A stretch of DNA of 64,000 nt from contig LBRD01000008.1 in the NCBI GenBank assembly GCA_000991245.1, positions 1,686 through 65,685 of the forward strand, read 5' to 3'. Source of the stretch: Parcubacteria group bacterium GW2011_GWC1_36_108. Its GTDB lineage: Bacteria > Patescibacteriota > Minisyncoccia > Moranbacterales > GWC2-37-73. Both the position numbers and the translations under genes were made by a program. Below the pieces are notes generated by a model. That model ran no database searches and had not been told where the DNA came from. It worked only from the letters and a program-made list of their open reading frames with translations. How positions within the stretch are numbered: the stretch's first letter is position 1; each line of letters begins with the position of its first letter. Positions 1-64,000 of the stretch are shown piece after piece.

Positions 1-99
1 AAGTGCACCAATAAGCGTCGGAACAAAAACAATAAACCTAACCCAAAGATCAATGAGAGATGTCGCGATTGCCTGCCCCCACGTTTGTACTGGATTCAT
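1..99 (-). CDS. N-terminal fragment of a membrane protein; the gene continues beyond the window start
   Basis: Reverse strand has ATG at 97-99 and reads MNPVQTWGQAIATSLIDLWVRFIVFVPTLIGAL..., a hydrophobic TM-like segment. The frame stays open to position 1. Confidence 0.3.
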   Translation of the reverse strand, partial: MNPVQTWGQAIATSLIDLWVRFIVFVPTLIGAL

Positions 100-126
100 A
101 TTTTTATTTTTTAAAAAAATTATTAA

Positions 127-2739
127 TTATTGTGGAAGAGTTTGAGTTGTTGCACCGTCAGTAGGTTGTGGAGCAGAGATTTCCTCGACGACTGGTGTAG
201 GCTCAGGAACAACTTCGGTATTTAAGTTCTCTGGTTTGTTTTCAATGCCGGCTGCGATATTGCTGATCATTTTTTGAATCTTGTCACGCACATCTTTATT
301 ACTGTCAGCAGGTAATAATTCTAATACTTTTCTATACTGCGCGCTGGCATCAGAATTTCTATTTGTTTTTTCATAAAGAGTTCCTAGTGAAAAATGAGTG
401 TTAATTTCCTTATCATTCTTGCTCAAAATATTTTTATAAATTGTTTCCGCAATTTTATTATCCTCGTCATTACCACGAGCTTGATGGATGCGTGCAGTGT
501 TGTAAACATAATTTAAATTATTTTGTTCCAGCACTGCAGCTTGTTCAATTGATTTTATTGCACCATCCAAATCATTCAAGGCTTCCTGCGTTAAAGCAAA
601 CTGGTAATGCGCGACAGCTAAATCATTTTTCTCATCAATGGCTTTTTGAAATGATTTTTTTGCCTGTTCAATTAATTCATTAGCTTCTTCAGGAGTCTTT
701 TTTGTAGATGCTTGAGACATTTGAATTTGTCCAATCTTCACAAAATATGCAGGATTGTGAGGTTCAAGCTCAAGAGCTTTTTTGTAATTATCTTGAGACA
801 ATGCAAATGAATCAGCAACATACAAACCAGAATTTTCATAAATTTGAGCAAGCGCTTCAACTGCCGCGACATCTTTAGGTGAAAGATTCTTGGCTTGATT
901 TACTGAAGAAATTGAATTATTCAAATAATCTTGAATAAGCCCCAAATTACGTTCACCTTCTCCTTTTAACGTTTCTTCATTTGCTAAACTCATTAATTCC
1001 TGTCCGAGTAAGATATAGTACCGACTTTCTTTATTGTTCAGAGAAATAGCTCCTGCCAATTTTGCGACACTGCCATCAGCAGTAATTTTTTGAGCTCGCA
1101 TCGCACTTGCGGCGCGCATATCAGCCGCATAAATTTTTCCCACAAAGATAAACAAAAATACCACACCAGCACTGACAACCATAAACACAAAAGCCAAGGC
1201 CAGTGCATATTTAGGAGAAGCTTTAAGCGACAACGTAAGGTGATTTTCTTCGGAATCACTTTCGAAAAGCAGCATTGCCACTGCTAAAGAGATAAATAAA
1301 ATTCCTAAAATAATCACCGATCCTTCTATTTTTCCTAAAAATGCATTCACCAACACTACCAGTGAAGCAGAAAAAAGTCCCAATGAATAAAGTTTATTTT
1401 TCTGTTTATTAATACTCAGGAGATAAACTCCAATACTTATAAATGTCAGCACAAGCAAAATCAAGGTGATTGTTCCAATAATTCCAATAGTTGAAAGCGC
1501 TTCAAAGAAAACACCAGCTCCTTGAAAAAATCGCAGATTGTAATATGGATTCAAGTTGAAACTTTGCGGTTTATGCAAAGAAAAATCATATCCATAGGTC
1601 GCTGGACCGCTACCAACCAATAAATTATCCTTCACTGAATTTTTGGTTATCTCCCAAGAAAGTTCACGTGCAGGACTGACTTCTACAGGAAGTTTAACGC
1701 GCGCAATTGAGTTTGAACCAATAATAAGGATTGTCAAAATTGCCACAAATGTTGCCATCGGAAGCCAAGTCCAATTTTCTTTCGGTCTAACAATCTGAGC
1801 TAAAATATAAATCAAGAAAAAACTGACTCCCGCAAGAACGCCCAGCCATGTGACAAAAGAATATAACATTAGCAAGACAAACAGATTTAAAATTAAGGTA
1901 GCAAACAGCACACTAACTGAAGCAACTTTCTTGACACCTTTGGTTTCAACATTCTCCAAAGAAAATATTTTCAAAATAAAAACAAGGATAAATGGAATCA
2001 TTGCCCCTAAAAATATCCCCATTCCCGTGATTGATCCCAGCGGACTAAGTGGCACAAATTGACTGAATTTTTCCGGGATCATAGACACACCCAAAAGATT
2101 AAGCGCCATCCAAACAGCCAAAATAAAATTTGCCGCAATCAAAAAACTGCTAACCAACGCGAATCTTTTTTTATTAAAATGACTAACGATTAAATAATAA
2201 ACGACAACCAAGGCAGTCACATTCATAAATCCGCGCGATGGATCTCCGAAATATCCCCAAAAACTGTGCCATCGGTCAACTGAAAAAAACAATGATACCG
2301 CGTAAGCCAACCAGAAAAGAACAATTGGGATGTCCAGCGGAGTTTTTTTGATTTTCATTTCACCCGTAATCACACCTTTCGAAACCCAGGCAACCAAGGC
2401 AATCAAAAGCCAAGCATAAAAATAAATCTGTTTTTCAAATGAAATTCCTTGCAAAGTAAGACCTGTGAAAAAAAGTGGAATACCAAAAAAGAGTGCGACC
2501 AAACTAATAGTGATAATGCTATCCAAAAAACCAATCATTCTTGGTTGTTGCGGATCTGTTTTTTCCGACTGTGGCTGCTCTTTTTTCTCACTAAACATAC
2601 TCTTAAAGTGCGTGCCGCTAGAAATTGAAACATTCGCCGCTTCCTTTCGAAACTCATCATTGTTTGGAGCATTTTTTGCTGGAACTTCAGAAACACCTTC
2701 ATTTCCACTTTTTTGGCTTGATTGAATTTGAATATTCAT
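127..2739 (-). CDS. Polytopic membrane protein with an O-antigen ligase (Wzy_C)-like core and C-terminal TPR repeats
   Basis: 870-aa ORF with more than 10 predicted TM helices in the N-terminal two thirds. The C-terminal ~300 aa show TPR-like periodicity (e.g. AHYQFALTQEALNDLDGAIKSIEQAAVLEQ). This architecture is common in CPR glycosylation-type proteins. Confidence 0.55.
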   Translation of the reverse strand: MNIQIQSSQKSGNEGVSEVPAKNAPNNDEFRKEAANVSISSGTHFKSMFSEKKEQPQSEKTDPQQPRMIGFLDSIITISLVALFFGIPLFFTGLTLQGISFEKQIYFYAWLLIALVAWVSKGVITGEMKIKKTPLDIPIVLFWLAYAVSLFFSVDRWHSFWGYFGDPSRGFMNVTALVVVYYLIVSHFNKKRFALVSSFLIAANFILAVWMALNLLGVSMIPEKFSQFVPLSPLGSITGMGIFLGAMIPFILVFILKIFSLENVETKGVKKVASVSVLFATLILNLFVLLMLYSFVTWLGVLAGVSFFLIYILAQIVRPKENWTWLPMATFVAILTILIIGSNSIARVKLPVEVSPARELSWEITKNSVKDNLLVGSGPATYGYDFSLHKPQSFNLNPYYNLRFFQGAGVFFEALSTIGIIGTITLILLVLTFISIGVYLLSINKQKNKLYSLGLFSASLVVLVNAFLGKIEGSVIILGILFISLAVAMLLFESDSEENHLTLSLKASPKYALALAFVFMVVSAGVVFLFIFVGKIYAADMRAASAMRAQKITADGSVAKLAGAISLNNKESRYYILLGQELMSLANEETLKGEGERNLGLIQDYLNNSISSVNQAKNLSPKDVAAVEALAQIYENSGLYVADSFALSQDNYKKALELEPHNPAYFVKIGQIQMSQASTKKTPEEANELIEQAKKSFQKAIDEKNDLAVAHYQFALTQEALNDLDGAIKSIEQAAVLEQNNLNYVYNTARIHQARGNDEDNKIAETIYKNILSKNDKEINTHFSLGTLYEKTNRNSDASAQYRKVLELLPADSNKDVRDKIQKMISNIAAGIENKPENLNTEVVPEPTPVVEEISAPQPTDGATTQTLPQ

Positions 2740-2747
2740 AATACTTT

Positions 2748-2784
2748 AAAATTGATATTAACTTTTTTAATATATATCAATTTT
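2748..2784. promoter_or_regulatory. Perfect 11-bp inverted repeat (aaaattgatat / atatcaatttt) in the promoter region of the 870-aa membrane-protein gene; operator-like
   Basis: aaaattgatat-taacttttttaatat-atatcaatttt lies directly 5' of the minus-strand start at 2739. Confidence 0.3.
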
Positions 2785-2835
2785 AACCCTTTTTGAGAAA
2801 AAAGACAATGCGTATGGGTATATATAAGAGGGCAT

Positions 2836-2892
2836 GGTAGAGACGCAAAATCTGTCAGGCATTGTAGAGACGCAAAATTTTGCGTCTCTACC
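2836..2892. repeat. REP/BIME-like element (copy 1) 3' of the RAYT gene
   Basis: ggtagagacgcaaaatctgtcaggcattgtagagacgcaaaattttgcgtctctacc. It is a 14-bp-arm palindrome (gtagagacgcaaaa/ttttgcgtctctac) preceded by a third direct copy of the arm. Confidence 0.8.
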
Positions 2893-2899
2893 GGGTTAT

Positions 2900-3502
2900 C
2901 TATATCCAAACATTTTCAATATTATTCCGGTCACGTTCCCACATTTCAGGGTTTGTTTGGATATATTCACGAATTTTATTCAATGACTCATCATTTCTGA
3001 TGACGTGATCGTAAAATCGAGGTTGCCAGGTAAAATTCAAATCGTTAATTGTTGCATATTTTTTAACACCAATTTTAAACCCACGAATAATGGATGCCAG
3101 ATTTTTTGATTGTGATCCAAATTTATTTTGTGGACACGGTAGAGACGCAAAATCTGTCAGGCATTGTAGAGACGCAAAATTTTGCGTCTCTACGCATTGT
3201 TGAATATTATTCCAATTTATTTCAATAACAACATGCACGTGATTTGGCATGACCACAAATTCAGATGCGTTCGCATGTGGAAAATGTTGTGGGATTTCTT
3301 GCAAACAATTTTCTGCGATTTTTCCAATCTCATTCAAAATCATTTTTCCATCGATAATTTCTCCAAAAAATTCTTCGCGGTTTTTTGTGCAGATCGTGAC
3401 GAAATACATTCCGTTTTGCGCGTAATCATAATTTTGCAAACGGGATGATTGGATGCGGTATTTGTTTTTGAATTTTTCCGGCATGGGTTTTTTGTCGGGC
3501 AC
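2900..3502 (-). CDS. rayT: IS200/IS605-family Y1 (HUH) transposase of the REP-associated RAYT type, carrying an in-frame REP insertion
   Basis: HUH motif MPNHVHVVIEI and a C-terminal catalytic-Tyr region WQPRFYDHVIRNDESLNKIREYIQTNP. The gene is flanked by REP palindromes. A 57-nt REP copy sits inside the ORF between the HUH and Tyr motifs and translates as VETQNFASLQCLTDFASLP. Confidence 0.8.
   Translation of the reverse strand: MPDKKPMPEKFKNKYRIQSSRLQNYDYAQNGMYFVTICTKNREEFFGEIIDGKMILNEIGKIAENCLQEIPQHFPHANASEFVVMPNHVHVVIEINWNNIQQCVETQNFASLQCLTDFASLPCPQNKFGSQSKNLASIIRGFKIGVKKYATINDLNFTWQPRFYDHVIRNDESLNKIREYIQTNPEMWERDRNNIENVWI
3138..3193. repeat. REP element (copy 2), a near-identical duplicate of copy 1, embedded in frame inside the RAYT coding sequence
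   Basis: ggtagagacgcaaaatctgtcaggcattgtagagacgcaaaattttgcgtctctacg is identical to 2836-2892 apart from the terminal base. Confidence 0.8.
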
Positions 3503-3532
3503 GGTAGAGACGCGATTAATCGCGTCTCTACG
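3503..3532. repeat. REP palindrome variant (gattaat spacer) between the RAYT start and the stop of the giant gene
   Basis: ggtagagacgcgattaatcgcgtctctac is a perfect 11-bp-arm hairpin. The same 28-mer recurs at 20378-20405. Confidence 0.8.
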
Positions 3533-3540
3533 GGTTTGGT

Positions 3541-6500
3541 TTATTTTCTAATTGTTGTTGTGCCGGTTTCTCTGACTTCAACTTGTCCGAAATGATAAAG
3601 TTGCCCAATTTCATTGGCGGAAAGGGCGCGGTTGTAGATGCGGACATCGTCGATTTTACCATTAAATGTTCGATCTCCTGCAACATTATTTCCAATTGTC
3701 ATTGCTGTAGAACCTGAGCCAACTACCCCAGTCTTGGCTGCGCTAGCAACAGAAACTCCATCCAGATAAATTGAAACATTCGCTCCATCATACACGCAAT
3801 CAACATGATGCCAGCTATTGTATTTTCCAGAAAGCGGACTAGTTGTGCTTCCAACAGCTGTCACGCCAATATCACATTCAAGATTATTACCAACAAACAA
3901 AAAATTATATGAGCTGCCATTTCCTTTTTCAATAATACGACCAAAGCTAGTTCCTATTCCACTTGTTCTTGGATTTATCCAAGCGCTCAAAGTAAGTTGC
4001 GACATACCATCCAAATTATCTTTATCTGGAACTGTTACTACATTAGTCGCCACGCTAAAATCTGTTCCCTGTCCCAACTTCCCAATCGCTTTGGTTGCAC
4101 CGGAAATTGTGCCGTTATTATTATTTCCAGAAGTGTCTTTGGCAGTTGTGCCGGAAATATCTTTGCCGTCAAAGGTCCAATGCCCGACGAGACCAGCGTC
4201 AAGATTAGGCGATGAAATTTGAGATTGCTGCACAACTTCAGAAAATTCATCAGCGCCGATGTCCCAATCTCCAGCGCGACCTTGCCCGTCAATATCCTCG
4301 CCAAAATGCAAATACGAATCAGCTTGTAAATTTAAACCTGTTTTTCTAGCTACAGTATCAGAAACTGAAAGATGGAAATCCTTATTGGCAGCATCAACAA
4401 AAGCTACTGTGGTTGAATTTTTTGAGTTAGCGCCAGGAGCATCAGCAGCGAGGTCGGAGATGTTGTAATCAGACCCAGCTAAAAATGTACCCTTATACCC
4501 ATCCGTTGAACCTTGCACAATATTATTTTTTGCCACAATAGAGGATCCGGCTAAATCATAAATTCCAGCATTTGTTCCCCCATAAACAGTGTTATTGTAA
4601 GCATACAATGTTTTACCTGCACCATCATAATATCGACAAATTCCTGCACTTCCTCCATAAACAATATTATTATAAACATAAGCAGACTTGGGAGTCGTAC
4701 TTTGCCCATCAATTCTAATACCATAACTTGCCCCATAAGAAGATTTGATAATTGAATTTGAAATTTTTACAGCATTAGGCCCGCTTGAAACATACACGCC
4801 ATCATTACCTATATTAAATTGCAAGCCATCAGCCACAAGATACGATGAATTCAACTGGAAAGAACCGTTCACATCTATTCTAAATTTAGTATCGTCCCAT
4901 TTTCCCTGATGTCTTTGGTTTGTATTTGATTCTGTTGTTGTGCTGACTGGGGTATAAATCTTGATATAATTCGCAGGACTTGTTGTATATGCTGATATTA
5001 TTAAATTTGTATTATTCACACTACCATCGTTATAACAAGGTAGGTTTAATTGATAATTTCCTGTTACTAAATTTGAAGTGTTTAGATAATTCACGCCAGC
5101 CGCATAATTAATGCCATTTCCAATGGCGTAATTAATTAAATTGAAGGTGTGTGCAATTGAATTAACAGTTTGCCCAGTGACATTGGTGGGAGTTGCGCCT
5201 GTTGCGGTGATGAGTTTCCACTGCGATGTCGAAATTTTTTCTGAAATATACGCAACTGATGTTGTGTTGTATGTAACTTTATCACCCACTCCCATGTTCG
5301 TCGCAGTCTGCGCCTCGGAAAAAGTCGCAATGCCCGATGCGATAGTCACCGTTGGTGTGCCGGTTTTATGATCGGTAGTATTTTGCCCGACGGAATAATA
5401 AATTGCGGTTGCGGCTTCATCAGCGCCGATATCCCATATTGTACTTGAAGACGATGGGCGTGTTTGTCCATCGATATCATTGGTGAATGCAAGATTAATA
5501 TCCGCTGATAAGTCAGCGCCGGAATTTTTCGCAGCAGTGTCACTAGTGCTTAAGTGGAAATCTTTATTGGCAGGATCAGCAAAAGCGACGGTGGTGGAAT
5601 TTTTAGAATTGGCACCAGGTGCATCGGCGACAAGATCGGAAATATTATAGTTTGAAGATGGGTGAAAATTAGAACTAGTAAAACCATCGATACAATTTTG
5701 AGCAATATTATTCTTTAAAATAGTGTCCATGTACCCATTAGTATAATATCCGACAATTGCATCTTTGACCGTATTATTGTAAACAACAGCACGCAAAACA
5801 TCGCCACCTGCATTTCCACCAATACCTTTTTTAAAGCCGTAAATGATATTATTCCAAACTTTCAAATTAAAATTTCCGGCAGTCAAATTATATTGGATTC
5901 CAAATATATTTGTTCCACCGCTTCCAGCATACTGAAGTATATTGTTTGAAACATAAGAATTTTTATCCATGTCAATTCCAATTTGATCATAGCCAGATGT
6001 AGATGAGTTTTTTATTTGCAAACCATCAACATGTACGAATTGGTTGTTGATGTTAACATTATATGCACCCACACTTGAAACATTTAGGTTGTATTTTCCA
6101 TCATCCCATTTCCCCTGATGTCTTTGGCTTGCATTTGCTTCGGTTGTCGTGCTTATTGGAGTATAAATTCTGATATAGTTTGCTGGCGCAGTAGTATATC
6201 CTGAAACTGTCACTGCGGTAGTATCCGCAGCACTGTCGTAATAACAAGGAAAATTGAGCTGATAATTTCCAGTGACCAAACCGGTGGTATTCAAATGATT
6301 TACATCAACTGCACCTGTAACTGCAGCTGAAAGAGAAGTGTACTCGTGTTTTATTGAAACCACTGTTGAAGTCGTGATGTCTGCAGGAACTGCACCAGTT
6401 TTTGTAACTAAATTCCAAACTGAAGTGGAGGTTTTTGATGCAATATATGCAATGTCAGTTGTGTTATATGTCACCCTATCCCCAACTCCAATATTTCCAG

Positions 6501-9500
6501 TCTGAGCTGCTGAAAAAGTTGCAACTCCACTTGTAATTGTAATAGTTGGTGTGCCAATTTTAAGGTCAGCAACTGATTGCCCGACAGAATAATAGATTGG
6601 GGCTGCAGCTTCGTCGGCACCAATATCCCATATTGTGCTTGAAGATGATGGACGGGTTTGATTGTCGATGTCAGTCGTGAACAAATATGACGAATCTGAT
6701 GACAAATCTACACCAAAATTGCGTGCAGCAGTGTCGGTAGGAGAAAGATGAAAGTCTTTATTAGCAGCATCTGCAAAAGCGACGGTAGTGGAATTTTTGG
6801 AATTAGCTCCTGGAGCATCAGCAGCGAGATCTGAAATATTATAATCAGAAGTAACATTAAATGTTCCCAAAAAACCATCGCCACAATTTTGAGTAATGTT
6901 GTTTTTTAATACAGCTTGACCAATAGTAGAATGTCGAAATCCAACACTTGCTATCAAACGCAATGTATTATTGTATGCATATGAATTAACACCAGACCAA
7001 CTGTCCAGATTCATACCATTATTAACGTTATTGATTATATTATTAGAAATATATGCTCCTCCTGCAGTTGAGCCATTTGCTGAAATACCTGTGCCATTGT
7101 TAGATGGGAACTCGTCATGGATATAATTACTATCAATGGTAATATATTTTATTCCTGGAAAATACAAAGCGGATGAGGCAAACCCTGGATTTCCAAAATC
7201 AGTAATCTCCAAACCGACAAGTTTTACATATGGAATATTTAAAGCAATCGCATTTCCATTGGTTGAAGGATTAATAAGATAATTAACTCCCGTCGCTTTC
7301 CCTTGATGCCTTTGACTCACATTAACTTCAGTAGTTGTGTTATTTGGGGTATATATTTTTATATAATTTGCAGGACCAGTCGTATATCCATCAACCGTCA
7401 CTACTGTTGTGTCTGCGCCAGAATCATAATAGCAAGGGAAATTAAGTTGATAATTTCCCGCTACCAAATCTGCAGTATTTAAGTGAGTAGCATCAACAGC
7501 ACCAGCTTCTGCAGCGGAAAGTGAGGCGTAGGCGTGAGCGATTGAAGTTACATCTGCATCAGTGACAGCGGTCGGAGCAGCGCCTATTGCGCTTTGACAA
7601 CCCCAGACTGTGGTTGAGGTTTTGTTTGTAATATAGCAAGCTCCACCAGTGTATGTTACCAAATCTCCAACGCCCATATTTGTTGCAGTTTGCGCGACTG
7701 AGAAAGTTGCAGTTCTGGCGGTTGCATCAACTGTAACAGTGCCCGCTCCAGTTTCATGTGAGGTTGTGTTTTGTCCGACGGAATAGAAAATTGCGGTTGC
7801 GGCTTCGTCAGCTCCAATATCCCAAGCATTTATAGTTACATTTCGAGTTTGACCATCTATGTCAGTGTTGAAGGTAAAATTAGAATCCGCTGATAAGTCG
7901 CTACCAGAGTTCTTCGCTGATGTGTCACTAGGACTTAAGTGAAAATCTTTATTAACAGCGTCGGCGAAGGTAACGGTTTGATTTATTTTTGCATTAGCGC
8001 CTAGTGCTGATGCATCTTTAGAAAGATTTTTATTTGAAAGACTTGAATAATTAATCGCTGCGCTTCCGTTTGTACAATAATCATATGAACCATTATTATA
8101 TGACAAATTATTAATAGCAACAATGTCATAATAAGATGACTCGCTAATGCCACAATTACTATTGCCATACAAAGTATTATTATAAACAAATGCGCTATTA
8201 TCAAAATAATTACCAATACCTATACCTTTAGACCAACCATACACAATATTATTGTAAATATAAACTTGCGAACTCGATAAAACATTATTTTCTACTATTA
8301 TGCCACTTTCACTACTAGCACCACCAGTATATTTAATAATATTATTTGAAATATCGACCCCTTTATTAGTACCTCCTACAGAAATACCATCAAACCAAGA
8401 ATTATTACCTGTTTGATCAAGTTGTAATCCAGAAATGTATACGTAATTTATATTTGCCAATATTAAATCCATGCTACCACTACGCAAAACATATCTCCCA
8501 TCATCCCATTTCCCTGAATGTCTTTGCGAATTATTCGCTTCAGTTGTAGTGTTGTTTGGTGTATAAATTTTAATATTATTTGATGGCGAAGTTATGTACC
8601 CAGAAACAGTTACCGTAGTTGTATCCGCACCAGAATCATAATAACAAGGAAAATTAAGCTGATAATTTCCAGCAACCAAATCTGTAGTATTTAAATGGGT
8701 GGCATCAACAGCGCCAGCTTCGGCAGCTGAAAGTGAAGAGTACGCGTGTGTGATTGAAACTACAGTTGAATCGGTTATATTAGCAGGAATTCCTCCTGTA
8801 GCGGTTACTAAATTCCAAACAGAAGTAGAAGTTTTTGAGGAGATATATGCAACATCGGTTGTGTTATATGTGACTTTGTCGCCCACTCCCATATTTGTGG
8901 CAGTTTGAGCCACAGAAAAAGTTGCAACTCCAGATGCAATAGTCACGGTTGGCGAACCAGTTTTATGATCATTTGTGTTTTGTCCGACAGAATAATAGAT
9001 TGCAGTGGCAGCCTGATCCGCACCAATGTCGTAGAGACGTCCATTTATGGCGTCTCGCCCCTGTCCATCTATATCAGTCGTGACCGGAAGATTAGCATCC
9101 GCACTCAAATCCGCGCCAGCATTTTTGGCAGCAGTGTCATTTGGAGAAAGGTGGAAGTCTTTATTGGCAGCGTCGGCGAAGGACACAATCGTCTCAATTT
9201 GATCTTGCGCACCGCCTGTATTTGAAGAATCATCAGAAATATTATAGTTAGAAGCAGAATCAAAACTACTAGCGTACGCACTACCTCCTGTGTTTTGCAC
9301 AATGCAATTTTTAATAAGCGGACTATATCCTTCAGTATATATTCCATTTTCAGAGCCGCCAGAACCATAAACGGTATTATTATAAAATACGTTTTGGACA
9401 CTTCCTCCGAATCTTAATGCAACAACCCTGCTTGCTGAGGAACCGTAAAAAATAGAATTCTTTACGCTAGAACCATCTGTACCATATAACTGAATAGCGT

Positions 9501-12495
9501 ATCCAGTTCCCGTGTTTTTAGAAATACAAGAATCAAACTCAACATAATCATAATCAGGACCAAAAACAATAGTAGTCCAAGCAGTACTTGACGATGTAAC
9601 TTGCAACCCCATTATTTTTGTATAACTTTGCTGTATCGTAAGCGTGTTCAAAGATCCGCCAGAAAGAGCATATCTGTCGTCATCCCACTTCCCGTTATGC
9701 CTTTGTGAAAAATTGGCTTCGTTAGTCGTGTTGTTCGGTGTATAAATCTTAATAAAATTGCTTGCACCAGTGGTATATCCCGTAACTGTCACGGCTGTCG
9801 TGTCTGCAGCAGAATCATAATAACAAGGGAAATTTAATTGATAATTTCCAGTGACTAAATCCGTTGTGTTTAGATGATTAGCATCAACTGCACCTGTGAC
9901 TGCAGCGGAAAGAGAGGTGTACTCGTGTTTTATTGAAACGACGGTTTGGGCGGCGGCTCGATCAGTTGGAACGCCACCACGAGGATTGATAAGGTTCCAA
10001 ACACTGGTTGATGTTTTAGATGAAATGTAGGCAATATTTCCAACAAATTTTGCTGCACCACCAGCTTCTGCGACATACGTTTTTGTAATATCAAGATTTG
10101 TAGCATCAGAAACGTTAGTGATTTGATAAATTCCATTATAATTTGTCGTGCCAGAAATGGTGATGTAATCATATTGAGAAAAACCATGAGCGGCACTGGT
10201 TGTTAGTCTTGTTGTTCCACCACCCTGATCTGCAAAAGTCGTGATATCAATTTGACCATAAGTCACCCGATCGCCAACTCCAATATTCCCAGTCTGCGCT
10301 GCTGAAAAAGTTGCAGCTCCACTTGCAATTGTGACAGTTGGAGTGCCGGTTTTTAAATCAGAAGCAGATTGCCCGACAGAATAAAAAATCCCTGGTGGAT
10401 TTGAAAAACTCCAACCAGTGTTGCCGGAAACATTAGCAGAATTTGCACCCGCATACCAAGCCGCACCACCGGTGGCAGCGATATCTTGCAGTGACAAATA
10501 GTTACCAGCCACAATTCCGTTTGTTTTTTTGAGAGTTGCTGAAGTGCCAGGAGTTGAAGAATTTATTGTAATGAGATTGCCTGAAGTTCCAGTAGCAGTG
10601 AAAAGACCGTTGATTGTTTGGGTTGTGCCGGAAGTAAATTTAACTGTCTTTGGCGCATTAATAGTAAGATTATTGAAAGTGTTGGAACCAGCAATAGTTG
10701 TCGCGCAGTCGCCAGTATTTAAAGTTACATTATTATAAACCAAGCCACCAAATTCAACAGTTTGCGTGGCGCTAGTAAAGTCTTCTATTTTCAATGTTGA
10801 TGTTTCGGCGTTTAAATTTAAATTTGTTATTGTTTGCAAGTTCCAAGGACTTGATGATTGATATGCATTTCCCATTGTCCATATGCCACTTCCCATTAAG
10901 ATTGATCTTGTATTAGAATTGCTTGATGAAAAATTGTTACATGAAACATTAAAATTATTAGCATCGAATGTTCCATTATTCAAAATCAGTGTCCTGCCAT
11001 TTCCTGCCGAAGAATCAAAGTTATCCTGCAATGTTAATATTCCGCCAATCATTGAAATATTAACATTAGCAACACCTGTCATAAAAACTTTTCCAGCACT
11101 TGTCAGTGAATATGATCCCCTGCCTTCGAAGGTTAAGTGCTGCGATTGACCAAATGTCATACCAGAAATCAATGTCAACGAACCATACAATGTATTGGGA
11201 GTTGACGTTAACGAAAAAGTCGGCGAATTTGTCGCTCCCGTCCAAGAAATACTTTTGCCCAAGCGCGGCATATCTGCCACTACTGTTTTACCAGTCGCTG
11301 CAAAAGAATTTGCATCAAAAACCACATCGTCTTGAGGTAGCGGCACGCGACCTGCTCCACCCCCGCCATTGGTAGCCAAAAACCAATTGCCGATTGTTGA
11401 CCAATTGTCCGAAGCACTAGCTCCGTGTTTCCAATATTGCGGTGCACCAGTGGTAAACGTAATTCCAGAATTTCCCCCAGCATCTCCGCTTCCGCCAGAA
11501 ATTGCGGACAAATCCCAACTTCCAGCACCAGCACCAATAATATCACGAAAATCTGCATTGATAACAGAAACATTAGCAGCTGTGATTGTGCGAGCACTGC
11601 CGAGAGTATTTGAGGTAACAAAAAGTCTATTGATTGCAGAATTACCTGCGAAAGTTATCATGTTTGATACAGTAATGTTTCCGGGTAATGACAATGAATT
11701 AGTTTTTGCTGTTGCCGTAGCCCAAGTAAAATTATGACAAGATATATTACCACCATAAAGCAAAAAAGCTGGATCGGTAAATTCTAGATCATAATAAGTT
11801 TGAGAAGATGTAGCAAGAAATTTACTAGTGCTTGTACTTTTAATGAGAGACGTTCCAGCATCCAAAGTACCAATAAACCCCCAAGTATAATCGCCAACAC
11901 TTGTCCTTGATAAAGTTAGCGTGCTGCTGCCAAGATTTATAGAACCAGATGCACCAGTAATTGTATCACTGACTGATATATTATAATTATTCGTATTAAA
12001 TGTTGCGACAGAATATGAGGAATTAACTTGTATTTTATATAGTGAAACATCAGCACCCAGTGTTGTTGTTCCTCCTGCCACATCAAGTGTCAACCCTGCC
12101 ATATCTTGTCCTGCAAAATCTGGCACAACAACTCCCCTTGTTCGCAAGCTTCCATACCCACCAACTACTGTCGTCATACCGCTTACAAGTTTAAAGATAT
12201 TTCCAGCTAAATCTATGCGCGAACTATTATTCCAAGTCAGTGTTCCAACATAATTAGTCATATCAAATGTGTTGCCTAAACACGCAGAATAATCACAGGT
12301 TAAATTTCCGCTTGTTGCCGTTGCTACAATATCATCAACAAGAGTCGGCACCGCGCCCTCCACCCAAGTTCCAGCCGCACTCCAATTTCCCCCAGCATCA
12401 GAAATTGTGCGGGTGGCAGCTTGAGCTTGGGACGTGAAAAAAACCGCGGAGAGCAGAAAGGTTAATACAAAAATTGTAGGCTTGAGAAAATTCAT
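3541..12495 (-). CDS. Giant secreted surface protein (2984 aa) built from repeated beta-sandwich plus parallel beta-helix modules, with a C-terminal LamG/ConA-like lectin domain
   Basis: N-terminal signal peptide MNFLKPTIFVLTFLLSAVFFTSQAQA|AT. About 7 tandem ~400-aa modules each contain (A)TAIYYSVGQ…HLNTTDLVAGNYQLNFPCYYDSG…IKIYTPNNTT…SQRHQGKWDD, then NNxIxxN beta-helix rungs, then a KDFHLSPSDTSAKNSGSDLSAD…TDIDGQTR linker. The C-terminus carries the LamG signatures LVGHWTFDG…DDVRIYNRALSANEIGQLY. Confidence 0.85.
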   Translation of the reverse strand: MNFLKPTIFVLTFLLSAVFFTSQAQAATRTISDAGGNWSAAGTWVEGAVPTLVDDIVATATSGNLTCDYSACLGNTFDMTNYVGTLTWNNSSRIDLAGNIFKLVSGMTTVVGGYGSLRTRGVVVPDFAGQDMAGLTLDVAGGTTTLGADVSLYKIQVNSSYSVATFNTNNYNISVSDTITGASGSINLGSSTLTLSRTSVGDYTWGFIGTLDAGTSLIKSTSTSKFLATSSQTYYDLEFTDPAFLLYGGNISCHNFTWATATAKTNSLSLPGNITVSNMITFAGNSAINRLFVTSNTLGSARTITAANVSVINADFRDIIGAGAGSWDLSAISGGSGDAGGNSGITFTTGAPQYWKHGASASDNWSTIGNWFLATNGGGGAGRVPLPQDDVVFDANSFAATGKTVVADMPRLGKSISWTGATNSPTFSLTSTPNTLYGSLTLISGMTFGQSQHLTFEGRGSYSLTSAGKVFMTGVANVNISMIGGILTLQDNFDSSAGNGRTLILNNGTFDANNFNVSCNNFSSSNSNTRSILMGSGIWTMGNAYQSSSPWNLQTITNLNLNAETSTLKIEDFTSATQTVEFGGLVYNNVTLNTGDCATTIAGSNTFNNLTINAPKTVKFTSGTTQTINGLFTATGTSGNLITINSSTPGTSATLKKTNGIVAGNYLSLQDIAATGGAAWYAGANSANVSGNTGWSFSNPPGIFYSVGQSASDLKTGTPTVTIASGAATFSAAQTGNIGVGDRVTYGQIDITTFADQGGGTTRLTTSAAHGFSQYDYITISGTTNYNGIYQITNVSDATNLDITKTYVAEAGGAAKFVGNIAYISSKTSTSVWNLINPRGGVPTDRAAAQTVVSIKHEYTSLSAAVTGAVDANHLNTTDLVTGNYQLNFPCYYDSAADTTAVTVTGYTTGASNFIKIYTPNNTTNEANFSQRHNGKWDDDRYALSGGSLNTLTIQQSYTKIMGLQVTSSSTAWTTIVFGPDYDYVEFDSCISKNTGTGYAIQLYGTDGSSVKNSIFYGSSASRVVALRFGGSVQNVFYNNTVYGSGGSENGIYTEGYSPLIKNCIVQNTGGSAYASSFDSASNYNISDDSSNTGGAQDQIETIVSFADAANKDFHLSPNDTAAKNAGADLSADANLPVTTDIDGQGRDAINGRLYDIGADQAATAIYYSVGQNTNDHKTGSPTVTIASGVATFSVAQTATNMGVGDKVTYNTTDVAYISSKTSTSVWNLVTATGGIPANITDSTVVSITHAYSSLSAAEAGAVDATHLNTTDLVAGNYQLNFPCYYDSGADTTTVTVSGYITSPSNNIKIYTPNNTTTEANNSQRHSGKWDDGRYVLRSGSMDLILANINYVYISGLQLDQTGNNSWFDGISVGGTNKGVDISNNIIKYTGGASSESGIIVENNVLSSSQVYIYNNIVYGWSKGIGIGNYFDNSAFVYNNTLYGNSNCGISESSYYDIVAINNLSYNNGSYDYCTNGSAAINYSSLSNKNLSKDASALGANAKINQTVTFADAVNKDFHLSPSDTSAKNSGSDLSADSNFTFNTDIDGQTRNVTINAWDIGADEAATAIFYSVGQNTTSHETGAGTVTVDATARTATFSVAQTATNMGVGDLVTYTGGACYITNKTSTTVWGCQSAIGAAPTAVTDADVTSIAHAYASLSAAEAGAVDATHLNTADLVAGNYQLNFPCYYDSGADTTVVTVDGYTTGPANYIKIYTPNNTTTEVNVSQRHQGKATGVNYLINPSTNGNAIALNIPYVKLVGLEITDFGNPGFASSALYFPGIKYITIDSNYIHDEFPSNNGTGISANGSTAGGAYISNNIINNVNNGMNLDSWSGVNSYAYNNTLRLIASVGFRHSTIGQAVLKNNITQNCGDGFLGTFNVTSDYNISDLAADAPGANSKNSTTVAFADAANKDFHLSPTDTAARNFGVDLSSDSSYLFTTDIDNQTRPSSSSTIWDIGADEAAAPIYYSVGQSVADLKIGTPTITITSGVATFSAAQTGNIGVGDRVTYNTTDIAYIASKTSTSVWNLVTKTGAVPADITTSTVVSIKHEYTSLSAAVTGAVDVNHLNTTGLVTGNYQLNFPCYYDSAADTTAVTVSGYTTAPANYIRIYTPISTTTEANASQRHQGKWDDGKYNLNVSSVGAYNVNINNQFVHVDGLQIKNSSTSGYDQIGIDMDKNSYVSNNILQYAGSGGTNIFGIQYNLTAGNFNLKVWNNIIYGFKKGIGGNAGGDVLRAVVYNNTVKDAIVGYYTNGYMDTILKNNIAQNCIDGFTSSNFHPSSNYNISDLVADAPGANSKNSTTVAFADPANKDFHLSTSDTAAKNSGADLSADINLAFTNDIDGQTRPSSSSTIWDIGADEAATAIYYSVGQNTTDHKTGTPTVTIASGIATFSEAQTATNMGVGDKVTYNTTSVAYISEKISTSQWKLITATGATPTNVTGQTVNSIAHTFNLINYAIGNGINYAAGVNYLNTSNLVTGNYQLNLPCYNDGSVNNTNLIISAYTTSPANYIKIYTPVSTTTESNTNQRHQGKWDDTKFRIDVNGSFQLNSSYLVADGLQFNIGNDGVYVSSGPNAVKISNSIIKSSYGASYGIRIDGQSTTPKSAYVYNNIVYGGSAGICRYYDGAGKTLYAYNNTVYGGTNAGIYDLAGSSIVAKNNIVQGSTDGYKGTFLAGSDYNISDLAADAPGANSKNSTTVAFVDAANKDFHLSVSDTVARKTGLNLQADSYLHFGEDIDGQGRAGDWDIGADEFSEVVQQSQISSPNLDAGLVGHWTFDGKDISGTTAKDTSGNNNNGTISGATKAIGKLGQGTDFSVATNVVTVPDKDNLDGMSQLTLSAWINPRTSGIGTSFGRIIEKGNGSSYNFLFVGNNLECDIGVTAVGSTTSPLSGKYNSWHHVDCVYDGANVSIYLDGVSVASAAKTGVVGSGSTAMTIGNNVAGDRTFNGKIDDVRIYNRALSANEIGQLYHFGQVEVRETGTTTIRK

Positions 12496-12561
12496 TAGTA
12501 GAAAAATTTTAAATTTTAAGTTTTAAATTTTAATTGAAATTATAATTTCCAAATAAACAAA

Positions 12562-12918
12562 TTACTTTTTATCAATTGTTATAATAATTTTAGAAAATAT
12601 TAAAGTTAATTCTTGTGCTTCTTTCCAAAATTTCAAGCATTTTTCTTTTTCATCAGGATTACTTTTAGCAATGAGTTGAAGCCAGTATTTTGTTTCTCTG
12701 GCTTCTTTTTTACAAATAGCTATTTTATTTTTGAAATCCTTTTGAGAACAAGCTCCATTTGCTTCAAAATAATTAGCCCCGATACTAGTTGCTGAACGAA
12801 TTAGTTGGCTAATTAATGGCATATTTATCATATCTTTCTTTATTGTTTTGAGAAAAACTATCATATCTTCACTAAATTCTGTTGTTCTTTTTTCTAAATC
12901 GTAATTTGATTTTGTCAT
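12562..12918 (-). CDS. Four-helix-bundle protein (TIGR02436 / 23S-rRNA-intervening-sequence protein family; Avd-like)
   Basis: 118 aa containing QLIRSATSIGANYFEANGACSQKDFKNKIAICKKEARETKYWLQLI, which is the family signature. Confidence 0.75.
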   Translation of the reverse strand: MTKSNYDLEKRTTEFSEDMIVFLKTIKKDMINMPLISQLIRSATSIGANYFEANGACSQKDFKNKIAICKKEARETKYWLQLIAKSNPDEKEKCLKFWKEAQELTLIFSKIIITIDKK

Positions 12919-12963
12919 TTTTAATTTAGATTTGATTTAAAATTTAAAACTTAAAATTTAAAA

Positions 12964-13488
12964 TTATTTCTGCACCAGCACATCATCCTCAAAAACCTTA
13001 TCGGTAACAACTTTTCCCCTTGTTTCGTCGGATGCAATTCCAATTTTGGCAAGATCAACAGCAAATTTTCGGCGTTTGATTTCTTTAGGGTTTTGCTGCT
13101 CTTGCTCGTTGGCAAAAACTCCGGCTTTTTCTTTGAGCGATAATTCCAAAAGTTGTTGTTGCTCTTCGGTTAGTCTCATTTTGATAATTAAAAAGCCTTC
13201 TTGTTCGGCAGTTGAAAATTCCTTGTTTTCATCAGCCGTAAAAAGCACATCACCTCTTTGTAAGGTTCCTTCGACACCACCAGTGTCATAAATCTGAATC
13301 AAAAGCTGCACGGTTTTCTTTTCACCACTTTTAGCTGCTTCTTTAATGCTCATTTTTTCAATTGCCGGAGTTTGCTTGTACCATTTTACGGTTTTATAAA
13401 TTCCAAAAGAGAGGGCGAAAACAATCAAAACTATTCCAATCACAAAAACAGCAAATCTTTTTTTGTTTTCGATTTGGATTTTTTTCAT
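12964..13488 (-). CDS. Hypothetical membrane-anchored protein (N-terminal TM segment, extracytoplasmic domain)
   Basis: 174-aa ORF. The N-terminus KKRFAVFVIGIVLIVFALSFGIY is a single TM anchor; no recognisable catalytic motifs. Confidence 0.5.
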   Translation of the reverse strand: MKKIQIENKKRFAVFVIGIVLIVFALSFGIYKTVKWYKQTPAIEKMSIKEAAKSGEKKTVQLLIQIYDTGGVEGTLQRGDVLFTADENKEFSTAEQEGFLIIKMRLTEEQQQLLELSLKEKAGVFANEQEQQNPKEIKRRKFAVDLAKIGIASDETRGKVVTDKVFEDDVLVQK

Positions 13489-13535
13489 ATCTTTATTTGA
13501 AAATGTTTATTGATTCAATTATAGCACATTTAACG

Positions 13536-13655
13536 CTTTGGGTGGTTGGAGTGAAATCCTTTCACGCTTGGGGTGGTTGGGGTGTTTAGGGGTGGCATCG
13601 TTAATACTTGGGGTGGTTGGGGTGGCATTGTTAAAGCTTTGGGTGGTTGGGGATG
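13536..13655. repeat. Array of four G-rich units (TTGGGGTGGTTGGGGTG-like) directly 3' of the 217-aa four-helix-bundle gene, with G-quadruplex potential
   Basis: ctttgggtggttggagtg…gcttggggtggttggggtgtttaggggtgg…ttggggtggttggggtgg…ctttgggtggttggggatgttaggg. It is complementary to the C-rich array at 14241-14310. Confidence 0.7.
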
Positions 13656-14219
13656 TTAGGGTTTCCCATTTCCATTTCCATTTCTAAAGGAGATGCGTTT
13701 GCGGTAGAGATTTTCGGTGAAGCCGCCTTCGGTTTCATGTTTTCTTTTCAATGATTCGGCCAATTTGGCAAGCAAAAATCCATCCATCTGGCAAAATGTC
13801 AGCAGCATGTTGGCAGCCTGCTCAGCTGACTCCGCTGAAATGCTTGGGGTGTTTAGGGTGTTTAGGGACACCCAAACAACCCTAAACTCCCTAAATTTTT
13901 TGATGCGCGGATCATTCTTTTCCCAAATCAACAAATTTCTTTGACGCAGAAAATCTTGATAATCTTTGGTCAATTCTTCATTTGATCCATGCGCAACACC
14001 AACAAGAAAAATGTAACTCTTGAGCGATTCGGCAGTGTACCCTTCTGCTACATTCTGTGAATTGCTCCGCGCAGCTTGCACCATCTGATCATGAGTGCGA
14101 CTTTTTTTATCAATAAATTTATCACAAAATTGCACCGTCAAATCCTGAATAACCTTGCCCAGCATATACGCCACCAGATATTCATATCCCGGACGACTTT
14201 CGTTTTTTTGATTTTCCAT
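13656..14219 (-). CDS. Four-helix-bundle protein paralog (TIGR02436/Avd-like core plus ~90-aa C-terminal extension); start probably at MENQKNESRPGYEY (the ORF is open to 14309)
   Basis: QMVQAARSNSQNVAEGY…IFLVGVAHGSNEELTKDYQDFLRQRNL matches the Q..RAA.S…N.AEG…FL..A.GS..EL signature. It is paralogous to the 20552-21115 product (DFLRQR…KNDxR, EQAAN.LLT.C, KxKHxxEGGxxExLxRKR). Confidence 0.65.
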   Translation of the reverse strand: MENQKNESRPGYEYLVAYMLGKVIQDLTVQFCDKFIDKKSRTHDQMVQAARSNSQNVAEGYTAESLKSYIFLVGVAHGSNEELTKDYQDFLRQRNLLIWEKNDPRIKKFREFRVVWVSLNTLNTPSISAESAEQAANMLLTFCQMDGFLLAKLAESLKRKHETEGGFTENLYRKRISFRNGNGNGKP

Positions 14220-14240
14220 TTTGTTTGCATTTAAATTGAA

Positions 14241-14310
14241 CCCCCTAACACCCCTAACCGCCCACCAGTGTGAACACCCAAAAATCCCCAACCGCCCAAA
14301 ATACCCCAAG
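14241..14310. repeat. C-rich array (reverse complement of the GGGGTGGTTGGGG units) 5' of the 217-aa four-helix-bundle gene; inverted partner of 13536-13655
   Basis: ccccctaacacccctaaccgcccaccagtgtgaacacccaaaaatccccaaccgcccaaaatacccc. ccccaaccgccc is the reverse complement of gggcggttgggg. Confidence 0.7.
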
Positions 14311-14323
14311 AATTAGGATGACC

Positions 14324-17300
14324 CTACCTCCGCATTTCAACCTTGCCGGTGTTGTACAGGTTGGAAATTTCACTGGCGGAAAGAGCGCGGTTGTAGATAC
14401 GGACATCGTCAAGAGAACCATTGAAATAGTTAGAACTTCCAGATCTTCCAATGTCCAAACGAGTTTTTATTGCTGCACCACCACTCGTATCTGTTGTAGA
14501 TATTGCCTGTTGTTGTCCATCAACGAAAAGAAGAGAGCCATCGACATCATTGTTTTCAACAACAAAAATCATTTGATGCCAATTATTGTCATAAATATTT
14601 ACAGGGTTAGTTGGAGAGAAATATCTCCATTCTGTATTACCTAAATACAATAATGGTCCATTTGACGCTCCAGTATATTCTACATGTAGTGATGGCGGCG
14701 GCGGAGCAGTATTTGTAGACCATCGAAGCAGTGGGGCATTGCTTTGACTGCCATCGTATTTTACCCAAGCAGAAACAGTTGTAGTGTCAGACAATATGCT
14801 GGAGTTTGTGCCACAGTCTACATAGTCACTCGTTCCATTAAACTTCATACCCTGTCTTATTTTCCCTGGTGTCACTGTGGCGCCGGAGATGGTGCCGTTG
14901 TTGCCGAGGCCAGATCGGTCAAACGCTGTCGTGCCGGAAACGTCGGGACCGTCGAAGGACCAGAGGCCGACAAGGCCGTTAGTGCTTTTTGAGTTCTGCG
15001 AAGTCTGCATTGTTGTTTGCCCTTGGTTGTATAGTTGCCCGATTTCGCTGGCGGAAAGCGGGCGATTGTAAAGATGAACGTCATCCAAAAGTCCATTATA
15101 CTTGTTTCTAGCAGAATCACCCGCCGCATCATACCCATAACCAACATATAAAGGATAACCAGCTGTGATTAAATTTCCACTAATGGCTACAGTATCCTTT
15201 AAAATTCCATTAAAATATACTCTTGCATTTGTGCCATCCCAATTAACAGACAAGAAATACCATTCATTTAGTGGATAATTCCAACTTGTCGTGTAATTCG
15301 TTGCATTGTGTGTGATTTTGATTCTTGTTTTTCCTTGCCACAAGTCTGGCATCTGAGATATTGACCAAGTTCTATCGCCAACTCCACCCAACCAAATATT
15401 TGTTGTTGCCTTAGAAATCATTGCACCTTTTGGATCTGTGGTTGTTTTTACCCAGGCATTAAAAGAATATCCGGTTACAAGATTAATTGAAGTATTATCA
15501 GGTATATTAATTTTATCTCCACTTACTCCATTAAAACTAAACCCTTGACCACGCCTTCCCGGAATCACTGTCGCACCAGAAATTGTGCCGTTATTATTGT
15601 TACCGGAAACATCTTTGGTCACAGTACCAGAAGTGTCGTCGCCGTCGAATGTCCAGTGCCCAATAAGTCCAGCATCAAGATTTGGCGATGATTGCTGGGT
15701 CTGCATGACTGTGTCAGAAAATTGATCAGCGCCGATGTCCCAAGGATTCACACGCACCTGCCCATCAATATCAGTGTCGAATGCAAAAAATGAGTCGCGC
15801 TGCAAATCCAAACCTGCGCCTTTGGCGGAAGTGTCCGCTAATTTAAGATGAAAATCTTTATTGGCCGCGTCAACGAAAGCAAACGTCTGACTAATTTTAT
15901 TATTTGCACCCTGCCCAATTGCATCTGTACTGTCTGTTGCATTATAATCAGTGCCAGAAGCGAAGGTGCCAAAATATGTATATAAATTGCCACCAGCATT
16001 TTTCAACAAATTATTTTTAGCAATCGCCGTCCCTGCTGACACACGAATTCCGTTTGTAGAATCAATAATTGTATTATTGTAAATATAAGCAGCTGCATCA
16101 GAATCAAGAATAGCAACGCCTGTTCCTTCTAAACCAAGACAATCATAAATTATATTGTTCCAAATATAAAAAACACTTCCTGCTCCAGCATAGTTAACGC
16201 TAACTCCGTTATCGTTATAACTTCCAGTAGCAGTACTTTTGATAATGTTATTGGAAATTGAAATATTTGCCTGTGCAAGACTGGCTCCCATATTAACAAC
16301 GCTGTAATCCCCTGAATACATTTGCAAACCATCTATTTTTATATTTTCCTCATAATTTAGAATGGAACTACTTGATGCATTTTCAATTCGATACTTTCCA
16401 TCATCCCATCTCCCCTGATGACGCTGGCTTGCGTTAGCCTCGGTTGCCGTGCTTGTTGGAGTATAAATTTTAATATAATTCGACAATCCCGTTGTGTAAC
16501 CATTAATAGTGACTCCTGCCGTATCCGCACCGGAGTCATAATAACAAGGGAAATTGAGTTGATAATTTCCTGCTACCAAATCTGTAGTATTTAAGTGAGT
16601 AGCATCAACAGCTCCAGCTTCGGCAGCGGAAAGTGAAGCGTAAGCGTGGGCGATTGAAGTTACATCGGCATTTGTTGCAGCGGTGGGGGCGGTGCCGGTT
16701 GCGGATTGGCAACCCCAGACTGTGGTTGAGGTTTTGTTTGTAATATAGCAAGCTCCATCTGTGTATGTTATCAAATCTCCCACTCCCATATTAGTGGCAG
16801 TTTGCGCCACTGAAAAAGTTGCGGTCCTTGCGGTGGCATCAACTGTGACAGTACCTGCACCTGTTTCATGAGAATTGGTGTTTTGTCCGACGGAATAATA
16901 GATTGCTATTGCTGCTTCGTCGGCACCGATATCGACAATACCCGCTCCAGTTGGTCGCGTCTGTCCATCTATATCAGTCGTAATCGGCAAATTAGCATCC
17001 GCGCTTAAATCTACACCTGCATTTTTGGCAGCCGAATCACTAGGGGAAAGATGGTAGTCTTTGTTGGCAGCGTCGGAGAAAGCGACAGTGGTGGAATTTT
17101 TGTTGTTTGTACCCTGCTGAATATCATTTGCCAGATCTGAAATATTATTTGAAGAAGCAGCATTAAAAGTTCCAGAACCTGCATATCCATCAGCAAAATT
17201 TTGAACAATATTATTCTTTGCAATAACCGTTCCAGATATTATACCAATACCACTACCAGCTCCAAATCCAACCAAGGTATTATTAAATATATTTACAGTT

Positions 17301-20300
17301 GCAAAGGAATAATTATCATAAATTCCATAAGAAGCTTGCCCATATATTAATGAATTTATGATATTTATCACTGAGGTATTATGATAACTTATTTGAATAC
17401 CAGTATTGCTTCCAGTTGTAACTGGTCCACCACGTATAATGCAATCTTTTATTGTTGTAACTCCACTTCCAGCATTTAGAGAATAGCTAGAGGAACCTCC
17501 ATTTCCTCCTGGAGCATATGCATATGTTTGAATGCCCTCAATTTTATTAAACTGAGTCCCTATACTCATTATTACGCCATAATCAGGAAGTTTTAACTTG
17601 TATTTCCCATCGTCCCATTTCCCCTGATGCCTTTGCGAATTATTCGCTTCAGTGGAAGCATTATTTGGTGTATAAATTTTAATAAAATTATTTGCCCCGG
17701 TAGTGTAGCCAGAAACAACAACTGCAGTCGTGTCTGCAGCGCTATCATAATAGCAAGGGAAATTAAGTTGATAATTTCCTGTCACTAAATCCGTAGTATT
17801 CAAATGATTAGCATCAATTGCTCCAGTGACTGCAGCAGAAAGAGAAGTGTATTCATGTTTAATTGAAACGACGGTTGAAGTTGTGATGTCAGCAGGAACT
17901 GCTCCAGTTTTTGTCACAAGATTCCAAACTGAAGTTGATGTTTTTCAGCAACTGATTGCCCGACAGAATAATAGATTGCGGTTGCTGCTTCGTCGGCGCC
18001 GATATCCCATATTGTGCTTGAAGATGATGGACGGGTTTGATTGTCGATGTCAGTGTTGAATGCAAAATTAGCATCCGCTGATAAGTCGCTACCAGAATTC
18101 TTCGCTGATGTGTCGCTAGGACTCAAGTGGAAATCCTTATTGGCTACGTCGACAAAAGATACTGTCTGATTTATCTTTGAATTGACTGGGTTGGTCAAAT
18201 TATTGGCAGTTGCGTCAGAAGAAATATTATTAACGGAACTTTTTCCATCATTCAGGTAAGCTGATACAACATTATAATCAATTACATTTCCAAATGCGAT
18301 ATTATTACCAAAACCAGCCAAAGATTTATACATATTTGTACCACCAAAATACGCTCCAGTCCCACACCCATACATTGTATTATTATAATAAACATTATTA
18401 CTATAATTACCCTGTTGATCAATGCTTAATCCAGCCACATCAAAATTATAAATAATATTATTAAAAGATTTAAAATTATATCCAAAACGAACAGCTATAC
18501 CACTGTGACCAGTAGTACTTGATTCTCGTTTTAAAATGGAATTTTTAAGTGTTACATAATCAGCATAAGAATTACCAAAAGCATTGGTTGATAACGTGCC
18601 AGCCACAGAAATTTGTAACCCTTCAATTACAGTGTAGTCCTGGTCATTATTGATATATAAAGCATTTGTGCCAGTTGCAGGCACGAGTTTGTATTTCCCA
18701 TCATCCCATTTTCCAGAATGCCTTTGACTCTGATTTACTTCGGTTAAAATATTATTCGGCGTATAAATTTTTATAAAATTACTTGCCCCAGTTGTGTATC
18801 CAGAAACTGTAACCGCAGTTGTATCCGCGCCAGAATCATAGTAGCAAGGGAAATTCAATTGATAATTTCCAGCCACCAAATCCGTTGTATTCAAATGGGT
18901 AGCATCAACTGCGCCAGCTTCGGCAGCTGAAAGTGAAGAGTAGGCGTGGGCGATTGAAGTTACATCGGCATTTGTGACTGCAGTAGGGGCTCCGCCAGTG
19001 GCGGATTGACAACCCCAGACTGTGGTTGAAGTTTTTGATAAAATATAGCAAGCTCCGCCAGTGTAAGTTATCAAATCGCCCACTCCCATATTTGTTGCAG
19101 TTTGCGCGACTGAGAAAGTTGCGGTTCTAGCAATGGCATCTACCGTAACAGTGCCGCTGCCTGTTTCATGAGAATTGGTATTTTGTCCGACACTGTAATA
19201 GATGGCTGTTGCCGCTTCGTCAGCGCCAATATCCCATATTACACTTGAAGACGATGGACGCGTTTGCCCGTCGATGTCAGTATTAAATGCAAAATTAGAA
19301 TCCGCTGATAAGTCGCTACCGGAATTCTTCGCTGATGTGTCGCTAGGGCTTAAGTGAAAATCTTTATTGGCAGCGTCGGCGAAGGCGACAGTGGTGGAAT
19401 TTTTGGAATTCGCACCAGGTGCATCGGCGGCGAGATCGGAAATGTTATAATCTGACCCAGTAAAATTACCAGAGTACACATGAAATCCATCAATATTATT
19501 TTGCGAAATAGAATTTTTTACAACGAAAGTACCGTAATTAGCCCAATAACCGTTGGTTGTATTATATATAGTATTATTATTTGCATACAATATACCGCCA
19601 ATACTATTATTAAATCTCAATCCTATACCACTTGAAGCGTCATATAATATATTATTATAAACCTTATTAATTCCGGAGGAAGCTATATTAACAAGCGTCG
19701 CATTATTACCTACAGTACTCTTTACAATTGAATTGCCAAGTTCCAAATTATTCCCAGCTGCACCAAAAAATATAGCGCCATCTCCGCCAGTTATAAGTGT
19801 TTTTTGTATCTGCAATCCTTGAATTTTTGAATACGGGATATTTACATACAATGCATTAGCCGCATTTGCAACCAATCTATACTTCCCATCATCCCACTTT
19901 CCCTGATGTCTTTGGCTTACATTGGTTTCAGTAGTCGTGCTTGTTGGAGTATATATTTTGATATAATTTGAAACACCTGTCGTATATCCAGAAACTGTCA
20001 CCGCCGTTGTATCCGCTGCACTGTCATAATAACAAGGGAAATTGAGCTGATAATTTCCTGTTACTAAATCTGTAGTGTTGAGATGATTGGCGTCAACCGC
20101 ACCAGTAACTGCAGCAGACAAACTTGTGTATTCATGTTTAATTGAAACGACGGTTGAAGTTGTGATGTCAGCAGGAACTGCTCCAGTTTTTGTCACAAGA
20201 TTCCAAACTGAAGTTGATGTTTTTCCACTTGCAATTGTGACAGTCGGCGTGCCAGTTTTTAAATCAGCAGCAGATTGCCCAATTGAATAGTAGATTGCAG

Positions 20301-20493
20301 TGGCTGCGTGTGCCTGTGAGGAAAACGCGAAAAAACCGATAGCGAAAAATGCCGCCGCCAAGAAAAATCGAACACCCGTAGAGACGCGATTAATCGCGTC
20401 TCTACCATGCGCGTCTCTATCACGATTTTTTGAAAAATATTTTGTTATTTTTACCAATCGCTCATGAGCGAAAGGTTTTGATTTTAGATTCAT
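14324..20493 (-). pseudogene. Giant surface-protein paralog split into two overlapping ORFs (896-aa N-terminal part 17914-20604 and 1197-aa C-terminal part 14324-17917) by a frameshifting intragenic deletion; either a pseudogene or an assembly collapse in repeats
   Basis: The N-terminal ORF has a signal peptide (…GVRFFLAAAFFAIGFFAFSSQAHA|ATAIYYS) and the same module types as 3541-12495. It stops at …AIYYSVGQSVAEKHQLQFGIL*. The next ORF restarts 4 nt earlier, mid-module (MTKTGAVPADITTSTVV…), and carries three C-terminal LamG-like domains. At the junction about 140 nt of an otherwise conserved module are missing. Confidence 0.6.
20378..20424. repeat. REP palindrome (identical 28-mer to 3505-3532) plus a partial extra arm, lying in frame in the 5' region of the giant paralog
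   Basis: gtagagacgcgattaatcgcgtctctac-catgcgcgtctctatcacg, translated in the ORF as …NRDRDAHGRDAINRVSTG…. Confidence 0.75.
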
Positions 20494-20551
20494 TTTTTCA
20501 TGCTTAAGTTTCTTAAGACACTTAAGGTTCTTACTAAGATTCTTATGTTTC

Positions 20552-21115
20552 TTAATATCCCCTGTATTCCCGTCTTTTTCTGTGCAACTCCTCTGAAAGA
20601 CCACCTTCTTTTTGATGCTTCAATTTCAACGCCTCAACTTGGCGATGGAGAAGCAATGTTGCTTGATGGCAAAGCGTCAGCAGAAAATTTGCAGCTTCTT
20701 CACTTTGCTCTGGTAGTTCAATTGTTTTCAGGAGCTCTTCGGTTTCATACTCCTTGTTTAAGACGCTTAAGTTACTTAGGTTTCTTACGAGTGTCGCGCT
20801 TCGCGCTCGCAGTGCGAGTACTCGCGAGTCATTTTTGTCCCATTTAGAAAGTTTTCTCTGACGCAAAAAATCTTCCAGATCACCAGTCAATTCTTCCAAG
20901 GACCCCTTGGCGATGCCCGTGAGGTTGATGGCCACTTTTAGAGAAACATCCATGTCATCCGAGCCTTCCACGATGTTTTGTTTTCCACTTCTGGCTGCAC
21001 CATCCATTTGCTCTTTCAGTTTCCAACTTTTTATCCATTTTTCAGCAAACTCAACCTCTCGGTCATAGATGATGACCGAAAACCAATAGGTATAAAGTTT
21101 TTTGTATGGTTGCAT
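20552..21115 (-). CDS. Four-helix-bundle protein paralog (Avd-like/TIGR02436 core plus C-terminal extension)
   Basis: QMDGAARSGKQNIVEG…GIAKGSLEELTGDLEDFLRQRKL, and a C-terminus matching the 13656-14219 product. Confidence 0.6.
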   Translation of the reverse strand: MQPYKKLYTYWFSVIIYDREVEFAEKWIKSWKLKEQMDGAARSGKQNIVEGSDDMDVSLKVAINLTGIAKGSLEELTGDLEDFLRQRKLSKWDKNDSRVLALRARSATLVRNLSNLSVLNKEYETEELLKTIELPEQSEEAANFLLTLCHQATLLLHRQVEALKLKHQKEGGLSEELHRKRREYRGY

Positions 21116-21155
21116 AAGTTTTTTAAGATTCTTGGATTACCTAAGTTTCTTCATG

Positions 21156-24100
21156 TCACAATTTTTCCTCCATAATTATCCAGTCAAAAGAAACGTCTTC
21201 AGTGACAAGATTCTTTACACTAACAGTAAATCCTTCTCCGAATTTTACTTCGGTGACGGCGATTCCTTGATCAAGGGCTACTTTTGGTGTGATGAAAACT
21301 TTTGAAGAAATATTTGCAGCTTTTGTTTTGACAAAGAAAGTTTTTCCATCGCTCTTTGTGTCATCATCTTTGCCGTCGCCATCCAAATCTTTCTTAATTA
21401 AAGTTATTGATGCATCACCGATTGTGCGAGCTTCTGGGTCTAAGACAGATACGATTAATTTGCCCGTTTCCAAACTTTTGACAGTTAATTTTCCAGCAAT
21501 TGCAATGTCGCCAATATCCTCACCCTGCCCAACACCAAGCAGCATTTTTATCAGTGCAATATCTTGAGTGTTTAAATCAATTTGAGCGATGTTTAATTCA
21601 GAATTTGCCTTGATCTGAAGCTCGGTCATTTGATCTTGTAATGTTTCAGCTAAACTCGTTAGGGAGTTTAGGGAATTTAAGATATTTAAATTGTCATTCT
21701 GAACTTGTTTCAGAATCTGATCAGTGTTTGCCAACTGCGCATCAAGACTTGTTTTTGCAACTGCAACTAATTGATTCACCTGATCTTGAATGTTCATACT
21801 AGCAATGTTTAACGTCACAGCTTCTTCAACTTTTTCCACAGTCAAACTTTGATTTCTGCGTGAAATCAAAACTTGAATTGTTCCTTTTTCTCCAGCAAAT
21901 GATTGAATCGCAACACCAACAGTTGATTCGCCCGCATTAGCTTTTCGCAAATATCCGGCAGACTCTGCAGCTGTCAAATTGTCTCCGATTTGAATTACGC
22001 CATTTTCAGTGGAAACTTTTCCAGGAACCTGTCCGAGCATACCGATTATTTTGTAATTTGGATCATTATCGCGCTCGGTTCCATTTCCATTTCCAACAAT
22101 AGACGGATTTGAAGAAACAATACCCATCACATTATTATCGCCAGAACGTGTGCAGCGTTCAACTGAATTTGCGTTAGTTACATCAACACAAACAACTTCT
22201 CCAGACTGAAGATCAATATCTTTAGTATAAAAATATTCCGCATAATCAGCGCCGTTTGTTAGATAACCGTTTTTAGAATTAATTTTAGAAGAAGCGTGCT
22301 GGACATCCAAAATGTATCCCGGAGTTGTTGTGCCGATACCAACACCAAGCGCATTCATTCCACCTGCACCATCAGAAGTTCCATATAATGTTAACATCGC
22401 GTTTCCATCAAGACTTGCTGTGTAGCTATTAACCACGCCAACAGTTGAAGCAGTTGTTACTGCCATATCAATCCAGCTTATTATTCCAGAATCTGCAGAA
22501 AATTCCTGCGTTCCGATAGAAAGACTTCCGATGCTTGTCACGCCACTTGTATCGATTGAGAATTGACTCGTGCCTGCAATTCCATTGCCTGCAAAAATTT
22601 TGAATTTGTTTGAATCAGTCACATCAACTCCCATTGAGAATTGTTGAGCGCCCGCGCCAAGTCGGAAATAGTTATTTGTGTTATCCCAATAAAGGTTGGC
22701 GTTATTTTGGTCATAAATTCCACTTGCGCCTGCAAAAACTAACGAACCTTGAGTGAATTGAGTGGTTGAACCTGTGCCACCATGAGTCACATCGATTGCG
22801 GTTCCGTTCCAAACTCCAGTTGTTATTGTGCCAAGCGTTGTGATTGAACTTGCGCCAGTCCATGTTCCACCAGCAATTGCAGCCAACTCTGCATTATATC
22901 CTTGGACATTTGTTCCGATTGCAAGTCCAAGATTTGTCCTAGCTGTTGCCGCATCAGTCGCGCCAGTTCCACCATTAGCAACAGCAACCGTACCGGAAAG
23001 ATAGGCAGTTGCATCCCAGCTCCAAACTCCGGCAGTGTTTTTCAGTAAACCGTTTGTTGAAGCTGTTGGTAAAGTATATGTTATATCAGCTGCCTGATCT
23101 CCACCTTGCAAATATGAATAGTATGTTGGAGTTGTGCCTGTTTCAATCAAACCAAGTTTTGCTCCCATTTTTACTGCTAAATTAGAAGTGTTACCGTCAC
23201 CACTGGAAGTTCCATAAATCGTCAGCATTACATTTCCATCAAGCATCGCTCCATAACTTTCAACCGTTCCGTTTGTTGCAGCTGACGTTACAGGCATATC
23301 AGTCCATGAAATTGCTCCTGAATTTTCAGCAAATGATTGCGCGCCAAGTTGAAGACTTGCAATGTTCGTCACTCCATTTGTATCTATCGTAAACTGACCA
23401 GTTCCCGCAATTCCACTTCCAGTTGCAATCTTAAATTTGCTTGAATCAGTCGCATCAACACCCATTGAAAATTGTTGAGCGCCCGCGCCAAGTCGGAAAT
23501 AGTTATTTGTATTATCCCAATAAAGGTTGGCATTATTTTGATCATAAATTCCAGAAGCTCCCGCAAAAATTAATGAGCCTTGAGTAAATTGAGTCAATGT
23601 TCCAGAACCACCACTAGTAACCGGTAAAATTCCAGTAACATTTGTTGAAGCTAAATTGATTGCATTAGCAGTTATTTCCTGACCACTTAATGACAAATAA
23701 TTTTCTCCTGCTATGGTTGCAGAGCTGTGAATTGCTGTACTACTCCAGGTCGGAACTCCAGCGACCAAGGTTAAAACTTGCCCATCCGAACCACGAGTAA
23801 TTTTTCCAAGTGTTGAGGTAGTATCCGCATACAACATATCGCCAATAGAATAAGATGCATAACCAGTTCCACCATATTGCGCACCAAGAGCAGTAGAAAG
23901 TGTCAATGAATTGAATGCCACATCTGATGTTGTGTTGATTGTTTGTGGAAGTGAAATCGTAACTGCACCATTTGCAGCTGAAACAGCAACTTGATTAGCA
24001 GTTCCAGCCAAACTTGTCACTCCAGAGTTAGCAATTGAAATTGAACCAGCTCCATTAGTGATAGAAATTCCAGTGCTGGCGGTTAATGTTGCCAAATCAT

Positions 24101-27100
24101 ATCCTGCTCCATTTCCAATTAACAATGTTCCACTAGCTGCACTTGCACCATTAACACCCGTGCCACCATATTGAGCACCAATTGCACTTCCTTGCCAAGC
24201 ACCAGCCACGACCTGACCGGAAGCATTAACTTGAAAAGCATCGTTTGTTCCAACTGTGAAAAGTGAAGCGGGGGTGTTATCACCAATACCAAAATTTCCT
24301 TGATTAACAACTGTGTATCTACTTGATTGAAAAAGTATATCACTTCCAGATCCAGTTAATAATCTTACGCCACTTCCAGCTAAGGTATTACCAATACTTA
24401 ATTGACTACCTGTTTTAAATATACTGCCATTCACATTTATATTTCCATCGACTTCAAGAGCTTCATTAAGGGTTGCAGTTCCAATCCCCAACCTCTTGGC
24501 TATATTATCCCAAAATAAATTACTATTATCTTCAGAATAAATTCCACTAGCTCCAGCAAAAACCAAAGAGCCAGGCGTGAATGCTCCTGCTCCTGTGCCT
24601 CCATTGGCAACTGGTAAAATTCCAGAAACATTAGACGAAGCTAGGTTAATAGCGCCTGCGGTAATTTGTTGATCAATAATAGAAAGATAATTTTCACCGG
24701 CAAGTGTCACCTGGTCATGCACTGAAGCTGATGTTATATAACCAGAGTCATTCGTCCACATTGAAATATTTCCAGACTTGTTAGTCAAGGTATCAGTGCT
24801 TGAAGCGGTAATATACCCCGCGCTAGCATGATCTCCCCAACCATAAGCAGAATTCCAGTTGGTTATATTGGTGCCAGTAATTCCATTTGCAGCAGAAGCA
24901 ACAAAGATTGGATCGGTTTCAGAAAAACTAGTTAAATAACCCTCACTAGCATGATCTCCCCAACCATAAGCAGTGTTCCAATTGGATGAAGATGATATAT
25001 ATGTGTCATTTATTGCAGTACCTTGCCAAATACCAGCAATGACTTGACCGGAAGTGTTAACTTGAAAAAGATCATTGTTTCCGACTGTAAGCATTGATGC
25101 TGGCGAACTATCACCAATTCCCACATTACCAGTATCTGCATCTATCACCATTAATTCATTTGCTCCAGCTGCTTGCAAATCGCCACCCCTATTAAATGTA
25201 AACTTAGTAAGTTGATGTCCAAAAAATTGATAATTAAATGCGTCTGGTGTTCCAATTCCCATTTTCATAGTTGGAAGAGTGCCATAGATATTAACAGCTG
25301 CTCCTCCGGTATAATTTCCAAAGGATAATTTTGCTCCTGGAGTAATCGTTCCAATTCCCAATCTCTTGTTTGTATTGTCCCAAAATAAATTATCATTATC
25401 TTCAGAATAAATTCCACTTGCTCCTGCGAAAACTAAAGAGCCAGCCGTGAATGTTCCTGCTCCAGTACCTCCTCTTGAAACATTCAAATATTGTTCATTG
25501 CCAAGTGTATTTGTGCCTGTCCAATATGTTACATATCCATTAACGCCTGTGCCTGTGATTCCGCCAACCCCAGAAACCGTTGAACATTGCCAGTCTTTTC
25601 CTGTATTATCCCAAGCTAAAACCTCATTGTTTGCACAACCCTGCAACAATGACAGTTGATTATTCAAAGCGCCGGAAAATTGCATTCCAGAAAAAGATGA
25701 GGTGCTAGCAGTTCCACCATTTGCAGAAAGAAGTGCAATTGAAAGCGTGCCGGTTTCTGTAATTGGTCCTCCTGTAAGACCATTGCCAGAGGCAACATTT
25801 GTTACTGTTCCAATTCCACCACTTCCACCTTCTACTGTTCCCCAATACAAATTACTACTTGCATCAATTTTTAAAACCTGCCCGGATGATCCCGCTGCTG
25901 TTGGAAGTGTGTATGCAATGTCACCAGCTTGTGTTCCACTATTTTGAAAAGCAGTTTTATATGTTCCTGATTTTATATTAAGCGCACCATCAATTGTTGT
26001 TCCTGCGAATGTTGGAGAACTTGTTGTCTGTAAGTTTTGATTTATTGAAACATTTGCTCCGGAAATAGTAAGTGTTCTCGAACTGGTTCCTCCGGCAATT
26101 GTAAATCCATCAGCCGCGGAGGCAAGTGTCAGGCCGTTAACAGTTGAAGGCGTAATACTTCCGAGTGTCAGTGTGATAGCTGGAGTTGTTGTTGCATTTG
26201 CAACTGTTCCGGAAATTCCGTTGGCAGTTGTTACTGAAACTGTTGTGACCGTTCCATTTCCATTGGCAACAATATTTCCATTCAATTTCTGAATAGCCTG
26301 TAAAATTGAATCCGTAGCAGCAATTGTGCCAGCGCCTGACACATAATTTGTGAGTAATTTTCCAGTGACTGCGATGTCAGTGAATGATGCGCTTGGAAGT
26401 GCGTTGGTTGCTAGTGTTCCTTGAGCGCTAGTTGCATACGCTGTTGATGCCGTGAATGCTGCCGTTCCTAGAAGTCCTGTGACTGAATTTAGATTTGCAA
26501 CTGTAGCTGTCATTCCTGTTAGGTTCGTAGCGGTAGCAGCATTTCCGGTTGTGTTTTGATTTAGAGTTGGAACATCGGCTACTGCAATTGCTCTCATGGT
26601 TGGCATTCCTGCTGATCCGTTTGGAGCAGCCCAGAAAAAGTTTGCGGTGCTTGATGAAAATGCTGGAGCGTATGATGAAGCTGCTGTATAAGCGGCAGTT
26701 CCGAGTGTTCCACCTGTTGTAACCGTAAGAGTTTGACCAGCTGCAATGTTTAAAGTGTTTGTTCCGTTGGCTGTAACAGTAAGACCATTGTATGTTTTTC
26801 CGGTAAGCGCTGAAGCAATTTTATTGTCCGCTATCGCAGTTGCATTCCAAGTTCCAGTTGCAATTGTTCCAAGCGTTGTGATATTTGTTGAACCTGCCCA
26901 AGTTGAAAGCGCAATATCTTCAACACTTCCAAGTCCAATATCACTTTTCGTAAGAGTTACCCAAACAAGGTCTGCGCCTGCACCATTTGATTTCAAAAGT
27001 TGTCCAGAAGTACCAGGTCCAAGTAGTGACCAAGTTGGAGATACTCCTTGACCAGCAATTATCGCTCCACGAGTTACAGCAGCAGCAGTCGTATCAGAAT

Positions 27101-29027
27101 GTGAAGTTGAAAGAAATGGATGAGCGCTTCCAGCAACTGATCCCCAGGTTGGAACTCCACCAACGATTGTTAGTGCTTGACCATTAGCTCCGATTGCACG
27201 ACGCGAAAAAGTATTGCCACTGGAATAATACAATATATCACCAGCACTGTATGTTGAAAGTCCGGTGCCACCATTAGCAATTGTCAGTGGCGAAGTAAGA
27301 GAAAGAGAAGCAAAAGTAGCATCAGCCGTGGTTGAAATATTTTGCGGAAGAGAAATAGTAATAACACCAGTATTAGCTGAGGCGGTTATTTGATTTGCTG
27401 TTCCATTAAGCTGCGTTACTCCCGTATTTGCAATACTAATTGTTCCAGGCCCATTAGTAACAGAAATTCCAGTGCTACCACTCAATGTTGCCAAAGAATA
27501 ATTTGTTCCATTTCCGATTAATAATTGTCCACTGGCAGGCGCAGTAGAAAGTCCAGTTCCACCTTTTGCAATTCCCAAAATAGCAAGTTCCGTTAAAGTG
27601 TTTCCTGCTCCCCAAACTGCCAAATTATTTTGTGTTCCACTTCCCGTCACACCTCCTGCGCCCAAAACTGAAACCCAACTTGGCAAATGAGTAATCGGAT
27701 CAATCATTAAAACTTTACTATCAGCACCAACATTAGAAAGCTTGCTAAGCGTGTTTGCTGCACTGGAATAAAGCAGGTCTCCAGCAGCATAAGTATTTAT
27801 CCCAGTTCCGCCACGCACAGCGCTGATTGTGCCACCATTCCAAACACTGGCAGCGTTTGCAAAATTCCAAGCGCCAGTTATAACTTCATTTTGATTTTTT
27901 CTTGTAATACCAGAATTAGCATAATCAATTCCTATTGTTGCGATATTGCTAGCCAAACTAAAAGTAAAATCGCTAGTTCCATTAAATGCCAGGGTGTTAA
28001 AATTGATTTCCTCAATTGCTTCCTCGCCGTTTACTTTGATGACAGCCATTGATGCCCCAACAAAATTAGAGCATTTCCAAACCTTAGCACCATTGTCCCA
28101 ACTTAAAACCTGACTATTGGCACATCCTTGAAGCAATGTTAGTTGATCTGAAGAATCTCCCGCAAATTCAAGCCCTGAAAATGATTGGGTTGTTGCTGTT
28201 GTTCCATTTGCAGCGTTCAAAATATCAGCTATTCCTAAATTTGAAAAATTAACACCATTATTCGAATACTGCCAACTTCCCAAAGCTCCATTAAATCTAA
28301 TCGTAGGTTTGTTCAGAGCATTTCCAACTGCCAAATCAAAATTATTTCCAGCAAGTTCACCACCTGAACCAATATTAAAAACTAGATTTGTGCTGCCAGT
28401 ATCAGTGTTTTGCAAATGAATATCATCAATATTGCTAAAACGTGAATCGTTACCTAAAACCAATTGATTGCTGCCAGTTCCCGTTGGCAACATCTTGATG
28501 TCTATTTTACCTTTTGCTCCAAGTTGCGGGATATTACCTTCACTTGTTCCCAAGGTTGCACCGCCAAGAGCAGCTGAATCCATAGCAAGAGCAACTGAAC
28601 TCATTTTTTTGCGAGGAACAAATTCACTATCGGAGTTCATTCTGATTCCAAGATAATATTCGTTGTTAGAAAAATTCAAATCAGCAGGAAGAGGAACAAC
28701 TGCACCAAGATATGCACTCAAAACTCCATCGCGAATATAAATTTTCTGTGTCTCTTGCCAAGCTCTTTGAGAAGCGTCGCTATCAGATGGATATGGATCG
28801 GTGCTACTTCGATCAGTTCGATACAAAGCAAAACGAATTTCATATTCTCCATTTTGCAAAGATTCATTTTTTTCATTAGAAACAAAAGCTGAAATATTTA
28901 TTTGTGGTGCAATCTGAGCGCGAGAAAATTTAAAACCAAATGCAAGCAATGCAAAAGCAAAAAAAGATATTAGCGCTATTGAAATTTTATTTTTATTATT
29001 ACTCATTATCAGAAAAATAATACCCAC
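21156..29027 (-). CDS. Giant surface protein (2623 aa) with an N-terminal signal/TM, repeated GGTG-motif fibre-like repeats (similar to phage tail-fibre repeats), and a C-terminal coiled-coil plus beta-rich domain
   Basis: N-terminus MSNNKNKISIALISFFAFALLAFGFKFSRAQ. Repeats contain LPVANGGTGAGAFTPGSLVFAGASGIYSEDNSNLFWDN, ANGGTGLSTY and VAVANGGTGATDAATARTNLGLA. Long near-identical internal DNA repeats occur, e.g. ~22580-22760 versus ~23420-23600. The C-terminus has ~150 aa of heptad-rich coiled coil. Confidence 0.8.
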   Translation of the reverse strand: MGIIFLIMSNNKNKISIALISFFAFALLAFGFKFSRAQIAPQINISAFVSNEKNESLQNGEYEIRFALYRTDRSSTDPYPSDSDASQRAWQETQKIYIRDGVLSAYLGAVVPLPADLNFSNNEYYLGIRMNSDSEFVPRKKMSSVALAMDSAALGGATLGTSEGNIPQLGAKGKIDIKMLPTGTGSNQLVLGNDSRFSNIDDIHLQNTDTGSTNLVFNIGSGGELAGNNFDLAVGNALNKPTIRFNGALGSWQYSNNGVNFSNLGIADILNAANGTTATTQSFSGLEFAGDSSDQLTLLQGCANSQVLSWDNGAKVWKCSNFVGASMAVIKVNGEEAIEEINFNTLAFNGTSDFTFSLASNIATIGIDYANSGITRKNQNEVITGAWNFANAASVWNGGTISAVRGGTGINTYAAGDLLYSSAANTLSKLSNVGADSKVLMIDPITHLPSWVSVLGAGGVTGSGTQNNLAVWGAGNTLTELAILGIAKGGTGLSTAPASGQLLIGNGTNYSLATLSGSTGISVTNGPGTISIANTGVTQLNGTANQITASANTGVITISLPQNISTTADATFASLSLTSPLTIANGGTGLSTYSAGDILYYSSGNTFSRRAIGANGQALTIVGGVPTWGSVAGSAHPFLSTSHSDTTAAAVTRGAIIAGQGVSPTWSLLGPGTSGQLLKSNGAGADLVWVTLTKSDIGLGSVEDIALSTWAGSTNITTLGTIATGTWNATAIADNKIASALTGKTYNGLTVTANGTNTLNIAAGQTLTVTTGGTLGTAAYTAASSYAPAFSSSTANFFWAAPNGSAGMPTMRAIAVADVPTLNQNTTGNAATATNLTGMTATVANLNSVTGLLGTAAFTASTAYATSAQGTLATNALPSASFTDIAVTGKLLTNYVSGAGTIAATDSILQAIQKLNGNIVANGNGTVTTVSVTTANGISGTVANATTTPAITLTLGSITPSTVNGLTLASAADGFTIAGGTSSRTLTISGANVSINQNLQTTSSPTFAGTTIDGALNIKSGTYKTAFQNSGTQAGDIAYTLPTAAGSSGQVLKIDASSNLYWGTVEGGSGGIGTVTNVASGNGLTGGPITETGTLSIALLSANGGTASTSSFSGMQFSGALNNQLSLLQGCANNEVLAWDNTGKDWQCSTVSGVGGITGTGVNGYVTYWTGTNTLGNEQYLNVSRGGTGAGTFTAGSLVFAGASGIYSEDNDNLFWDNTNKRLGIGTITPGAKLSFGNYTGGAAVNIYGTLPTMKMGIGTPDAFNYQFFGHQLTKFTFNRGGDLQAAGANELMVIDADTGNVGIGDSSPASMLTVGNNDLFQVNTSGQVIAGIWQGTAINDTYISSSSNWNTAYGWGDHASEGYLTSFSETDPIFVASAANGITGTNITNWNSAYGWGDHASAGYITASSTDTLTNKSGNISMWTNDSGYITSASVHDQVTLAGENYLSIIDQQITAGAINLASSNVSGILPVANGGTGAGAFTPGSLVFAGASGIYSEDNSNLFWDNIAKRLGIGTATLNEALEVDGNINVNGSIFKTGSQLSIGNTLAGSGVRLLTGSGSDILFQSSRYTVVNQGNFGIGDNTPASLFTVGTNDAFQVNASGQVVAGAWQGSAIGAQYGGTGVNGASAASGTLLIGNGAGYDLATLTASTGISITNGAGSISIANSGVTSLAGTANQVAVSAANGAVTISLPQTINTTSDVAFNSLTLSTALGAQYGGTGYASYSIGDMLYADTTSTLGKITRGSDGQVLTLVAGVPTWSSTAIHSSATIAGENYLSLSGQEITANAINLASTNVTGILPVTSGGSGTLTQFTQGSLIFAGASGIYDQNNANLYWDNTNNYFRLGAGAQQFSMGVDATDSSKFKIATGSGIAGTGQFTIDTNGVTNIASLQLGAQSFAENSGAISWTDMPVTSAATNGTVESYGAMLDGNVMLTIYGTSSGDGNTSNLAVKMGAKLGLIETGTTPTYYSYLQGGDQAADITYTLPTASTNGLLKNTAGVWSWDATAYLSGTVAVANGGTGATDAATARTNLGLAIGTNVQGYNAELAAIAGGTWTGASSITTLGTITTGVWNGTAIDVTHGGTGSTTQFTQGSLVFAGASGIYDQNNANLYWDNTNNYFRLGAGAQQFSMGVDVTDSNKFKIFAGNGIAGTSQFSIDTSGVTSIGSLSIGTQEFSADSGIISWIDMAVTTASTVGVVNSYTASLDGNAMLTLYGTSDGAGGMNALGVGIGTTTPGYILDVQHASSKINSKNGYLTNGADYAEYFYTKDIDLQSGEVVCVDVTNANSVERCTRSGDNNVMGIVSSNPSIVGNGNGTERDNDPNYKIIGMLGQVPGKVSTENGVIQIGDNLTAAESAGYLRKANAGESTVGVAIQSFAGEKGTIQVLISRRNQSLTVEKVEEAVTLNIASMNIQDQVNQLVAVAKTSLDAQLANTDQILKQVQNDNLNILNSLNSLTSLAETLQDQMTELQIKANSELNIAQIDLNTQDIALIKMLLGVGQGEDIGDIAIAGKLTVKSLETGKLIVSVLDPEARTIGDASITLIKKDLDGDGKDDDTKSDGKTFFVKTKAANISSKVFITPKVALDQGIAVTEVKFGEGFTVSVKNLVTEDVSFDWIIMEEKL

Positions 29028-29087
29028 CCCTTTTATGTTTAAAAAACTTTTTCTCCAGACTTTACAACCTTATAACTTTATAACTTT

Positions 29088-29936
29088 TTACTTCTTCAGA
29101 GCCCAACCAAAAATACTTTCCATTTCACTAGAAATCAATTCAATCACTGATACCGGTTTTGAACCTGTATAAACGGCAATCGCATCAGAAACAGAAACAT
29201 TGCCACTCCTATCAGTAACACTAACCGTAAAAACATATCTGGTAGCTTGCTCAAGATTATTCAAAACCAATGCATGTGAAAATCCATATCCATATTCTTT
29301 GATGTTTTTTTCTGCCCCTTTTCCATCTTTAGCATATTTAACTTCGGATTTTGCCAATTTGTTTGTTTTCCAAGAAATAAGCACCTGCATTTTTTTTCCA
29401 TCTTTTGTCATAAGCATTTCACTGCGAACATCCATTGCTTTTAGTGGTAATGCTTCTGTCTCAGCAGCCAGCACGATGTTTGCACCACCGATTGCAATGT
29501 CTTTGATTTTATAATTCTCACTCTTTCCTGCGATGCCTTTTAAATCATCGCCTGCAACAACGACAGCATTTTGCTCTTTGCTCACATTTCCAGATTCATT
29601 AACAAAAATATGATCTTCGTTTTTTGGTATTTCCATTTGCACCTGTTGTTTTACTGCGCTTGATTGCTGGGCGTTTTTATTTCTAAAATATACAGCTGCA
29701 CTTGCAGCAATCATCATCAATAACAAAAATGAAATGCCCGCAATTTTTAAAACTTTTTTCTTAAGTTCCATTTTTTTACTAAAAGCTTGAAATTTCAATT
29801 CTGCTTGATTATTCTCAACACCAAAATGAGCATCCTTGCCAACTGGAACACTCTCAATATTTTCAACTATTTTTGGTTGTTTTTTTTCTTTTTCCTTTTT
29901 CAATTTTTTACATTTTTCCGAATAAAAATTGAACAC
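29088..29936 (-). CDS. Membrane-anchored protein with a C-terminal FN3/Ig-like beta-sandwich; its C-terminal tail is homologous to the tail of the 61928.. ORF
   Basis: TM segment IAGISFLLLMMIAASAAVYF. The C-terminus …ATRYVFTVSVTDRSGNVSVSDAIAVYTG…SEMESIFGWALKK parallels …GTVYNFKVKSIDASGNEAISNDFALLTP…FTEIFGWAKF. Confidence 0.55.
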   Translation of the reverse strand: MFNFYSEKCKKLKKEKEKKQPKIVENIESVPVGKDAHFGVENNQAELKFQAFSKKMELKKKVLKIAGISFLLLMMIAASAAVYFRNKNAQQSSAVKQQVQMEIPKNEDHIFVNESGNVSKEQNAVVVAGDDLKGIAGKSENYKIKDIAIGGANIVLAAETEALPLKAMDVRSEMLMTKDGKKMQVLISWKTNKLAKSEVKYAKDGKGAEKNIKEYGYGFSHALVLNNLEQATRYVFTVSVTDRSGNVSVSDAIAVYTGSKPVSVIELISSEMESIFGWALKK

Positions 29937-30059
29937 AAATATCTAACTAAATTATACTATTTTTTCCCGTTTTAGACAACAATTTAATATTTCAATTTTT
30001 GGCTTAAAAAAAGCAAATTTTAACAAAAATAAAAAGTTATCCACACCCATATTTGCCAA

Positions 30060-30086
30060 ATAAAAAATCCCGACAAAATGCCGGGA
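30060..30086. terminator. Bidirectional rho-independent terminator (hairpin tcccgacaaaatgccggga with A-run upstream and T-run downstream) 3' of gyrB
   Basis: aaaaaatcccgacaaaatgccgggattttttt. Confidence 0.6.
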
Positions 30087-30161
30087 TTTTTTTGAAAATT
30101 TTTGAGTTTTATTTTTGCTTTTTATTGATATCAAACAAACCAAGCCTACAACACAATAACT

Positions 30162-30279
30162 TGTCATCTTGAGCGGAATTGAGACCGATAGGTCGAAATG
30201 AAGTCGAAAGATCTGGGCTCAGATTCTTCGATTCCGCAGCTTCTCCCTAGGGTCGAAGCTGCTACACTCAGAATGACAT
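30162..30279. repeat. Structured ~118-nt element (copy A) of the TGTCAT…ATGACA family
   Basis: tgtcatcttgagcg…agtcgaaagatctg…gctgct…ctcagaatgaca shares termini and two 14-nt blocks with copy B at 42084-42173. Confidence 0.6.
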
Positions 30280-30308
30280 ACTGACAGTAATTTAGTTAAT
30301 TCAGTATT

Positions 30309-32408
<2,100 letters not shown>

Positions 32409-32580
32409 TTAAATTTATTTTCATTAATTAATTTTATTCAATAAATCTCAATGTCAAAATCCAAATATCCAATAAATGTCCTAAGTCCAAATGAAAAAAA
32501 TTTAGTCATTAAGATTTTGGATTTTGTTTGACATTTGACATTGAGATTTTGGATTTATTATCCAAATATATTTCACAAAC

Positions 32581-32955
32581 CTATTTTTTTGTCAGGAAGT
32601 ACAATTCTACCAAAAATATTCCTGCTACCGCCAGTGCTCCATCCCACCAGGTCAAAATGCGATATTGTTGTAAAATCAGCAACAGGCACAAAAGTATCGC
32701 AATCAATATTCCCTGTCTAAAACTAATCCCGATGTGTGCAAGAGCATTGTCCTCACTTCCGCTAACTTTTTTGCGCATCCATGTGAAAAAAAGAATGAAC
32801 ACTCCAGAAAAAAACAGTAGCGCGCTGATAAAAAAAAGGAGTTGCCCAGCAGCGCCAGTTTTTTGCGGATCCATTTGTATTATAACCAAAATCCAAGCCG
32901 CAAATGAAATCGCCGTGGAGATTCTTATTCCCCAAAGATACGATGTTAACGTCAT
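32581..32955 (-). CDS. Small integral membrane protein (4 TM), unknown function
   Basis: 124-aa hydrophobic ORF; no known motifs. Confidence 0.4.
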   Translation of the reverse strand: MTLTSYLWGIRISTAISFAAWILVIIQMDPQKTGAAGQLLFFISALLFFSGVFILFFTWMRKKVSGSEDNALAHIGISFRQGILIAILLCLLLILQQYRILTWWDGALAVAGIFLVELYFLTKK

Positions 32956-33105
32956 ATTTTTGTTTTTATTGAAAACACTACTTATTCATTATAGCGGAAA
33001 ATAGCTGGCAAGGCAAGCAAAAAGTTACTTTTTCAACTGTTTGACAATACTAAAAAAATGCGTATAATAAAAAGGTGCTAATATCTACCTATCATTATCA
33101 AATAT

Positions 33106-33179
33106 AGCGGGATGGAGCAGTCTGGCAGCTCGCGTGGCTCATAACCACGAGGTCGTAGGTTCAAATCCTACTCCCGCAA
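33106..33179 (+). tRNA. tRNA-Met (anticodon CAT), initiator-like
   Basis: Cloverleaf with anticodon loop CTCATAA. It closely matches the E. coli tRNA-fMet body, with a 1:72 mismatch and an A11:U24 pair. Confidence 0.8.
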
Positions 33180-33265
33180 CAAGAGTTAACTGACAACTTA
33201 TAACTCACAACCTATAACAAAAACTCACAGTTGTTTGTGGTTAGTTGTAAGTTGTTTGTTTGATT

Positions 33266-33339
33266 GGCAGGGTAGCTCAGCTGGTTAGAGCACAGCCTTC
33301 ATAAGGCTGGGGTCGCGGGTCCGAGTCCCGCCCCTGCTA
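33266..33339 (+). tRNA. tRNA with CAT anticodon (elongator Met, or Ile2/lysidine type)
   Basis: Acceptor ggcaggg/ccctgct, anticodon arm cagcc-ttcataa-ggctg, T-arm gcggg-tccgagt-cccgc. Confidence 0.8.
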
Positions 33340-33366
33340 CAGGTTTTAAAAAATGAAAATATTTCT

Positions 33367-33450
33367 GGGGTCGTAGCTCAGCTGGTTAGAGCGATTGCCT
33401 GTCACGCAATAGGTCGTGGGTTCGAGTCCCATCGGCCCCGCAGAAATTTA
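33367..33450 (+). tRNA. tRNA-Asp (anticodon GTC)
   Basis: Acceptor ggggtcg/cggcccc, anticodon arm attgc-ctgtcac-gcaat, T-arm gtggg-ttcgagt-cccat. Confidence 0.8.
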
Positions 33451-33503
33451 AAACAACATCCGCAAGGATGTTGTTTTTATTTTACTTTTAAATTTTTGAT
33501 GTT

Positions 33504-34037
33504 TCAATCCAGAAATTCGAGATATTTCAAGAAGTTCTCATACACGCCAATTACGGCCACAGCCATACGCTGATCAATGACAAAATCTGCTTCGTGCACA
33601 ATTTGATTTCTGATTTTATGAGCACCTATCAATGATTCCAAGTGATCGTCAAGATGGGCAGCACTAACCTGCTCAAGTTTTTCAGACATATTGGCGCCCT
33701 TATATCCAATGCCGGACAATATTTCATCAGCAATCGCATCAGCTTCAATAATTGCAACTTTGTATTGCGAAGTATTTTCATCCTTAAGCCTGCTTTTAAC
33801 TTTGTCCCAACGCTTTTGCATTTTGCTTTTTGAAGCCAGTGGAATGTCCATACCTTTAAGACCAACACGAAGATGTTGTGGCACATCGCGCAAAATAAGC
33901 ATCAAAACAATATCAATAAACAAAACCAACAAATAAATAGCTAGGAATATCTTCAACACCAAAACAAACGGAGAATAATAAAAATTCTTCAGCACTTCCA
34001 GCAAAACTACAATAAAATTTTCTATATCGTAAAACAT
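33504..34037 (-). CDS. Hypothetical membrane protein (N-terminal TM helices plus soluble C-terminal domain)
   Basis: 177-aa ORF; no recognisable catalytic motifs. Confidence 0.4.
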   Translation of the reverse strand: MFYDIENFIVVLLEVLKNFYYSPFVLVLKIFLAIYLLVLFIDIVLMLILRDVPQHLRVGLKGMDIPLASKSKMQKRWDKVKSRLKDENTSQYKVAIIEADAIADEILSGIGYKGANMSEKLEQVSAAHLDDHLESLIGAHKIRNQIVHEADFVIDQRMAVAVIGVYENFLKYLEFLD

Positions 34038-34193
34038 AAGGCTGCAGCAATTTCAAATTAAAAATTTCAAATTTCAAATCAATGCCTAATTTCCAATGCA
34101 TTATTTTTTTAATTTCAGCATTTAGATTTTATTTGGAATTTGACATTTGGATTTTGACATTTAAAAAATAACAAACGCAAACAATTTTTACTT

Positions 34194-35654
34194 TTATTTT
34201 TTAGTGTTTATCTCGTAAGTGTGTGCGCAATTAAGCATTCCTTCTTCATCGAACCATTTTCCCATCAATTGTCCGCCGACTGGCAATTCTTTGCCATCAG
34301 TTGCGATAGCGCCAATTGGAAATGAAATTGCAGGCACACCAGCCAAATTTGCAGTTATTGTAAAAATATCAGACAAATACATCTTGAGAGGATCAGCTGA
34401 TTTTTCACCAATTTTAAAGGCAACTTCCGGTGCTGTCGGAGAATAAATAAAATCCACAGTTTTGAAAGCATTCTCAAAATCTCTGCGAATAAGCGCGCGA
34501 ACCTTTTGCGCTTTCAAATAATATGCATCATAATATCCAGCACTAAGCGCATACGTTCCAAGCATAATTCTTCTTTTCACTTCATCGCCAAATCCAATTT
34601 TACGCGTGTCCAAATATGTTTCTAGCAATTTTTTTGGCAACGCATTTTCATTAATATCAGAATCGACATTATCATCAGAGCGCATACCAAATTTAATCCC
34701 ATCAAATTTTGCCAAATTGGAACTAACTTCGCTCGTCATAATAATGTAATACGTTGGCAATGCATATTCACTGTGCGGCAAACTTATTGTTTCAATTTTA
34801 GCACCAAGCGTCCTGAATTTTTCAAGAGATTTTTCAAAAATATTTTTTATTTCGCCTTCCAAGCTTTCAACATATTCTTTTGGCACACCAATTACTTTTC
34901 CTGAAATATCTCCAGTTAAATAATCTTCATATTTTTTATCACTGCTTTTAGCGCTTGTTGCGTCAAGCAAGTCCTGTCCAGAAATTCGAGACAAAATAAT
35001 TGCAACATCTTCAACTCTTTTTGCAATCGGTCCTATTTGATCCAAACTTGAAGCCATTGCAATCGCTCCACTTCTTGAAACTCTTCCATACGTAGGCTTG
35101 AGTCCCACCACTCCGCAAAAAGAAGCTGGTTGCCTGATTGAACCACCCGTATCAGTTCCTAGCGACCAAACCGCCTGCCCAGCAGCCACGCTGGCAACAC
35201 TTCCACCAGAAGAGCCACCGGCCACACGAGAAGTGTCCACTGGATTTTTTGTAATTTTATACGCACTGTTTTCAGTTGAAGACCCCATTGCAAATTCATC
35301 CAGATTGGTTTTTCCCAAAATCACAGCGCCACATTCTTTCAATTTTCTAATCACAGTTGCGTCATATGGCGCAATATAATTGTCCAAAATTTTTGAGGCT
35401 GCTGTGGTTCGCACACCATCAACACAAATATTGTCCTTGATCGCACAAGGAATTCCTTCGATTAAATCAATCTCTTCTCCTTTGGCAATTTTCTCATCAA
35501 CAAACTGAGCCTGCTGCATTGCAAGTTTTTTTGTGAGAGTTAAATATGCACCAATTTCAGCGTCATTCTTTTCAATAACATCAAAATACTGCTCAGTCAG
35601 TTGAACAGAGGTTATTTCTTTGTTTATTAATTTTTGATGTAAATCTCTGATCAT
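34194..35654 (-). CDS. gatA: Glu-tRNA(Gln)/Asp-tRNA(Asn) amidotransferase subunit A; start probably at MIRDLHQKL
   Basis: Amidase signature GGSSGGSVASVAAGQA, a catalytic Ser/Lys context and C-terminal GatA homology. The ORF is open to 35690 through a heptamer-repeat leader. Confidence 0.9.
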   Translation of the reverse strand: MIRDLHQKLINKEITSVQLTEQYFDVIEKNDAEIGAYLTLTKKLAMQQAQFVDEKIAKGEEIDLIEGIPCAIKDNICVDGVRTTAASKILDNYIAPYDATVIRKLKECGAVILGKTNLDEFAMGSSTENSAYKITKNPVDTSRVAGGSSGGSVASVAAGQAVWSLGTDTGGSIRQPASFCGVVGLKPTYGRVSRSGAIAMASSLDQIGPIAKRVEDVAIILSRISGQDLLDATSAKSSDKKYEDYLTGDISGKVIGVPKEYVESLEGEIKNIFEKSLEKFRTLGAKIETISLPHSEYALPTYYIIMTSEVSSNLAKFDGIKFGMRSDDNVDSDINENALPKKLLETYLDTRKIGFGDEVKRRIMLGTYALSAGYYDAYYLKAQKVRALIRRDFENAFKTVDFIYSPTAPEVAFKIGEKSADPLKMYLSDIFTITANLAGVPAISFPIGAIATDGKELPVGGQLMGKWFDEEGMLNCAHTYEINTKK

Positions 35655-35680
35655 GAAACATGTAACATGTAACATGTAAC
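35652..35680. repeat. Heptanucleotide tandem repeat (catg[a/t]aa ×4) overlapping and immediately 5' of the gatA start codon
   Basis: catgaaa-catgtaa-catgtaa-catgtaa on the + strand equals ttacatg repeats on the coding strand, each unit containing an ATG. Confidence 0.7.
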
Positions 35681-35731
35681 AAAAATTCAAAATGCATTCT
35701 TGTTATATGCTATATGTTTTATGTTATATGC

Positions 35732-36019
35732 TTAAAGCACGCTTTTTACCTTTATAAATCCTTCTTTAACCTCTGGTACATTTTTCATAATTTCTTCCTT
35801 GCCCAGCTCCCCAAAATCAAAATGCTCGTCACTGCGGAAAGTGTTTTGCATTCCTGTAATATGTCCAATTGGCTCCACGCCAGTAACATCAACTTCATCC
35901 AATTTTTTAAAATAATCCAAAATCTCAGATAAATCATGCTGATATTTTTCCACGTCTTGCTCGCTCACACCAATTCGCGCAAGAGTAGCAATATGTAATA
36001 TTTCTTCTTTTGATAACAT
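35732..36019 (-). CDS. gatC: Glu-tRNA(Gln)/Asp-tRNA(Asn) amidotransferase subunit C
   Basis: MLSKEEILHIATLARIGVSEQDVEKYQHDLSEILDYF…; ~95 aa, GatC family. Confidence 0.85.
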   Translation of the reverse strand: MLSKEEILHIATLARIGVSEQDVEKYQHDLSEILDYFKKLDEVDVTGVEPIGHITGMQNTFRSDEHFDFGELGKEEIMKNVPEVKEGFIKVKSVL

Positions 36020-36121
36020 AGTATGATACAAATTATGCTAATTAATACGAATGACGCAAATATGCAAATGATTCGCATCATTCGTGTATTCGCGTATTAG
36101 CATAAGATTCGCGTATTCGTA

Positions 36122-38428
<2,307 letters not shown>

Positions 38429-38980
38429 TTACTGTCTAAGCGAAACGGTGGTTTGCATTTTAGCAGCATTACCACCATACGCATCTGCCGTTATTGAAAT
38501 TTTCCCAAAAACTGGATTCATTGGATCTGTTATGTCCGTTGGCACGCCAGAAAATGAAAAACTTGAAAGTTCATTTGGCGCAGTAAGCGATGTGAATGAC
38601 GCTGCTGATGGATTAGTATCACAATCAGTGATAACTGTGCCAGCAGCAGTAAAAACTTTTAACAGTCCATCAGTATCATATTTATAAGTAACACACAAGG
38701 ATCTCGAATTATCAAACATTGTTATTTGATTTACTCCAGCATAAGAAGTTGGCGCCGACGGAAAAACACTACTCCTGATTGTTTTTGCCATCATATTTAT
38801 GACATATTGCGCACTTTCCATACCTCTTTGAGTTTTTTTAACATTTGCATAATTTTTTAGCAATGAAGAAAAAGACCCCATCAACATAACGATGATGAAA
38901 GAAAAAACAAGCAGCGCAATCAGAGTTTCAACCAATGAAAAACCTTTTTTCTTTTTTATATTTTTATTCAACATATTCAA
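38429..38980 (-). CDS. Prepilin-type N-terminal cleavage/methylation-domain protein (minor pilin/pseudopilin)
   Basis: N-terminus …KKKGFSLVETLIALLVFSFIIV (class III signal). Confidence 0.75.
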   Translation of the reverse strand: MNMLNKNIKKKKGFSLVETLIALLVFSFIIVMLMGSFSSLLKNYANVKKTQRGMESAQYVINMMAKTIRSSVFPSAPTSYAGVNQITMFDNSRSLCVTYKYDTDGLLKVFTAAGTVITDCDTNPSAASFTSLTAPNELSSFSFSGVPTDITDPMNPVFGKISITADAYGGNAAKMQTTVSLRQ

Positions 38981-38987
38981 GATATTT

Positions 38988-39539
38988 TTATAAATCAGGA
39001 AATACAGCTTTTACTGAAACACAATTGTTTGCAATATTACAAGTCCCCGGAAATCCAGTTATTGATGCAAATCCGTTATTTTTCCAAGTCACATAACTCG
39101 TTACTTCTATTTCTCTTGTTGATAGAGCTTTAGTGCCTGTCACAGTCAAATAGATTGTCCTATAAAATTTTGTTGGGACCGATCCTGCTCCATTAGTGTG
39201 AGTATAAAAACCACCATTCAAATAGAGTCGCTTATCTGTTCCAACACCCATATTTAAAGCTGAACTTGTATAATCAATCCGTTTATCATTATATGGAGAT
39301 CCAAGTGCATTAAGTGCATCCAAAGTTGCTTCACCATTATCTTTCAAATTCCTAACAAGTTCAATACCTTCTTGAGCAAGCTCTGAAGCAATGATTTGAT
39401 TTTTAGCATTGATTGAATTTTTCGTATTCGCCGTCATCAAAAACAGCACAGATGAAATGCCAATCGACAAAACCAAGAGAGAGATCAGAACCTCTACCAA
39501 AGAAAACCCCCGCTTAATTTTATTATATTTTTTTTCCAT
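38988..39539 (-). CDS. Prepilin-type minor pilin
   Basis: N-terminus …KRGFSLVEVLISLLVLSIGISS. Confidence 0.75.
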   Translation of the reverse strand: MEKKYNKIKRGFSLVEVLISLLVLSIGISSVLFLMTANTKNSINAKNQIIASELAQEGIELVRNLKDNGEATLDALNALGSPYNDKRIDYTSSALNMGVGTDKRLYLNGGFYTHTNGAGSVPTKFYRTIYLTVTGTKALSTREIEVTSYVTWKNNGFASITGFPGTCNIANNCVSVKAVFPDL

Positions 39540-39628
39540 TTTTTTACCCCATTGAATTGTTTACCCAGTTGAATTTATTTATATTCAACAGGGCGGAAAC
39601 ACTATTCAATTGGGGTCATTTTTTATTT

Positions 39629-40159
39629 TTATGGACAAGCAACACCTTTTTGTTCAGTCACGGAACCATTTGCCGAAACAACAACTGATGCGCAAACGCT
39701 GGCAATTGTTGATCTTAATATGATTATTTTTACGCCATCAACCCTTCCATCTGGCGGACTAAAAAACAAATTTACATCTGAGCCAACAAATGAAACTCTT
39801 TTTTTGGTAAGATCAATAGATTGCCCACCGATAGCTATTTCAGTAGGAGTAACAGCACAATCACTATAATATTTAACAGTATAAGTAACGCCTAGAGGTG
39901 CATCTAATTCAAATTTACAAGCATTTATATCAGCAATGCCGTCCGCATTAGTATCAAATCGTTTTCCATTCAATGCTTCGTTTTGCAGAGCTCTAATCTG
40001 AGCTGCAATTTGTCTAGCTACCACTTCAACATCCGAAGATGCTTTCTTGCCATTTTGATTCACAAAAAGAACTCCTGTCATAAAAATCATAATTGCAGCC
40101 ACAATTAGCATTTCTACCAAGGAGAAACCTTTTTTAATTTTTGAAAATTTTTGTTTCAT
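39629..40159 (-). CDS. Prepilin-type minor pilin (GspH/FimT-like)
   Basis: N-terminus …KKGFSLVEMLIVAAIMIFMTGV. Confidence 0.75.
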   Translation of the reverse strand: MKQKFSKIKKGFSLVEMLIVAAIMIFMTGVLFVNQNGKKASSDVEVVARQIAAQIRALQNEALNGKRFDTNADGIADINACKFELDAPLGVTYTVKYYSDCAVTPTEIAIGGQSIDLTKKRVSFVGSDVNLFFSPPDGRVDGVKIIILRSTIASVCASVVVSANGSVTEQKGVACP

Positions 40160-40160
40160 C

Positions 40161-40961
40161 TTATCCTAACATAAAAAACCAATATTTAAGGGCTGGAAAC
40201 ATTTGCGGAAGAATGATTACCAGAAAAGTTCCTGTAATCAAAAAAGGTGCAAAAGGAACTTGGCTTTTCATTGTTTTCTTGCTAATAGCAATAAGTCCAA
40301 CACTGATTAGCGCGCCGATTGTAAACGAAAGCATCAGCGCCACAATAATATTAGGCCAACCAACAACCATCCCTACTAAAAGTCCGAGATAAGCATCGCC
40401 ATATCCCATCCATGTTTCTTTGGAATATGCTGCCAGTGACCAGAAAAATCCGCCCGCTACCAATCCGCCGACTATTCCTGAAATCGTGCGCAAATCCAAA
40501 ATTGAAGTTGCAAAACCAAAATTTTGCCAATCAGAAAAAAGAAAAAATGCCAAACTCACTCCAACTCCAAGCCACAAAATCAGCATCGGAATTTCCATAT
40601 ATCTGAAATCATACACGAAAATAATCATCAGAATTGAAAATGAAATCAAATAATACATTGTCAGCATCCAACTCGAAAGATCGAGCACATTGAAAAAATA
40701 ATTTCCTATGAGCGCAAAAACAATTCCAGTCATAGCTTCGACAACTGGATATTGCCAAGAAATTTTTTCGCCGCAATCTCTGCATTTTGCGCTAAGCAAA
40801 ACGAAACTAAGGAGCGGCACATTATCGAACCATCTGACTTTCTTTTTGCAATTTGGACAATGACTCCTCTCCATCAAAGATTCCACCGCATTCAAGCGAT
40901 ACACAACCGCATTCAAAAAACTTCCGATAATAAGTCCAAGGATGAGGAAAATAATAAGCAT
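40161..40961 (-). CDS. pilD: Prepilin peptidase (A24 family); start probably at MLIIFLILG
   Basis: N-terminal Zn-binding CPNC…CRDC pairs, and a polytopic membrane domain with GYGDAYLGLLVGMVVGW. The ORF is open upstream to 41012, through repeat element C. Confidence 0.85.
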   Translation of the reverse strand: MLIIFLILGLIIGSFLNAVVYRLNAVESLMERSHCPNCKKKVRWFDNVPLLSFVLLSAKCRDCGEKISWQYPVVEAMTGIVFALIGNYFFNVLDLSSWMLTMYYLISFSILMIIFVYDFRYMEIPMLILWLGVGVSLAFFLFSDWQNFGFATSILDLRTISGIVGGLVAGGFFWSLAAYSKETWMGYGDAYLGLLVGMVVGWPNIIVALMLSFTIGALISVGLIAISKKTMKSQVPFAPFLITGTFLVIILPQMFPALKYWFFMLG

Positions 40962-40972
40962 AATATTGTCTG

Positions 40973-41059
40973 TGTCATTCCGGACTTGATCCGGAATCCC
41001 GAGCTTTGGCACACAGGCCTTTCTGCCACGAGAGATACTGAAACAAGTTCAGTATGACA
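40973..41059. repeat. Structured ~87-nt element (copy C, divergent) with TGTCAT…ATGACA termini in the pilD 5' region
   Basis: tgtcattccggacttgatccggaatcccgag…cagtatgaca, with an internal 8-bp hairpin attccgga-cttga-tccggaat. Confidence 0.4.
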
Positions 41060-41153
41060 AAATAAAATCTTAACTTCCTAAATTTTACCACAAAAACAAA
41101 AAGTATGCCAATTCAACACATACTTTCAATCCTGAAAAAATCTAGCCTTATAA

Positions 41154-41531
41154 TTAAGGCGTGCAAGAACCAGTAGTGGCATTGCAAATTATATTAACAC
41201 CACCGCATGTTCCCGTAAACAAATTTCCTGCTGCCGCGAAAGATGAGCAGCCATTAGGTTCTGCCGGCCATTTTGCATCTGTCGTGGAAATAGGATTACA
41301 AATATAACCATCAGGAGCATACGCAAGCAATGAACTACCAGCAGAAACACAAAAAATCATATAATTTAATGCACTTTTCATTGTTGTTTTTCCAGCGCCA
41401 AATCTAGCCTTATCCCGAGAAGCATTCATACTTACCAGAATAGCCGCAGCCAAAATTCCAATAATAGCAATCACAATCAGAAGCTCAATCAATGTAAACC
41501 CCCGCCTAGCCGGCAGGTATGTTTTTTTCAT
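41154..41531 (-). CDS. Type IV major pilin (PilA-like)
   Basis: [33 protein letters not shown]. Confidence 0.85.
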   Translation of the reverse strand: MKKTYLPARRGFTLIELLIVIAIIGILAAAILVSMNASRDKARFGAGKTTMKSALNYMIFCVSAGSSLLAYAPDGYICNPISTTDAKWPAEPNGCSSFAAAGNLFTGTCGGVNIICNATTGSCTP

Positions 41532-41708
41532 AAATTTTAATGTTTTTTATTTTTTGTATTTAATATTTTGTATTTCACATTATATAAATTTTACCATAAA
41601 AACAATTAGGCACCAAATTAAAATACAAAACAAAAAGAACTCAGGAAAACTGAGTTCTTTTGCAAGATGATACCGTGTAAAAAATACGCGATATAATAAA
41701 AATACTAA

Positions 41709-42068
41709 CTAGGTTGTGACACAAGAACCGAGTGAGGCATCACAAGTTATTGTTGAAGTTCCGCATGCTCCAATAAGTTGATCACCCGATACAGACAATG
41801 TGCAACCATTTGGTTGTGCTGGGAATAGGGCGTCAGTAGTTGCCACAGTTGAACAAATAGCTCCACCACTAGAATAGTTATTTATAGAACTTGTACCATC
41901 ACCAACACACAACACCATATAAGTCAAAGCACTTCTCATTGATGCTTGAGCTGATGCTAATTGTGCTTTTGTTCGAGCATTAGAAGTGCTTACCAAAATA
42001 ACTCCTGCCAAAATACCAATGATTGCAATTACAATCAAAAGTTCAATCAATGTAAAACCTTTTTTCAT
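41709..42068 (-). CDS. Type IV pilin paralog
   Basis: [26 protein letters not shown]; Cys-rich C-terminal region. Confidence 0.85.
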
Positions 42069-42083
42069 ATTATTTTTTCTTTA

Positions 42084-42173
42084 TGTCATCTTGAGCGATT
42101 CGTCAGCAGACGAAGAGTCGAAAGATCTGAACCCGGATCCTCACGTCGCACTGCTGTGCTCCTCAGGATGACA
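42084..42173. repeat. Structured ~90-nt element (copy B) of the TGTCAT…ATGACA family, immediately 5' of a pilin gene
   Basis: tgtcatcttgagcgattcgtcagcagacgaagagtcgaaagatctg…gctgctgtgctcctcaggatgaca. Confidence 0.6.
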
Positions 42174-42275
42174 CTATGATATTATTATCTTTTTAATATT
42201 ATTTATTGTTTTTGCTAAAAAATCGACCTATCTCTTTTAGCGTATATTTAAACTCACACTCAATCTAACAAAAAT

Positions 42276-42665
42276 TTATGGCGTAGAACAACTATTATTA
42301 GCATAACTGCATGTTATTGTAGGTTGTCCACTTTTAGTCGCGGTAAATGTATAAGTTGATATTTGAGCGTTTGTTGCTGCAGCAGCAGTAACGGTATATC
42401 CTGTTTTAGCATTTACATTTGGCCAAAGAACACTATGACTTGCATCATTGCAAATTTTACTTGCAACATTATAAGCATTAAGTCCGGCACCATCATCCTG
42501 ACAAGTTACAATTTCCGGTAAAACACTTGATAGAGTTGTGATCGCAGAAGCTGTTTTTGATTTATCAATACTACTTCCAGTACTAACCAAAACAACACCA
42601 GCTAAAATTCCAATGATTGCAATTACAAGCATGAGCTCAATGAGTGTAAACGCCTTTTTCTGCAT
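42276..42665 (-). CDS. Type IV pilin paralog with Ala at the -1 cleavage position
   Basis: [27 protein letters not shown] has KKAF instead of the canonical KGF. The ORF is open to 42707. Confidence 0.75.
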   Translation of the reverse strand: MQKKAFTLIELMLVIAIIGILAGVVLVSTGSSIDKSKTASAITTLSSVLPEIVTCQDDGAGLNAYNVASKICNDASHSVLWPNVNAKTGYTVTAAAATNAQISTYTFTATKSGQPTITCSYANNSCSTP

Positions 42666-42892
42666 ATGTTTATTTATCTTGATTTTCATATTTTTATTAT
42701 AGCACAAAAATTATTTATTTTAAACCCTTCAATAAATTTTCTCCTTATCATTCTCTCCTTTGATAAGGAGAGATGTCTTGTATTCAAGACAGAGAGGTCA
42801 GAGAGAATCGTTACTAAGGCTCCGCTCAAACCCCTCCGCCCTATCGGGCACCTCCCCTCATCCGAGGAGAGGAAGATAGTGAAGAAAACCTT

Positions 42893-44104
42893 TTATTGCA
42901 TCTGTCCCGCTATACTATATATCGGCATCAAAATAGCAAAGACTAAAATTCCAACACCCAAACCAAGAAAAGAAATCAGGATTGGTTCGAGCATTGTTGA
43001 AAGATTTCTGGTAATGCGATCGGTTTCTTGGTTGTAAAAAACTGACATATGTCTCAAAACTTCACTAATCTTTCCAGCTTCTTCTCCTATTTTTACCATT
43101 TGCGCAACGATTGGAGGAAAATATTCGCTGCGAGCAAAGACACTGCTTATTGTTCCTCCTTTTTTCACTTCGTCTGCTGCGCGTAAAATGACAGCTTCAT
43201 ATGCTGTGCTGTTTACAACTTCCCCCACAATAACCAACGCTCTGACAATTGGAATTCCTCCATCCAAGAGCACTGAGAGATTTTCAGAAAAACGAGATAT
43301 GTAAACATATTGAAAAAGTTTTCCAATTACAGGGATTTTCATTTTGATAATATCCCATTCTCTTTTCCCATCTTCTGTTTTAACGTAATAAACAATTCCA
43401 CTGACAACAGCAATAATAATAAGCCCTACCAACCACCAATAAACACTCATAAAATCGCCCATTTTCATCAAAACTGCTGTATACCAAGGAATTTCGACAT
43501 TCATATCTTTGAAAATACCTGTAAGTTTCGGAAGAACGACCGTAAAAACAATAAAACCGATGATGACTGCGGCAGACAAGACAAAAATTGGATAAAACAA
43601 GGCTCCTTTTATTTTTGAATTTAAATCGTAATTTTTCTCGGTATTTTCCGCCAAAAACAAGATGCTGCGTTGCAAATTTCCGGAAAGCTCCCCTGCTTTT
43701 ACCATACTAACAGCCAACGTTTCAAAAACATTCTTATGCTTTGACATAGCTTCGGAAAAAGGCACTCCATCTTCAATGTCGCTGATCATTTCAATTATCA
43801 CTGTTCTAAAAAAAACATTTTCAGTTTGATCTCCCACTGCCTGCAAAGAACCAATAATAGAAACTTTAGCCTCAATCAGCGTTGCCAGCTGCCTATAAAA
43901 AACAGAGAGTTCTCGCAAGCTAACACCCTCCCAAATGTGTTGCAAATCCTTCATCACAGCAGAAACTTCTTCAATTTTTTCAATCTTAAGCAGAATATAC
44001 CCCTTTTCTTGAAGCATTGCCACTGCAGCATCATTATTGGTAGCATCCACTTTGCCACTAATAATCTCGCCACCAGAATTTTTTGCCTGAAATAAAAATT
44101 TCAT
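42893..44104 (-). CDS. pilC: Type IV pilus platform protein (GspF/PilC family)
   Basis: 403 aa with two T2SS-F repeats and three TM segments. Confidence 0.85.
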   Translation of the reverse strand: MKFLFQAKNSGGEIISGKVDATNNDAAVAMLQEKGYILLKIEKIEEVSAVMKDLQHIWEGVSLRELSVFYRQLATLIEAKVSIIGSLQAVGDQTENVFFRTVIIEMISDIEDGVPFSEAMSKHKNVFETLAVSMVKAGELSGNLQRSILFLAENTEKNYDLNSKIKGALFYPIFVLSAAVIIGFIVFTVVLPKLTGIFKDMNVEIPWYTAVLMKMGDFMSVYWWLVGLIIIAVVSGIVYYVKTEDGKREWDIIKMKIPVIGKLFQYVYISRFSENLSVLLDGGIPIVRALVIVGEVVNSTAYEAVILRAADEVKKGGTISSVFARSEYFPPIVAQMVKIGEEAGKISEVLRHMSVFYNQETDRITRNLSTMLEPILISFLGLGVGILVFAILMPIYSIAGQMQ

Positions 44105-44118
44105 ATTAGTTAATTGAT

Positions 44119-45198
44119 TTATTTTTTACTAATCAACATCTGCAAGTATTCTTCGTTTTTTGAATAAATAAGTGCGTCATCCATTGTTATGAGTCCTCTT
44201 TGAATCAAATCTGCCAATGATTTGTCCAATGAAACCATCCCTTCCCTAAGACTTGTTTCAATCACACTGTCAATCTGATATGATTTATTTTCTCTGATCA
44301 AATTTTCTACTGCATGATTGTTCATCATAATCTCCATAGCAGGAATTCGTCCTCCTCCAACTTTCGGAACCAAGCGCTGAGAAACCACACCCAGCAGCAC
44401 GCTTGCAAGCTGCGATCTGATTTGATTTTGTTGATGCGCGGGAAAAACATCCACGATTCTATCAATGGTTTGTGAGGTGTCATTGGTGTGAAGCGTTGCC
44501 AAAATCAAATGCCCGGTTTCTGCAGCCGTCATAGCCGTGCTTATTGTGTCCAAATCTCGAAGCTCTCCAATAAGAACAACGTTTGCATCTTCACGAAAAA
44601 CACTGCGAAGCCCATCCGGAAAAGATTTAGTATCCCTGCCAACTTCGCGTTGATTGATTATGCATCTGTCCTGCTCGTAAATATATTCAATAGGATCTTC
44701 AATAGTGATTATATGTTTGTCTTCATTATGATTAACAAAATCAATCAGTGCGGAAAGTGTTGTTGATTTTCCGTGTCCAACAGGCCCTGTTACTAAGAGC
44801 AACCCTTGCGTGTTTTTGGTAAAATCATATAGTATCGGCGGAATATTTAATTCTTCCAGAGTTCTAACATTTCCAGAGACCATACGCATAGTCACACTTG
44901 TGTTTCCCTGTTGATGAAAAATATTAGTTCGAAATCGAGCTTTGTCTTCGAAATTATATGAGAAATCAACCTGACCATCTGCAATCAACTTTTTTTTGTT
45001 ATCCTCGCTCATCAAAGCATCGCTGAGTGCTTGCGTGTCATCAGCAGATAAAATTGATTCTTGAGTCAATGGATACAATTTTCCATCCAGCCTGAGTGTT
45101 GGATAACGACCCACAACCAAATGCAAATCAGAAGCATTTTGCTGAGCCACCAATCGCAGAAGATTTTTTATTCTTTGTTCGCTTTGCAATGTTGTCAT
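44119..45198 (-). CDS. pilT: Twitching-motility/retraction ATPase PilT
   Basis: Walker A GPVGHGKSTT, IITIEDPIEY, Asp box and His box; ~359 aa. Confidence 0.85.
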   Translation of the reverse strand: MTTLQSEQRIKNLLRLVAQQNASDLHLVVGRYPTLRLDGKLYPLTQESILSADDTQALSDALMSEDNKKKLIADGQVDFSYNFEDKARFRTNIFHQQGNTSVTMRMVSGNVRTLEELNIPPILYDFTKNTQGLLLVTGPVGHGKSTTLSALIDFVNHNEDKHIITIEDPIEYIYEQDRCIINQREVGRDTKSFPDGLRSVFREDANVVLIGELRDLDTISTAMTAAETGHLILATLHTNDTSQTIDRIVDVFPAHQQNQIRSQLASVLLGVVSQRLVPKVGGGRIPAMEIMMNNHAVENLIRENKSYQIDSVIETSLREGMVSLDKSLADLIQRGLITMDDALIYSKNEEYLQMLISKK

Positions 45199-45242
45199 TT
45201 TGTTTTTATATTAAAAACACTGTGTTTACATTATACCAATTT

Positions 45243-45626
45243 TTACATCTTCAGCAAAGTTTTTACTTTGAGCACAACCTCTGATGGTGTGAAATGCGAT
45301 TTTATCAAATATCCATCAGCTCCATTTTCAACACTATTAACAATATTTTCATTATCTTTTGAAATATTTGTAAGCATTATGATTGGAATATTTTTTAAAA
45401 CATCAATGCTTTTTATTTTTTTAAAAACTTGAGTACCATCCATATTCGGCATAATTATATCAAGCAAAATAATATCAGGAATTTCTTTTTTCAATTTTTC
45501 CATAGCATCAACTCCGTCTTCAGCAACAACAACCTCAAAACCTTCCTGAGAAAATTTTATTTCATAAATATCCCTAATAAACGCATCATCTTCAGCGATC
45601 AATATTTTCTTAGCCCTAATAGCCAT
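45243..45626 (-). CDS. Stand-alone CheY-like response-regulator receiver (PilH/PilG-like)
   Basis: KILIAEDDAFIRD…ILLDIIMPNMDG…MLTNISK. Confidence 0.8.
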   Translation of the reverse strand: MAIRAKKILIAEDDAFIRDIYEIKFSQEGFEVVVAEDGVDAMEKLKKEIPDIILLDIIMPNMDGTQVFKKIKSIDVLKNIPIIMLTNISKDNENIVNSVENGADGYLIKSHFTPSEVVLKVKTLLKM

Positions 45627-45643
45627 ATTTATATTTTTTAAAC

Positions 45644-47362
45644 TTAGCCTTTATCATCTTCCATCTCGCCTCCAACATTCTTGCTTCCCTCGGTTACTCT
45701 TTCAACCTCTTCAAGCGTTGTCAGCCCAAGCAAAACCTTGAGCACACCATCTTGTTTGATTGTTACCATTCCTTGCTTGTTGGCATATTCTTGAACAGCA
45801 GTTTCTGAACCATTATGTTCGGAGATTATTTCTTTCATTTCTTTATCAATTTCAAGTGCTTCAAAAATTGCTACGCGACCTTTATATCCACTATTACCAC
45901 AAGATTCGCATCCTTTGCCTTTATACATATGCACTCCGTCTTCCAAATTAAGTTTATACTTTTCAATTTCCCCTTTTGACATTTTGTCTATTTGTTCATG
46001 AATATATCCTGAAACTGCTGGAGAAATTTTCACTTCCTCTTTGCAATCGCTGCAAATTCTTCGTACAAGTCTCTGCGCTCCCACAACCCGAAGAGATGAG
46101 GCCAACAAAAAAGCTTCGATTCCCATATCAATAAGTCGCGGAACTGCCCCAATGGAACTGTTTGTATGCAAAGTAGAAACAACTAAATGTCCTGTGAGCG
46201 CTGCGTGGATGGTAAGCTCAGCTGTTTCATTGTCACGAATTTCCCCAACCATAATCACATTAGGATCTTGACGCAAAATACTGCGAAGTCCGCTGGCAAA
46301 AGTATATCCTATTTCTGGGTTTATTTGACTTTGATTGATTCCAGAGATTGAATATTCAACAGGATCTTCAAGTGTTATTATGTTTCGTTCCTCCTTGTTA
46401 AGAATATCCAAACAAGCATACAGCGTTGTTGATTTTCCACTTCCTGTTGGACCTGTCATTAAAATAATACCGAATGGTTCTTTAATATTTCGAGTAAGAA
46501 TTTCCCGCCCACTTCCCATAAGACCCATACTTTCAAGGTCGATGACTTTGCTGCCCGTGTCCAAAAGACGCAGCACGACTTTTTCGCCATCAATCACGGG
46601 CAAAGTCGACACACGAAAATCAACCGAATGCCCATCTTCCTTAATTTTAAATCTTCCATCCTGAGGTTTTCTTTTCTCGTCTATTTTTAAATTAGAAAGA
46701 ATTTTTATTCTTGACACAACAGCCCTGCCAACTTCTTTTGGGATAGAAAGAGAAGCGTACAGAACACCGTCAACTCTGAAACGAACACGATATTCTTTTG
46801 CGCCATAAGGCTCAATATGGATATCGCTAGCCTTTCCGTCAATCGCATGCCTAATAACAACACTTAAGAGCTTTGTCACAGGCGCTGATTGCAAACTATC
46901 ATTAGCTTTTGAGTCATCCTCCTCCCCTGCTGGCAAATTCATATCTCCAATGCTTTCCATTTGCAAAGAATCCATCGCTTCTTCAATAGCCCTCTCTGCG
47001 CCACCTTCATATTGCTCTATCATTTTCTGAAAAACTCCCTCCGAAACCAAATATAAATCAAATTCTAATTTTTTTTTCTCTGAAATAAAGCGCAGGATAT
47101 TAAGGGCATTTGTATTTTGTGGATCAATTATTGCTATTTTAACATTGGCTCCACTGGCTTCAAAAGCAACAATTTTATTTTGCTTTGCGATATCTTCAGA
47201 GATAATATTCAATGTTTCAGAAATAATAGTTGGAGCATCTTGAAGATACGGAATTCCTAATTCCTTGGCTCTTTTTAATATTTCGTCAGAATCAGAATGC
47301 ACCAAGCTTGATTTGCTTGCGGTTGATGCGACATTTTTTTTTAATGTATTTTTTTTCTCCAT
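45644..47362 (-). CDS. pilB: Type IV pilus assembly ATPase (GspE/PilB family)
   Basis: 572 aa; N-terminal T2SS-E N domain, Walker A MTGPTGSGKSTT, and a tetracysteine CSDC…CESC motif. Confidence 0.85.
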   Translation of the reverse strand: MEKKNTLKKNVASTASKSSLVHSDSDEILKRAKELGIPYLQDAPTIISETLNIISEDIAKQNKIVAFEASGANVKIAIIDPQNTNALNILRFISEKKKLEFDLYLVSEGVFQKMIEQYEGGAERAIEEAMDSLQMESIGDMNLPAGEEDDSKANDSLQSAPVTKLLSVVIRHAIDGKASDIHIEPYGAKEYRVRFRVDGVLYASLSIPKEVGRAVVSRIKILSNLKIDEKRKPQDGRFKIKEDGHSVDFRVSTLPVIDGEKVVLRLLDTGSKVIDLESMGLMGSGREILTRNIKEPFGIILMTGPTGSGKSTTLYACLDILNKEERNIITLEDPVEYSISGINQSQINPEIGYTFASGLRSILRQDPNVIMVGEIRDNETAELTIHAALTGHLVVSTLHTNSSIGAVPRLIDMGIEAFLLASSLRVVGAQRLVRRICSDCKEEVKISPAVSGYIHEQIDKMSKGEIEKYKLNLEDGVHMYKGKGCESCGNSGYKGRVAIFEALEIDKEMKEIISEHNGSETAVQEYANKQGMVTIKQDGVLKVLLGLTTLEEVERVTEGSKNVGGEMEDDKG

Positions 47363-47404
47363 AATAAATAAGGAACCTTAAATCAGGAATTCGGGTAGCA
47401 AAAA

Positions 47405-48181
47405 TTAATTAACAATAAATGGATTTTGCTTTCCTTCAGGAGCAATGTAATCCCCGATTAATTGAGCTTTTTGAGGAATATATTTTTTCAGCGCAATAAT
47501 CGTTTCATTGTCCAAAATGGCATTAAAATTTTCAACTTTCTGGTTGTTTATTTTTATATTATCCAAATACCCAAAAGTTATTTCGACATCGGCCAACAAT
47601 AGATTACTGTTATTAGCAACAGGCTCTCCCTCTGCTTCTTGCTCACCATCTGCTTCATTTGTTTGCTTTGCGATTTTCACAAATTTAACAGCATTAAAAA
47701 CTGGCATTCTTTGCAAATTATTAAGGAAAATTCTTACTTTTTCATATTCGCCAGCGATTGAAATCTCAGCGGGAATTGTTTGCAATGAATTAATTTCATT
47801 TAAAGCCTCCTGACCATCAGAAGATGCAACATTTTTAGCTGTCAAAGCAGTAGCCTTTTCGACACTTTTTAAGGAAATGTCCAACAATGAAACATTCGCA
47901 TCATTGGCCAGGAAATTTATTTCACTAATAATTCGCTCCTCAGTTTTATTGCTCGGCAAATATCTTTTTACGACATTTTGTATGTCAGCATTATCAACAA
48001 GCTCTTTCCCGAGTGCTTCGATTGTTGCGTTTCTATTATTAATTTCGTTTAATTCTTCTTTTTTTGCAATAATATCCTCATTTATTTTCTTGATATTATT
48101 TATTTCAGGCCATATAAAACTAATAAAAATCACGACCGAAACAGAAAGCATAATTGGGAAGAAAAGAAATTTTAATTTCAT
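47405..48181 (-). CDS. pilO: PilO-like pilus assembly protein (TM, coiled coil, C-terminal domain)
   Basis: Position in the pilM-N-O order, N-terminal TM, and a coiled-coil EELNEINNRNATIEALGKEL. Confidence 0.55.
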   Translation of the reverse strand: MKLKFLFFPIMLSVSVVIFISFIWPEINNIKKINEDIIAKKEELNEINNRNATIEALGKELVDNADIQNVVKRYLPSNKTEERIISEINFLANDANVSLLDISLKSVEKATALTAKNVASSDGQEALNEINSLQTIPAEISIAGEYEKVRIFLNNLQRMPVFNAVKFVKIAKQTNEADGEQEAEGEPVANNSNLLLADVEITFGYLDNIKINNQKVENFNAILDNETIIALKKYIPQKAQLIGDYIAPEGKQNPFIVN

Positions 48182-48237
48182 TTTTTTAATCCAGGTTATT
48201 GTTTATTTCTAAGCAAAAACTGGGACAATATAATTTT

Positions 48238-48774
48238 TTATTTTTTAATTTTCATTTCAATATTACATTTCACACCTTCTTCACTGCGAGCAACATCCAC
48301 AATGTTTATTTCATCAAAATATTTGGAATTTTTAAGATTGAAAATTTGCAAAGCCAGATTATTAAAATTATCGGCTTCAAAAGAAACAATCGCTTTTTCT
48401 TGATCATATTCAAATTCAGAAACAAGCATTCCTGAGCTCATATCTTCGCCAAGATAATCAAGTACCTTGGTAATTTCCAGACGTGTTACGTTTTCATTTT
48501 CAATTTCAAGATTTTTTTTAATTTCAGTTAGACGATTTTGCGTATCCATAGCCATTTCAAGACTTTTCAAATTGACAATTTTTCCTTTTTCAACCAAAAT
48601 AGTCTCTGCCAAAGCATTATTTTTTCCTTCCACAATGGGAACATAAAATTTCAATGCTGCGAGCAACAACACAATAATAGCTAAAATTCCCAATGAAAAA
48701 AACATTCCTTTGTTCCCGCTTTTCAAAAAAGAATTGTCCTCCTGCTGAGTTTGATGCAAATTTATAGTGGTCAT
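48238..48774 (-). CDS. pilN: PilN-like pilus assembly protein
   Basis: Single TM (FFSLGILAIIVLLLAAL) with a periplasmic domain, immediately downstream of pilM. Confidence 0.55.
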   Translation of the reverse strand: MTTINLHQTQQEDNSFLKSGNKGMFFSLGILAIIVLLLAALKFYVPIVEGKNNALAETILVEKGKIVNLKSLEMAMDTQNRLTEIKKNLEIENENVTRLEITKVLDYLGEDMSSGMLVSEFEYDQEKAIVSFEADNFNNLALQIFNLKNSKYFDEINIVDVARSEEGVKCNIEMKIKK

Positions 48775-48851
48775 TTTTTTTGCCCCGTTGAATTCGCCTT
48801 TGGCGACTATTCAACTGGGGTATTAACTCCTTTTATTATGTTTTTATTTTT

Positions 48852-49955
48852 TTATTTACGCTTATATTCCTCTATTCCTCGCAGAGCAAGACCGATTGCG
48901 ACAGAAAAAGAAGCTCCCAGTTGAGATACTAATGGTTTAGCGTTTTCATCAACTAAAATTCTTTTCCAAGGATCTCCCACAGTAACAGGCATTCCAAGCG
49001 AACTAGTGAGATATTCCTCAAGACCTTTCATTTTTGATGTGCCGCCTGAAATAAAAATCCCATCAATGCGCAAGTTTTTATTTTTCTCTCTACAAGCATT
49101 CAATATTCGTTTTGATTCGCTCGCAATCAACTCCAACACAGGAATAACGAGCGCTGATTCTCTGCTATTTATTAAATCCTTATCTCCCTTTTTAAAACTT
49201 TCTGCCCGTTGCCTTGAAACAGCCATACTATCAACAATAGCGGTCGTAATTTCATTTCCACCAGCATCAATATTTCGATTGACTGTCACGACTCCTTTTT
49301 CTACTAAAATCATATTAGCTGCTCGAGAACCAATGTCGATAATAAAAAAATTGCCAACATCCTCACCTACCAAGCAGCGTGCAATTGAAAAAGTTTCCAA
49401 TTCGATGGCTCTAACTTCCATATTCATTCCGGAAACAAGTCTGTCGTAGTGTTCAATGTCTTTTTTTGGCGCAGCAACAAGAAGGACTCGTATTCGTTTG
49501 CTGTTATTTTTTTCCAAATTTTGCTGCGACACTTTGTCCGCTTCAAGATGTTCAATAATCTCCCAACTCATTGCGACCTCATCGAGAGAACTTGGGATAT
49601 ATTTGTGAGCCTCAAATTGAATGGCTCTGGCAAGCTCATCCTGCTGCATCTCAGGCAATTCAATGATTGTTATAAGCCCACTAAATCCAGGAATGGAAAC
49701 ATACGCCCTTGAGCCTCGTTTCAATTTCATTTTCGCAATTAAATTCTTGAGCGCGCTGTTTAGTTTTTGTTCATAAGAAGAAACATTTGCACCTTTTGGC
49801 TGATCACCTTGCCCACTCCAATTCAAGTCAACGACCCCATAATTTTCCAATTTGGTTTTTTGATTTTCAAAGGAAAGCTCCACAACTTTAATTGAGGACG
49901 TTCCGAAATCTATTCCGACAAAGTGATTGTCTACTTTCTTTAAAAATTCAAACAT
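48852..49955 (-). CDS. pilM: Type IV pilus assembly protein PilM (actin-like ATPase fold)
   Basis: VGIDFGTSSIKVVEL… and FtsA/MreB-like motifs; 367 aa. Confidence 0.8.
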   Translation of the reverse strand: MFEFLKKVDNHFVGIDFGTSSIKVVELSFENQKTKLENYGVVDLNWSGQGDQPKGANVSSYEQKLNSALKNLIAKMKLKRGSRAYVSIPGFSGLITIIELPEMQQDELARAIQFEAHKYIPSSLDEVAMSWEIIEHLEADKVSQQNLEKNNSKRIRVLLVAAPKKDIEHYDRLVSGMNMEVRAIELETFSIARCLVGEDVGNFFIIDIGSRAANMILVEKGVVTVNRNIDAGGNEITTAIVDSMAVSRQRAESFKKGDKDLINSRESALVIPVLELIASESKRILNACREKNKNLRIDGIFISGGTSKMKGLEEYLTSSLGMPVTVGDPWKRILVDENAKPLVSQLGASFSVAIGLALRGIEEYKRK

Positions 49956-50161
49956 TTTTGTATTTATTTTAGTCTAAAACTTGCAGATTATGTTATCATA
50001 ATAGTAAAAAGTCATTAAACTTTTTGGTATTGTCGTTCGCTCGGAGATAAAAGTGCTCTTTTATCTCACTCACTTTACTAAATAATAACATAATTTTGAA
50101 AAACAAACAACAGCTCTTGTTTATTATTTTTCCACAATGACACCATTATCATACCATAATT

Positions 50162-50893
50162 TTGAAAAACTTTCTTAAGAAAACACATTTCATCATATTG
50201 GACACATTATTTCCCATTTCTTGCATTAACTGCAAAAAAGAGGGTTCTTGGCTTTGCGACAAATGTCAAAATAACATTCACATTAATGAAGAACATCTGT
50301 GTCCAATATGTGAAAAAATGATCACTCCGGACGGACGAACTTGTCTTTCTTGCAAAAGAAAAAGCTTCCTTGATGGACTCCTTGTTGCAGCTTCCTATTC
50401 CCAATTTCAAATTTCAAAAGCAGTTCATCTTTTCAAATATCGCTTCGTGGATGATTTGCACATTCCTCTGGGAAACTTATTTGTAAACGTCCTGAGAAAA
50501 ACAGAACTCCCACTACCCAACATCATAACACCAGTGCCACTTCACAAAAGAAGGCTCCGCTGGCGAGGATTCAATCAATCAGCGCTGCTCGCAAAACATC
50601 TTGCGGATAATTTATTGCCTCAAAACAAAATACCATTTGACGAAAACATTCTTATTCGCAATCGCTACACGTCGCCACAGATGAAAATAAAAGATCACAT
50701 TTCGCGCAAGCAAAACATTGCCGGAGCATTTTCACTCTCTCCTGATGCGGAAATTAAAAACAAAACTGTTTTGTTAGTTGATGACATCGCCACCACCGGC
50801 TCCACGCTTTTTGAATGTGCCAAAATCCTTAAGGAAGCTGGGGCAAGCGAGGTTTTTGCAATTGTAATTGCTCGGCAGGAAACGAAGAGTTAA
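50162..50893 (+). CDS. comFC: ComF-family protein (double zinc ribbon plus phosphoribosyltransferase domain)
   Basis: CINCKK…CDKCQ…CPICEK…CLSCKRK and the PRTase motif VLLVDDIATTGSTLFE. Confidence 0.85.
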   Translation: MKNFLKKTHFIILDTLFPISCINCKKEGSWLCDKCQNNIHINEEHLCPICEKMITPDGRTCLSCKRKSFLDGLLVAASYSQFQISKAVHLFKYRFVDDLHIPLGNLFVNVLRKTELPLPNIITPVPLHKRRLRWRGFNQSALLAKHLADNLLPQNKIPFDENILIRNRYTSPQMKIKDHISRKQNIAGAFSLSPDAEIKNKTVLLVDDIATTGSTLFECAKILKEAGASEVFAIVIARQETKS

Positions 50894-50962
50894 TGGTTAA
50901 GTGAGTGTTTTTTTGCTATACTGACAATGTAGTAACTGATACCATATTAAAAAATCTAACAT

Positions 50963-51556
50963 ATGTCTCAAAATCAACAAACAAAATACCAGGAATTCAT
51001 CTATAAAAATAAACGTGTCATAGAAAGTGTCACATTATCATGCAAAAAAAGACTAACAAAAAATCCAAGAATAACAACGGAGGAGCTTTTCACTGCACTC
51101 AGCAAAGAGTTTGGGGATGTCTATTATGAAGATAAAAACCTCTGGATTGCATATTTTAAAAAAAATATTCCTAGCATTTTACGTGAAATAGCTGAGGATG
51201 CGCGCTTGGAAAGCCTTGTATTAGAACAAAAAAAATTTTCATTTCAAGATGCTAATGATGAATTGCGAAACAATTTCAAAACTAACAAATATCACATCTC
51301 ATCACTTACCAATCTTCCAGGAGATGAACACATTGAAAAAAGCTTACCTACTGGAGATATAGACGATCAGGAAGATCCCGTAGAGTTTACAATAGTAATC
51401 CCACCCAGGGAAATGCCAAAAAAGGAAATAGAAACTGCACTGAAGCACCTAGAGGTAGAGCCGGAATTAGATCTACATTTAAAACCAATTTCCAAAAAAA
51501 CTCTCGATGAAGGAAGAGATAACAACTTCCCTTTTGGCAAAGGCATGTTGAAATAA
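50963..51556 (+). CDS. Hypothetical protein
   Basis: 197-aa ORF with good coding periodicity; no motifs recognised. Confidence 0.4.
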   Translation: MSQNQQTKYQEFIYKNKRVIESVTLSCKKRLTKNPRITTEELFTALSKEFGDVYYEDKNLWIAYFKKNIPSILREIAEDARLESLVLEQKKFSFQDANDELRNNFKTNKYHISSLTNLPGDEHIEKSLPTGDIDDQEDPVEFTIVIPPREMPKKEIETALKHLEVEPELDLHLKPISKKTLDEGRDNNFPFGKGMLK

Positions 51557-51596
51557 CTTTAAATATTTATTTTTCAATATTAAATTAATTTGAGTT

Positions 51597-52202
51597 TTAC
51601 TGTTCTAATTTAACCACTCCTGCTTCAACAAGCGCGCGATAATGATCGGGCTTGCTACGCAGCAAATATTCAATAACCTTTCCTTTGACGGGCAAACTTT
51701 TCAGTCCATTTTTTTGTGCAAATTTTTCAATTTTTTCCAGCGCTTCAGCCATCTGTTTTTTTTCTTCCACCAAAAGTTCTATCGCCCCAATATTATAAAC
51801 ACCTTTGTCATCATAAACCACATTGTCAAGATCAATAACAAATTCTTCTTTTTTGAATTTTTTTCTTGTTGTGACGCAATTGCAAAAAGGTTTATAACCA
51901 AAAGCTTCAATATCACTTTCAAAATCATTTATTTTTGCAATCGCAAAAATTTCCCTTATTTTTTCCTCCCCTTCAATTTCTTGATATTGCTGCGAAAAAT
52001 TTTTATCGCCCAAGTGCATCGGCAATTTCAATTCAAAATCCTCTCCTCTTTTTCTCAGCCAAATGTCATTTTTCGTCAGTGCAAATTCATCAGTGTCATA
52101 ATAAACATCTGTAAAAGTTTTTTCACCAACAAAATCAGCTCCCCCAACAAGCCTCTCAATGTCGCTTTCAGAAAGTATAAATTTTTTCTCTACTTCAAAC
52201 AT
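51597..52202 (-). CDS. CYTH-domain protein (triphosphate tunnel metalloenzyme; CyaB/ThTPase family)
   Basis: N-terminal EVEKKF motif and an overall ~200-aa CYTH-like pattern of acidic/basic residues. Confidence 0.6.
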   Translation of the reverse strand: MFEVEKKFILSESDIERLVGGADFVGEKTFTDVYYDTDEFALTKNDIWLRKRGEDFELKLPMHLGDKNFSQQYQEIEGEEKIREIFAIAKINDFESDIEAFGYKPFCNCVTTRKKFKKEEFVIDLDNVVYDDKGVYNIGAIELLVEEKKQMAEALEKIEKFAQKNGLKSLPVKGKVIEYLLRSKPDHYRALVEAGVVKLEQ

Positions 52203-52309
52203 AATAGTTAGTTTATAAAGTTCATAAAGTTATAAAGTTTATGAACGGAAAATCACCAGACAAATCAAAAACAATTCAATGCCATAACTTGTCTAAAATT
52301 AAATTATCA

Positions 52310-53506
52310 TCAAGCAACAACTTCCACATTTTCCTGCGTTATGATTTTTTCATTTATGCAGCATTTTTTCATAATGAAAAAAGCTGCTGATAATAATAGA
52401 ATATTAAGTAGAAAAGGCCATTGCACATTTTTGACGAATAGTGCGCCTGCCAATAATGGTCCAACAATCATAGAGACGGACATTATTGAGGCCATAATCC
52501 CCATAACCTCTCCTCTTTTTTGAGCGCCTGCCACACTTGCAATCCCACTAGACATCAAAACGCGAAGTGTTGATTGACCAACTGTGGTCAAGAGAAGACC
52601 GGCAGCAAAAAAAGCGAAGATTTTTAAATCCAGAAAAACAAAACCCAAAATCATAACCACAAAAAACCAGATCTCCAAATCAACTTCTTTGAAATATTTA
52701 AGCCATATTCTCTTGAGCGCAAAACCTTGATTGATAACAAGAATAACTCCCATAGCCGTGAAGAGATATCCTGTTGCGGAAGCTGAGAAACCAAAAACTG
52801 ATTTCACAAAAAGTGCAAAAATTGATTGCATTCCTGCAAAAGCAATACCAAAAAGAAACCACGCTATGTATCGAGACCTGAGCATCCTGTCTTTCATTGC
52901 ACTGAAAAGTGGAATGAATGGATTTATCGGAATTTTTTTGACAGCATTTTTGTTATGATTTGTTTCTGGCAAAAAGAAATATGCACCGATTGCGTTGAAC
53001 ATTGCCAAGAATCCCACAAACCAAAATGGAAGTGCTGGCGAAATTCCTCCAAGCGTTGCCCCAATAACAGGACCTATCATAAAACCGATTCCAAAAACCG
53101 CACCGATCAGTCCTAGATTTGTGGTTCGTTCTTTGTCATTTTTCGCAATATCCAACAAATAGCTTTGTGCGATTGGAAAATTTCCTGCAGCTGCTCCGTC
53201 AATAATGCGTCCCAAAAACAAAAGCCAGACAGAATTTGCTGAAGCAAAAACAAACCAACCAAAAGCCGTGCTTGCGATGCTGATAATCAAAATCGGCCTG
53301 CGTCCAATTTTATCGGAAAGTGCTCCCAGAAATGGACTGCTCACAAAAGAAAAGAATGCAAAAACTGAAAAAAGCAGGGTTACCACAAAAGAAGAAACAC
53401 CAAAACTTTCCACATAAAAAGGCAGCACAGGAATAATAATACCCAGACCTATTACATCAACCAGAACCGTCAGGATAATTATAATTTTTATTTTTTCAAA
53501 TTTCAT
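52310..53506 (-). CDS. MFS transporter
   Basis: 12 TM, with GALSDKIGRRP (MFS motif A) after TM2. Confidence 0.8.
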   Translation of the reverse strand: MKFEKIKIIIILTVLVDVIGLGIIIPVLPFYVESFGVSSFVVTLLFSVFAFFSFVSSPFLGALSDKIGRRPILIISIASTAFGWFVFASANSVWLLFLGRIIDGAAAGNFPIAQSYLLDIAKNDKERTTNLGLIGAVFGIGFMIGPVIGATLGGISPALPFWFVGFLAMFNAIGAYFFLPETNHNKNAVKKIPINPFIPLFSAMKDRMLRSRYIAWFLFGIAFAGMQSIFALFVKSVFGFSASATGYLFTAMGVILVINQGFALKRIWLKYFKEVDLEIWFFVVMILGFVFLDLKIFAFFAAGLLLTTVGQSTLRVLMSSGIASVAGAQKRGEVMGIMASIMSVSMIVGPLLAGALFVKNVQWPFLLNILLLSAAFFIMKKCCINEKIITQENVEVVA

Positions 53507-53559
53507 TGAATTATTTTTCCATTACTAATTTCAAATTAACACGCAGAAGAGAAACGTTT

Positions 53560-54069
53560 TTACATCCTTTGTCCGAAATTTCTTCCAGATTGCCAAGTTT
53601 CTTCCTCCTCTTCAACTGGAGTTATGTGATACTTAATAATGGTAACTTTTGAGCCGGCGTAGACATCGCTTTCATCAACTTCTTCTATCATATTTCGCCT
53701 ATCCTTTTCATACAGTTTACCCTTGGATTCAATATTAAAAACATCAAAATATTCGATTGACTCTTTCATTCCATATTCACCTTTAACATTAAGATTAATT
53801 TCTTTTTCTTCTGTTCCAAAATCCTCAATCACTATTTTTATTTTTTCCTCATCAAAAATAGCGGTTACTTTCCCGTCACTTTTTCCGTCGCTCAGTGAAT
53901 TTTTTACCAACTGAACAAGGTAATTCCCCACAGCATACAATTTTCCAGGAGTTGCAGGAGAGTTAGATTGCTTCGAAGTTTCTTTCCACCAATCTCCAAC
54001 TATTTGCGGGATGTTGTTTGCTTGGGCTGCTTTGATTTCAAGGCTCGCTTCAAAAATTACATCAGCCAT
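53560..54069 (-). CDS. Hypothetical protein; start probably at MADVIFEAS
   Basis: The ORF is open to 54141; no motifs recognised. Confidence 0.35.
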   Translation of the reverse strand: MADVIFEASLEIKAAQANNIPQIVGDWWKETSKQSNSPATPGKLYAVGNYLVQLVKNSLSDGKSDGKVTAIFDEEKIKIVIEDFGTEEKEINLNVKGEYGMKESIEYFDVFNIESKGKLYEKDRRNMIEEVDESDVYAGSKVTIIKYHITPVEEEEETWQSGRNFGQRM

Positions 54070-54088
54070 CTTATTTACTTTTAAAGAA

Positions 54089-54397
54089 TTATCCAAACAA
54101 TTTTTCTTTATCATCACTATCAATTTCTTTTTTTTCACCAATCACTTCTTTCTCATAAACCCAGAAACGTTCACCTTCTGATGACAACTGCCAACCTGAT
54201 TTTTCAAGTCTTGCCTTTTTCATTTCAGCAGCTGGATCATTTTTTTCAACTGTTTCCATCATCCAATCATCTTCCCCTTCCCTGTGTTCAACAAGTCTGT
54301 TGTGAAATTTGTTATACACAATTTCACTTTTTTCCAATTGTGTTTTTTGATCTTCCTCTTTTTTCAAAAAAGGATTCTCAAATGAAGATCCATTCAT
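54089..54397 (-). CDS. Hypothetical acidic protein
   Basis: 102-aa ORF; no motifs recognised. Confidence 0.3.
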   Translation of the reverse strand: MNGSSFENPFLKKEEDQKTQLEKSEIVYNKFHNRLVEHREGEDDWMMETVEKNDPAAEMKKARLEKSGWQLSSEGERFWVYEKEVIGEKKEIDSDDKEKLFG

Positions 54398-54564
54398 ATG
54401 TTTTTTAGTTTATTTATCTTTATTTATTATACTCCACTCCGAAAAATACACAAAAAAGAGTTCATAAGAACTCTTTTTTAATTTGCGGAGAAGGAGGGAT
54501 TCCTCTTCCTCCGCAATTTCTCGCGAGTACGCAGAGAAATTTCTCCTCCAGAGCCTGGGTTTCT

Positions 54565-54590
54565 AAAAAAGCAAAACCGTTTGCTTTTTT
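54565..54590. terminator. Bidirectional intrinsic terminator hairpin (gcaaaaccgtttgc flanked by A6/T6)
   Basis: aaaaaagcaaaaccgtttgctttttt. Confidence 0.55.
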
Positions 54591-54627
54591 AGAATACCCT
54601 TCGAATCCTTCCTCTTTTTCAAATACA

Positions 54628-54660
54628 TAAAATAGAGTCCCCCAAAAGGGACTCTATTTT
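54628..54660. terminator. Bidirectional intrinsic terminator (perfect 10-bp stem atagagtccc/gggactctat) downstream of tRNA-Ser
   Basis: aaaatagagtcccccaaaagggactctatttt. Confidence 0.6.
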
Positions 54661-54667
54661 ATGTATG

Positions 54668-54754
54668 CGGAGAAGGAGGGATTCGAACCCTCGAGGGGTT
54701 TTACCCCCTGCCTCGTTAGCAGTGAGGTGCTTTCGGCCTCTCAGCCACCTCTCC
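54668..54754 (-). tRNA. tRNA-Ser (anticodon GCT), long variable arm
   Basis: Reverse complement is GGAGAGGTGGCTGAGAGGCCGAAAGCACCTCACTGCTAACGAGG…GGGTTCGAATCCCTCCTTCTCCG. Confidence 0.75.
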
Positions 54755-54771
54755 TAAAATATTCAATTGTG

Positions 54772-54856
54772 AGGAAGCGAAGAGATTCGAACTCTTGATG
54801 GGTCGCCCCATGACAGTTTTCAAGACTGTTGCCTTCAACCGCTCGGCCACGCTTCC
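54772..54856 (-). tRNA. tRNA-Ser (anticodon TGA), long variable arm
   Basis: Reverse complement is GGAAGCGTGGCCGAGCGGTTGAAGGCAACAGTCTTGAAAACTGT…GAGTTCGAATCTCTTCGCTTCC. Confidence 0.75.
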
Positions 54857-55159
54857 AAATTGTTTTTTCCAAAAACATAAAAAACTGATGCCTCGCAGTT
54901 GCCCTGGTTTTCTTTTGAAAACCTTCAAATGCTCCTATTTCGCATTTGAACCACTCGGACATGCTTCCTTCTTTTTTCAACTCCACATATCATAACAGCT
55001 AGAAACATATTTGTAAACCCGCACACTCAATAATATAAATAGCATACAACACTTTGAGTGTGTGGGTAAATATGCTAGAATTGAGCCAAGTCTATCTAAA
55101 CGAATATACCTCAGTGAAATATGTCTGCTTGCTAGCAGAATTTCACGGGGCAAGAAAAT

Positions 55160-55756
55160 ATGTCATTTGATCTTAGAAATTCCAAGCCGCTTCATTCAGC
55201 TAATATACCCACAAAATCAGGTCATATTCAACAAGAAAAAATAGAAGAAAAGCAGCCCGTAGAGCAAGATGATTCATATCGAAAAAATAATTCAGGAGAA
55301 GTTTTGCATCAATGGAAGGCACCAGAATTTGAAGTATACGAAAAAAGTGCTCGATGGTATATTATTTTTGGACTTTTTATTGTTGCCATGATTGCCTATG
55401 CAATGAGCACCAATAGCCCCATTATGGCAATAACCTTCATCTTGTTAGGTATTGTTGGATATATCTACTTGCAAAAAGATCCGCGTGTTATCACCTTTTC
55501 TATAACATCCAAAGGGGTTACAGCTGACAAGGAAATGTATTTATACGAAAATATACATTCCTTTTGGATTTTTTATGATCCAAATCACACCAAAACTATT
55601 AGTCTTCACACAAAAGCTTCTATGCTTCCATTTGTTCATATACCTCTTAACAATGAGGATCCAGTAAAAATGCGCGAATTTTTAATGCAAAACATTCCCG
55701 AAATTAAACAAGATCCAGGATTGATTGATGCAATTGAACGCGTTTTACATATCTAA
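55160..55756 (+). CDS. Hypothetical membrane protein (2 TM)
   Basis: 198-aa ORF with hydrophobic segments IIFGLFIVAMIAYAM and IMAITFILLGIVGYIYL. Confidence 0.4.
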   Translation: MSFDLRNSKPLHSANIPTKSGHIQQEKIEEKQPVEQDDSYRKNNSGEVLHQWKAPEFEVYEKSARWYIIFGLFIVAMIAYAMSTNSPIMAITFILLGIVGYIYLQKDPRVITFSITSKGVTADKEMYLYENIHSFWIFYDPNHTKTISLHTKASMLPFVHIPLNNEDPVKMREFLMQNIPEIKQDPGLIDAIERVLHI

Positions 55757-55929
55757 CTAACTTACAACCAACAACAAACAACGTACAACAGGGGCTCTGG
55801 TATTGCTTTATTTTAATTTTTATCGTAGACTGAGTTCTGTCAGATAAAGACTACCTACGATATTGTTTTAATCGTATTTATTGAATTTTGTTGTTAGTTG
55901 TTAGTTGTAGGTTGTTAGTCATAAGAGAA

Positions 55930-56002
55930 GTGCTTGTAGCTCAGTGGATAGAGCGTCTGGTTGCGGTCCAGAAGGTCGCAGGTCCGATTCCTGCCTAGCA
56001 CA
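55930..56002 (+). tRNA. tRNA-Arg (anticodon read as GCG)
   Basis: GTGCTTGTAGCTCAGTGGATAGAGCGTCTGGTTGCGGTCCAGAAGGTCGCAGGTCCGATTCCTGCCTAGCACA. D-, anticodon- and T-stems pair canonically; anticodon loop TTGCGGT. Confidence 0.7.
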
Positions 56003-56174
56003 CAAATGAATGAAATGAGTTTGAGGGCTTGGAGTGAGTGAACGATTTCACTCACGTCAGGAATCGGACGCCGGAGCAATTTTCGTCAGCAGACGAAAAT
56101 GCGAGGCGGTGGCCAGACAAATTTTTGCGTCGGCAAAAATTTAGTCGAGGCCGATTCCTGCCTAGCACACAAAT
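56003..56174. repeat. ~145-nt structured insert bounded by a 24-nt direct repeat of the tRNA-Arg 3' end (att-like duplication)
   Basis: ccgattcctgcctagcacacaaat occurs at 55984-56007 and 56151-56174. The intervening sequence contains three hairpins (gtgagtgaa/ttcactcac; ttttcgtc-agca-gacgaaaa; atttttgc-gtcg-gcaaaaat) and a closing stem caggaatcgg/ccgattcctg. Confidence 0.6.
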
Positions 56175-56310
56175 TTAGCACACACATTTGTCGGAAAATG
56201 TCAGGAATTTAAAGGTCTTGACATTTTTCGATAAAAGGAGTATAATATAAGATTATAGTTTTTTTACAAAAACCAGCACACTTGTTGTGCAAAAACCAGG
56301 AGGTTAACCG

Positions 56311-56760
56311 ATGGAAGAAAAAGAGATAACGATGCTTCGCACCAAGCTCATCAGCACAGCCAGAACACTGCTAACACAGCTTCATGACATTATCCCAGAA
56401 GAACCTCTGGGAAGTTTCAAAGGTGGAGATGGTTTGGAATCAGAAGGAATGATTGTTAACCATACTCAAAATGTGATTGATGTTAGTCGCAAAGAAGGGA
56501 ATGTGGAAATTATCACAGAATGCCTGCGATCGTTAGAAAAAATCGACGAAGGTTCTTACGGCGAATGCGATGAATGCGAAAAGCCTATCGCCACTGGCCG
56601 CTTGAAACTTTCCCCTTATTCCAATCTTTGCACTCAATGCAAAAGCGATCAGGAAAAAGCCAACAAACACCTGTGCATTGTTTCTGATCAGGGACCACAC
56701 TCCTGCGTTAGCATCAAAACAATCAGGCAGCGCCTGTATTCGTGCATCGCACACGCCTAA
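56311..56760 (+). CDS. DksA/TraR-family C4 zinc-finger protein
   Basis: C-terminal CDECEKPIATGRLKLSPYSNLCTQC (C4 finger) preceded by a coiled-coil region. Confidence 0.7.
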   Translation: MEEKEITMLRTKLISTARTLLTQLHDIIPEEPLGSFKGGDGLESEGMIVNHTQNVIDVSRKEGNVEIITECLRSLEKIDEGSYGECDECEKPIATGRLKLSPYSNLCTQCKSDQEKANKHLCIVSDQGPHSCVSIKTIRQRLYSCIAHA

Positions 56761-56771
56761 AAATTACCCCG

Positions 56772-56806
56772 CCCCGGGAACAGAAATGTTTCCGGGGATT
56801 TTTTTA
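56772..56806 (+). terminator. Rho-independent terminator after the dksA-like gene
   Basis: ccccgggaaca-gaaa-tgtttccgggg followed by atttttttatt. Confidence 0.65.
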
Positions 56807-56857
56807 TTCCCAAGATTATCACTAGATACAAAATATCCAATGAGCTATAATTTAAGT

Positions 56858-59068
56858 ATGGATTTTTTGAAGATGAAATTGGAAAAACTGCCGCGCATAG
56901 GGATGAAATATGGCGCAATTTTAAAAAAACTCAACATTGAAACGGTGGAGGATTTTTTGTTGCACTTCCCTTTTCGCTATGAAGATTATTCTGAGCGAAT
57001 CTTAATTGAAAATCTTGCCGCTGGCGAAACGGCGACTGTGATGGGAGAAGTTGTCCAAAGTAAATTGGTGCGCACTTGGAAAAAGAAGATGATGATCACG
57101 GAGTGCTTCGTGAGCGACGAAACTGGCACAGTGAGGGCTGTGTGGTTCAATCAACCCTATGTCAGTGATTCACTCACTGCTGGTAAGGGTGTTAGACTTG
57201 CTGGAAAAGTTTCGCAAGATACAAAAGGAATGTTTTTTTCCAATCCAGCTTGGGAACTTTCTTCTCGCACCCCAACCAATACAGGAAGGCTTGTCCCAAT
57301 ATATCCAGAAACTGAAGGGCTTACTTCAAAATGGATTCGTTGGCAAATGCAAAACATGATTAAATATGCTGATGCGCTTATTGATCCAATTCCGGAAAAT
57401 ATTTTAAAAGGTTTACATTTACCAATCCTAAGTGAAGCTGTAAAATCTTTGCACTTTCCAAAAACTCTCAAGGAATTTGAACTTGCGCAAAAACGTTTCG
57501 CTTTTCAACAAATGTTTTTGGTGCAACTTGCAACTCAGCGTGTCAAAATTTCATGGGACAAACAAAATGCTGTTTCAATTGCTTTTAATGAAACGTTAAC
57601 CAAATATTTCGTCGAGTCACTTCCCTTCACTCTCACTGACGCTCAACGCAAAGCCGCCTTTCAAATTTTGAAAGATTTGGAAAAGCCTTTGCCAATGAAT
57701 CGCTTGCTCAATGGCGACGTGGGCAGCGGAAAAACAATCGTGGCCGCTATGGCTTGTTTAAGTGCCATTAATGCTGGTTTTCAAGTTTCAATAATGGCTC
57801 CAACTGAAGTGCTCGCCAAACAACACTATCTAACACTTTGTGGACTATTTAAAAATAGTGAAATAAAAATAGCATTGTTTACCAATTCATATCGTGAGAT
57901 AAATAATTTCCAATTTCCAATTTCCAATTTCCAAATAAATCCAAATGTTGAAAATCCAAAATTAAAAAATACAAAAAAAATACGAGATTCACGGGATGAT
58001 TTTTTAGAAAAATTAAAATCTGGGGAAATTAATTTAGTTATTGGGACTCATGCACTGATTCAAAAAGATATTCATCCTGTTAAATCCCCGACTAATGGTC
58101 GGGGTGCGAAGCAATTTAACAGGGTAAAATTTAAAAATTTAGCTTTAATTATTATCGATGAACAACATCGTTTCGGTGTGGCTCAACGTGCTTTTTTGCA
58201 ACAGCAGATTGCTGATATTAACGACGGCTTGCCTGGTAAGATTCCGCATTTGCTCACGATGACAGCAACTCCGATTCCCCGCACACTGACTTTGGCTTTT
58301 TTTGGAAATCTGGATATTTCAGTGTTGGATGAAATGCCAAAAAATAGAAAACCCATTGTCACTGAGATTATTTTGCCAAGCAAGAGAAAAGATATCTATG
58401 ATTTTGTGCGCAGCGAAATTTCCAAAGGTCATCAAGCTTTTATCATTTTTCCACTTGTTGAAGAATCGGAAAAACTAACTGAACTAAAAGCTGCAACCCA
58501 GGAACACGAAAGATTGTCTCGGGAAATTTTTCCAGATTTAAAATTAGGACTCCTGCACGGAAAATTAAAGGCTAGTGAAAAAGAGCAAGTGATGGCTGAT
58601 TTTAAAGATAAGAAATATAACATTTTAGTCGCCACCAGCGTGGTGGAAGTTGGTATTGATATTCCAAATGCTACTGTGATTGTGATTGAAGATGCAGAAA
58701 GATTTGGTCTTTCGCAACTTCATCAATTTCGCGGACGAGTCGGCAGATCAGACAAACAATCATATTGTTTTCTTTTTACTGGCAGCAAAACCGTCAAAGC
58801 CAAATCGCGCCTAGGTGCAATGGAAAAAACATCCAGCGGTTTTGCGATTGCCGAAGAAGATTTGAAACTGCGTGGTCCCGGAGAATTTCTTGGCACGCGT
58901 CAATCCGGTCTTCCCGACATCGCCATGGAGCATTTGTCCAACGTAAAGCTCATTGAAATCGCCCATGATTATGCCGAGCAAACACTGCAAAACAGTCCCG
59001 ATTTGGCAGACTATCCCCTTTTGCAAAAAGAGCTTGGAAAATTCCAAAGTAATGTACACCTTGAATAA
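56858..59068 (+). CDS. recG: ATP-dependent DNA helicase RecG, with low-complexity in-frame insertions
   Basis: Wedge/OB N-terminal region, helicase motifs GDVGSGKT, DEQHRFGV, TATPIPRT, and a C-terminal domain. The ORF is open upstream to 56678, but the start is assigned at MDFLKMKLEKLP. An insertion …[37 protein letters not shown]… lies between motifs I and II. Confidence 0.9.
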   Translation: MDFLKMKLEKLPRIGMKYGAILKKLNIETVEDFLLHFPFRYEDYSERILIENLAAGETATVMGEVVQSKLVRTWKKKMMITECFVSDETGTVRAVWFNQPYVSDSLTAGKGVRLAGKVSQDTKGMFFSNPAWELSSRTPTNTGRLVPIYPETEGLTSKWIRWQMQNMIKYADALIDPIPENILKGLHLPILSEAVKSLHFPKTLKEFELAQKRFAFQQMFLVQLATQRVKISWDKQNAVSIAFNETLTKYFVESLPFTLTDAQRKAAFQILKDLEKPLPMNRLLNGDVGSGKTIVAAMACLSAINAGFQVSIMAPTEVLAKQHYLTLCGLFKNSEIKIALFTNSYREINNFQFPISNFQINPNVENPKLKNTKKIRDSRDDFLEKLKSGEINLVIGTHALIQKDIHPVKSPTNGRGAKQFNRVKFKNLALIIIDEQHRFGVAQRAFLQQQIADINDGLPGKIPHLLTMTATPIPRTLTLAFFGNLDISVLDEMPKNRKPIVTEIILPSKRKDIYDFVRSEISKGHQAFIIFPLVEESEKLTELKAATQEHERLSREIFPDLKLGLLHGKLKASEKEQVMADFKDKKYNILVATSVVEVGIDIPNATVIVIEDAERFGLSQLHQFRGRVGRSDKQSYCFLFTGSKTVKAKSRLGAMEKTSSGFAIAEEDLKLRGPGEFLGTRQSGLPDIAMEHLSNVKLIEIAHDYAEQTLQNSPDLADYPLLQKELGKFQSNVHLE
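57895..57922. repeat. (AATTTCC)x4 heptanucleotide array inside recG; the same unit as in ligA
   Basis: aatttccaatttccaatttccaatttcc encodes [10 protein letters not shown]. Confidence 0.8.
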
Positions 59069-59309
59069 CTGTGCATAATTTATAAATTGATAGTTTAAAT
59101 AAAAAAAGCTATAATATAAAGACTTATTTTTAAAATAAATAGTAATTTTAAAGGCTAAATTTTAAATTTTAAATCAAATCTAAATGTCTAAATTTTAAAA
59201 CATTTAAATTATTTGAAATTCATTTAAAATTTAAAACTTAAAATTTAAAATTATTGACAGCAAAAATCGCTGTAGCAATATTTTCTAATAAATTAAATTT
59301 ACAAACAAA

Positions 59310-60647
59310 ATGAACAAATCAATTTTCAAGGCTTATGACATTCGAGGACTTTATCCTCAAGATTTAAACGGACAAGATGCGTATCAGATTGGACGTGCAA
59401 TTGTGCAGCATACTAATGCAAAAACCATTGTGATCGGAGCTGATATGCGTACTTCATCGCCAGAAATCCAAGCGGGCCTTATGCGAGGCATTACCGAACA
59501 AGGAGCTAATGTTATCAACATCGGACTCGTGAGCACACCAATGTTATATTTTGCTTCTTGGAAATTAAATGTTGACGGTGGTGTTATGATCACAGCATCG
59601 CACAACACTGCTGAGTGGAATGGTCTTAAACTTTGCAAAAAAAATGCAGTGCCAATTGGAGAAGGAGATGGAATGGAAGAAATTCGTGATCTCGCACTTG
59701 GTGGAAAATTTACGCAAAGTGAAATTATTGGAACAATCGAAAATAACGAAACATTAAAAAAAGAATATTCTAAATACATTTCCAGCTTTTTCAAAAGTGG
59801 ATTTAACAGAAAAAAAATTGTCATCGATTTTGCTAATTCTGTTGGTGCGTTAGACAAAGACATTTTTGAAAAATTTCCTGATGATGTTGAGCCTGTTTAT
59901 CTTTTTGAAGAACTGGATGGAACATTTCCAAATCACGAAGCAAATCCACTAAAACTTGAAACATTAGAGGCTTTGCAAGAAAAGGTGTTGGCAGAAAAAG
60001 CCGATTTAGGAATTTCTTATGATGGCGACGCTGATCGCGTTGGCTTTGTTGATGAAAAAGGAGAGATAGTTCCAATGGATTATATGATAGCATTGCTCGC
60101 TGAAGAAACTCTAAAAAAATATCCTGGCGGTACGATTTTAATGGATTTGCGTTCATCTAATGCAGTCAGAGAGGTTATCGAGGAAGCTGGAGGAAAAGTG
60201 CATCGTTGTCGTGTGGGGCATTCACTGATCAAAGGACAAATGCGCAGAGATGATGCAATTTTTGCTGGAGAACTTTCTGGTCATTATTTCTTTGAAGAAA
60301 ATTCCAAAGCCGAAATGACAACACTAGCTGTTATCACATTATTAAATCTGTTGAATGAAACAGGCAAAACAATGTCGGAGCTGACTGAAAACCTTAAGCG
60401 CTATTTCCATAGTGGAGAAATAAATTCAGATGTTGAAGATAAGGTTGGAATGATGAATAAGCTTAAAGAAATTTATAAAGAAGGAACACTTGATGAACTA
60501 GATGGCGTGCGTATTGATTTTGCTGATTGGTGGTTTAATGTTCGCGCCTCAAACACTGAACCGAAACTTCGTCTCAACCTTGAGGCAAAAACCAAGGAAT
60601 TAATGGAGCAAAAACGCGAAGAACTGCTAAACATTATCCGAGGATAA
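59310..60647 (+). CDS. Phosphomannomutase/phosphoglucomutase (alpha-D-phosphohexomutase family)
   Basis: Active-site loop TASHNTAEWNGLK, metal-binding DGDADR, sugar-binding GELSGH. Confidence 0.85.
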   Translation: MNKSIFKAYDIRGLYPQDLNGQDAYQIGRAIVQHTNAKTIVIGADMRTSSPEIQAGLMRGITEQGANVINIGLVSTPMLYFASWKLNVDGGVMITASHNTAEWNGLKLCKKNAVPIGEGDGMEEIRDLALGGKFTQSEIIGTIENNETLKKEYSKYISSFFKSGFNRKKIVIDFANSVGALDKDIFEKFPDDVEPVYLFEELDGTFPNHEANPLKLETLEALQEKVLAEKADLGISYDGDADRVGFVDEKGEIVPMDYMIALLAEETLKKYPGGTILMDLRSSNAVREVIEEAGGKVHRCRVGHSLIKGQMRRDDAIFAGELSGHYFFEENSKAEMTTLAVITLLNLLNETGKTMSELTENLKRYFHSGEINSDVEDKVGMMNKLKEIYKEGTLDELDGVRIDFADWWFNVRASNTEPKLRLNLEAKTKELMEQKREELLNIIRG

Positions 60648-60690
60648 AAAATTATACACATTCCTGCAGGTGCATGAATGTGTATAATTT
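60648..60690. terminator. Perfect 15-bp inverted repeat between convergent pgm and trpS (bidirectional terminator)
   Basis: aaattatacacattc-ctgcaggtgcat-gaatgtgtataattt. Confidence 0.6.
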
Positions 60691-60744
60691 CAAAAACAAA
60701 AATCGGAGTTCTTCTCCGATTTTTTATATCCTAAGTCCTACTTC

Positions 60745-61764
60745 CTAAACAATAAATCCAACTTTCCCTTTCACTTCATCAAGCTTTGCCTTAGCAATTG
60801 GACGGACTTTGGCGGCTCCGTCGGCAAGAATTTTCAAAACTTCTTCTTCTGAAAGTGCATTGAATTTTTCTTGGAATGGTTTTAGAAATCCAATGATAAC
60901 TTCAGCCAATTCAGTTTTGAAATCACCGTATCCCCTGCCTACATATAATTTTTCAATTTCCTTGGGAGATTTTTCTGAAAATGCAGCGTAAATATTGATC
61001 AGATTTTTGAGTGCTGGTTTATCATCAGAATAAATAATCTCACTGCCAGAGTCAGTTACGGCCTTTTTAATCTTGCGTCTGATTGTTTCTTCATCATCCA
61101 AAAGTTCGATGCGGTTATACACAGATTCGGCTGATTTACTCATCTTTTTCTCTGGATTATCCAATCCCATCACCCTCCCGCCTACGCCAAAGCTTCGGCC
61201 GGCAAGCATTCCCTCTTCTTTTATAAATGCTTTTGGAATAATAAAAGTTTCGCCAAATTTTTGATTAAATCTTTTGGCCAAATCGCGCGCCAACTCCACA
61301 TGCTGTTTTTGATCTTCCCCAACTGGCACAACCTCAGTTCCATATAGCAAAATATCAGCCGCCATTAAAACAGGATAATCAAAAAGCCCAACAGCAGCGC
61401 CTTCGCTTCCTCCTTTTTGAGTCTTATCTTTAAATTGTGTCATTTTTTCCAATTCTGGCATTTTTGCAATCGTGTTTAAAATCCACATCAGTTCTGCGTG
61501 CTCGGAAACTTGTGACTGAATGAAAATGGAAGATTTTTTTGGATCGATTCCGGCAGCTAAATATATTTTGGCAATTTCAATGGTTTTTTTTCTGAGCGTT
61601 TCTGGATCTTGTGGCACCGTGATGGCATGCATATCAACCACACAAAAAATAGATTCGAACTCGTCTTGAAGTTTGACCCAATTAGCAATGGCTCCCAAAT
61701 AATTTCCAATATGCAAGTTTCCACTCGGCTGAACACCTGAAAAGATTCGCTTACGCAAGTTCAT
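60745..61764 (-). CDS. trpS: Tryptophan--tRNA ligase
   Basis: HIGH-type motif SGNLHIGNYLGA and KMSKS; 339 aa. Confidence 0.9.
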   Translation of the reverse strand: MNLRKRIFSGVQPSGNLHIGNYLGAIANWVKLQDEFESIFCVVDMHAITVPQDPETLRKKTIEIAKIYLAAGIDPKKSSIFIQSQVSEHAELMWILNTIAKMPELEKMTQFKDKTQKGGSEGAAVGLFDYPVLMAADILLYGTEVVPVGEDQKQHVELARDLAKRFNQKFGETFIIPKAFIKEEGMLAGRSFGVGGRVMGLDNPEKKMSKSAESVYNRIELLDDEETIRRKIKKAVTDSGSEIIYSDDKPALKNLINIYAAFSEKSPKEIEKLYVGRGYGDFKTELAEVIIGFLKPFQEKFNALSEEEVLKILADGAAKVRPIAKAKLDEVKGKVGFIV

Positions 61765-61842
61765 ATGGTTATAGAGTTCATAAAGTTATAAAGTAATGAT
61801 ACCTAAAATAGGCATTTTTTGCAAACAAAAGCCCAGATTCAA

Positions 61843-61915
61843 CTCTCAACAATCAACTTACAACCAACAACATTTTGGGCATTTCTGTGTTTGTTGTCTG
61901 TTGATAGTTGTAGGT
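61843..61915. repeat. CAAC/GTTG-rich inverted repeat (caacaatcaacttacaaccaacaac … gttgtctgttgatagttgtaggttgtgag)
   Basis: A member of a family also seen at 33185-33262 and 55745-55920. Confidence 0.5.
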
Positions 61916-61927
61916 TGTGAGTTATCT

Positions 61928-64000
61928 TTAGAATTTTGCCCATCCAAAGATTTCGGTGAAGTTTCCGACGATGATTTGGATGATGTTTTCTCTTCTTTTT
62001 GGAGTAAGAAGTGCAAAATCATTGGAGATTGCCTCGTTGCCAGAGGCATCAATTGATTTTACTTTAAAGTTGTATACTGTTCCGGGTTTAAAGACTGTGA
62101 TCACTCCAATGTGATTGTTGGTTAAATTGTCAGTGATTTTAATTTCTTTTTCTTCTCCATTTCTACCTTCTTTGTAAAGAATGCTAGTGGTTGCTTGCTC
62201 ATCTGTTTTCCAAGAAATGATAGCTTGGACTTTATCTGATTGAGTAAGGGCGCTATCAGTTTTGATGTTATCGATTTTCGGTGCAGATTGATCTTGACCA
62301 GTAGTAAGATCTGGAGCCTTGAGAGTTGATTCTGTGCCTTGTTCGTCTCTTACTGTGATTGTTATGGCAAATGTCGAACCTTGATCAAGATTAATCAATT
62401 CAATTCTGTGATCGGTGCTGAGTTCTCTTGCTCCTTGCGAACCAGTTTTCTGTCCATCTTTAATATTAGCATACGACACATTGGAATCAGTAGGAACATT
62501 AGTTTTAAAGACAATTATTGCACCATGTTCAGTTACACTGTTAATAGCAACATCGGTAATTTTGGCTGGAGATTTTGGTTCAAAAGTATTATCAGATGAT
62601 GCAAAGAATCTTCCATCCTTATCCTTGCCCTTAACTCTGTAATGATAAACTGCTCCTTGATTAAGATTGGAAAGATTGATGGAATGTTCAGTAGCATAAG
62701 CGCTGTTTTCTTTTTTGTCTCCATAGCTAGTAGAAAGTCCGTATTCTACCGTTGAAGTAGTTTCTTGATCAGTTTCCCAAGAAACAGTAGCTGTGCCGAG
62801 ATTTTTTGATTCTACTTTGATTGAGGAGATTGAAGATGGCGAAGCGGTAGTAAAAGAAGATTCAGATGATTGACCAATGTTACCGGCAGCGTCAGTAGAA
62901 GAAGCAACGTAGAGATATTTAGTTCCTGGTACAAGCCCCGTAAGAACAACGGAGTGGGATGCCACGTAATTATCAACGTCACTATTTACTGTGCTATCAA
63001 TTGCACCGCTTTCTGAGATATCAGCAACTCCATATCTAACCGTGCTATTACCCTTCTCATCACTGTCCCAAGTGATGGTTACACCTTCCCCAATAATATT
63101 AGAAACTTTCACATTGCTAATTGTTGGCGGCAAATTATCTCCGCCAGTGATACTTCCCTGCGCAATCATTTTATCCAGAGTTGTAAAATCTTTTTCATCA
63201 CTTGAAACAGCAACTGCGTCCGGCAGATTATCTTTGCAAGTTACTTTGTAGTAATGCTTGGTGGAAAAAAGCATACCTGTTAGAGCGATAGAGTGAGCCT
63301 TGTTGTAGGTATCAACTTTTTCTTGCACCGGCACATAGGCATAGCTACCGGGAGCCGTACCGTATTCAATAAAACAGTTGGCAACCTGGTCGGTTTCAAA
63401 TGAAATTACTGCCGCTGTATCAGTAAGCATCGAAGGATTAACATCTTCAAAGGTTATCGTTTCCAAAGCTGGATGATCAAGACTAGCATCTAGTGGCATA
63501 TCAAAAGAATATTCTGCAGAAGTGGTGTCATTGCCGTAGATGTCACTGGAAATTACCTTGTAATAATATTTAGAATTAACATTGTCTAAATCTGAAATGA
63601 TATACGTGTGACCTTTTTGCAACGTCGTTTCTTCAGCCAATGTTATGTACGGTCCTCCGACAGATATGGAATATTTAACTTGAGATGTTGCATCTTCATT
63701 CGTTACCCAAGTGATTGCAGCTTGGTTGATTGTGACCATCGGATGCAAAACACTTGTAATTATCGGTCCTGCTGTATCAGTATCAGTAGTAAAATTGTAT
63801 AGCAGTCCAGCGTTATCAGCTATTGTCTCTCCACCATCATCATCCACTGCTTTGATTGAAAAATAGTATTGAATGCCTCTTGTTAAATTAGTAATGATTT
63901 TTGAATGTGTGGTTTCTTTTTTCTGATCTTCAAAAACAATTGGTTCGGTTAAGACGGCTCCGATATGATTTTCGGAATAAGAAATACTGGAAGGCACAGA
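61928..64000 (-). CDS. Large surface protein with multiple FN3/Ig-like beta-sandwich repeats; N-terminus beyond the window end (partial)
   Basis: At least 6 ~95-aa repeats with Y-x-Y/F…K/R…D/G patterns (e.g. GTKYLYVASSTDAAGN; GAVYHYRVKGKDKDGR). The C-terminal tail …FTEIFGWAKF is shared with the 29088-29936 product. The frame is open to position 64000. Confidence 0.6.
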   Translation of the reverse strand, partial: SVPSSISYSENHIGAVLTEPIVFEDQKKETTHSKIITNLTRGIQYYFSIKAVDDDGGETIADNAGLLYNFTTDTDTAGPIITSVLHPMVTINQAAITWVTNEDATSQVKYSISVGGPYITLAEETTLQKGHTYIISDLDNVNSKYYYKVISSDIYGNDTTSAEYSFDMPLDASLDHPALETITFEDVNPSMLTDTAAVISFETDQVANCFIEYGTAPGSYAYVPVQEKVDTYNKAHSIALTGMLFSTKHYYKVTCKDNLPDAVAVSSDEKDFTTLDKMIAQGSITGGDNLPPTISNVKVSNIIGEGVTITWDSDEKGNSTVRYGVADISESGAIDSTVNSDVDNYVASHSVVLTGLVPGTKYLYVASSTDAAGNIGQSSESSFTTASPSSISSIKVESKNLGTATVSWETDQETTSTVEYGLSTSYGDKKENSAYATEHSINLSNLNQGAVYHYRVKGKDKDGRFFASSDNTFEPKSPAKITDVAINSVTEHGAIIVFKTNVPTDSNVSYANIKDGQKTGSQGARELSTDHRIELINLDQGSTFAITITVRDEQGTESTLKAPDLTTGQDQSAPKIDNIKTDSALTQSDKVQAIISWKTDEQATTSILYKEGRNGEEKEIKITDNLTNNHIGVITVFKPGTVYNFKVKSIDASGNEAISNDFALLTPKRRENIIQIIVGNFTEIFGWAKF

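What the first reader, a model, noticed from the sequence alone, without database searches (positions are those of the whole stretch)
2836..29027. Island of paralogous giant adhesin-like genes interleaved with Avd-like four-helix-bundle proteins and a RAYT/REP module
All genes in this island lie on one strand, in this order along the transcript direction: giant 2623-aa protein, four-helix-bundle protein (187 aa), fragmented giant paralog, four-helix-bundle protein (217 aa), membrane protein, four-helix-bundle protein (118 aa), giant 2984-aa protein, then the REP-flanked RAYT transposase.

The small proteins carry the TIGR02436 / 23S-rRNA-IVS-protein signature (Q..RAA.S..N.AEG…GS..EL). To my knowledge this is the same family as the DGR accessory protein Avd.

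The giant genes share kilobase-scale, near-identical DNA modules and LamG lectin-like C-termini, which are common scaffolds for hypervariable ligand-binding proteins.

This repeated pairing of a huge modular surface protein with an Avd-like protein, next to a REP/RAYT, looks like an organised surface-variation locus rather than a chance neighbourhood. It does not match a described system: no reverse transcriptase or TR/VR pair is present.
Basis: partly seen in the sequence, partly recalled or inferred. Interest (0 to 1): 0.75.

Follow-up and report, generated by a model that had tools for sequence, protein, structure and literature searches.

The report
Hairpin-bounded small genes between giant genes
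[quoted passage not shown] The pairing recurs in related bacteria, but nothing shows it is a diversity-generating system.

Summary
The gene layout is real, with corrections. The small proteins are 118, 187 and 187 aa, not 217. All pass TIGR02436, and two carry the TIGR04258 "suffix" domain. Only two giants are paralogues with LamG ends. Their modules are 60-83% identical, not near-identical.

The small proteins are not Avd in the strict sense. Pfam has a separate bAvd family (PF22296). A relative's canonical DGR, next to the orthologous small gene, uses its own PF22296 protein. The window has no reverse transcriptase and no TR/VR pair. Ten assemblies are 99.7-100% identical, differing only by repeat indels and one recombination junction.

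Each small gene is a discrete cassette bounded by its own short-period arrays, built like protein-coding 23S rRNA intervening sequences. An ORF-less copy of one hairpin lies 46 kb away. Nine of nine short relatives have such inverted flanks.

The linkage to giant genes is real. In 80 loci from other genomes, a LamG protein sits directly upstream in 12/75 cases versus 3/717 at other positions. The same cassettes also sit in tRNA-synthetase, cas, restriction-modification and ATP-synthase operons.

Best reading: operon-embedded IVS-type cassettes in a recombining surface-protein island, plus an independent REP/RAYT. The cause of the LamG bias is unknown.

The parts
21156..29027 (-). Giant 2623-aa secreted or anchored protein. 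It is rich in G/T/A/S and has an N-terminal hydrophobic anchor. It is unrelated to the other two giants and has no LamG domain.
   Evidence: Orthologues are present in L019, L011 and L052.
20552..21115 (-). Four-helix-bundle + suffix gene of 187 aa (TIGR02436 + TIGR04258), here called cassette W187.
   Evidence: The AF2 model has pLDDT 91.5, and its best PDB folds are 2GSC and 2RLD. The family has 3903 relatives.
20503..20556 (-). 3' array of CTTAAG-NNN 9-nt units. It starts at the stop codon of W187 and runs to the ATG of the middle giant.
   Evidence: All 8 CTTAAG-array matches in the 64-kb window lie at this cassette.
20757..20789 (-). In-gene (linker) CTTAAG array, which encodes VRNLSNLSVLN.
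21113..21155 (-). Degenerate CTTAAG-type array in the 40-nt spacer between the stop of the 2623-aa giant and the ATG of W187.
20378..20405 (.). REP palindrome, lying in frame in the N-terminal region of the middle giant.
14324..20495 (-). Middle giant, with beta-helix modules and two C-terminal LamG domains. It reads as two ORFs in the window (896 + 1197 aa) but is intact at 2166 aa in other assemblies.
13656..14219 (-).
14240..14310 (-). 5' G-rich array (TTGGGG-type), complementary to the 3' array of W217.
13828..13880 (-). In-gene (linker) array with both orientations of CCCTAAACA. It forms a hairpin and encodes FRVVWVSLNTLNTPS.
   Evidence: (D17).
13530..13661 (-). 3' C-rich array of about 31-nt units built from CCCCAACCA-type 9-mers. 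One unit (13649-13683) is absent in assembly L004.
12964..13488 (-). 174-aa protein with a single N-terminal membrane helix and no family match. It is 91% conserved in L019.
12562..12918 (-). Four-helix-bundle gene of 118 aa (TIGR02436 / PF05635), here called cassette W118.
   Evidence: phmmer finds PDB 2RLD at E = 1.5e-13.
12923..12968 (.). Left (5') inverted arm of W118, made of AAATTTT-type 7-nt units.
   Evidence: I1: 46 nt, 87% complementary. The stem closes the whole cassette in both the MFE and the centroid fold, z = -3.66.
12502..12547 (.). Right (3') inverted arm of W118. It ends 6 nt before the ATG of the 2984-aa giant (12495).
3541..12495 (-). Giant 2984-aa secreted protein with a signal peptide, about 400-aa beta-helix modules and a C-terminal LamG domain.
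2900..3502 (-). RAYT (IS200-like Y1 transposase) with a REP palindrome inside its ORF (3166-3193).
2837..2891 (.). REP unit downstream of the RAYT. A second REP at 3504-3531 lies upstream of it.
59141..59255 (+). ORF-less copy of the W118 hairpin. Both arms are shared and the loop is about 38 nt. It lies between two plus-strand genes.

Best explanation
The region is a strain-variable surface-protein island of a Candidatus Moranbacteria (CPR) genome. Its giant genes vary by recombination and indels among roughly 1.2-kb repeat modules (shown).

Three small genes of the 23S-rRNA-IVS-protein family (TIGR02436 / PF05635) are wedged into the junctions between the giants. Two are of the TIGR04258 'suffix' subtype. 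No promoter or terminator is detectable around them. Each is bounded by its own short-period (7-9 nt) repeat arrays, which are inverted or palindromic and can pair to bracket the ORF (shown). This is the architecture of protein-coding intervening sequences of 23S rRNA: a terminal inverted-repeat stem plus tandem heptamers before the ATG.

I infer that these are IVS-type selfish or operon-embedded cassettes. They would ride on host transcription, and their boundary stems would probably be cut by RNase III, uncoupling them from the host transcript. An ORF-less copy of one hairpin elsewhere in the window shows that the element is dispersed.

The cassettes are not DGR Avd genes and the island is not a DGR. 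The REP/RAYT is an independent selfish element.

The strong bias of suffix-type cassettes to sit just after LamG or other large surface-protein genes is real. I attribute it, tentatively, to an insertion or retention bias at the 3' ends of long, dispensable, strongly transcribed genes that recombine among paralogues.
For: **Family and fold**
- Family membership.
- Fold.

**Cassette boundaries**
- W118: 46-nt arms, 87% complementary, closing the cassette in both the MFE and centroid folds, z = -3.66.
- W217: G-rich 5' and C-rich 3' arrays pair in both the MFE and centroid folds.
- Each array type occurs in the 64-kb window only at its own cassette.
- W118 arms recur as an ORF-less hairpin at 59141-59255.

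**Generality**
- 9 of 9 short-type relatives have flanking inverted arrays above the control 95th percentile, and 7 of 9 are above the 99th. The arm sequence differs at each locus.
- Suffix-type genes: 10-mers from the linker are 8x enriched in the +-200-nt flanks.
- CTTAAG arrays occur at 4.5 per kb at cassettes versus 0.04 per kb elsewhere.

**Known parallel**
- The Coxiella IVS has a 28-bp terminal inverted-repeat stem, is excised by RNase III, and has copy-number-variable heptamers before the S23p ATG (PMC4990558).

**Promiscuous contexts**
- TP_methylase then MetRS, IleRS, Cas7 then Cas4, HsdS, an Eco57I-like gene, and the ATP synthase operon (cas loci in PMC3936711).
- An 82-nt duplication of the hsdS 3' end flanks the cassette in L072.
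- Disrupted copies in L015 and L019.
- The flanking gene is co-oriented in 84% (upstream) and 77% (downstream) of loci.
- No promoter or terminator signal.

**Not a DGR**
-.

**Variation by recombination**
-.
Against: - G:U versus A:C mismatches in the inverted arms are 16 versus 15. So there is no signature of selection on the sense RNA; the repeats may act as DNA.
- For W187 the flank-to-flank pairing is weak. Only 14-24% of suffix-type loci exceed the control for any one flank or linker comparison.
- No mobility enzyme or target-site duplication was identified.
- A conserved synteny (TP_methylase, cassette, MetRS) in several Moranbacteria points to stable inheritance.
- The suffix protein is intact and 55-72% identical across CPR phyla. 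It therefore has a selected function that this model does not name.
- The 45-fold LamG bias is not explained by the model, only accommodated.
- Perfect CTTAAG arrays in metagenomes are mostly ordinary minisatellites without a 4HB gene (11 of 120 loci).
Confidence: 0.5

Rival explanations
1. Dedicated partnership: the suffix-type four-helix-bundle proteins are accessory factors of giant LamG or other surface-protein genes. They might, for example, be RNA-binding factors needed to express or process very long transcripts, and are co-transcribed with them.
For: - A LamG protein sits directly upstream in 12/75 loci versus 3/717 at positions +-2 to +-8 (odds ratio 45, p = 8e-11).
- Upstream neighbours of at least 1000 aa occur in 11/73 versus 14/711 loci.
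- The pairing is seen in Moranbacteria, WWE3, Woesebacteria, CPR3 and other Patescibacteria.
- The spacer after the LamG stop codon is 36-87 nt in most pairs; two are longer.
- The protein is intact and highly conserved.
- PEGA, DUF2341 and FG-GAP surface proteins are also upstream neighbours, and sortase is a downstream one.
Against: - Most family members sit in unrelated operons: tRNA synthetases, cas, restriction-modification and atp.
- The 2623-aa giant upstream of W187 has no LamG.
- Copies next to giants are disrupted in L019.
- The loci are not phylogenetically independent, so the p-values overstate significance.
Confidence: 0.25
2. Degenerate or trans-acting DGR: the small proteins are Avd-like accessory factors left over from, or serving, a diversity-generating retroelement whose reverse transcriptase lies elsewhere. 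The LamG ends would be its targets.
For: - In L011 and L022 (Moranbacteria, small protein 90% identical) a complete DGR lies immediately upstream of the orthologous small gene. It is followed by a LamG giant.
- The fold is related to Avd according to the literature (PMC10053308).
Against: - That DGR has its own PF22296 Avd (135 aa). It also has its own 218-aa Lcl_C-type target with a TR/VR pair in which 11 of 13 mismatches fall at TR adenines.
- The window proteins do not hit PF22296.
- No RT in 64 kb.
- No A-biased repeat pair.
- LamG ends are identical across ten assemblies.
- The one divergent strain shows a recombination junction, not a VR.
Confidence: 0.05
3. Incidental neighbourhood: giant genes, small four-helix-bundle genes and REP/RAYT are simply common in CPR genomes and happen to lie together.
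For: - Contexts of the small genes are very diverse.
- A RAYT is present in only 2 of the 80 related loci.
- Island gene order differs in the close relative L019.
Against: Position-specific enrichment of LamG and of very large genes is seen exactly at -1 and +1. It is not seen at +-2 to +-8 in the same loci.
Confidence: 0.1

Closest known systems
Protein-coding intervening sequences (IVS) of 23S rRNA (Coxiella, Leptospira, Brucella; S23p / PF05635 ORF)
   Same: - Same protein family.
- The ORF sits in the loop of a long stem made by terminal inverted repeats.
- Short tandem repeats lie just before the ATG, and their copy number varies between strains (PMC4990558; window).
- ORF-less versions exist.
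   Different: - These cassettes lie between protein-coding genes, not in helix 25 or 45 of rRNA.
- Two of the three carry the extra TIGR04258 suffix domain and a third copy of the array inside the gene.
- RNase III cleavage has not been shown here.
Diversity-generating retroelements (RT + TR/VR + Avd)
   Same: - A small four-helix-bundle protein is encoded just after a large surface-protein gene.
- A true DGR sits at the equivalent place in the relatives L011 and L022.
   Different: - The window has no RT and no TR/VR.
- The proteins fall in PF05635, not PF22296.
- LamG rather than C-type-lectin targets.
- No hypervariation.
REP / RAYT pairs
   Same: - A gene is flanked by the same short structured repeats that also occur alone in intergenic spacers of operons.
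- A bona fide REP/RAYT is present at 2837-3531.
   Different: - The four-helix-bundle protein has no HUH/Y1 motifs and no known catalytic activity.
- The repeats are arrays of 7-9-nt units rather than single GTAG-headed palindromes.
23S_rRNA_IVP genes embedded in CRISPR-cas loci (Zhang et al. 2014, PMC3936711)
   Same: The same family is found inside unrelated operons, on the same strand. Here it occurs as Cas7, cassette, Cas4 in 3-4 loci.
   Different: That report did not describe boundary repeats or a bias towards giant LamG genes.

Membership tests
TIGR02436 / PF05635 four-helix-bundle (23S rRNA IVS protein) family | Profile match above the curated cut-off | tested here: met
   TIGR02436 scores are 80.0, 32.8 and 24.6 bits against a cut-off of 24. 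For PF05635 only the 118-aa protein is above the cut-off of 33.8 bits: it scores 60.4. The other two score 32.5-33.0 and 24.1.
TIGR02436 / PF05635 four-helix-bundle (23S rRNA IVS protein) family | Four-helix-bundle fold like PDB 2GSC / 2RLD | tested here: met
   W118 finds 2RLD by sequence at E = 1.5e-13. The W187 model (pLDDT 91.5) has 2GSC and 2RLD as its best folds. Target-normalised TM-scores are 0.62-0.70 for most chains, probability is about 1.0, and the E-values are modest at 0.03-0.1.
TIGR04258 four-helix-bundle suffix domain proteins | C-terminal suffix domain above the cut-off | tested here: met
   57.0 and 41.6 bits against a cut-off of 40 for the two 187-aa proteins. The domain is absent from the 118-aa protein.
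rRNA-type intervening sequence element | ORF enclosed by terminal inverted repeats that form a long stem | tested here: met
   Met for W118 (46 nt, 87% complementary; stem present in the MFE and centroid folds, z = -3.66) and for W217. Weak for W187. Nine of nine short relatives show it.
rRNA-type intervening sequence element | Located in a 23S (or 16S) rRNA helix | tested here: not met
   All three cassettes lie between protein-coding genes.
rRNA-type intervening sequence element | Excision from the host transcript by RNase III | not testable with these tools
   This needs RNA end-mapping. The G:U versus A:C count (16 versus 15) gives no RNA-level support.
Diversity-generating retroelement | DGR-type reverse transcriptase in the locus | tested here: not met
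   tblastn with the L011 DGR RT gives only one E = 1e-3 hit in a frame full of stop codons.
Diversity-generating retroelement | TR/VR repeat pair with adenine-specific mismatches | tested here: not met
   No such pair was found among 158 repeat pairs in the window. The positive control in L011 has 11 of 13 mismatches at TR adenines.
Diversity-generating retroelement | Accessory protein of the bAvd family (PF22296) | tested here: not met
   The window proteins hit only PF05635 at E <= 0.01. The L011 accessory protein hits PF22296 at 48.4 bits against a cut-off of 40.
Diversity-generating retroelement | Hypervariable target C-terminus in the population | tested here: not met
   Ten assemblies from different samples are 99.7-100% identical over the LamG ends. 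These are consensus sequences only; read-level data were not available.
REP / RAYT | Y1 (IS200-like) transposase | tested here: met
   PF01797 scores 29.5 bits against a cut-off of 23. NF047646 scores 58.5 bits, below its cut-off of 80. The HUH motif 'NHVHVV' is visible in the translation.
REP / RAYT | Gene flanked by REP palindromes that also occur elsewhere | tested here: met
   Palindromes lie at 2864, 3166 (inside the ORF), 3504 and 20378, against 0 expected by chance.
Miniature inverted-repeat / non-autonomous transposable element | Multiple dispersed copies with shared terminal inverted repeats | tested here: inconclusive
   There are two copies of the W118-type arms in 64 kb, one with and one without the ORF. 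Target-site duplications could not be judged in AT-rich flanks, and no transposase was identified.

The most novel reading that the evidence does not exclude
Four-helix-bundle 'IVS protein' genes and their private 7-9-nt arrays would form a widespread, undescribed class of repeat-plus-gene elements, analogous to REP/RAYT. In this reading:
- The protein recognises its own arrays, as DNA or RNA.
- The arrays sit at both gene ends and, in the suffix subtype, also inside the gene.
- The arrays also occur alone in operon spacers and in rRNA.
- In CPR bacteria the elements have a specific relationship with the 3' ends of giant LamG surface-protein genes.
Probability: 0.25. Interest if true: 0.75.

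Novelty: new variant of a known kind. Interest (0 to 1): 0.5.

Why it matters
- **Function of the family.** The function of the PF05635/TIGR02436 family has been unknown since rRNA intervening sequences were described. If the IVS architecture (repeat-bounded ORF, ORF-less derivatives) is general outside rRNA, rRNA IVSs become one special case of a broader element.
- **A tractable pointer.** The co-varying arrays, and the strong bias to sit behind giant LamG genes in CPR bacteria, point to what the protein may bind.
- **A practical caution.** A PF05635 gene next to a large surface protein should not be read as evidence of a DGR.

Tried and rejected
- **RNA duplex energy between flanks** (RNA.duplexfold): no discrimination, about -37 kcal/mol in both the observed flanks and the controls. 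I dropped it in favour of local-alignment scores.
- **Sense-RNA signature in the inverted arms:** G:U 16 versus A:C 15, so no signal.
- **Reverse test for CTTAAG arrays.** A metagenome-wide scan for three perfect CTTAAG-NNN units mostly returned ordinary minisatellites. Only 11 of 120 loci had a 4HB-suffix gene at the array, so the arrays alone are not diagnostic.
- **Empty-site comparison for W118 in L019.** The gene after the 174-aa protein differs there, so no clean empty site could be defined.
- **RT at the window's right end:** a tblastn hit at 63626-63745 lies in a frame full of stops and is spurious.
- **A VR-like cluster.** The 26 mismatches between L005 and the window at 14975-15085 are the edge of a recombination junction with a different LamG paralogue.
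- **PADLOC defence models:** no hit for any small protein.
- **PDB sequence search for the suffix family and the 2623-aa giant:** nothing useful.


Full report
**Layout**

All genes between 2.8 and 29 kb are on the minus strand. Their order is:
- a 2623-aa giant (29027..21156);
- a 187-aa small gene (21115..20552);
- a giant read as two ORFs (20604..17914 and 17917..14324);
- a second small gene;
- a 174-aa membrane protein (13488..12964);
- a 118-aa small gene (12918..12562);
- a 2984-aa giant (12495..3541);
- a RAYT (3502..2900).

gyrB lies just upstream at 32390..30309. The source is a Candidatus Moranbacteria population from Rifle groundwater. The 118-aa protein is found on 21 contigs from several samples, and close homologues carry Moranbacteria names.

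**The small proteins**

- All three pass TIGR02436, with 80.0, 32.8 and 24.6 bits against a cut-off of 24. The two longer ones also carry the TIGR04258 suffix domain.
- Only the 118-aa protein passes the Pfam PF05635 cut-off.
The alignment with relatives and the calls in other assemblies put the start at the ATG at 14219, giving 187 aa.
- The 118-aa protein matches PDB 2RLD at E = 1.5e-13.
- An AlphaFold model of the 187-aa protein (pLDDT 91.5) finds 2GSC and 2RLD, the S23/IVS-protein structures, as its best folds.
- Pfam now separates true DGR accessory proteins as PF22296 (bAvd-like), and none of the window proteins hits it. 'Same family as Avd' therefore holds only at the level of fold or superfamily (PMC10053308).

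**The giants**

- The 2984-aa protein has a signal peptide, beta-helix matches and a C-terminal LamG_3 domain (100.9 bits).
- The middle giant ends in two LamG_3 domains.
- These two are paralogues with 47-54% aa identity. They are built from roughly 400-aa modules whose DNA copies are 60-83% identical at about 1.2-kb spacing.
- The 2623-aa protein is unrelated to them. It has no Pfam or PDB match and no LamG.
- The 'fragmentation' of the middle giant is an indel. Other assemblies carry about 120 bp more at 17945-17951 and read an intact 2166-aa protein.

**Is it a DGR?**

In the window, no.
- tblastn with a DGR reverse transcriptase finds nothing in an open frame.
- None of the 158 repeat pairs in the window has adenine-biased mismatches.
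- Ten assemblies from different samples are 99.7-100% identical across the island. They differ only by indels at repeats (20224; 17945-17951; 15012/14974; 13683/13649).
- One strain variant (L005) diverges upstream of 15085. The alignment shows a recombination junction with another LamG paralogue, not a variable repeat.

Variation in this island therefore comes from recombination among modules.

**A real DGR in relatives**

In two Moranbacteria relatives (L011, L022), the orthologous small protein is 90% identical. There it lies directly after a complete DGR and before a LamG giant. That DGR consists of:
- a 218-aa Lcl_C-type target with its VR at 7886-8022;
- a TR at 8241-8377, with 11 of 13 mismatches at TR adenines;
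- a 135-aa PF22296 Avd;
- a 361-aa RT with the IGNYSSQ motif.

The DGR brings its own Avd and its own target, so the neighbouring four-helix-bundle/suffix gene is not its accessory gene.

**What the small genes are: repeat-bounded cassettes**

*The 118-aa gene.* It is enclosed by 46-nt inverted arms (12923-12968 and 12502-12547, 87% complementary) made of AAATTTT-type units. The stem closes the whole cassette in both the MFE and centroid RNA folds (z = -3.66).

*The gene at 14219..13656.* It has a G-rich array upstream and a complementary C-rich array of about 31-nt units downstream. A third copy lies inside the gene, in both orientations.

*The gene at 21115..20552.* It has CTTAAG-NNN 9-mers in its 5' spacer, inside the gene (encoding VRNLSNLSVLN), and from its stop codon to the ATG of the next giant.

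*Specificity and a solo copy.* In the 64-kb window the CTTAAG and CCCCAAC arrays occur only at their own cassette. The arms of the 118-aa cassette recur once more, at 59141-59255, as a hairpin with a roughly 38-nt loop and no ORF.

*No transcription signals.* No promoter-like or terminator-like signal above chance separates the cassettes from the giants.

**Generality of the cassette architecture**

*Short-type relatives.* Nine short-type relatives had evaluable flanks, in the window and in 80 loci from other genomes. All nine have inverted flanking arrays above the 95th percentile of control genes, and seven are above the 99th. The arm sequence differs at each locus.

*Suffix-type relatives.*
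- 10-mers from the in-gene linker are eight-fold enriched within 200 nt of the gene (4.48 versus 0.55 per kb; 27 of 78 loci).
- In the CTTAAG subfamily, arrays run at 4.5 per kb at cassettes versus 0.04 per kb elsewhere.
- Different subfamilies use different units, and flank and linker co-vary. Examples are GTCGGAC-type units coding SDxSD, TATAAG-type coding KSYMTY, TAGGTCC-type, and GGGAAATTA-type.
- The 3' array often starts at the stop codon and abuts the ATG of the next gene.

*Match to a known element.* This matches the described Coxiella IVS. That element has a 28-bp terminal inverted-repeat stem cut by RNase III, and tandem heptamers before the S23p ATG that vary in number between strains (PMC4990558). 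In the window, the 3' array at 13649-13683 likewise varies by one unit between assemblies.

*Caveats.*
- Mismatches in the arms show no G:U excess (16 versus 15), so an RNA-level role is inferred, not shown.
- Perfect CTTAAG arrays in metagenomes are mostly plain minisatellites.
- Solo arrays also sit before atpH and atpA in L014.

**Is the link to giant genes real?**

Yes.
- Among the 80 loci retrieved with the suffix-type protein alone, a LamG-containing protein is the immediate upstream gene in 10 of 75. It is upstream in 2 more behind a spurious small ORF.
- A LamG protein is the immediate downstream gene in 5 of 76.
- At positions +-2 to +-8 it occurs in only 3 of about 717 genes (odds ratio 45, p = 8e-11).
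- Upstream genes of at least 1000 aa are also enriched (11/73 versus 14/711).
- The pairs come from Moranbacteria, WWE3, Woesebacteria, CPR3 and other Patescibacteria. The spacer after the LamG stop is 36-87 nt in most pairs; two are longer.

The loci are not phylogenetically independent, so the p-values are upper bounds on significance.

The same family also sits:
- between a TP_methylase gene and metG (4 loci);
- after IleRS and other tRNA synthetases;
- between cas7 and cas4;
- after hsdS, with an 82-nt duplication of the hsdS 3' end flanking the cassette in L072;
- after an Eco57I-like gene;
- at the head of an ATP synthase operon.

PF05635 genes inside cas loci were reported before (PMC3936711). 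Disrupted copies occur in L015 and L019.

**Reading**

The evidence fits cassettes that live inside other genes' transcription units, built like rRNA intervening sequences, with a strong but unexplained preference for the 3' side of large LamG surface-protein genes in CPR bacteria. What is shown is the architecture, the dispersal (a solo hairpin), the diversity of contexts and the enrichment. What is inferred is co-transcription, RNase III processing, and an insertion or retention bias as the cause of the LamG link.

A dedicated functional partnership remains possible (0.25). A DGR reading is very unlikely (0.05).

**REP/RAYT**

The RAYT passes PF01797. It is flanked by the palindrome GTAGAGACGC-N8-GCGTCTCTAC, which occurs four times in the window. 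A RAYT homologue appears in only 2 of the 80 related loci. I therefore treat it as an independent element.

Noticed in passing
window 59141-59255 (+): An ORF-less hairpin shares both arms with the 118-aa cassette at 12502-12968. It lies between two plus-strand genes and is followed by a TTGACA-N17-AATATT promoter-like site.
   Followed up: partly
window 3139-3193; L019 about 16560-16590; L041 about 17190-17220: A REP palindrome lies inside the RAYT coding sequence at the same position, just after the HUH motif, in three homologues. Its loop sequence matches the REPs flanking the same gene (AAAATTTT, ATTGCAAT, CCCGCCGGG), so internal and flanking REPs evolve in concert.
   Followed up: partly
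window 20378-20405: A REP palindrome sits in frame in the N-terminal region of the middle giant (…DAHGRDAINRVSTG…). It lies between a conserved MNxLKxKP start and the signal-peptide core. The paralogous 2984-aa giant lacks this roughly 35-aa insert.
   Followed up: no
L011 7364-9916 (and L022): A complete canonical DGR: 218-aa Lcl_C target, VR 7886-8022, TR 8241-8377, PF22296 Avd and RT. It lies between the orthologue of the 2623-aa giant and the orthologous four-helix-bundle/suffix gene, and is absent from the window.
   Followed up: yes
L072 about 9880-10700: The four-helix-bundle/suffix gene is inserted at the 3' end of a type I hsdS gene. The ATGA stop/start overlaps, and an 82-nt direct duplication of the hsdS C-terminal coding sequence lies on both sides of the cassette.
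   Followed up: partly
L014 8085-8130 and 8509-8550: Solo CTTAAG-NNN arrays fill the spacers immediately before the start codons of atpH and atpA. This is about 2-3 kb downstream of a four-helix-bundle/suffix gene in the same operon.
   Followed up: partly
window 14975-15085 versus L005 2282-2400: A strain variant carries a different LamG paralogue upstream of this point and identical sequence downstream. This is a recombination junction inside the middle giant. Assembly L004 has a 37-bp deletion at 14974-15012.
   Followed up: yes
L019 18853-18925: In a close relative, the 174-aa membrane-protein gene is followed by a CGCTGAT-type short-period array, then a different gene. There is no four-helix-bundle gene.
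   Followed up: no
L074 about 9830-10000; L069 about 9880-10000: In Verrucomicrobia and Victivallales members, the upstream GTCGGAC-type array is in frame with the gene. It would be translated as an N-terminal SDxSD repeat matching the repeat in the linker.
   Followed up: no
L030 and L042 (WWE3): Here the cassettes are flanked by GTAG-headed GC-rich palindromes, which are REP-like, instead of CTTAAG arrays.
   Followed up: no

What the first reader, a model, noticed from the sequence alone, without database searches (positions are those of the whole stretch)
2836..3535. RAYT (REP-associated tyrosine transposase) whose own coding sequence carries an in-frame REP copy
The HUH (HVHVV) and catalytic-Tyr (RFYDHVIRND…YIQ) motifs are intact. 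Between them sits a 57-nt REP (ggtagagacgcaaaatctgtcaggcattgtagagacgcaaaattttgcgtctctac) that is virtually identical to the copy just 3' of the gene (2836-2892). It adds exactly 19 codons with no stop.

A third REP variant (gattaat spacer) sits at the 5' end. A REP inserting into its cognate RAYT while preserving the frame is unusual. It could mark recent REP mobility in this genome.
Basis: partly seen in the sequence, partly recalled or inferred. Interest (0 to 1): 0.6.

Follow-up and report, generated by a model that had tools for sequence, protein, structure and literature searches.

The report
Known-type RAYT gene carrying its REP

Summary
ORF 2900-3484/3502 (-) is an intact HUH/Tyr RAYT. 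It has perfect 28-nt GTAG...CTAC palindromes 19 nt upstream, 8 nt downstream and inside the coding sequence. The internal and 3' copies share an identical 56-nt composite.

The interpretation needs correcting. The core of the "insert" (VETQNFASL) is present in about 90% of close homologues, from CPR bacteria to Bacteroidota, Chloroflexi, Planctomycetes and Cyanobacteria. It is conserved as DNA: 15 of 15 loci use identical codons, two reading frames are used, and other palindrome families sit at the same site. A few homologues lack it.

This matches TnpA_REP subclass 2.4 (Bertels RAYT group 4). Quentin et al. 2018 reported "double-foot" REPs inserted in frame between the HuH and Tyr motifs as that subclass's unique feature. 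AlphaFold places the segment in a disordered loop between strand beta3 and helix alphaC.

Only two things are lineage-specific: the extra 27 nt (QCLTDFASLP) and its duplicate at the 3' flank. Both are absent from the closest relatives. They point to a local copy or conversion event, not genome-wide REP mobility.

One result goes beyond the literature. The hairpin-reading helix alphaC, encoded just after the REP, co-varies with the internal REP class independently of the rest of the protein.

The parts
2900..3484 (-). RAYT / TnpA_REP coding sequence. It is 194 aa from ATG 3484; the ORF stays open up to GTG 3502, giving 200 aa. Stop is TAG 2900-2902.
   Evidence: ORF list. Pfam Y1_Tnp 29.5 bits. 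Homologues start at M-x-E/D-K-F-K-N-K-Y. AF2 pLDDT 81. Top PDB fold match 4ER8 TnpA_REP.
3233..3241 (-). HUH motif codons (H88-V89-H90 of NHVH).
   Evidence: Read directly from the sequence. H88 and H90 are invariant in alignment A1.
3005..3028 (-). WQPRFYDH motif (strand beta4). It is equivalent to the W94-R104 segment of E. coli TnpA_REP that binds the 5' GTAG.
   Evidence: W159 and Q160 are invariant. HMM alignment to 4ER8 residues 82-122. GTAG-binding residues are listed in the PMC6006769 supplement.
2948..2965 (-). Catalytic-tyrosine helix motif Y180-I-Q-T-N-P.
   Evidence: Y180 and N184 are invariant. The motif aligns to DYIYINP of 4ER8.
3166..3193 (.). Internal REP: perfect 28-nt double-foot palindrome GTAGAGACGCAAAATTTTGCGTCTCTAC, translated as VETQNFASL(Q).
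   Evidence: The same DNA sits at the same loop in homologues from many phyla, with 15/15 identical codons.
3138..3165 (.). Lineage-specific extension of the internal REP. It consists of an 11-nt spacer plus a 16-nt partial copy (third arm); with one further base (3137) this makes the 27 nt that encode CLTDFASLP.
   Evidence: It is absent from the 50 closest homologues. Similar one-and-a-half arrangements occur in P0011, P0039, P0046 and P0107.
2836..2892 (.). 3' flanking REP composite, with the full palindrome at 2864-2891. It is 56/56 nt identical to 3138-3193, lies in direct orientation, and starts 8 nt after the stop codon.
   Evidence: No 3' REP is present in the closest relatives' loci L094 and L096.
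3504..3531 (.). 5' flanking REP with a GATTAATC centre, 19 nt upstream of ATG 3484. This is the REP variant carried inside the paralogous RAYT P0044.
   Evidence: paralogue locus L086.
3047..3100 (-). Helix alphaC (residues 135-152, LASIIRGFKIGVKKYATI), encoded about 38 nt downstream of the internal REP. The equivalent helix of E. coli TnpA_REP sits in the minor groove of the REP hairpin.
   Evidence: AF2 helix 135-152. Alignment to 4ER8 K82-H86. Messing 2012, PMC3479197. Co-variation with REP class.
20378..20420 (.). The only dispersed REP in the window: GATTAATC type (20378-20405) plus an extra arm at 20411-20420, in opposite orientation judged by its flanking tail. It lies in frame in the N-terminal region of ORF 17914-20604 (-).

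Best explanation
The locus is a REPtron of the TnpA_REP subclass 2.4 type (Bertels RAYT group 4).

**What it is.** An HUH/Y1 single-strand-DNA endonuclease gene is flanked by its cognate 'double-foot' REP hairpins (5' GTAG...CTAC 3'). A further copy of the same REP is embedded in frame in the loop between strand beta3 (HUH) and helix alphaC.

**Why it is tolerated.** The loop is disordered and of freely variable length. The palindrome is stop-free in two of its three frames.

**Age.** The embedded REP is a family-wide, old feature that is kept or renewed as DNA, not as peptide.

**What is specific to this lineage.** The internal REP carries a 27-nt extension (spacer plus a third arm). The resulting 56-nt composite has been copied between the internal site and the site just past the stop codon, 302 nt away. 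The likely route is gene conversion or RAYT-mediated cleavage and joining between REPs.

**Shown versus inferred.** Shown: anatomy, family-wide occurrence, DNA-level conservation, loop location and lineage specificity of the extension. Inferred: that the enzyme is active, that it recognises these hairpins as E. coli TnpA_REP does, and how the composite was copied.
For: - **Identity.** Pfam Y1_Tnp. The only PDB sequence relative is 4ER8, which is also the best fold match. Motifs NHVH / WQ / YIQTNP and a length of 194 aa fit the subclass 2.4 signature NH[IFV]H / WQ / YIxNNP, median 194 aa.
- **Published precedent.** Double-foot REPs and in-frame REPs inside tnpA_REP between HuH and Y are described for subclass 2.4. 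The paper's Table S1 lists GTAGAGACGC...GCGTCTCTAC REPs for subclass 2.4.
- **Family-wide.** 44 of 62 parsed genome loci have a GTAG...CTAC palindrome (at most one stem mismatch) in this loop; 42 are perfect, stem of at least 7.
- **DNA level, not peptide.** The VETQNFASL codons are identical in 15 of 15 loci, while conserved motifs elsewhere use synonymous codons freely. 35 internal copies are read as VET.., 9 as RDA..VST, and none in the TAG frame. Other palindrome families occupy the same site, and some match that locus's own flanking REP (L045, L053, L061, L071).
- **Loop.** pLDDT is below 50 for residues 104-117, with no secondary structure between strand 88-95 and helix 135-152.
- **True insertion.** REP-free homologues have short loops (L067, L083, L073, L081). 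Four representatives have the minimal 53-aa spacing.
- **Lineage-specific part.** 56/56 nt identity. The closest relatives have a single internal REP and no 3' REP. The composite junction is found only at this locus.
Against: - The NCBIfam REP_Tyr_transpos equivalog scores 58.5 bits, below its cutoff of 80, so the protein is not an equivalog of the curated E. coli-type family.
- The Y motif has T where the subclass consensus has N.
- Assignment to subclass 2.4 rests on motifs, length, REP type and taxonomic spread, not on the authors' own clustering.
- A purely passive 'tolerated passenger' does not easily explain two findings. Palindromes stay perfect, with invariant codons, across phyla. And 28 of 62 loci keep the internal REP with no REP within about 0.7 kb upstream or 0.4 kb downstream.
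- No biochemical evidence exists for any subclass 2.4 enzyme.
Confidence: 0.85

Rival explanations
1. The internal REP is not a passenger but a maintained functional element. Together with the adjacent alphaC helix it forms a linked 'substrate plus reader' module. This would keep a template of the cognate hairpin inside the gene, let REP class and recognition helix be inherited or exchanged together, or provide autoregulation by RAYT binding to its own gene or mRNA.
For: - Codons of the palindrome are invariant across phyla.
- 28 of 62 loci have the internal REP but no nearby flanking REP.
- alphaC identity is 0.56 for pairs with the same internal-REP class and 0.28 for pairs with different classes, at equal core identity (0.54 against 0.54). 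0 of 2000 label permutations reach this difference, against 1231 of 2000 for the core, and it holds in all core-identity bins.
- The two paralogues of this genome are 75% (N-terminal part) and 80% (C-terminal part) identical but only 21% identical in alphaC, and they carry different internal REPs.
- In E. coli TnpA_REP, alphaC sits in the hairpin minor groove with base-specific contacts (PMC3479197).
Against: - 18 of 62 loci lack an intact internal palindrome, and several homologues have none at all yet keep all catalytic motifs.
- The loop also accumulates slippage-type tandem junk.
- The association is not corrected for phylogeny and rests on about five minority classes.
- Class B (GATTAATC) shares the outer 10-bp stem with class A. 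L065 (GATGCATC) keeps an A-type alphaC. So there is no simple recognition code.
- There is no T-run after the hairpin that would make it a terminator.
Confidence: 0.25
2. This is the first reader's reading: a one-off, recent insertion of a mobile 57-nt REP into this genome's RAYT, signalling ongoing REP transposition.
For: - The 56-nt composite is identical at two sites.
- The 27-nt extension and the 3' copy are absent from the closest relatives.
Against: - The first 10 of the 19 codons are the family-typical REP found in about 90% of close homologues at the same position.
- The composite occurs only at these two adjacent sites.
- There is only one REP outside the locus in 64 kb.
- In-frame REPs are the rule in this subclass.
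Confidence: 0.05
3. VETQNFASL is a conserved functional peptide motif selected at the protein level, and the extragenic palindromes are fragments or by-products of the gene.
For: Near-invariance of E105, Q107, A110, S111 and L112 in the 51-sequence alignment.
Against: - There is zero synonymous variation in 15 of 15 loci.
- The same DNA is read in another frame (RDAKFCVST / RRDAINRVST) in 9 loci.
- Unrelated palindromes sit at the same site.
- The segment is predicted disordered.
- Some members lack it.
Confidence: 0.02
4. The feature is an assembly artefact, or the gene is a decayed pseudogene inactivated by the insertion.
For: Repeats can mislead assemblers. The gene caller truncated the protein to 169 aa (P0001).
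Against: - Four independent assemblies are identical over 900 nt.
- The ORF is intact with all invariant residues.
- The fold is predicted confidently outside the loop.
Confidence: 0.02

Closest known systems
TnpA_REP subclass 2.4 REPtrons (Quentin, Siguier, Chandler & Fichant 2018, BMC Genomics 19:475, PMC6006769), equal to RAYT group 4 of Bertels et al. 2017
   Same: Motifs NH[IFV]H / WQ / YIxNNP-like. Length about 194 aa with no terminal tails. Variable insertion between beta3 and alphaC. 'Double-foot' GTAG...CTAC REPs flanking the gene. REP copies inside the gene, in frame, between HuH and Y. Low gene copy number with divergent paralogues. Wide, patchy phyletic spread. The GTAGAGACGC stem itself is listed in their Table S1.
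   Different: The host is a CPR (Moranbacteria) genome. The internal REP carries an extra 27-nt third arm that is duplicated at the 3' flank. The 5' REP belongs to the paralogue's variant. The co-variation of alphaC with REP class and the cross-phylum codon invariance found here did not appear in the passages of that paper that I searched and read.
E. coli TnpA_REP / RAYT group 2 (PDB 4ER8; Messing et al. 2012; Ton-Hoang et al. 2012)
   Same: HUH-Y1 fold (Foldseek E 1.4e-07). The WQPRF(W/Y)(E/D)H segment that binds the 5' GTAG. A gene flanked by its REPs.
   Different: 18% identity. E. coli REPs are imperfect hairpins with a bulge and a single GTAG foot, arranged as BIMEs. There is no REP inside the gene. 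The beta3-alphaC link is short. There is an inhibitory C-terminal tail. The NCBIfam model for that type is not reached (58.5 against 80 bits).
IS200/IS605 TnpA (IS608, ISDra2)
   Same: Same fold and catalytic motifs. Recognition of subterminal ssDNA hairpins.
   Different: Those are multicopy mobile insertion sequences with distinct left and right ends, and the enzyme is a dimer. Here the gene is low-copy, sits in non-conserved neighbourhoods, and has symmetric palindromes.
In-frame palindromic repeats in other protein genes (GTAG/CGTC REPs in repair genes, Di Nocera et al. 2013, PMC3733652; Rickettsia palindromic elements, from my own knowledge)
   Same: Short palindromic repeats are tolerated in frame in permissive loops of proteins. 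A second example may exist here at 20378.
   Different: Those insertions hit unrelated host genes sporadically. Here the host gene is the element's own enzyme, and the site is the same across the family.

Membership tests
Y1 HUH transposase superfamily (Pfam PF01797 Y1_Tnp) | Profile match above the gathering score; HUH motif and catalytic Tyr. | tested here: met
   29.5 bits against a cutoff of 23. H88, H90 and Y180 are invariant. Fold matches to 4ER8, ISDra2 and IS608 TnpA.
NCBIfam NF047646 REP_Tyr_transpos (equivalog) | Whole-protein score of at least 80 bits. | tested here: not met
   58.5 bits in two stretches split by the loop. The protein is a relative, not an equivalog, of that curated (E. 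coli-type) family.
TnpA_REP subclass 2.4 / RAYT group 4 | HuH motif NH[IFV]H and W motif WQ. | tested here: met
   N87-H-V-H90 and W159-Q160, against Table 1 of PMC6006769.
TnpA_REP subclass 2.4 / RAYT group 4 | Y motif YIxNNP. | tested here: inconclusive
   The window has YIQTNP, 5 of 6 positions, with T instead of N at position 4. Y180 and N184 are invariant and I181 and P185 are at least 90% conserved among homologues.
TnpA_REP subclass 2.4 / RAYT group 4 | About 194 aa with no subclass-specific N- or C-terminal domains. | tested here: met
   194 aa from ATG 3484. Homologues are 176-220 aa.
TnpA_REP subclass 2.4 / RAYT group 4 | Insertion of variable length and sequence between beta3 and alphaC. 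| tested here: met
   AF2 gives strand 88-95, a disordered stretch, then helix 135-152. HUH-to-WQ spacing is 48-203 aa across the family.
TnpA_REP subclass 2.4 / RAYT group 4 | Gene flanked by long 'double-foot' REPs (5' GT[AG]G ... C[TC]AC 3'). | tested here: met
   3504-3531 and 2864-2891. The same stem appears in the paper's Table S1 for subclass 2.4.
TnpA_REP subclass 2.4 / RAYT group 4 | REP inserted in the tnpA_REP gene without disrupting the frame, between HuH and Y. | tested here: met
   3138-3193 lies between the HUH codons (3233-3241) and the Tyr codons (2963-2965), with no stop.
TnpA_REP subclass 2.4 / RAYT group 4 | 8-aa insertion at the end of alphaB. | not tested
   No residue-level structural superposition on 4ER8 was made.
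TnpA_REP subclass 2.4 / RAYT group 4 | Assignment by the authors' all-against-all BlastP/MCL clustering and subclass HMM. | not testable with these tools
   Their profiles and sequence sets are not available here.
RAYT (functional definition) | Binds and cleaves its cognate single-stranded REP in a GTAG-dependent manner. | not testable with these tools
   This needs biochemistry. Only the GTAG-binding motif WQPRFYDH is seen to be conserved.

The most novel reading that the evidence does not exclude
In this RAYT subclass the gene carries, side by side, a copy of its own substrate (the REP) and the helix that reads that substrate (alphaC). The two evolve or are exchanged as one module, independently of the catalytic core. 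The internal REP would then be a maintained specificity-linked element, for example a heritable template that lets a transferred RAYT seed or re-match a REP family, rather than a tolerated passenger.
Probability: 0.25. Interest if true: 0.6.

Novelty: new member of a known kind. Interest (0 to 1): 0.3.

Why it matters
As posed, the finding re-discovers a documented peculiarity of one RAYT subclass. It adds a CPR/Moranbacteria example and a clean case of a local REP copy event between an intragenic and an extragenic site.

The wider comparison made here raises a question that is now testable. The embedded REP may be actively maintained and genetically coupled to the DNA-recognition helix, for three reasons:
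- Palindrome codons are invariant across phyla.
- Two reading frames are used.
- alphaC co-varies with REP class at constant core similarity.

If that holds, it would bear on how RAYTs and REPs co-evolve and how REP families are founded after gene transfer. These questions remain open for domesticated HUH transposases.

Tried and rejected
- **Rfam.** A gathering-threshold scan of the whole window found only six tRNAs and no RNA family at the REPs.
- **Literature string search.** Searches for VETQNFASL, RDAKFCVST, GTAGAGACGC and similar strings returned only unrelated primer hits. The relevant paper was found through RAYT terms instead.
- **Viral contigs.** The exact 28-nt palindrome occurs in 5 IMG/VR contigs, none inside a RAYT gene. 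This gives no evidence for phage carriage of the system.
- **REP type against core phylogeny.** Same-class and different-class pairs have equal N+C core identity. The idea that REP class simply tracks the whole-protein clade was dropped.
- **Frameshift origin of the alternative alphaC types.** Rejected by inspection. The types share an SL..II...K helix pattern, and the +1 translation of the window's alphaC DNA, worked out by hand, contains a stop and is unrelated.
- **Target-site duplication.** AATGC lies on both sides of the internal palindrome in the window, but this is not general. Flank logos show only C at -1 and AA at +1/+2.
- **Recurrent breakpoint after GCGTCT in tandem partial copies.** This rests on only two convincing cases (L041, L059) and is not used as evidence.
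- **Homologues of the 896-aa ORF carrying the 20378 REP.** Only two hits were found, neither covering the N-terminus. In-frame insertion there remains unproven.
Full report
**1. The observation**

The ORF 2900..3502 on the minus strand (200 aa from GTG; 194 aa from ATG 3484, which is where homologues start) encodes a protein with NHVH, WQPRFYDH and YIQTNP motifs. Perfect 28-nt palindromes GTAGAGACGC-N8-GCGTCTCTAC lie at four places:
- 3504-3531, 19 nt upstream of the ATG, with a GATTAATC centre;
- 3166-3193, inside the coding sequence;
- 2864-2891, 8 nt after the TAG stop;
- 20378-20405.

That is four matches against none expected in 100 shuffles. The internal and 3' copies belong to a longer composite: a 16-nt partial copy, an 11-nt spacer and the full palindrome. 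The composite is 56/56 nt identical at 2836-2891 and 3138-3193, and similarity ends abruptly on both sides. On the coding strand, 57 nt read VETQNFASLQCLTDFASLP without a stop. Each palindrome folds as single-stranded DNA at -12 to -13 kcal/mol (z about -7). The window comes from a Rifle groundwater CPR genome, Candidatus Moranbacteria GW2011_GWC2_37_73 or a near relative, judging by source names.

**2. What the gene is**

- Pfam Y1_Tnp is matched above threshold.
- The NCBIfam REP_Tyr_transpos model is matched only below its cutoff (58.5 against 80 bits).
- The only solved relative by sequence is E. coli TnpA_REP, 4ER8.
- An AlphaFold model (pLDDT 81) finds 4ER8 as its best fold match, followed by IS608 and ISDra2 TnpA.
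- H88, H90, W159, Q160 and Y180 are invariant among 51 homologues.

**3. The insert is a family feature, conserved as DNA**

The first alignment already showed that VETQNFASL is nearly invariant among homologues annotated from Patescibacteria, Bacteroidota, Nitrospirae and Zixibacteria. I fetched 80 genome loci spanning CPR groups, Bacteroidota, Ignavibacteria, Calditrichota, anammox Planctomycetes, Chloroflexi, Cyanobacteria, Proteobacteria, Omnitrophota and Cloacimonadota.

Of the 62 genes I could parse, 44 carry a GTAG...CTAC palindrome (at most one stem mismatch allowed) in the loop between the HUH strand and the next helix. 42 of them are perfect palindromes with a stem of at least 7. Three results show the conserved object is the DNA palindrome, not a peptide:
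- In the 15 loci that encode exactly VETQNFASL, all nine codons are identical. The conserved motifs MPNH, FGPQS, NLASI and WQPR in the same genes use synonymous codons freely, for example Pro CCC 24, CCA 20, CCG 9, CCT 8.
- 35 internal palindromes are read as VET...SL and 9 in another frame as RDA...VST. None is read in the frame that would expose TAG.
- Other palindrome families occupy the same site, giving CRDEALPRLY, VETPRRGVST, VETLHCNVST or RRDAMHCVST. In L045, L053, L061 and L071 the internal copy equals the REP flanking that same gene.

A minority of homologues have no insert and a short loop (L067, L083, L073, L081). Others have degenerate or tandemly slipped copies. Among close homologues, 103 of 114 show a REP-derived peptide in the loop. 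Among 50%-identity representatives of a family with 6,732 clusters at E <= 1e-30, 68 of 106 do.

**4. It is already described**

Quentin, Siguier, Chandler and Fichant (2018, PMC6006769) divide Y1 HUH proteins into subclasses. Their subclass 2.4 (RAYT group 4 of Bertels et al. 2017) has these properties:
- motifs NH[IFV]H, WQ and YIxNNP, with a median length of 194 aa;
- abundant in Cyanobacteria and Bacteroidetes and scattered in other phyla;
- 'double-foot' REPs with 5' GT[AG]G and 3' C[TC]AC.

[quoted passage not shown] Their Table S1 lists GTAGAGACGC...GCGTCTCTAC REPs for subclass 2.4 members such as Chloroflexus aggregans.

The window's gene meets every subclass feature I could test, apart from one position of the Y motif (T for N). 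My structure prediction agrees with their model. Residues 104-117 have pLDDT below 50, and there is no secondary structure between strand 88-95 and helix 135-152.

**5. What is specific to this genome**

The 50 closest homologues have a single palindrome and lack CLTDFASLP. The loci of two close relatives (P0002, P0005; 67-69% identity) have a 5' REP and a single internal REP but no 3' REP. The 30-nt junction of the composite was found in the JGI metagenome collection only on this organism's contig, twice, 302 nt apart.

So in this lineage the internal REP gained an 11-nt spacer plus a partial third arm, and the 56-nt unit was copied between the internal site and the 3' flank. The direction is unknown. 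The mechanism, gene conversion between REPs or RAYT-mediated cleavage and joining, is inferred. This is a local event. The 64-kb window has only one further REP (20378), and every other long hairpin in the window has an unrelated sequence; most are A/T-bracketed and look like terminators. This fits the low REP numbers reported for group 4.

The genome has a second RAYT (P0044, next to fusA) with a GATTAATC REP 93 nt upstream and the same REP inside, read as RRDAINRVST. The window gene's 5' REP and the 20378 copy are of that paralogue's type.

**6. Mechanism**

Established knowledge for E. coli TnpA_REP is as follows. The enzyme binds a single-stranded REP hairpin plus its 5' GTAG. The GTAG is held by the WQPRFWEH region. 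Helix alphaC lies in the hairpin's minor groove, with base-specific contacts from R78, K82 and R97. The enzyme cleaves at CT dinucleotides (PMC3479197).

The window protein keeps the GTAG-binding motif and an alphaC helix that aligns to 4ER8 residues 82-86. I therefore infer that it recognises the GTAG...CTAC hairpins in the same way. Tolerance of the internal REP follows from its location in a disordered loop of variable length and from the palindrome being stop-free in two frames.

Persistence of perfect palindromes across phyla requires either continual renewal from other genomic copies or selection on the hairpin. My data cannot separate the two.

**7. A result beyond the paper**

The segment encoded immediately after the internal REP, which is alphaC, co-varies with the class of the internal REP.
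- Pairs of genes with the same REP class are 56% identical in the 36 residues before WQ. Pairs with different classes are 28% identical.
- N-terminal plus C-terminal core identity is the same for both groups (0.54 against 0.54).
- No label permutation out of 2000 reaches the alphaC difference, while 1231 of 2000 reach the core difference.
- The effect holds in every core-identity bin.

The two paralogues of this genome are 75% (N-terminal part) and 80% (C-terminal part) identical but only 21% identical in alphaC. Members with RDEA(L/M)PRL-type REPs and ISPK-type alphaC sit on the same CPR backbone. The alphaC types are homologous helices rather than frameshift products.

This suggests either cassette exchange with a breakpoint at the REP, or accelerated co-evolution of the reading helix with the embedded REP. 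There are caveats. The test is not phylogenetically corrected, it rests on about five minority classes, and no simple recognition rule emerges, since class B shares the outer stem with class A.

**8. Verdict**

It is wrong in treating this as unusual or as a sign of current REP mobility. The locus is a new CPR member of a known kind, with a small lineage-specific twist.

Interest is low to moderate. The residual novelty lies in the possible functional coupling of the embedded REP and alphaC, which needs biochemistry and proper recombination analysis.

Noticed in passing
window 20378-20420, within ORF 17914-20604 (-): The only dispersed REP (GATTAATC type plus an extra arm) lies in frame, reading ...NRDRDAHGRDAINRVSTG.... 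It sits between ATG 20493 and a signal-peptide-like hydrophobic stretch of a protein of about 860 aa. Removing 48 nt (16 codons) would leave a normal-looking N-terminus. This is possibly a second in-frame REP insertion in this genome.
   Followed up: partly
L086 3001-3576 (paralogue P0044, on the same 269-kb scaffold by database record): A second RAYT lies next to fusA, with a GATTAATC REP 93 nt upstream and the same REP inside, read as RRDAINRVST. It is a mosaic relative to the window gene: 75% identity in the N-terminal part, 80% in the C-terminal part, and 21% in the alphaC segment.
   Followed up: yes
homologue loci L005-L084, and proteins P0001-P0271: The helix alphaC segment just after the internal REP co-varies with the internal REP class. 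Identity is 0.56 for same-class pairs against 0.28 for different-class pairs, at equal core identity, with 0 of 2000 permutations reaching this.
   Followed up: partly
five of the homologue loci among L005-L084: The TAG within the GTAG foot of the 3' flanking REP serves as the RAYT stop codon. The REP starts one base before the stop.
   Followed up: no
loci L024, L080, L059, L076, L084, L060: The REP-bearing loop accumulates in-frame tandem repeats of 15-18 nt built from REP arms or adjacent sequence, for example FVETQPFVETQPFVETQDFASL. This suggests hairpin-promoted slippage, or repeated enzyme action, at this site.
   Followed up: partly
window 2829-2835, 3131-3137, 3497-3503, and the reverse complement of 20406-20412: All four REPs share an asymmetric 7-nt tail G-x-R-C-A-Y-G next to one GTAG foot. 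The element is therefore longer than the palindrome and has an orientation. The three copies at the RAYT locus are direct and the 20378 copy is inverted.
   Followed up: no
window 3541-12495 (-): A 2984-aa ORF with internally repeated modules (faint Beta_helix, plus Laminin_G_3) ends 9 nt from the RAYT's 5' REP. The ORF at 17914-20604 shares its N-terminal module ATAIYYS.GQ..TGTPTVTIASG.
   Followed up: no
window 33106-33440 (+), 54668-54856 (-), 55930-56002 (+): Six tRNA genes lie in three groups. A 19-bp perfect hairpin at 54623-54666 lies beside the second group.
   Followed up: no
IMG/VR loci L089-L093: The exact 28-nt palindrome GTAGAGACGCAAAATTTTGCGTCTCTAC occurs once in each of five viral contigs, not within a RAYT gene.
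   Followed up: partly

What the first reader, a model, noticed from the sequence alone, without database searches (positions are those of the whole stretch)
9028..9068. REP-like palindromes embedded in frame in protein-coding DNA of the giant genes
Within one module of the 2984-aa gene, the usual linker …DIDGQTRPSSSSTIWDIGAD… is replaced by …DIDGQGRDAINGRLYDIGAD…. This is the same length, and is encoded by cgagacgccataaatggacgtctctac, an imperfect version of the REP core (gagacgc…gcgtctctac; REP translation RDAINRVST).

A perfect REP 28-mer also lies in frame in the 5' part of the 896-aa ORF (20378-20405, translated NRDRDAHGRDAINRVSTG), upstream of its signal-peptide hydrophobic core.

Taken together with the RAYT case, REPs in this genome appear to tolerate or target coding sequence in a frame-preserving way.
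Basis: seen in the sequence. Interest (0 to 1): 0.55.

Follow-up and report, generated by a model that had tools for sequence, protein, structure and literature searches.

The report
Decayed REP palindrome inside a giant gene
A short mobile DNA palindrome (REP) that normally sits between genes has been built, in frame, into a variable loop of a giant surface-protein gene of a groundwater Moranbacterium; the event is real, but events of this kind have been described before.

Summary
Window 9031-9059 matches the local REP family (GTAGAGACGC-N8-GCGTCTCTAC) at 17 of 20 arm bases with a 9-nt loop. This is the only near-match in the window. About 0.003 are expected by chance, and 25 homologous linkers reach only 10-13 of 20. 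It lies in frame in the intact 2984-aa gene and fills the whole variable loop between the conserved DIDGQxR and DIGAD motifs. It replaces a loop that was probably RPTGAG(I/V)V, for a net gain of one codon.

The second REP (20378-20405, plus a half-arm) is perfect. Related loci share the same leader and place the start codon just after a CTTAAG-repeat array, so translation most likely starts at ATG 20493. That would make the REP cluster 14 translated codons (about 65% likely).

Perfect palindromes of the same family lie in frame in ten Pfam-confirmed genes from other phyla. One is a Moranbacterial RecG, where the REP also overwrites native sequence.

The general claim is not new. Intragenic GTAG REPs (Di Nocera 2013), Rickettsia RPEs, and REPs inside subclass 2.4 RAYT genes (Quentin 2018) are published. 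Frame preservation is what selection leaves behind, not evidence of targeting. Verdict: a new member, in a new host lineage, of a known kind.

The parts
9031..9059 (.). Decayed REP: GTAGAGACGT-CCATTTATG-GCGTCTCGCC. It matches 17 of 20 arm bases, has a 9-nt loop, and keeps GTAG only at the + strand 5' end.
   Evidence: The RNA hairpin is -12.4 kcal/mol, against -20.9 for a perfect copy.
9016..9075 (-). Module-1 linker codons DIDGQGRDAINGRLYDIGAD of the 2984-aa protein. The REP-derived bases encode (G)RDAINGRLY, the whole variable loop between two conserved motifs.
   Evidence: Homologous linkers follow R(P)x2-6[WV]DIGAD.
3541..12495 (-). Intact 2984-aa secreted multi-module protein (beta-helix modules, C-terminal LamG) that hosts the decayed REP.
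20378..20405 (.). Perfect 28-nt REP, GTAGAGACGCGATTAATCGCGTCTCTAC.
   Evidence: The hairpin is -26.4 kcal/mol with flanks.
20411..20420 (-). REP half-arm (ATAGAGACGC) 5 nt from the palindrome. Cluster 20377-20418 is 14 in-frame codons, RDAHGRDAINRVST.
20491..20493 (-). Most likely start codon of the 896-aa ORF (MNLKSKPF...). It has the A-rich upstream context typical of this genome. It overlaps the TGA of a 3-codon mini-ORF that begins at the conserved ATG 20499-20501.
20359..20361 (-). Alternative downstream start (TTG). It would leave the REP in the 5' UTR but give a signal peptide with no K or R.
17914..20604 (-). 896-aa ORF as listed (longest GTG start). It is the 5' part of a gene that is 2166 aa in other assemblies.
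2900..3502 (-). RAYT (TnpA_REP) with NHVH, WQ and YIQTNP motifs. A REP doublet lies inside it (half-arm 3139-3148, palindrome 3166-3193).
3504..3531 (.). Perfect REP immediately upstream of the RAYT start, identical to the copy at 20378.
2837..2891 (.). REP doublet (half-arm plus AAAATTTT-loop palindrome) just downstream of the RAYT stop, identical to the internal doublet.
56678..59068 (+). RecG of this genome. It serves as the 'empty-site' comparator for the REP-bearing RecG of Moranbacterium UBA4824 (L061).

Best explanation
The window comes from Candidatus Moranbacteria GW2011_GWC2_37_73 (Rifle groundwater, candidate phyla radiation (CPR)). It carries a REP/RAYT system: a subclass-2.4-type RAYT at 2900-3502, and 28-nt perfect palindromes GTAGAGACGC-N8-GCGTCTCTAC.

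One REP copy entered the coding DNA of the 2984-aa surface protein. It landed in the loop between the conserved DIDGQxR and DIGAD motifs. That loop varies from 3 to 16 residues among homologues, so it tolerates foreign sequence. The REP took the place of the native loop (probably RPTGAG(I/V)V) with a net gain of one codon. The open RDA... frame of the palindrome was used, and a 1-nt insertion in the right half keeps DIGAD in frame. The copy has since decayed: 3 arm mismatches and a weaker hairpin. It is now ordinary coding sequence, with no function of its own inferred.

A second, perfect REP cluster of 42 nt sits between the probable start codon (ATG 20493) and the hydrophobic core of the signal peptide of the neighbouring giant gene. 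There it most likely adds 14 residues to the n-region.

Shown: REP identity, the frame, intact flanking motifs, atypical loop sequence, stability across assemblies, and parallels in other genomes. Inferred: the ancestral loop, the order of events, translation of the second REP, and the absence of function.
For: REP family and RAYT in the window.

Focal match: 17 of 20 arm bases, with about 0.003 expected by chance. No hit in 100 shuffles. Homologous linkers reach at most 13 of 20.

The loop is atypical. More than 45 homologous linkers follow R(P)x2-6[WV]DIGAD, whereas the focal loop has no P, no W or V, and carries the REP peptide RDAIN. By flanking sequence the closest relatives form the ANLP[VI]TTDIDGQxRPTGAGxVDIGAD subfamily.

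The sequence is identical in 4 assemblies, including a recombinant with a different downstream module.

Perfect REPs of the same family lie in frame in 10 genes whose Pfam domains span or flank the REP. In Moranbacterial RecG (L061) the REP replaces a native helix segment with net -2 residues, judged against this window's own RecG and PDB 1gm5.

Start codon: three related loci share the leader ...ctaagaaacttaaRNATGaaa, followed at once by a signal peptide. This genome has no Shine-Dalgarno motif; its start codons are preceded by A-rich sequence, as ATG 20493 is. The only arginine of the n-region lies between the REP and the downstream TTG.

Literature: intragenic GTAG/CGTC REPs (PMC3733652); REP insertions inside subclass 2.4 tnpA_REP genes (PMC6006769).
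Against: No orthologue with an 'empty' focal site was found, so the ancestral loop is inferred from paralogues and more distant homologues. The loop variant CATAAATG was not seen in another REP copy in the about 326 kb of related DNA held. A one-step history cannot be reconstructed for the focal copy, which has a 9-nt loop, an extra base and one non-GTAG end.

For the second REP there is no homologue of the N-terminal 24 residues. The n-region would be unusually long: 66 residues before YYS, against 24-53 in homologues. In the window, the conserved ATG of the leader is out of frame and opens only a 3-codon mini-ORF. No expression data are available.
Confidence: 0.75

Rival explanations
1. Chance resemblance. 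The focal linker is an ordinary variant of a hypervariable loop, and the palindrome is coincidental, helped by QxR codons that resemble the REP arm.
For: Paralogous linkers already contain partial arm matches: cAGACGCGA in module 16919, and ACGCG...CGTCTTC in the PSSSS linkers. They score 12-13 of 20. The loop length and one end differ from the canonical REP.
Against: The match is 17 of 20 arm bases, and the loop bases next to the arms (CCAT/ATGG) pair as well. About 0.003 such hits are expected per window, none appeared in 100 shuffles, and none of 25 homologous linkers exceeds 13. The peptide RDAIN equals the in-frame translation of a perfect REP in the same window.
Confidence: 0.04
2. The 20.4-kb REP is not coding. 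Translation starts at TTG 20361, and the REP cluster lies in the 5' UTR, the usual extragenic position. It would act at most as an RNA or DNA structural element.
For: Di Nocera et al. found that most REPs in annotated 5' ends are extragenic. With TTG 20361 there are 23 residues before YYS, against 24-35 for most homologue signal peptides. In L142 an internal ATG-CGA (M-R) aligns with the window's GTT-CGA right next to the REP, which suggests an older start there. No homologue of the upstream 24 codons was found.
Against: TTG 20361 has T-rich context, unlike real starts here. It gives MAAAFFAIGFF... with no K or R. The conserved leader and ATG lie upstream in three related loci. The frame is open from 20604 onward, while the other two frames are full of stops.
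Confidence: 0.3
3. REPs actively target coding DNA in a frame-preserving way, or the embedded hairpin has a selected function, such as a RAYT site that drives module shuffling or a pausing signal.
For: Three in-frame cases occur in one window. In-frame REPs recur in many phyla, including three in T9SS C-terminal domains. The + strand of the focal copy keeps the 5' GTAG plus a hairpin.
Against: REPs are depleted, not enriched, in long open frames. The unit is 28 nt, and one of its three frames contains TAG. Net length changes vary from -2 to +10 residues. The focal hairpin is decaying. The module deletion in L141 is explained by the long AATAIYYSVGQNT repeats, not by the REP.
Confidence: 0.06

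Closest known systems
Intragenic GTAG-/CGTC-tagged REPs (Di Nocera, De Gregorio & Rocco 2013, BMC Genomics 14:522, PMC3733652)
   Same: These are short GTAG-tagged palindromes of a RAYT-associated family found wholly inside ORFs and translated as part of apparently functional proteins. Singles and dimers both occur. Many hosts are DNA-repair genes, which parallels the RecG case in L061. The paper gives the same caveat that N-terminal cases may be extragenic.
   Different: The host lineage (CPR/Moranbacteria) and host gene (a modular beta-helix/LamG surface protein) are not among those described. The focal copy is decayed, and it replaces a loop rather than adding 10-30 residues.
Rickettsia palindromic elements (RPE; Ogata et al. 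2000; from my own knowledge and as summarised in PMC3733652)
   Same: Palindromic repeats inserted in frame in protein-coding genes without destroying the protein, typically in surface loops.
   Different: RPE-1 is much longer (about 100-150 bp, adding 30-50 residues), has no known RAYT partner, and is restricted to Rickettsia. The element here is a 28-nt GTAG REP with a cognate RAYT next to it.
TnpA_REP (RAYT) subclass 2.4 with REP insertions inside the transposase gene (Quentin, Siguier, Chandler & Fichant 2018, BMC Genomics 19:475, PMC6006769)
   Same: [quoted passage not shown] That taxonomic range matches where the same REP arms were found.
   Different: That paper reports REPs inside the RAYT gene itself, not in unrelated host genes. 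CPR is not named there.
REPIN/RAYT systems of Pseudomonas and E. coli (Bertels & Rainey 2011; Nunvar 2010; Ton-Hoang 2012; from my own knowledge)
   Same: A single-copy RAYT flanked by its cognate GTAG hairpins, plus dispersed copies and doublets.
   Different: Those elements are overwhelmingly extragenic and belong to other RAYT groups (2 and 3), with lineage-specific sequences. Here identical 10-bp arms are shared across phyla.

Membership tests
REP (GTAG-tagged repetitive palindrome) | Short (20-40 bp) G+C-rich imperfect or perfect palindrome able to form a stem-loop | tested here: met
   The four window copies are perfect 28-mers, at -20.9 kcal/mol. The focal copy forms 9 pairs with one bulge, at -12.4 kcal/mol.
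REP (GTAG-tagged repetitive palindrome) | Conserved GTAG tetranucleotide at the 5' foot of the hairpin | tested here: met
   All perfect copies have GTAG at both ends. The focal copy has GTAG on the + strand only; the other end is GGCG.
REP (GTAG-tagged repetitive palindrome) | Repeated in the genome | tested here: met
   The 64-kb window holds 4 perfect palindromes and 3 half-arms. 12 arm matches were found, against 0.74 expected. Related contigs add a third loop variant. A whole-genome count was not possible.
REP (GTAG-tagged repetitive palindrome) | Cognate RAYT gene flanked by the same hairpins (REPtron) | tested here: met
   The RAYT at 2900-3502 has a REP at 3504-3531 and a doublet at 2837-2891.
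REP (GTAG-tagged repetitive palindrome) | Extragenic location | tested here: not met
   The focal copy lies inside an intact 2984-aa ORF, between conserved motifs. This is the known 'intragenic REP' exception (PMC3733652), so it does not argue against REP origin.
REP (GTAG-tagged repetitive palindrome) | Binding or cleavage by the cognate RAYT | not testable with these tools
   Needs biochemistry.
TnpA_REP / RAYT subclass 2.4 (Quentin 2018) | HuH motif NH[IFV]H, WQ, and catalytic YIxNNP | tested here: met
   NHVH, WQ and YIQTNP (5 of 6) are present in the 200-aa product. Pfam Y1_Tnp scores 29.5 bits, above its 23-bit cutoff. NCBIfam REP_Tyr_transpos scores 58.5 bits, below its 80-bit cutoff, split in two by the insert. 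No phylogenetic placement was done.
TnpA_REP / RAYT subclass 2.4 (Quentin 2018) | REP sequence inserted within the tnpA_REP gene | tested here: met
   [quoted passage not shown] RAYT homologues from other phyla carry the palindrome within the RAYT-homologous match; for L007 I estimated the same relative position.
Rickettsia palindromic element (RPE) | Palindromic element of about 100-150 bp belonging to the Rickettsia RPE sequence families | tested here: not met
   The element is 28-29 nt, has a different sequence and comes from a CPR host. It works like an RPE (an in-frame, tolerated insert) but is not a member.

The most novel reading that the evidence does not exclude
REPs of the subclass-2.4 RAYT system may enter coding DNA by near length-neutral overwriting of a native segment, not by simple insertion, at places that already share 7-8 nt with the REP.

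Two cases fit. In the focal loop about 21 nt became 24 nt, and the closest paralogue has cAGACGCGA against the REP's gAGACGCGA. In Moranbacterial RecG a perfect 28-mer replaces about 12 codons with 10, and this window's RecG has AATCGCGcCT against the REP's AATCGCGtCT.

This would imply a templated conversion or strand-exchange step, RAYT-mediated or by template switching, that has not been described for REPs. It could also help explain why identical 10-bp arms persist across phyla.
Probability: 0.12. Interest if true: 0.6.

Novelty: new member of a known kind. Interest (0 to 1): 0.3.

Why it matters
It documents a REP/RAYT system, including translated REP copies, in a streamlined CPR genome. 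The paper library I searched links no such system with this lineage.

It gives a clean worked example of how a mobile palindrome becomes ordinary protein sequence in a length-tolerant loop.

For annotation: peptides such as RDAxxxVST and VETxxxASL in predicted proteins of many phyla mark embedded REPs. Starts of genes with 5' REPs need checking.

It does not change the current picture of REP biology, unless the overwriting-by-microhomology reading proves general.

Tried and rejected
1. Strain-level 'empty sites'. Look-ups of the neighbouring 187-aa and 174-aa proteins returned 20 contigs from Rifle samples. All were identical at both REP sites, so there is no polymorphism to exploit.

2. Protein search with the focal module and a metagenome scan. 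The closest relative with a different sequence is about 49-55% identical. Only L141 (95% identical) carries the focal linker, and it is identical. No orthologue shows the pre-REP state.

3. Protein search with the N-terminus of the 896-aa ORF. Only one irrelevant hit came back, so the start codon could not be settled by N-terminal homology. It was approached through conserved leaders instead.

4. Shine-Dalgarno analysis. This genome shows no SD motif upstream of its genes, so only the A-rich context is informative. The promoter scan found nothing.

5. 'Always a multiple of three' as a property of the element: rejected. The palindrome is 28 nt and the shared doublet is 56 nt. Only the net change in surviving genes is 3n.

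6. Direct descent of the focal loop from the paralogous loop by point mutation. Alignments give about 33% identity ungapped, and are unconvincing with gaps (own inspection).

7. The idea that PSSSS linkers are older decayed REPs. The match is about 65% over 26 nt with a gap and in a different frame. This is not significant, so I dropped it.

8. Literature search by REP sequence or peptide strings returned only unrelated primer matches.
Full report
**Source and setting.** The window comes from the Rifle groundwater population of Candidatus Moranbacteria GW2011_GWC2_37_73 (GCA_000990595.1). Exact-protein look-ups place its genes on contigs of that project. G+C is about 38%. Nearly all genes in the first 50 kb are on the minus strand. 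The region holds several giant secreted proteins built from repeated modules. Each module ends in ...DIDGQxR-(loop)-DIGAD-E-AATAIYYSVGQ..., and the proteins end in LamG domains.

**The REP family.** The window has four perfect 28-nt palindromes of the form GTAGAGACGC-N8-GCGTCTCTAC:
- 3504-3531 and 20378-20405, with loop GATTAATC.
- 2864-2891 and 3166-3193, with loop AAAATTTT.

Each of the last two is preceded by a half-arm, and there is another half-arm at 20411-20420.

A 200-aa IS200-like Y1 transposase gene lies at 2900-3502. It has a REP just upstream of its start, a doublet just past its stop, and an identical doublet inside the gene, between the HuH motif (NHVH) and the WQ / YIQTNP core.

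The hosts were Bacteroidota, Cyanobacteria, Chloroflexota, several CPR lineages and others, mostly with palindromic loops.

**The focal observation.** The quoted sequence is correct. On the + strand, 9031-9059 reads GTAGAGACGT-CCATTTATG-GCGTCTCGCC. That is 17 of 20 arm positions with a 9-nt spacer. Read on the coding strand, it is a canonical 28-mer with loop CATAAATG, one extra base before the right arm, and GTA changed to GGC at the 5' end.

It is the only near-match in the window. First-order Markov simulations, with eleven spacer lengths allowed, give 0.003 hits at 17/20 or better per window. The built-in dinucleotide shuffles give 0 of 100.

As an empirical control, 25 distinct homologous linkers from this window and from 16 metagenomic loci score 10-13 of 20.

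The segment is identical in four independent assemblies. One of them, L141, has a different module downstream, so the REP-derived loop predates that recombination.

**What it replaced.** More than 45 homologous linkers follow DIDGxxR-(P)-x2-6-[W/V]-DIGAD. The focal loop DAINGRLY lacks the P and the W/V. It shares RDAIN with the in-frame translation of the perfect REP at 20.4 kb.

By flanking sequence (ANLP[VI]TTDIDGQ...) the focal module belongs with linkers of the form RPTGAGxV, found in window module 16919, L142, L146, P0015 and P0022. The native loop was therefore probably 7 residues and is now 8.

Since the 29-nt element fills the entire loop, this is a replacement, not a simple insertion. 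The single extra base in the right half is what keeps DIGAD in frame. The hairpin is weakened, at -12.4 against -20.9 kcal/mol. This fits an old copy drifting as coding sequence.

**The second REP.** The palindrome at 20378-20405 and its half-arm form 42 nt (14 codons, RDAHGRDAINRVST) in the frame of the 896-aa ORF.

The start codon cannot be proved, but several lines favour ATG 20493:
- This genome has no Shine-Dalgarno motif. Genuine starts are preceded by A-rich runs, as 20493 is. The post-REP candidate TTG 20361 is preceded by T-rich sequence.
- TTG 20361 would give MAAAFFAIGFF..., with no basic residue. The only arginine lies between the REP and the TTG.
- Two related loci share the gene order and leader. 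These are L142/L161-165 (187-aa protein 95% identical) and L157-160 (Moranbacteria GWE1_35_17, 90% identical). Both have the 187-aa four-helix-bundle gene, an array of CTTAAG repeats, then ...ctaagaaacttaaRNATGaaa, followed at once by a canonical signal peptide (MKSRLRL..., MKTKFTIF...). Neither has a REP.

In the window the conserved ATG (20499-20501) opens only ATG AAA AAA TGA. That TGA overlaps the in-frame ATG at 20493. One more A in the A6 run would put the conserved ATG in frame.

Against this: the n-region would be long, at 66 residues before YYS against 24-53 in homologues. The 24 upstream codons have no homologue. In L142 an internal ATG-CGA aligns with the window's GTT-CGA right beside the REP, so the REP may have landed on or next to an older start codon.

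I put translation of the REP cluster at about 65%, and a 5'-UTR location at about 30%.

**Is in-frame embedding general?** In the 120 loci, 33% of perfect palindromes lie in stop-free frames of 200 aa or more, against 76% for random positions. So REPs avoid genes, but not absolutely.

Many of the apparent 'in-ORF' cases sit before the first start codon, which is the artefact Di Nocera et al. warned about. Ten others are unquestionably inside genes, with Pfam domains spanning or flanking the REP-encoded decapeptide:
- AcrB-family transporter
- CobN/ChlH
- MoeA
- HypE-like AIRS protein (a Parcubacterium)
- pullulanase
- molybdopterin oxidoreductase
- RecG (Moranbacterium UBA4824)
- three T9SS C-terminal sorting domains

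The palindrome has two open frames, giving VETxxxASL or RDAxxxVST. The third frame contains TAG.

Net length change differs from case to case:
- About +10 residues in HypE.
- About +9 in MoeA.
- About +7 in AcrB.
- -2 in RecG. There the perfect REP stands where this window's own RecG (53% identical) and T. maritima RecG have a native helix segment.

Frame preservation is therefore the outcome of selection on a 28-nt (3n+1) element, not a property of the element.

**Comparison with what is known.** Intragenic GTAG and CGTC REPs, often in DNA-repair genes, and the caution about N-terminal cases are described in Di Nocera et al. 2013. Rickettsia RPEs are the classic in-frame palindromes. REPs inside subclass-2.4 RAYT genes are in Quentin et al. 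2018.

What is new here is modest. The host lineage is new: no paper in the library I searched links RAYT with CPR. The host protein is a modular beta-helix/LamG surface protein. The focal copy is a decayed, loop-replacing one.

**A lead I cannot confirm.** In both replacement cases the comparator sequence shares 7-8 nt with the REP at the junction. For the focal loop this is cAGACGCGA against gAGACGCGA, and for RecG it is AATCGCGcCT against AATCGCGtCT. This hints at microhomology-guided conversion. With two cases and imperfect comparators it remains a hypothesis.

**Verdict.** Novelty: a new member of a known kind. Interest: 0.3.

Noticed in passing
window 20494-20551; L142 2160-2270; L157 3565-3636: The leader between the 187-aa four-helix-bundle gene and the giant gene is an array of CTTAAG-containing 8-10-nt repeats (cttaagaaa, cttaagtgt and similar). 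Copy number differs among three related Moranbacteria, and the array always ends in ...aaacttaaRNATGaaa. It may be a regulatory or slippage-prone leader.
   Followed up: partly
window 20491-20501: The conserved start ATG opens only a 3-codon mini-ORF (ATG AAA AAA TGA). Its stop overlaps the in-frame ATG (ATGA overlap). An A6 run separates the two ATGs, so a +1 slip would fuse them. This could allow termination-reinitiation or phase variation.
   Followed up: no
window 17945-17951 and about 20224, compared with L131 5414-5537 and about 3045-3135: Over 3000-20224 the window matches contig L131 at 99.99-100% identity, except for two deletions inside repeated modules. One is about 90 nt and in frame. 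The other is about 122 nt and breaks the frame, which splits a 2166-aa gene into the 896- and 1197-aa ORFs. This is either real strain variation or assembly collapse in repeats.
   Followed up: partly
loci L001-L120 (genome-contig scan): Identical 10-bp REP arms (GTAGAGACGC / GCGTCTCTAC) occur in at least 120 stretches of DNA from species across Bacteroidota, Cyanobacteria, Chloroflexota, Planctomycetota, Proteobacteria, CPR and others. The loops are mostly palindromic (ACGGCCGT, GATTAATC, AATGCATT, AAAATTTT, GCCATGGC...). This is striking cross-phylum conservation for a mobile hairpin.
   Followed up: partly
L031 3387, L078 5886, L097 3834 (also L014 6096): In Bacteroidota, perfect REPs lie in frame inside T9SS C-terminal sorting domains (Por_Secre_tail), encoding VETQNFASLP, VETQNFASLQ and VETQCIASLP. 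L014 encodes VETQNFASLP just before what looks like a sorting-domain sequence, but it was not Pfam-checked. This is a recurrent host site.
   Followed up: partly
L116 3593-7663: The cyanobacterial ChlH/CobN gene carries a perfect REP (VETHHGASLQ) and, farther on, a second imperfect REP-like peptide (RDAKFRVST). That makes two embedded copies in one essential gene.
   Followed up: no
L157-L160 1443-2916: In Moranbacteria GWE1_35_17, the homologous 187-aa gene and giant LamG gene are preceded by a diversity-generating retroelement cassette (bAvd plus reverse transcriptase) and an Lcl_C-domain gene. No such cassette lies immediately upstream of the 187-aa gene in the window, where the 2623-aa gene sits instead.
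   Followed up: no
window 12964-14309 and 20552-21115; L131 10571-10927: Small '23S rRNA intervening-sequence protein' / four-helix-bundle-suffix genes are interspersed between the giant genes. The family is very large: 1738 relatives at E <= 1e-20, and many of the named hits are from Patescibacteria (CPR).
   Followed up: no
L141 3604-3790, compared with window 8896-9075: A 95%-identical variant keeps the REP-derived linker but continues directly into the window's third module. This shows module loss or shuffling by recombination between the AATAIYYSVGQNT repeats.
   Followed up: partly
L123 10543, 12212, 12253: A related strain has a different gene order (1341-aa gene, AAA_14/DUF4143 gene, RAYT) and a third REP loop variant, ATTGCAAT. 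One copy there has a degenerate left arm.
   Followed up: no

What the first reader, a model, noticed from the sequence alone, without database searches (positions are those of the whole stretch)
13536..14310. Four-helix-bundle gene cassette bounded by complementary G-rich and C-rich repeat arrays (G-quadruplex-capable)
The 217-aa Avd-like gene is flanked by two arrays. On the 3' side are four TTGGGGTGGTTGGGGTG-type units (13536-13655). On the 5' side is an array of the reverse-complement units (ccccaaccgccc…, 14241-14310). Any transcript therefore forms a long stem enclosing the ORF.

A further copy (ggggtgtttagggtgtttaggg with its own inverted partner ccctaaac) sits inside the gene and encodes an extra low-complexity peptide (VWVSLNTLNTP) absent from the paralog.

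This resembles an IVS-like or MITE-like mobile cassette carrying the 23S-IVS-family gene. In a genome of roughly 35% GC these G4 runs are conspicuous.
Basis: seen in the sequence. Interest (0 to 1): 0.65.

Follow-up and report, generated by a model that had tools for sequence, protein, structure and literature searches.

The report
IVS-like four-helix-bundle gene cassette

Summary
The G-rich unit occurs 8 times in 64 kb, all within 13539-14298 (0.64 expected). The gene is 187 aa (ATG at 14219), a "four helix bundle suffix" protein.

The "extra" internal copy is not an insertion private to this gene. It is a conserved inverted repeat in the loop between helices 3 and 4, present in every relative examined, with rare codons held in place (Arg AGG 69% inside versus 11% outside).

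All three four-helix-bundle genes in the window carry flank arrays, each with its own unit: TTAGGG/TTGGGG, CTTAAG and TTTTAAA. The third has a 46-nt terminal inverted repeat.

In six unit types, the flank units copy the gene's own internal repeat. One operon occurs in three states: empty; filled at one gene junction; filled at another. The arrays are absent from empty sites.

The ORF-enclosing stem can form in this copy, but few relatives have one. G-quadruplex potential is confined to this subfamily.

Best reading: an IVS-like selfish cassette outside rRNA, whose arrays are its termini. RNase III processing is inferred by analogy only. I rate it a new variant of a known kind, of moderately high interest.

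The parts
14233..14311 (-). 5' flank array of cassette 1. It is G-rich on the sense (minus) strand, built of 9-nt TTGGGG/TTTGGG/TTAGGG-type units, and lies between the stop of the 1197-aa LamG gene (14324) and the ATG at 14219.
   Evidence: G4Hunter -2.04 and -1.76 on the + strand, meaning G-rich on the sense strand
13656..14219 (-). Four-helix-bundle suffix protein gene, 187 aa. Helices 1-3 span residues 16-93, a structured linker spans 94-131, helix 4 spans 132-164 and an extra helix spans 167-181.
   Evidence: TIGR04258 42.1 bits (cut-off 40), TIGR02436 33.3 bits (cut-off 24), PF05635 E=7e-8. AF2 pLDDT 91.7. Foldseek best matches 2gsc, 2rld and the DGR Avd chain 8ub7_B.
13827..13916 (-). 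Conserved internal inverted repeat in the helix 3-helix 4 linker. On the sense strand a G arm (TTTAGGG x2 + TTTGGG, encoding FREFRVVW) is followed by a C arm (CCCTAAAC x2 + CCCCAA, encoding SLNTLNTP). The core arms are 13844-13867 and 13871-13894.
   Evidence: -34.7 kcal/mol, z=-5.1; covariance-model hit 75.7 bits; codon bias
13536..13664 (-). 3' flank array of cassette 1. It is C-rich on the sense strand, with four units of about 30 nt (an 18-nt CACCCCAACCACCCCAAG core plus spacer). It ends just before a TATAAT-like box and the ATG (13488) of the next gene.
   Evidence: period 30 x2.5, score 108; G4Hunter +2.2
13666..13684 (-). Hexanucleotide repeat (CCATTT x3.2 on the + strand) encoding the C-terminal NGNGNG. 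It has one unit fewer in the near-identical contigs L024 and L039.
20552..21115 (-). Cassette 2: the true paralogue, 187 aa, 41% identical, with the same four-helix-bundle plus suffix architecture. Its linker encodes VRNLSNLSVLNK from 9-nt CTTAAG-type units (20766-20787).
21116..21150 (-). 5' flank array of cassette 2 (cttaggtaatccaagaatcttaaaaaactt), between the stop of the 2623-aa gene and the ATG.
20492..20555 (-). 3' flank array of cassette 2 (CTTAAGATT x5.6, period 9). It overlaps the stop codon of gene 2 at its 5' end and stops directly before an ATG that may start the next gene.
12562..12918 (-). Cassette 3: a plain four-helix-bundle (S23p/IVS-type) gene of 118 aa.
   Evidence: TIGR02436 80 bits; PF05635 60.4 bits
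12923..12968 (-). Left (5') terminal inverted repeat of cassette 3, made of heptamers (ATTTAAA x4.4).
   Evidence: 46-nt arms, 87% complementary
12502..12547 (-). Right (3') terminal inverted repeat of cassette 3 (AAATTTT x4.3). The whole element is 467 nt. A promoter-like TTAAAA-16-TAAAAT on the minus strand faces the 2984-aa gene.
   Evidence: terminal stem in both the MFE and the centroid structure, z=-3.68; duplex z=-6.6

Best explanation
The locus is one of three IVS-like selfish gene cassettes in this window. Each is a four-helix-bundle (S23p/Avd-family) gene bracketed by arrays of short units (7-9 nt). Each gene has its own unit type.

The arrays are the termini of the cassette. They travel with the gene and fill the gap between the stop codon of the upstream host gene and the start codon of the downstream one. 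They are missing from unoccupied sites.

In cassette 1 the 5' terminus is G-rich and the 3' terminus C-rich on the sense strand, so the co-transcript can close into a stem around the ORF. This is the architecture of 23S rRNA intervening sequences, where such a stem is cut by RNase III.

A second, conserved nucleic-acid element lies inside the gene. It is a G-arm/C-arm inverted repeat that encodes the insertion between helix 3 and helix 4, which defines the 'suffix' subfamily. The flank units are copies of its arms, and the 5' array is complementary to its C arm.

Shown here:
- the anatomy;
- the specificity of unit type to gene subfamily;
- the nucleotide-level constraint on the linker;
- presence/absence polymorphism at gene junctions, shown for sister subfamilies.

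Inferred only:
- that the RNA stems are processed;
- whether the arrays act in mobility, in expression, or in both;
- what the protein does.
For: Specificity of the units:
- All 8 unit matches in the window lie at this gene.
- Of 50 non-redundant subfamily-1 loci, 25 have at least 3 G/C-type flank units and none has CTTAAG-type units. Of 6 subfamily-2 loci, 0 and 4 respectively. Background density is 0.40 and 0.07 units per 200 nt.
- Flank 7-mers match the gene's own linker 12.45 times on average, against 5.59 for distal controls and 6.70 for the gene body (n=44, p about 1e-5).
- Six unit types each match their own gene.

Mobility:
- L104 is TP_methylase|MetRS|TatD with both junctions empty.
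- L035 has a CTTAAG-flanked cassette between TP_methylase and MetRS.
- L103 has a different cassette between MetRS and TatD, and its 3' end appears to supply TatD's start codon (annotated start lies inside the cassette).
- Window gene 2 and L034 (90% amino-acid identity) share DNA homology only over the gene, plus 10 nt upstream and 48 nt downstream, in different contexts. Homology with L004 extends 90 nt into the upstream array and stops there.

IVS-like anatomy:
- Cassette 3 is 467 nt with 46-nt terminal inverted repeats.
- The Coxiella IVS is 428-444 nt with a 28-bp terminal stem cut by RNase III, an S23p ORF, and tandem heptamers directly upstream of the ORF start (PMC4990558).

Internal element:
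- It is predicted as a hairpin in 42 loci, with median z of -4.1.
- 83.9% of cells are paired, against at most 66% in slid registers.
- Codon bias in the linker versus outside: AGG 69% vs 11%, CTA 50% vs 9%, TCC 53% vs 12%.
- In the L103 subfamily the G run is read in another codon phase, yet a hairpin of -37.6 kcal/mol remains.

Orientation bias:
- Upstream arrays are G-sense in 13 loci and C-sense in 3. Downstream arrays are C-sense in 11 and G-sense in 2.
Against: - The filled/empty-site proof comes from subfamilies 2 and 3, not from the subfamily of the finding.
- Half of subfamily-1 loci (26 of 50) have no flank arrays.
- ORF-enclosing complementarity is significant in only 4 of 62 loci.
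- For this copy the stem is largely compositional (z=-1.55 against dinucleotide shuffles).
- Covariation in the internal hairpin is modest: 23 double-change cells against 15.1 +/- 3.2 (8 of 500 shuffles).
- No target-site duplication, no transposase link and no solo copies were seen.
- No transcript or cleavage data exist.
- Array orientation flips in some relatives (L002 vs L003, L028).
Confidence: 0.55

Rival explanations
1. The arrays and the internal repeat are cognate binding sites on double-stranded DNA (or on RNA) for the cassette's own four-helix-bundle protein. The protein would use them for autoregulation, or to recognise its own termini during mobilisation. Unit type and protein subfamily would co-evolve for that reason.
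For: - Unit type tracks protein subfamily strictly.
- Several units are palindromes typical of oligomeric binders (CTTAAG, TCCGGA-like, TTTAAA).
- The 9-nt spacing is close to one helical turn.
- Arrays occur in either orientation, which suits recognition of double-stranded DNA.
- Relatives of the fold form pentameric rings, and the DGR accessory protein Avd has the same fold and sits in a DGR ribonucleoprotein complex (8ub7) (PMC4990558).
Against: - No sequence-specific binding is known for this family.
- Half of the loci lack arrays.
- It is unclear why a binding site would have to sit inside the coding region in every member.
- Nothing was tested directly.
Confidence: 0.2
2. The arrays are neutral by-products. 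Slippage-prone 9-nt coding repeats in the linker seed similar microsatellite-like arrays nearby through slippage and gene conversion, and these have no function.
For: - Unit number varies between relatives (L017 and L021 linkers; arrays of window gene 2 versus L034).
- Arrays are absent in half of the loci.
- A hexanucleotide repeat in the tail varies between near-identical contigs.
Against: - The arrays lie 300 nt or more from the linker, on both sides, exactly filling the intergenic gaps.
- They recur in unrelated contexts and in six unit types.
- Orientation is biased (13:3 and 11:2).
- Cassette 3 has a 46-nt inverted repeat but no internal repeat.
- L035 has CTTAAG flank arrays although its own linker lacks CTTAAG units.
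Confidence: 0.12
3. The arrays are G-quadruplex or i-motif regulatory elements that control transcription or translation of the gene.
For: Four of the six G4Hunter peaks in 64 kb are these arrays. The sense-strand 5' leader is G-rich, so an RNA quadruplex is possible.
Against: - Sister cassettes with the same architecture use units that cannot form quadruplexes (CTTAAG, TTTTAAA, AATAAGAC).
- The internal G arm does not reach a score of 1.5.
- Orientation relative to the gene flips in some relatives.
Confidence: 0.08
4. The gene is an accessory (Avd-like) component of a diversity-generating retroelement, and the repeats are template/variable-repeat-like sequences.
For: - The fold matches DGR Avd (8ub7_B).
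- Family genes sit next to DGR modules (Lcl_C target, bAvd, RVT_1) in L026 and L034.
- Neighbours are often giant LamG or Lcl_C surface proteins.
Against: - No reverse transcriptase was found among the large ORFs of the window that were scanned.
- Most loci sit in housekeeping or tRNA contexts.
- The repeats are not in a C-terminal variable region of a target protein.
- The DGR loci already have their own bAvd.
Confidence: 0.05

Closest known systems
23S rRNA intervening sequences (IVS) carrying an S23p ORF (Leptospira, Coxiella, Xanthomonas group)
   Same: - Same protein family and fold (PF05635/TIGR02436; Foldseek matches 2gsc and 2rld).
- The ORF lies in the loop of a stem formed by terminal inverted repeats.
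- Element size matches: cassette 3 is 467 nt, the Coxiella IVS 428-444 nt.
- Short tandem repeats sit directly upstream of the ORF start and vary in number (Coxiella GACAGAT heptamers; PMC4990558).
   Different: - It is not in rRNA. It lies between protein-coding genes, or next to tRNA-Arg(CCU)/tRNA-Pro genes in relatives.
- The termini are arrays of units rather than one unique inverted repeat.
- The 'suffix' subfamily carries an additional conserved hairpin inside the coding region, made of the same units.
- RNase III excision is untested.
Rickettsia palindromic elements (RPE) inserted in frame in protein-coding genes (my own knowledge: Ogata et al. 2000)
   Same: A palindromic DNA element is translated in frame as an extra segment between secondary-structure elements of a protein.
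   Different: - Here the element is fixed in a whole protein family and its nucleotides are kept.
- It is not dispersed through many unrelated genes.
- No solo copies were found.
MITEs and TIR-bounded non-autonomous transposons
   Same: Terminal inverted repeats, presence/absence polymorphism and small size.
   Different: - It carries a gene that is not a known transposase.
- No target-site duplication was seen.
- There are no multiple near-identical copies.
- Insertion is precisely at stop/start junctions.
DGR accessory protein Avd
   Same: Four-helix-bundle fold, and occasional adjacency to a DGR reverse transcriptase (L026, L034).
   Different: It has an extra linker and C-terminal helix, usually no reverse transcriptase nearby, and its own repeat arrays.

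Membership tests
Four helix bundle suffix protein (TIGR02436 + TIGR04258) | NCBIfam models score above their curated cut-offs | tested here: met
   TIGR04258 scores 42.1 bits (cut-off 40) at residues 132-179. TIGR02436 scores 33.3 bits (cut-off 24) at residues 29-97. Pfam PF05635 scores 33.0 bits, just under its 33.8 cut-off, with E=7e-8.
Four helix bundle suffix protein (TIGR02436 + TIGR04258) | S23p/Avd-type four-helix-bundle fold | tested here: met
   AF2 pLDDT is 91.7. Foldseek matches 2gsc (TM-score on target 0.84) and 2rld. The linker (94-131) is an insertion between helices 3 and 4.
23S rRNA intervening sequence (IVS) element | Located inside a 23S (or 16S) rRNA gene helix | tested here: not met
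   No rRNA is present in the window; Rfam finds tRNAs only. No rRNA lies next to any of the 40 relatives scanned.
23S rRNA intervening sequence (IVS) element | ORF of the S23p family enclosed by complementary termini that form a stem | tested here: met
   Cassette 3 has 46-nt arms that are 87% complementary; the stem appears in both the MFE and the centroid structure (z=-3.68). In cassette 1 the stem is present in the MFE and centroid structures, but the whole-cassette fold has z=-1.55 only (the flank duplex also z=-1.55).
23S rRNA intervening sequence (IVS) element | Excision from the precursor by RNase III | not testable with these tools
   Needs transcript mapping or an in vitro cleavage assay.
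MITE / TIR transposon | Terminal inverted repeats plus target-site duplication | tested here: inconclusive
   Inverted termini are present: AAGTAGCTTAAG...CTTAAGAAACTT in L035 (10 of 12 match), and 46 nt in cassette 3. No target-site duplication is recognisable at the filled versus empty sites, which are only 72-75% related.
MITE / TIR transposon | Multiple dispersed, near-identical or solo copies | tested here: not met
   A covariance model of the hairpin finds one copy per family gene and none elsewhere in 348 kb. Array clusters away from family genes number 1 in 203.6 kb. Whole genomes were not available.
Diversity-generating retroelement | Reverse transcriptase and a template/variable repeat pair in the locus | tested here: not met
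   No RVT domain was found in the 17 large ORFs scanned. Smaller ORFs were not all scanned.
G-quadruplex regulatory element | At least four G3+ runs with short loops, conserved across orthologous loci | tested here: inconclusive
   The motif is present here, with G4Hunter scores up to 2.2. It is not conserved: 26 of 50 relatives have no array, and sister subfamilies use units that cannot form quadruplexes.

The most novel reading that the evidence does not exclude
Four-helix-bundle (S23p/Avd-family) genes with their cognate repeat arrays form a previously unrecognised class of autonomous mobile cassettes. The small protein itself would recognise the unit arrays (its termini and the matching hairpin in its own coding sequence) and promote insertion at stop/start junctions and in stable-RNA operons. 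This might go through an RNA intermediate that uses a DGR-type reverse transcriptase in trans. It would also explain how classical rRNA intervening sequences spread.
Probability: 0.15. Interest if true: 0.9.

Novelty: new variant of a known kind. Interest (0 to 1): 0.62.

Why it matters
The origin, mobility and function of rRNA intervening sequences and their S23p ORFs have been open since the early 1990s. PMC4990558 states that functionality and origin remain unclear, and cites the old idea that the ORF is a mobility factor.

Here the same gene family appears outside rRNA, in many copies per Patescibacteria genome, with three useful properties:
- clear filled and empty sites;
- termini specific to each subfamily;
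- a matching hairpin kept inside the coding sequence.

This gives a concrete, testable system with defined ends, defined unit specificity and natural controls in one genome. It can be used to ask whether these proteins recognise their own repeats and whether the stems are processed.

It also matters for annotation. The arrays cause spurious N- and C-terminal extensions and apparent read-through fusions with neighbouring genes.

Tried and rejected
- **Insertion private to this gene.** Rejected: the peptide and the DNA hairpin are conserved family-wide.
- **Protein-level selection alone explains the internal repeat.** Rejected because of the rare-codon bias and because the G run is read in another codon phase in the L103 subfamily.
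- **Rare-codon pause cluster.** It cannot explain the non-coding flank copies.
- **Two abutting cassettes explain the internal hairpin.** Rejected: that would give C then G, whereas G then C is observed.
- **REP/RAYT system linked to the IS200-like ORF at 2900-3502.** No dispersed copies; not pursued.
- **Type III toxin-antitoxin (ToxIN-like) repeat RNA.** Considered only: the units are 7-9 nt rather than about 36 nt, and there were no PADLOC hits.
- **DGR.** No reverse transcriptase found in the window.
- **Programmed frameshift at TTTAGGG.** The downstream domain is in frame 0 and conserved, so this was dropped.
- **Array units derived from the neighbouring tRNA-Pro acceptor stem (CGGGGTG/CACCCCG).** The resemblance is only suggestive.
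- **Dinucleotide-shuffle batch for all loci.** Failed technically and was replaced by mononucleotide shuffles.
- **Literature searches.** Nothing was found on TIGR04258 / 'four helix bundle suffix'. No paper was found that describes repeat arrays around these genes.
- **INPHARED phages.** No homologue.
Full report
**1. Observation**

Reading 13200-14700 shows the gene on the minus strand. On the plus strand, four G-rich units of about 30 nt lie at 13536-13664, and C-rich units of the reverse-complement type lie at 14233-14311.

- The core GGGGTGGTTGGGG (up to 2 mismatches) occurs 8 times in 64 kb. All matches fall within 13539-14298; 0.64 are expected by chance and 0 of 100 shuffles reach 8.
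- TRF reports a 30-nt period (x2.5, score 108) and 9-nt TTGGGGTGG units.
- The repeat finder gives inverted arms between the two flanks of 22-32 nt at 76-88% complementarity. It also gives an internal hairpin, 13844-13867 with 13871-13894.
- G4Hunter finds six regions with |score| >= 1.5 in the window, and four of them are these arrays.

One correction: the 217-aa ORF starting at TTG 14309 reads through the repeat. All homologues begin at the ATG at 14219, which gives 187 aa.

**2. The gene**

- It matches TIGR02436 (four helix bundle, residues 29-97) and TIGR04258 (four-helix suffix, residues 132-179), both above their cut-offs. PF05635 matches at E=7e-8.
- An AlphaFold model (pLDDT 91.7) has helices at 16-35, 41-61 and 66-93, then a structured linker at 94-131, then helices at 132-164 and 167-181.
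- Foldseek's best matches are the pentameric S23p-family structures 2gsc and 2rld. The DGR Avd chain 8ub7_B also appears.
- The linker is therefore an insertion between helix 3 and helix 4 of an S23p/Avd-type bundle.
The true paralogue is 20552-21115 (187 aa, 41% identical, same architecture).
- The family is large (3086 and 3903 hits for the two genes) and mostly from Patescibacteria.
- The window itself is a Patescibacteria-type chromosome stretch carrying gyrB, ligA, type IV pilus genes and recG. There is no rRNA, and no reverse transcriptase among the large ORFs scanned.

**3. The internal copy is a conserved element, not a private insertion**

- FREFRVxW...SLNTP is conserved in all 16 homologues aligned, with W116, N123, T124 and P125 invariant.
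- At the DNA level nearly all relatives carry three or four TTAGGG/TTTGGG units followed by three to five CCCCAA/CCCTAA units, with a 9-nt (three-codon) period.
- Codon usage in the linker is skewed towards the codons that build these units: Arg AGG 69% versus 11% outside, Leu CTA 50% versus 9%, Ser TCC 53% versus 12%, Thr ACC 57% versus 21%.
- The region folds as a hairpin in 42 loci, with median z of -4.1 and 86% below -2.
- On a 34-sequence alignment, 83.9% of cells pair, against at most 66% in slid registers. Covariation proper is modest: 23 double-change cells against 15.1 +/- 3.2 (8 of 500 shuffles).
- Unit number varies, as in the L017 and L021 linkers.
- In a third subfamily (L103) the G arm is read in another codon phase (EIGEIGEIWG), yet a hairpin of -37.6 kcal/mol remains.
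- A covariance model of the hairpin finds exactly one copy per subfamily-1 gene and no solo copy in 348 kb.

I conclude that the nucleic-acid element is under selection.

**4. Flank arrays match each gene's own internal units**

- Gene 2 has CTTAAG-type 9-nt units in its linker (VRNLSNLSVLNK) and in both flanks.
- Its relatives L034-L038 show the same units in five unrelated contexts.
- Gene 3 has no linker but is bracketed by 46-nt inverted repeats built of TTTTAAA/TTTTAAG heptamers. The arms are 87% complementary, the duplex z is -6.6, and the terminal stem appears in both the MFE and the centroid structure (z=-3.68). The element is 467 nt long.
- Further unit types: AATA(A/G)GAC in a second L003 gene, found in the flank, the helix 1-2 loop and the linker; and GTCGGAC in a viral-contig relative.
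- Quantitatively, 25 of 50 subfamily-1 loci have at least 3 G/C-type flank units and none has CTTAAG-type units. Among 6 subfamily-2 loci the counts are 0 and 4. In 203.6 kb away from the genes, only two clusters occur, and one belongs to window gene 2.
- A unit-agnostic 7-mer test gives 12.45 flank matches to the gene's own linker, against 5.59 for distal DNA and 6.70 for the gene body (n=44, p about 1e-5).

**5. Mobility**

One housekeeping operon occurs in three states:

- L104: TP_methylase|MetRS|TatD, with both junctions empty (tatTAAaaattATG and aaaaTAATG).
- L035: a CTTAAG-flanked cassette sits between TP_methylase and MetRS.
- L103: that junction is empty, and a different family member sits between MetRS and TatD. 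Its 3' end appears to provide TatD's start codon: the start called for TatD lies inside the cassette.

The arrays are absent from the empty sites, so they belong to the insert.

Supporting comparisons:

- Window gene 2 and L034 (90% amino-acid identity) share DNA only over the gene, plus 10 nt upstream and 48 nt downstream. Homology with L004 extends 90 nt into the upstream array and no further.
- A contig that is 96% identical to the window (L039) diverges exactly at 12964, where cassette 3 begins.
- This proof is for sister subfamilies. For subfamily 1 the evidence is the diversity of contexts.

**6. How general is the enclosing stem?**

- In this copy the 5' (G) and 3' (C) arrays pair at -76.5 kcal/mol, and the stem is present in both the MFE and the centroid structure.
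- However, any G-rich/C-rich pair does nearly as well: z=-1.55 against dinucleotide shuffles and -3.8 against mononucleotide shuffles.
- Among 50 subfamily-1 loci, 26 have no arrays, 8 have only an upstream G array, 7 have only a downstream C array, and 2 have both (the window and L025).
- Orientation is biased: upstream arrays are G-sense in 13 loci and C-sense in 3; downstream arrays are C-sense in 11 and G-sense in 2.
- Flank-to-flank complementarity reaches z < -3 in 4 of 62 loci. Complementarity between the 5' flank and the linker is more common (31% below -2, 19% below -3).
- In one clade the upstream G array instead pairs with C-type units inserted in the helix 1-2 loop.
- L002 and L003 carry the same 3' array in opposite orientations, sharing a 21-nt stretch.

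**7. Comparison with known systems**

- The Coxiella IVS is a 428-444-nt selfish element with a 28-bp terminal stem cut by RNase III and an S23p ORF. It has two or three tandem heptamers immediately upstream of the ORF start, and their number varies between strains. Its origin and function are called unclear (PMC4990558).
- In CPR bacteria, insertions in rRNA genes sometimes encode 23S_rRNA_IVP proteins (10.1101/2024.02.27.582315).
- The window cassettes share the protein family, the size, the terminal complementarity and the upstream short tandem repeats. They are not in rRNA, so membership in 'rRNA IVS' fails on location.
- I found no paper on TIGR04258 or on repeat arrays around these genes.

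**8. Verdict**

- The mechanism by which the arrays act (RNA stem processing, protein recognition or DNA recombination) is inferred, not shown.
- G-quadruplex capacity is a side property of one unit type.

Noticed in passing
L006, L010-L014, L045, L049, L053, L055-L059, L062, L063, L070, L071 (relatives of the gene): 17 of 50 non-redundant subfamily-1 loci have a tRNA within 150 nt of the gene. All 30 tRNAs found in those loci are tRNA-Arg(CCT), tRNA-Pro(CGG) or tRNA-Pro(GGG), in at least four different arrangements. These tRNAs read AGG, CCG and CCC, the rare G/C-rich codons that build the linker repeat. No rRNA was adjacent to any locus scanned.
   Followed up: partly
L002, L003, L008, L040-L042, L046, L069: The family ORF has no stop codon and runs through the 3' array into the next large ORF. 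In L003 the G-sense array would encode the hydrophobic core of the next protein's signal peptide (GLGVWVLGVLGILGVLGGVGVQSASA|DYY). In L002 the same array is inverted.
   Followed up: partly
L026 and L034: Family genes lie directly beside complete DGR modules (Lcl_C target, bAvd, RVT_1). Many other copies follow giant LamG, Peptidase_S74 or Lcl_C surface-protein genes: the window twice, and L003, L016, L025, L028, L036 and L098.
   Followed up: partly
window 2900-3502 (-): A 200-aa ORF with an IS200-like Y1 transposase domain (PF01797, E=9e-7) lies just downstream of the 2984-aa gene. No link to the arrays was found.
   Followed up: no
window 14324-17917 and 17914-20604 (-): Two large ORFs (1197 and 896 aa; the former has LamG domains) abut in different frames. 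This may be one giant gene with a frameshift, or a sequencing error. The giant proteins contain long internal repeats (AHAYASLSAAEAGAVDATHLNT...).
   Followed up: no
window 13666-13684; L024, L039: The hexanucleotide repeat encoding the C-terminal NGNGNG has one unit fewer (NGNG) in two contigs that are 96-99.6% identical to the window, which indicates recent slippage.
   Followed up: yes
L039 2006-2080: In the 96%-identical contig, the DNA after the 174-aa gene is replaced by a different gene. That gene is preceded by four CGCTGAT(A/T) units at irregular spacing.
   Followed up: no
L098 952-1211; L097; L100/L101: These are decayed copies. L098 is truncated right after the internal hairpin, with a C-sense array upstream. 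L097 and L100 are frameshifted pseudogenes.
   Followed up: partly
L015, L017, L018, L020, L021, L080, L085, L089: A second in-frame insertion of C-type 9-nt units (KSPKDPTYPNL) lies in the helix 1-2 loop. In several of these loci (L015, L020, L021, L080, L085, L089) it can pair with the upstream G array, enclosing the start codon.
   Followed up: partly
window 2002-2028 and 37068-37095: These are the only other G4Hunter peaks (|score| >= 1.5) in the window, both C-rich on the plus strand. They were not examined.
   Followed up: no
L106 (IMGVR_UViG_3300014039_000053): This is the only viral-contig relative (42% identity). It again shows upstream units (GTCGGACnG) that match a palindromic hairpin in its linker.
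   Followed up: partly
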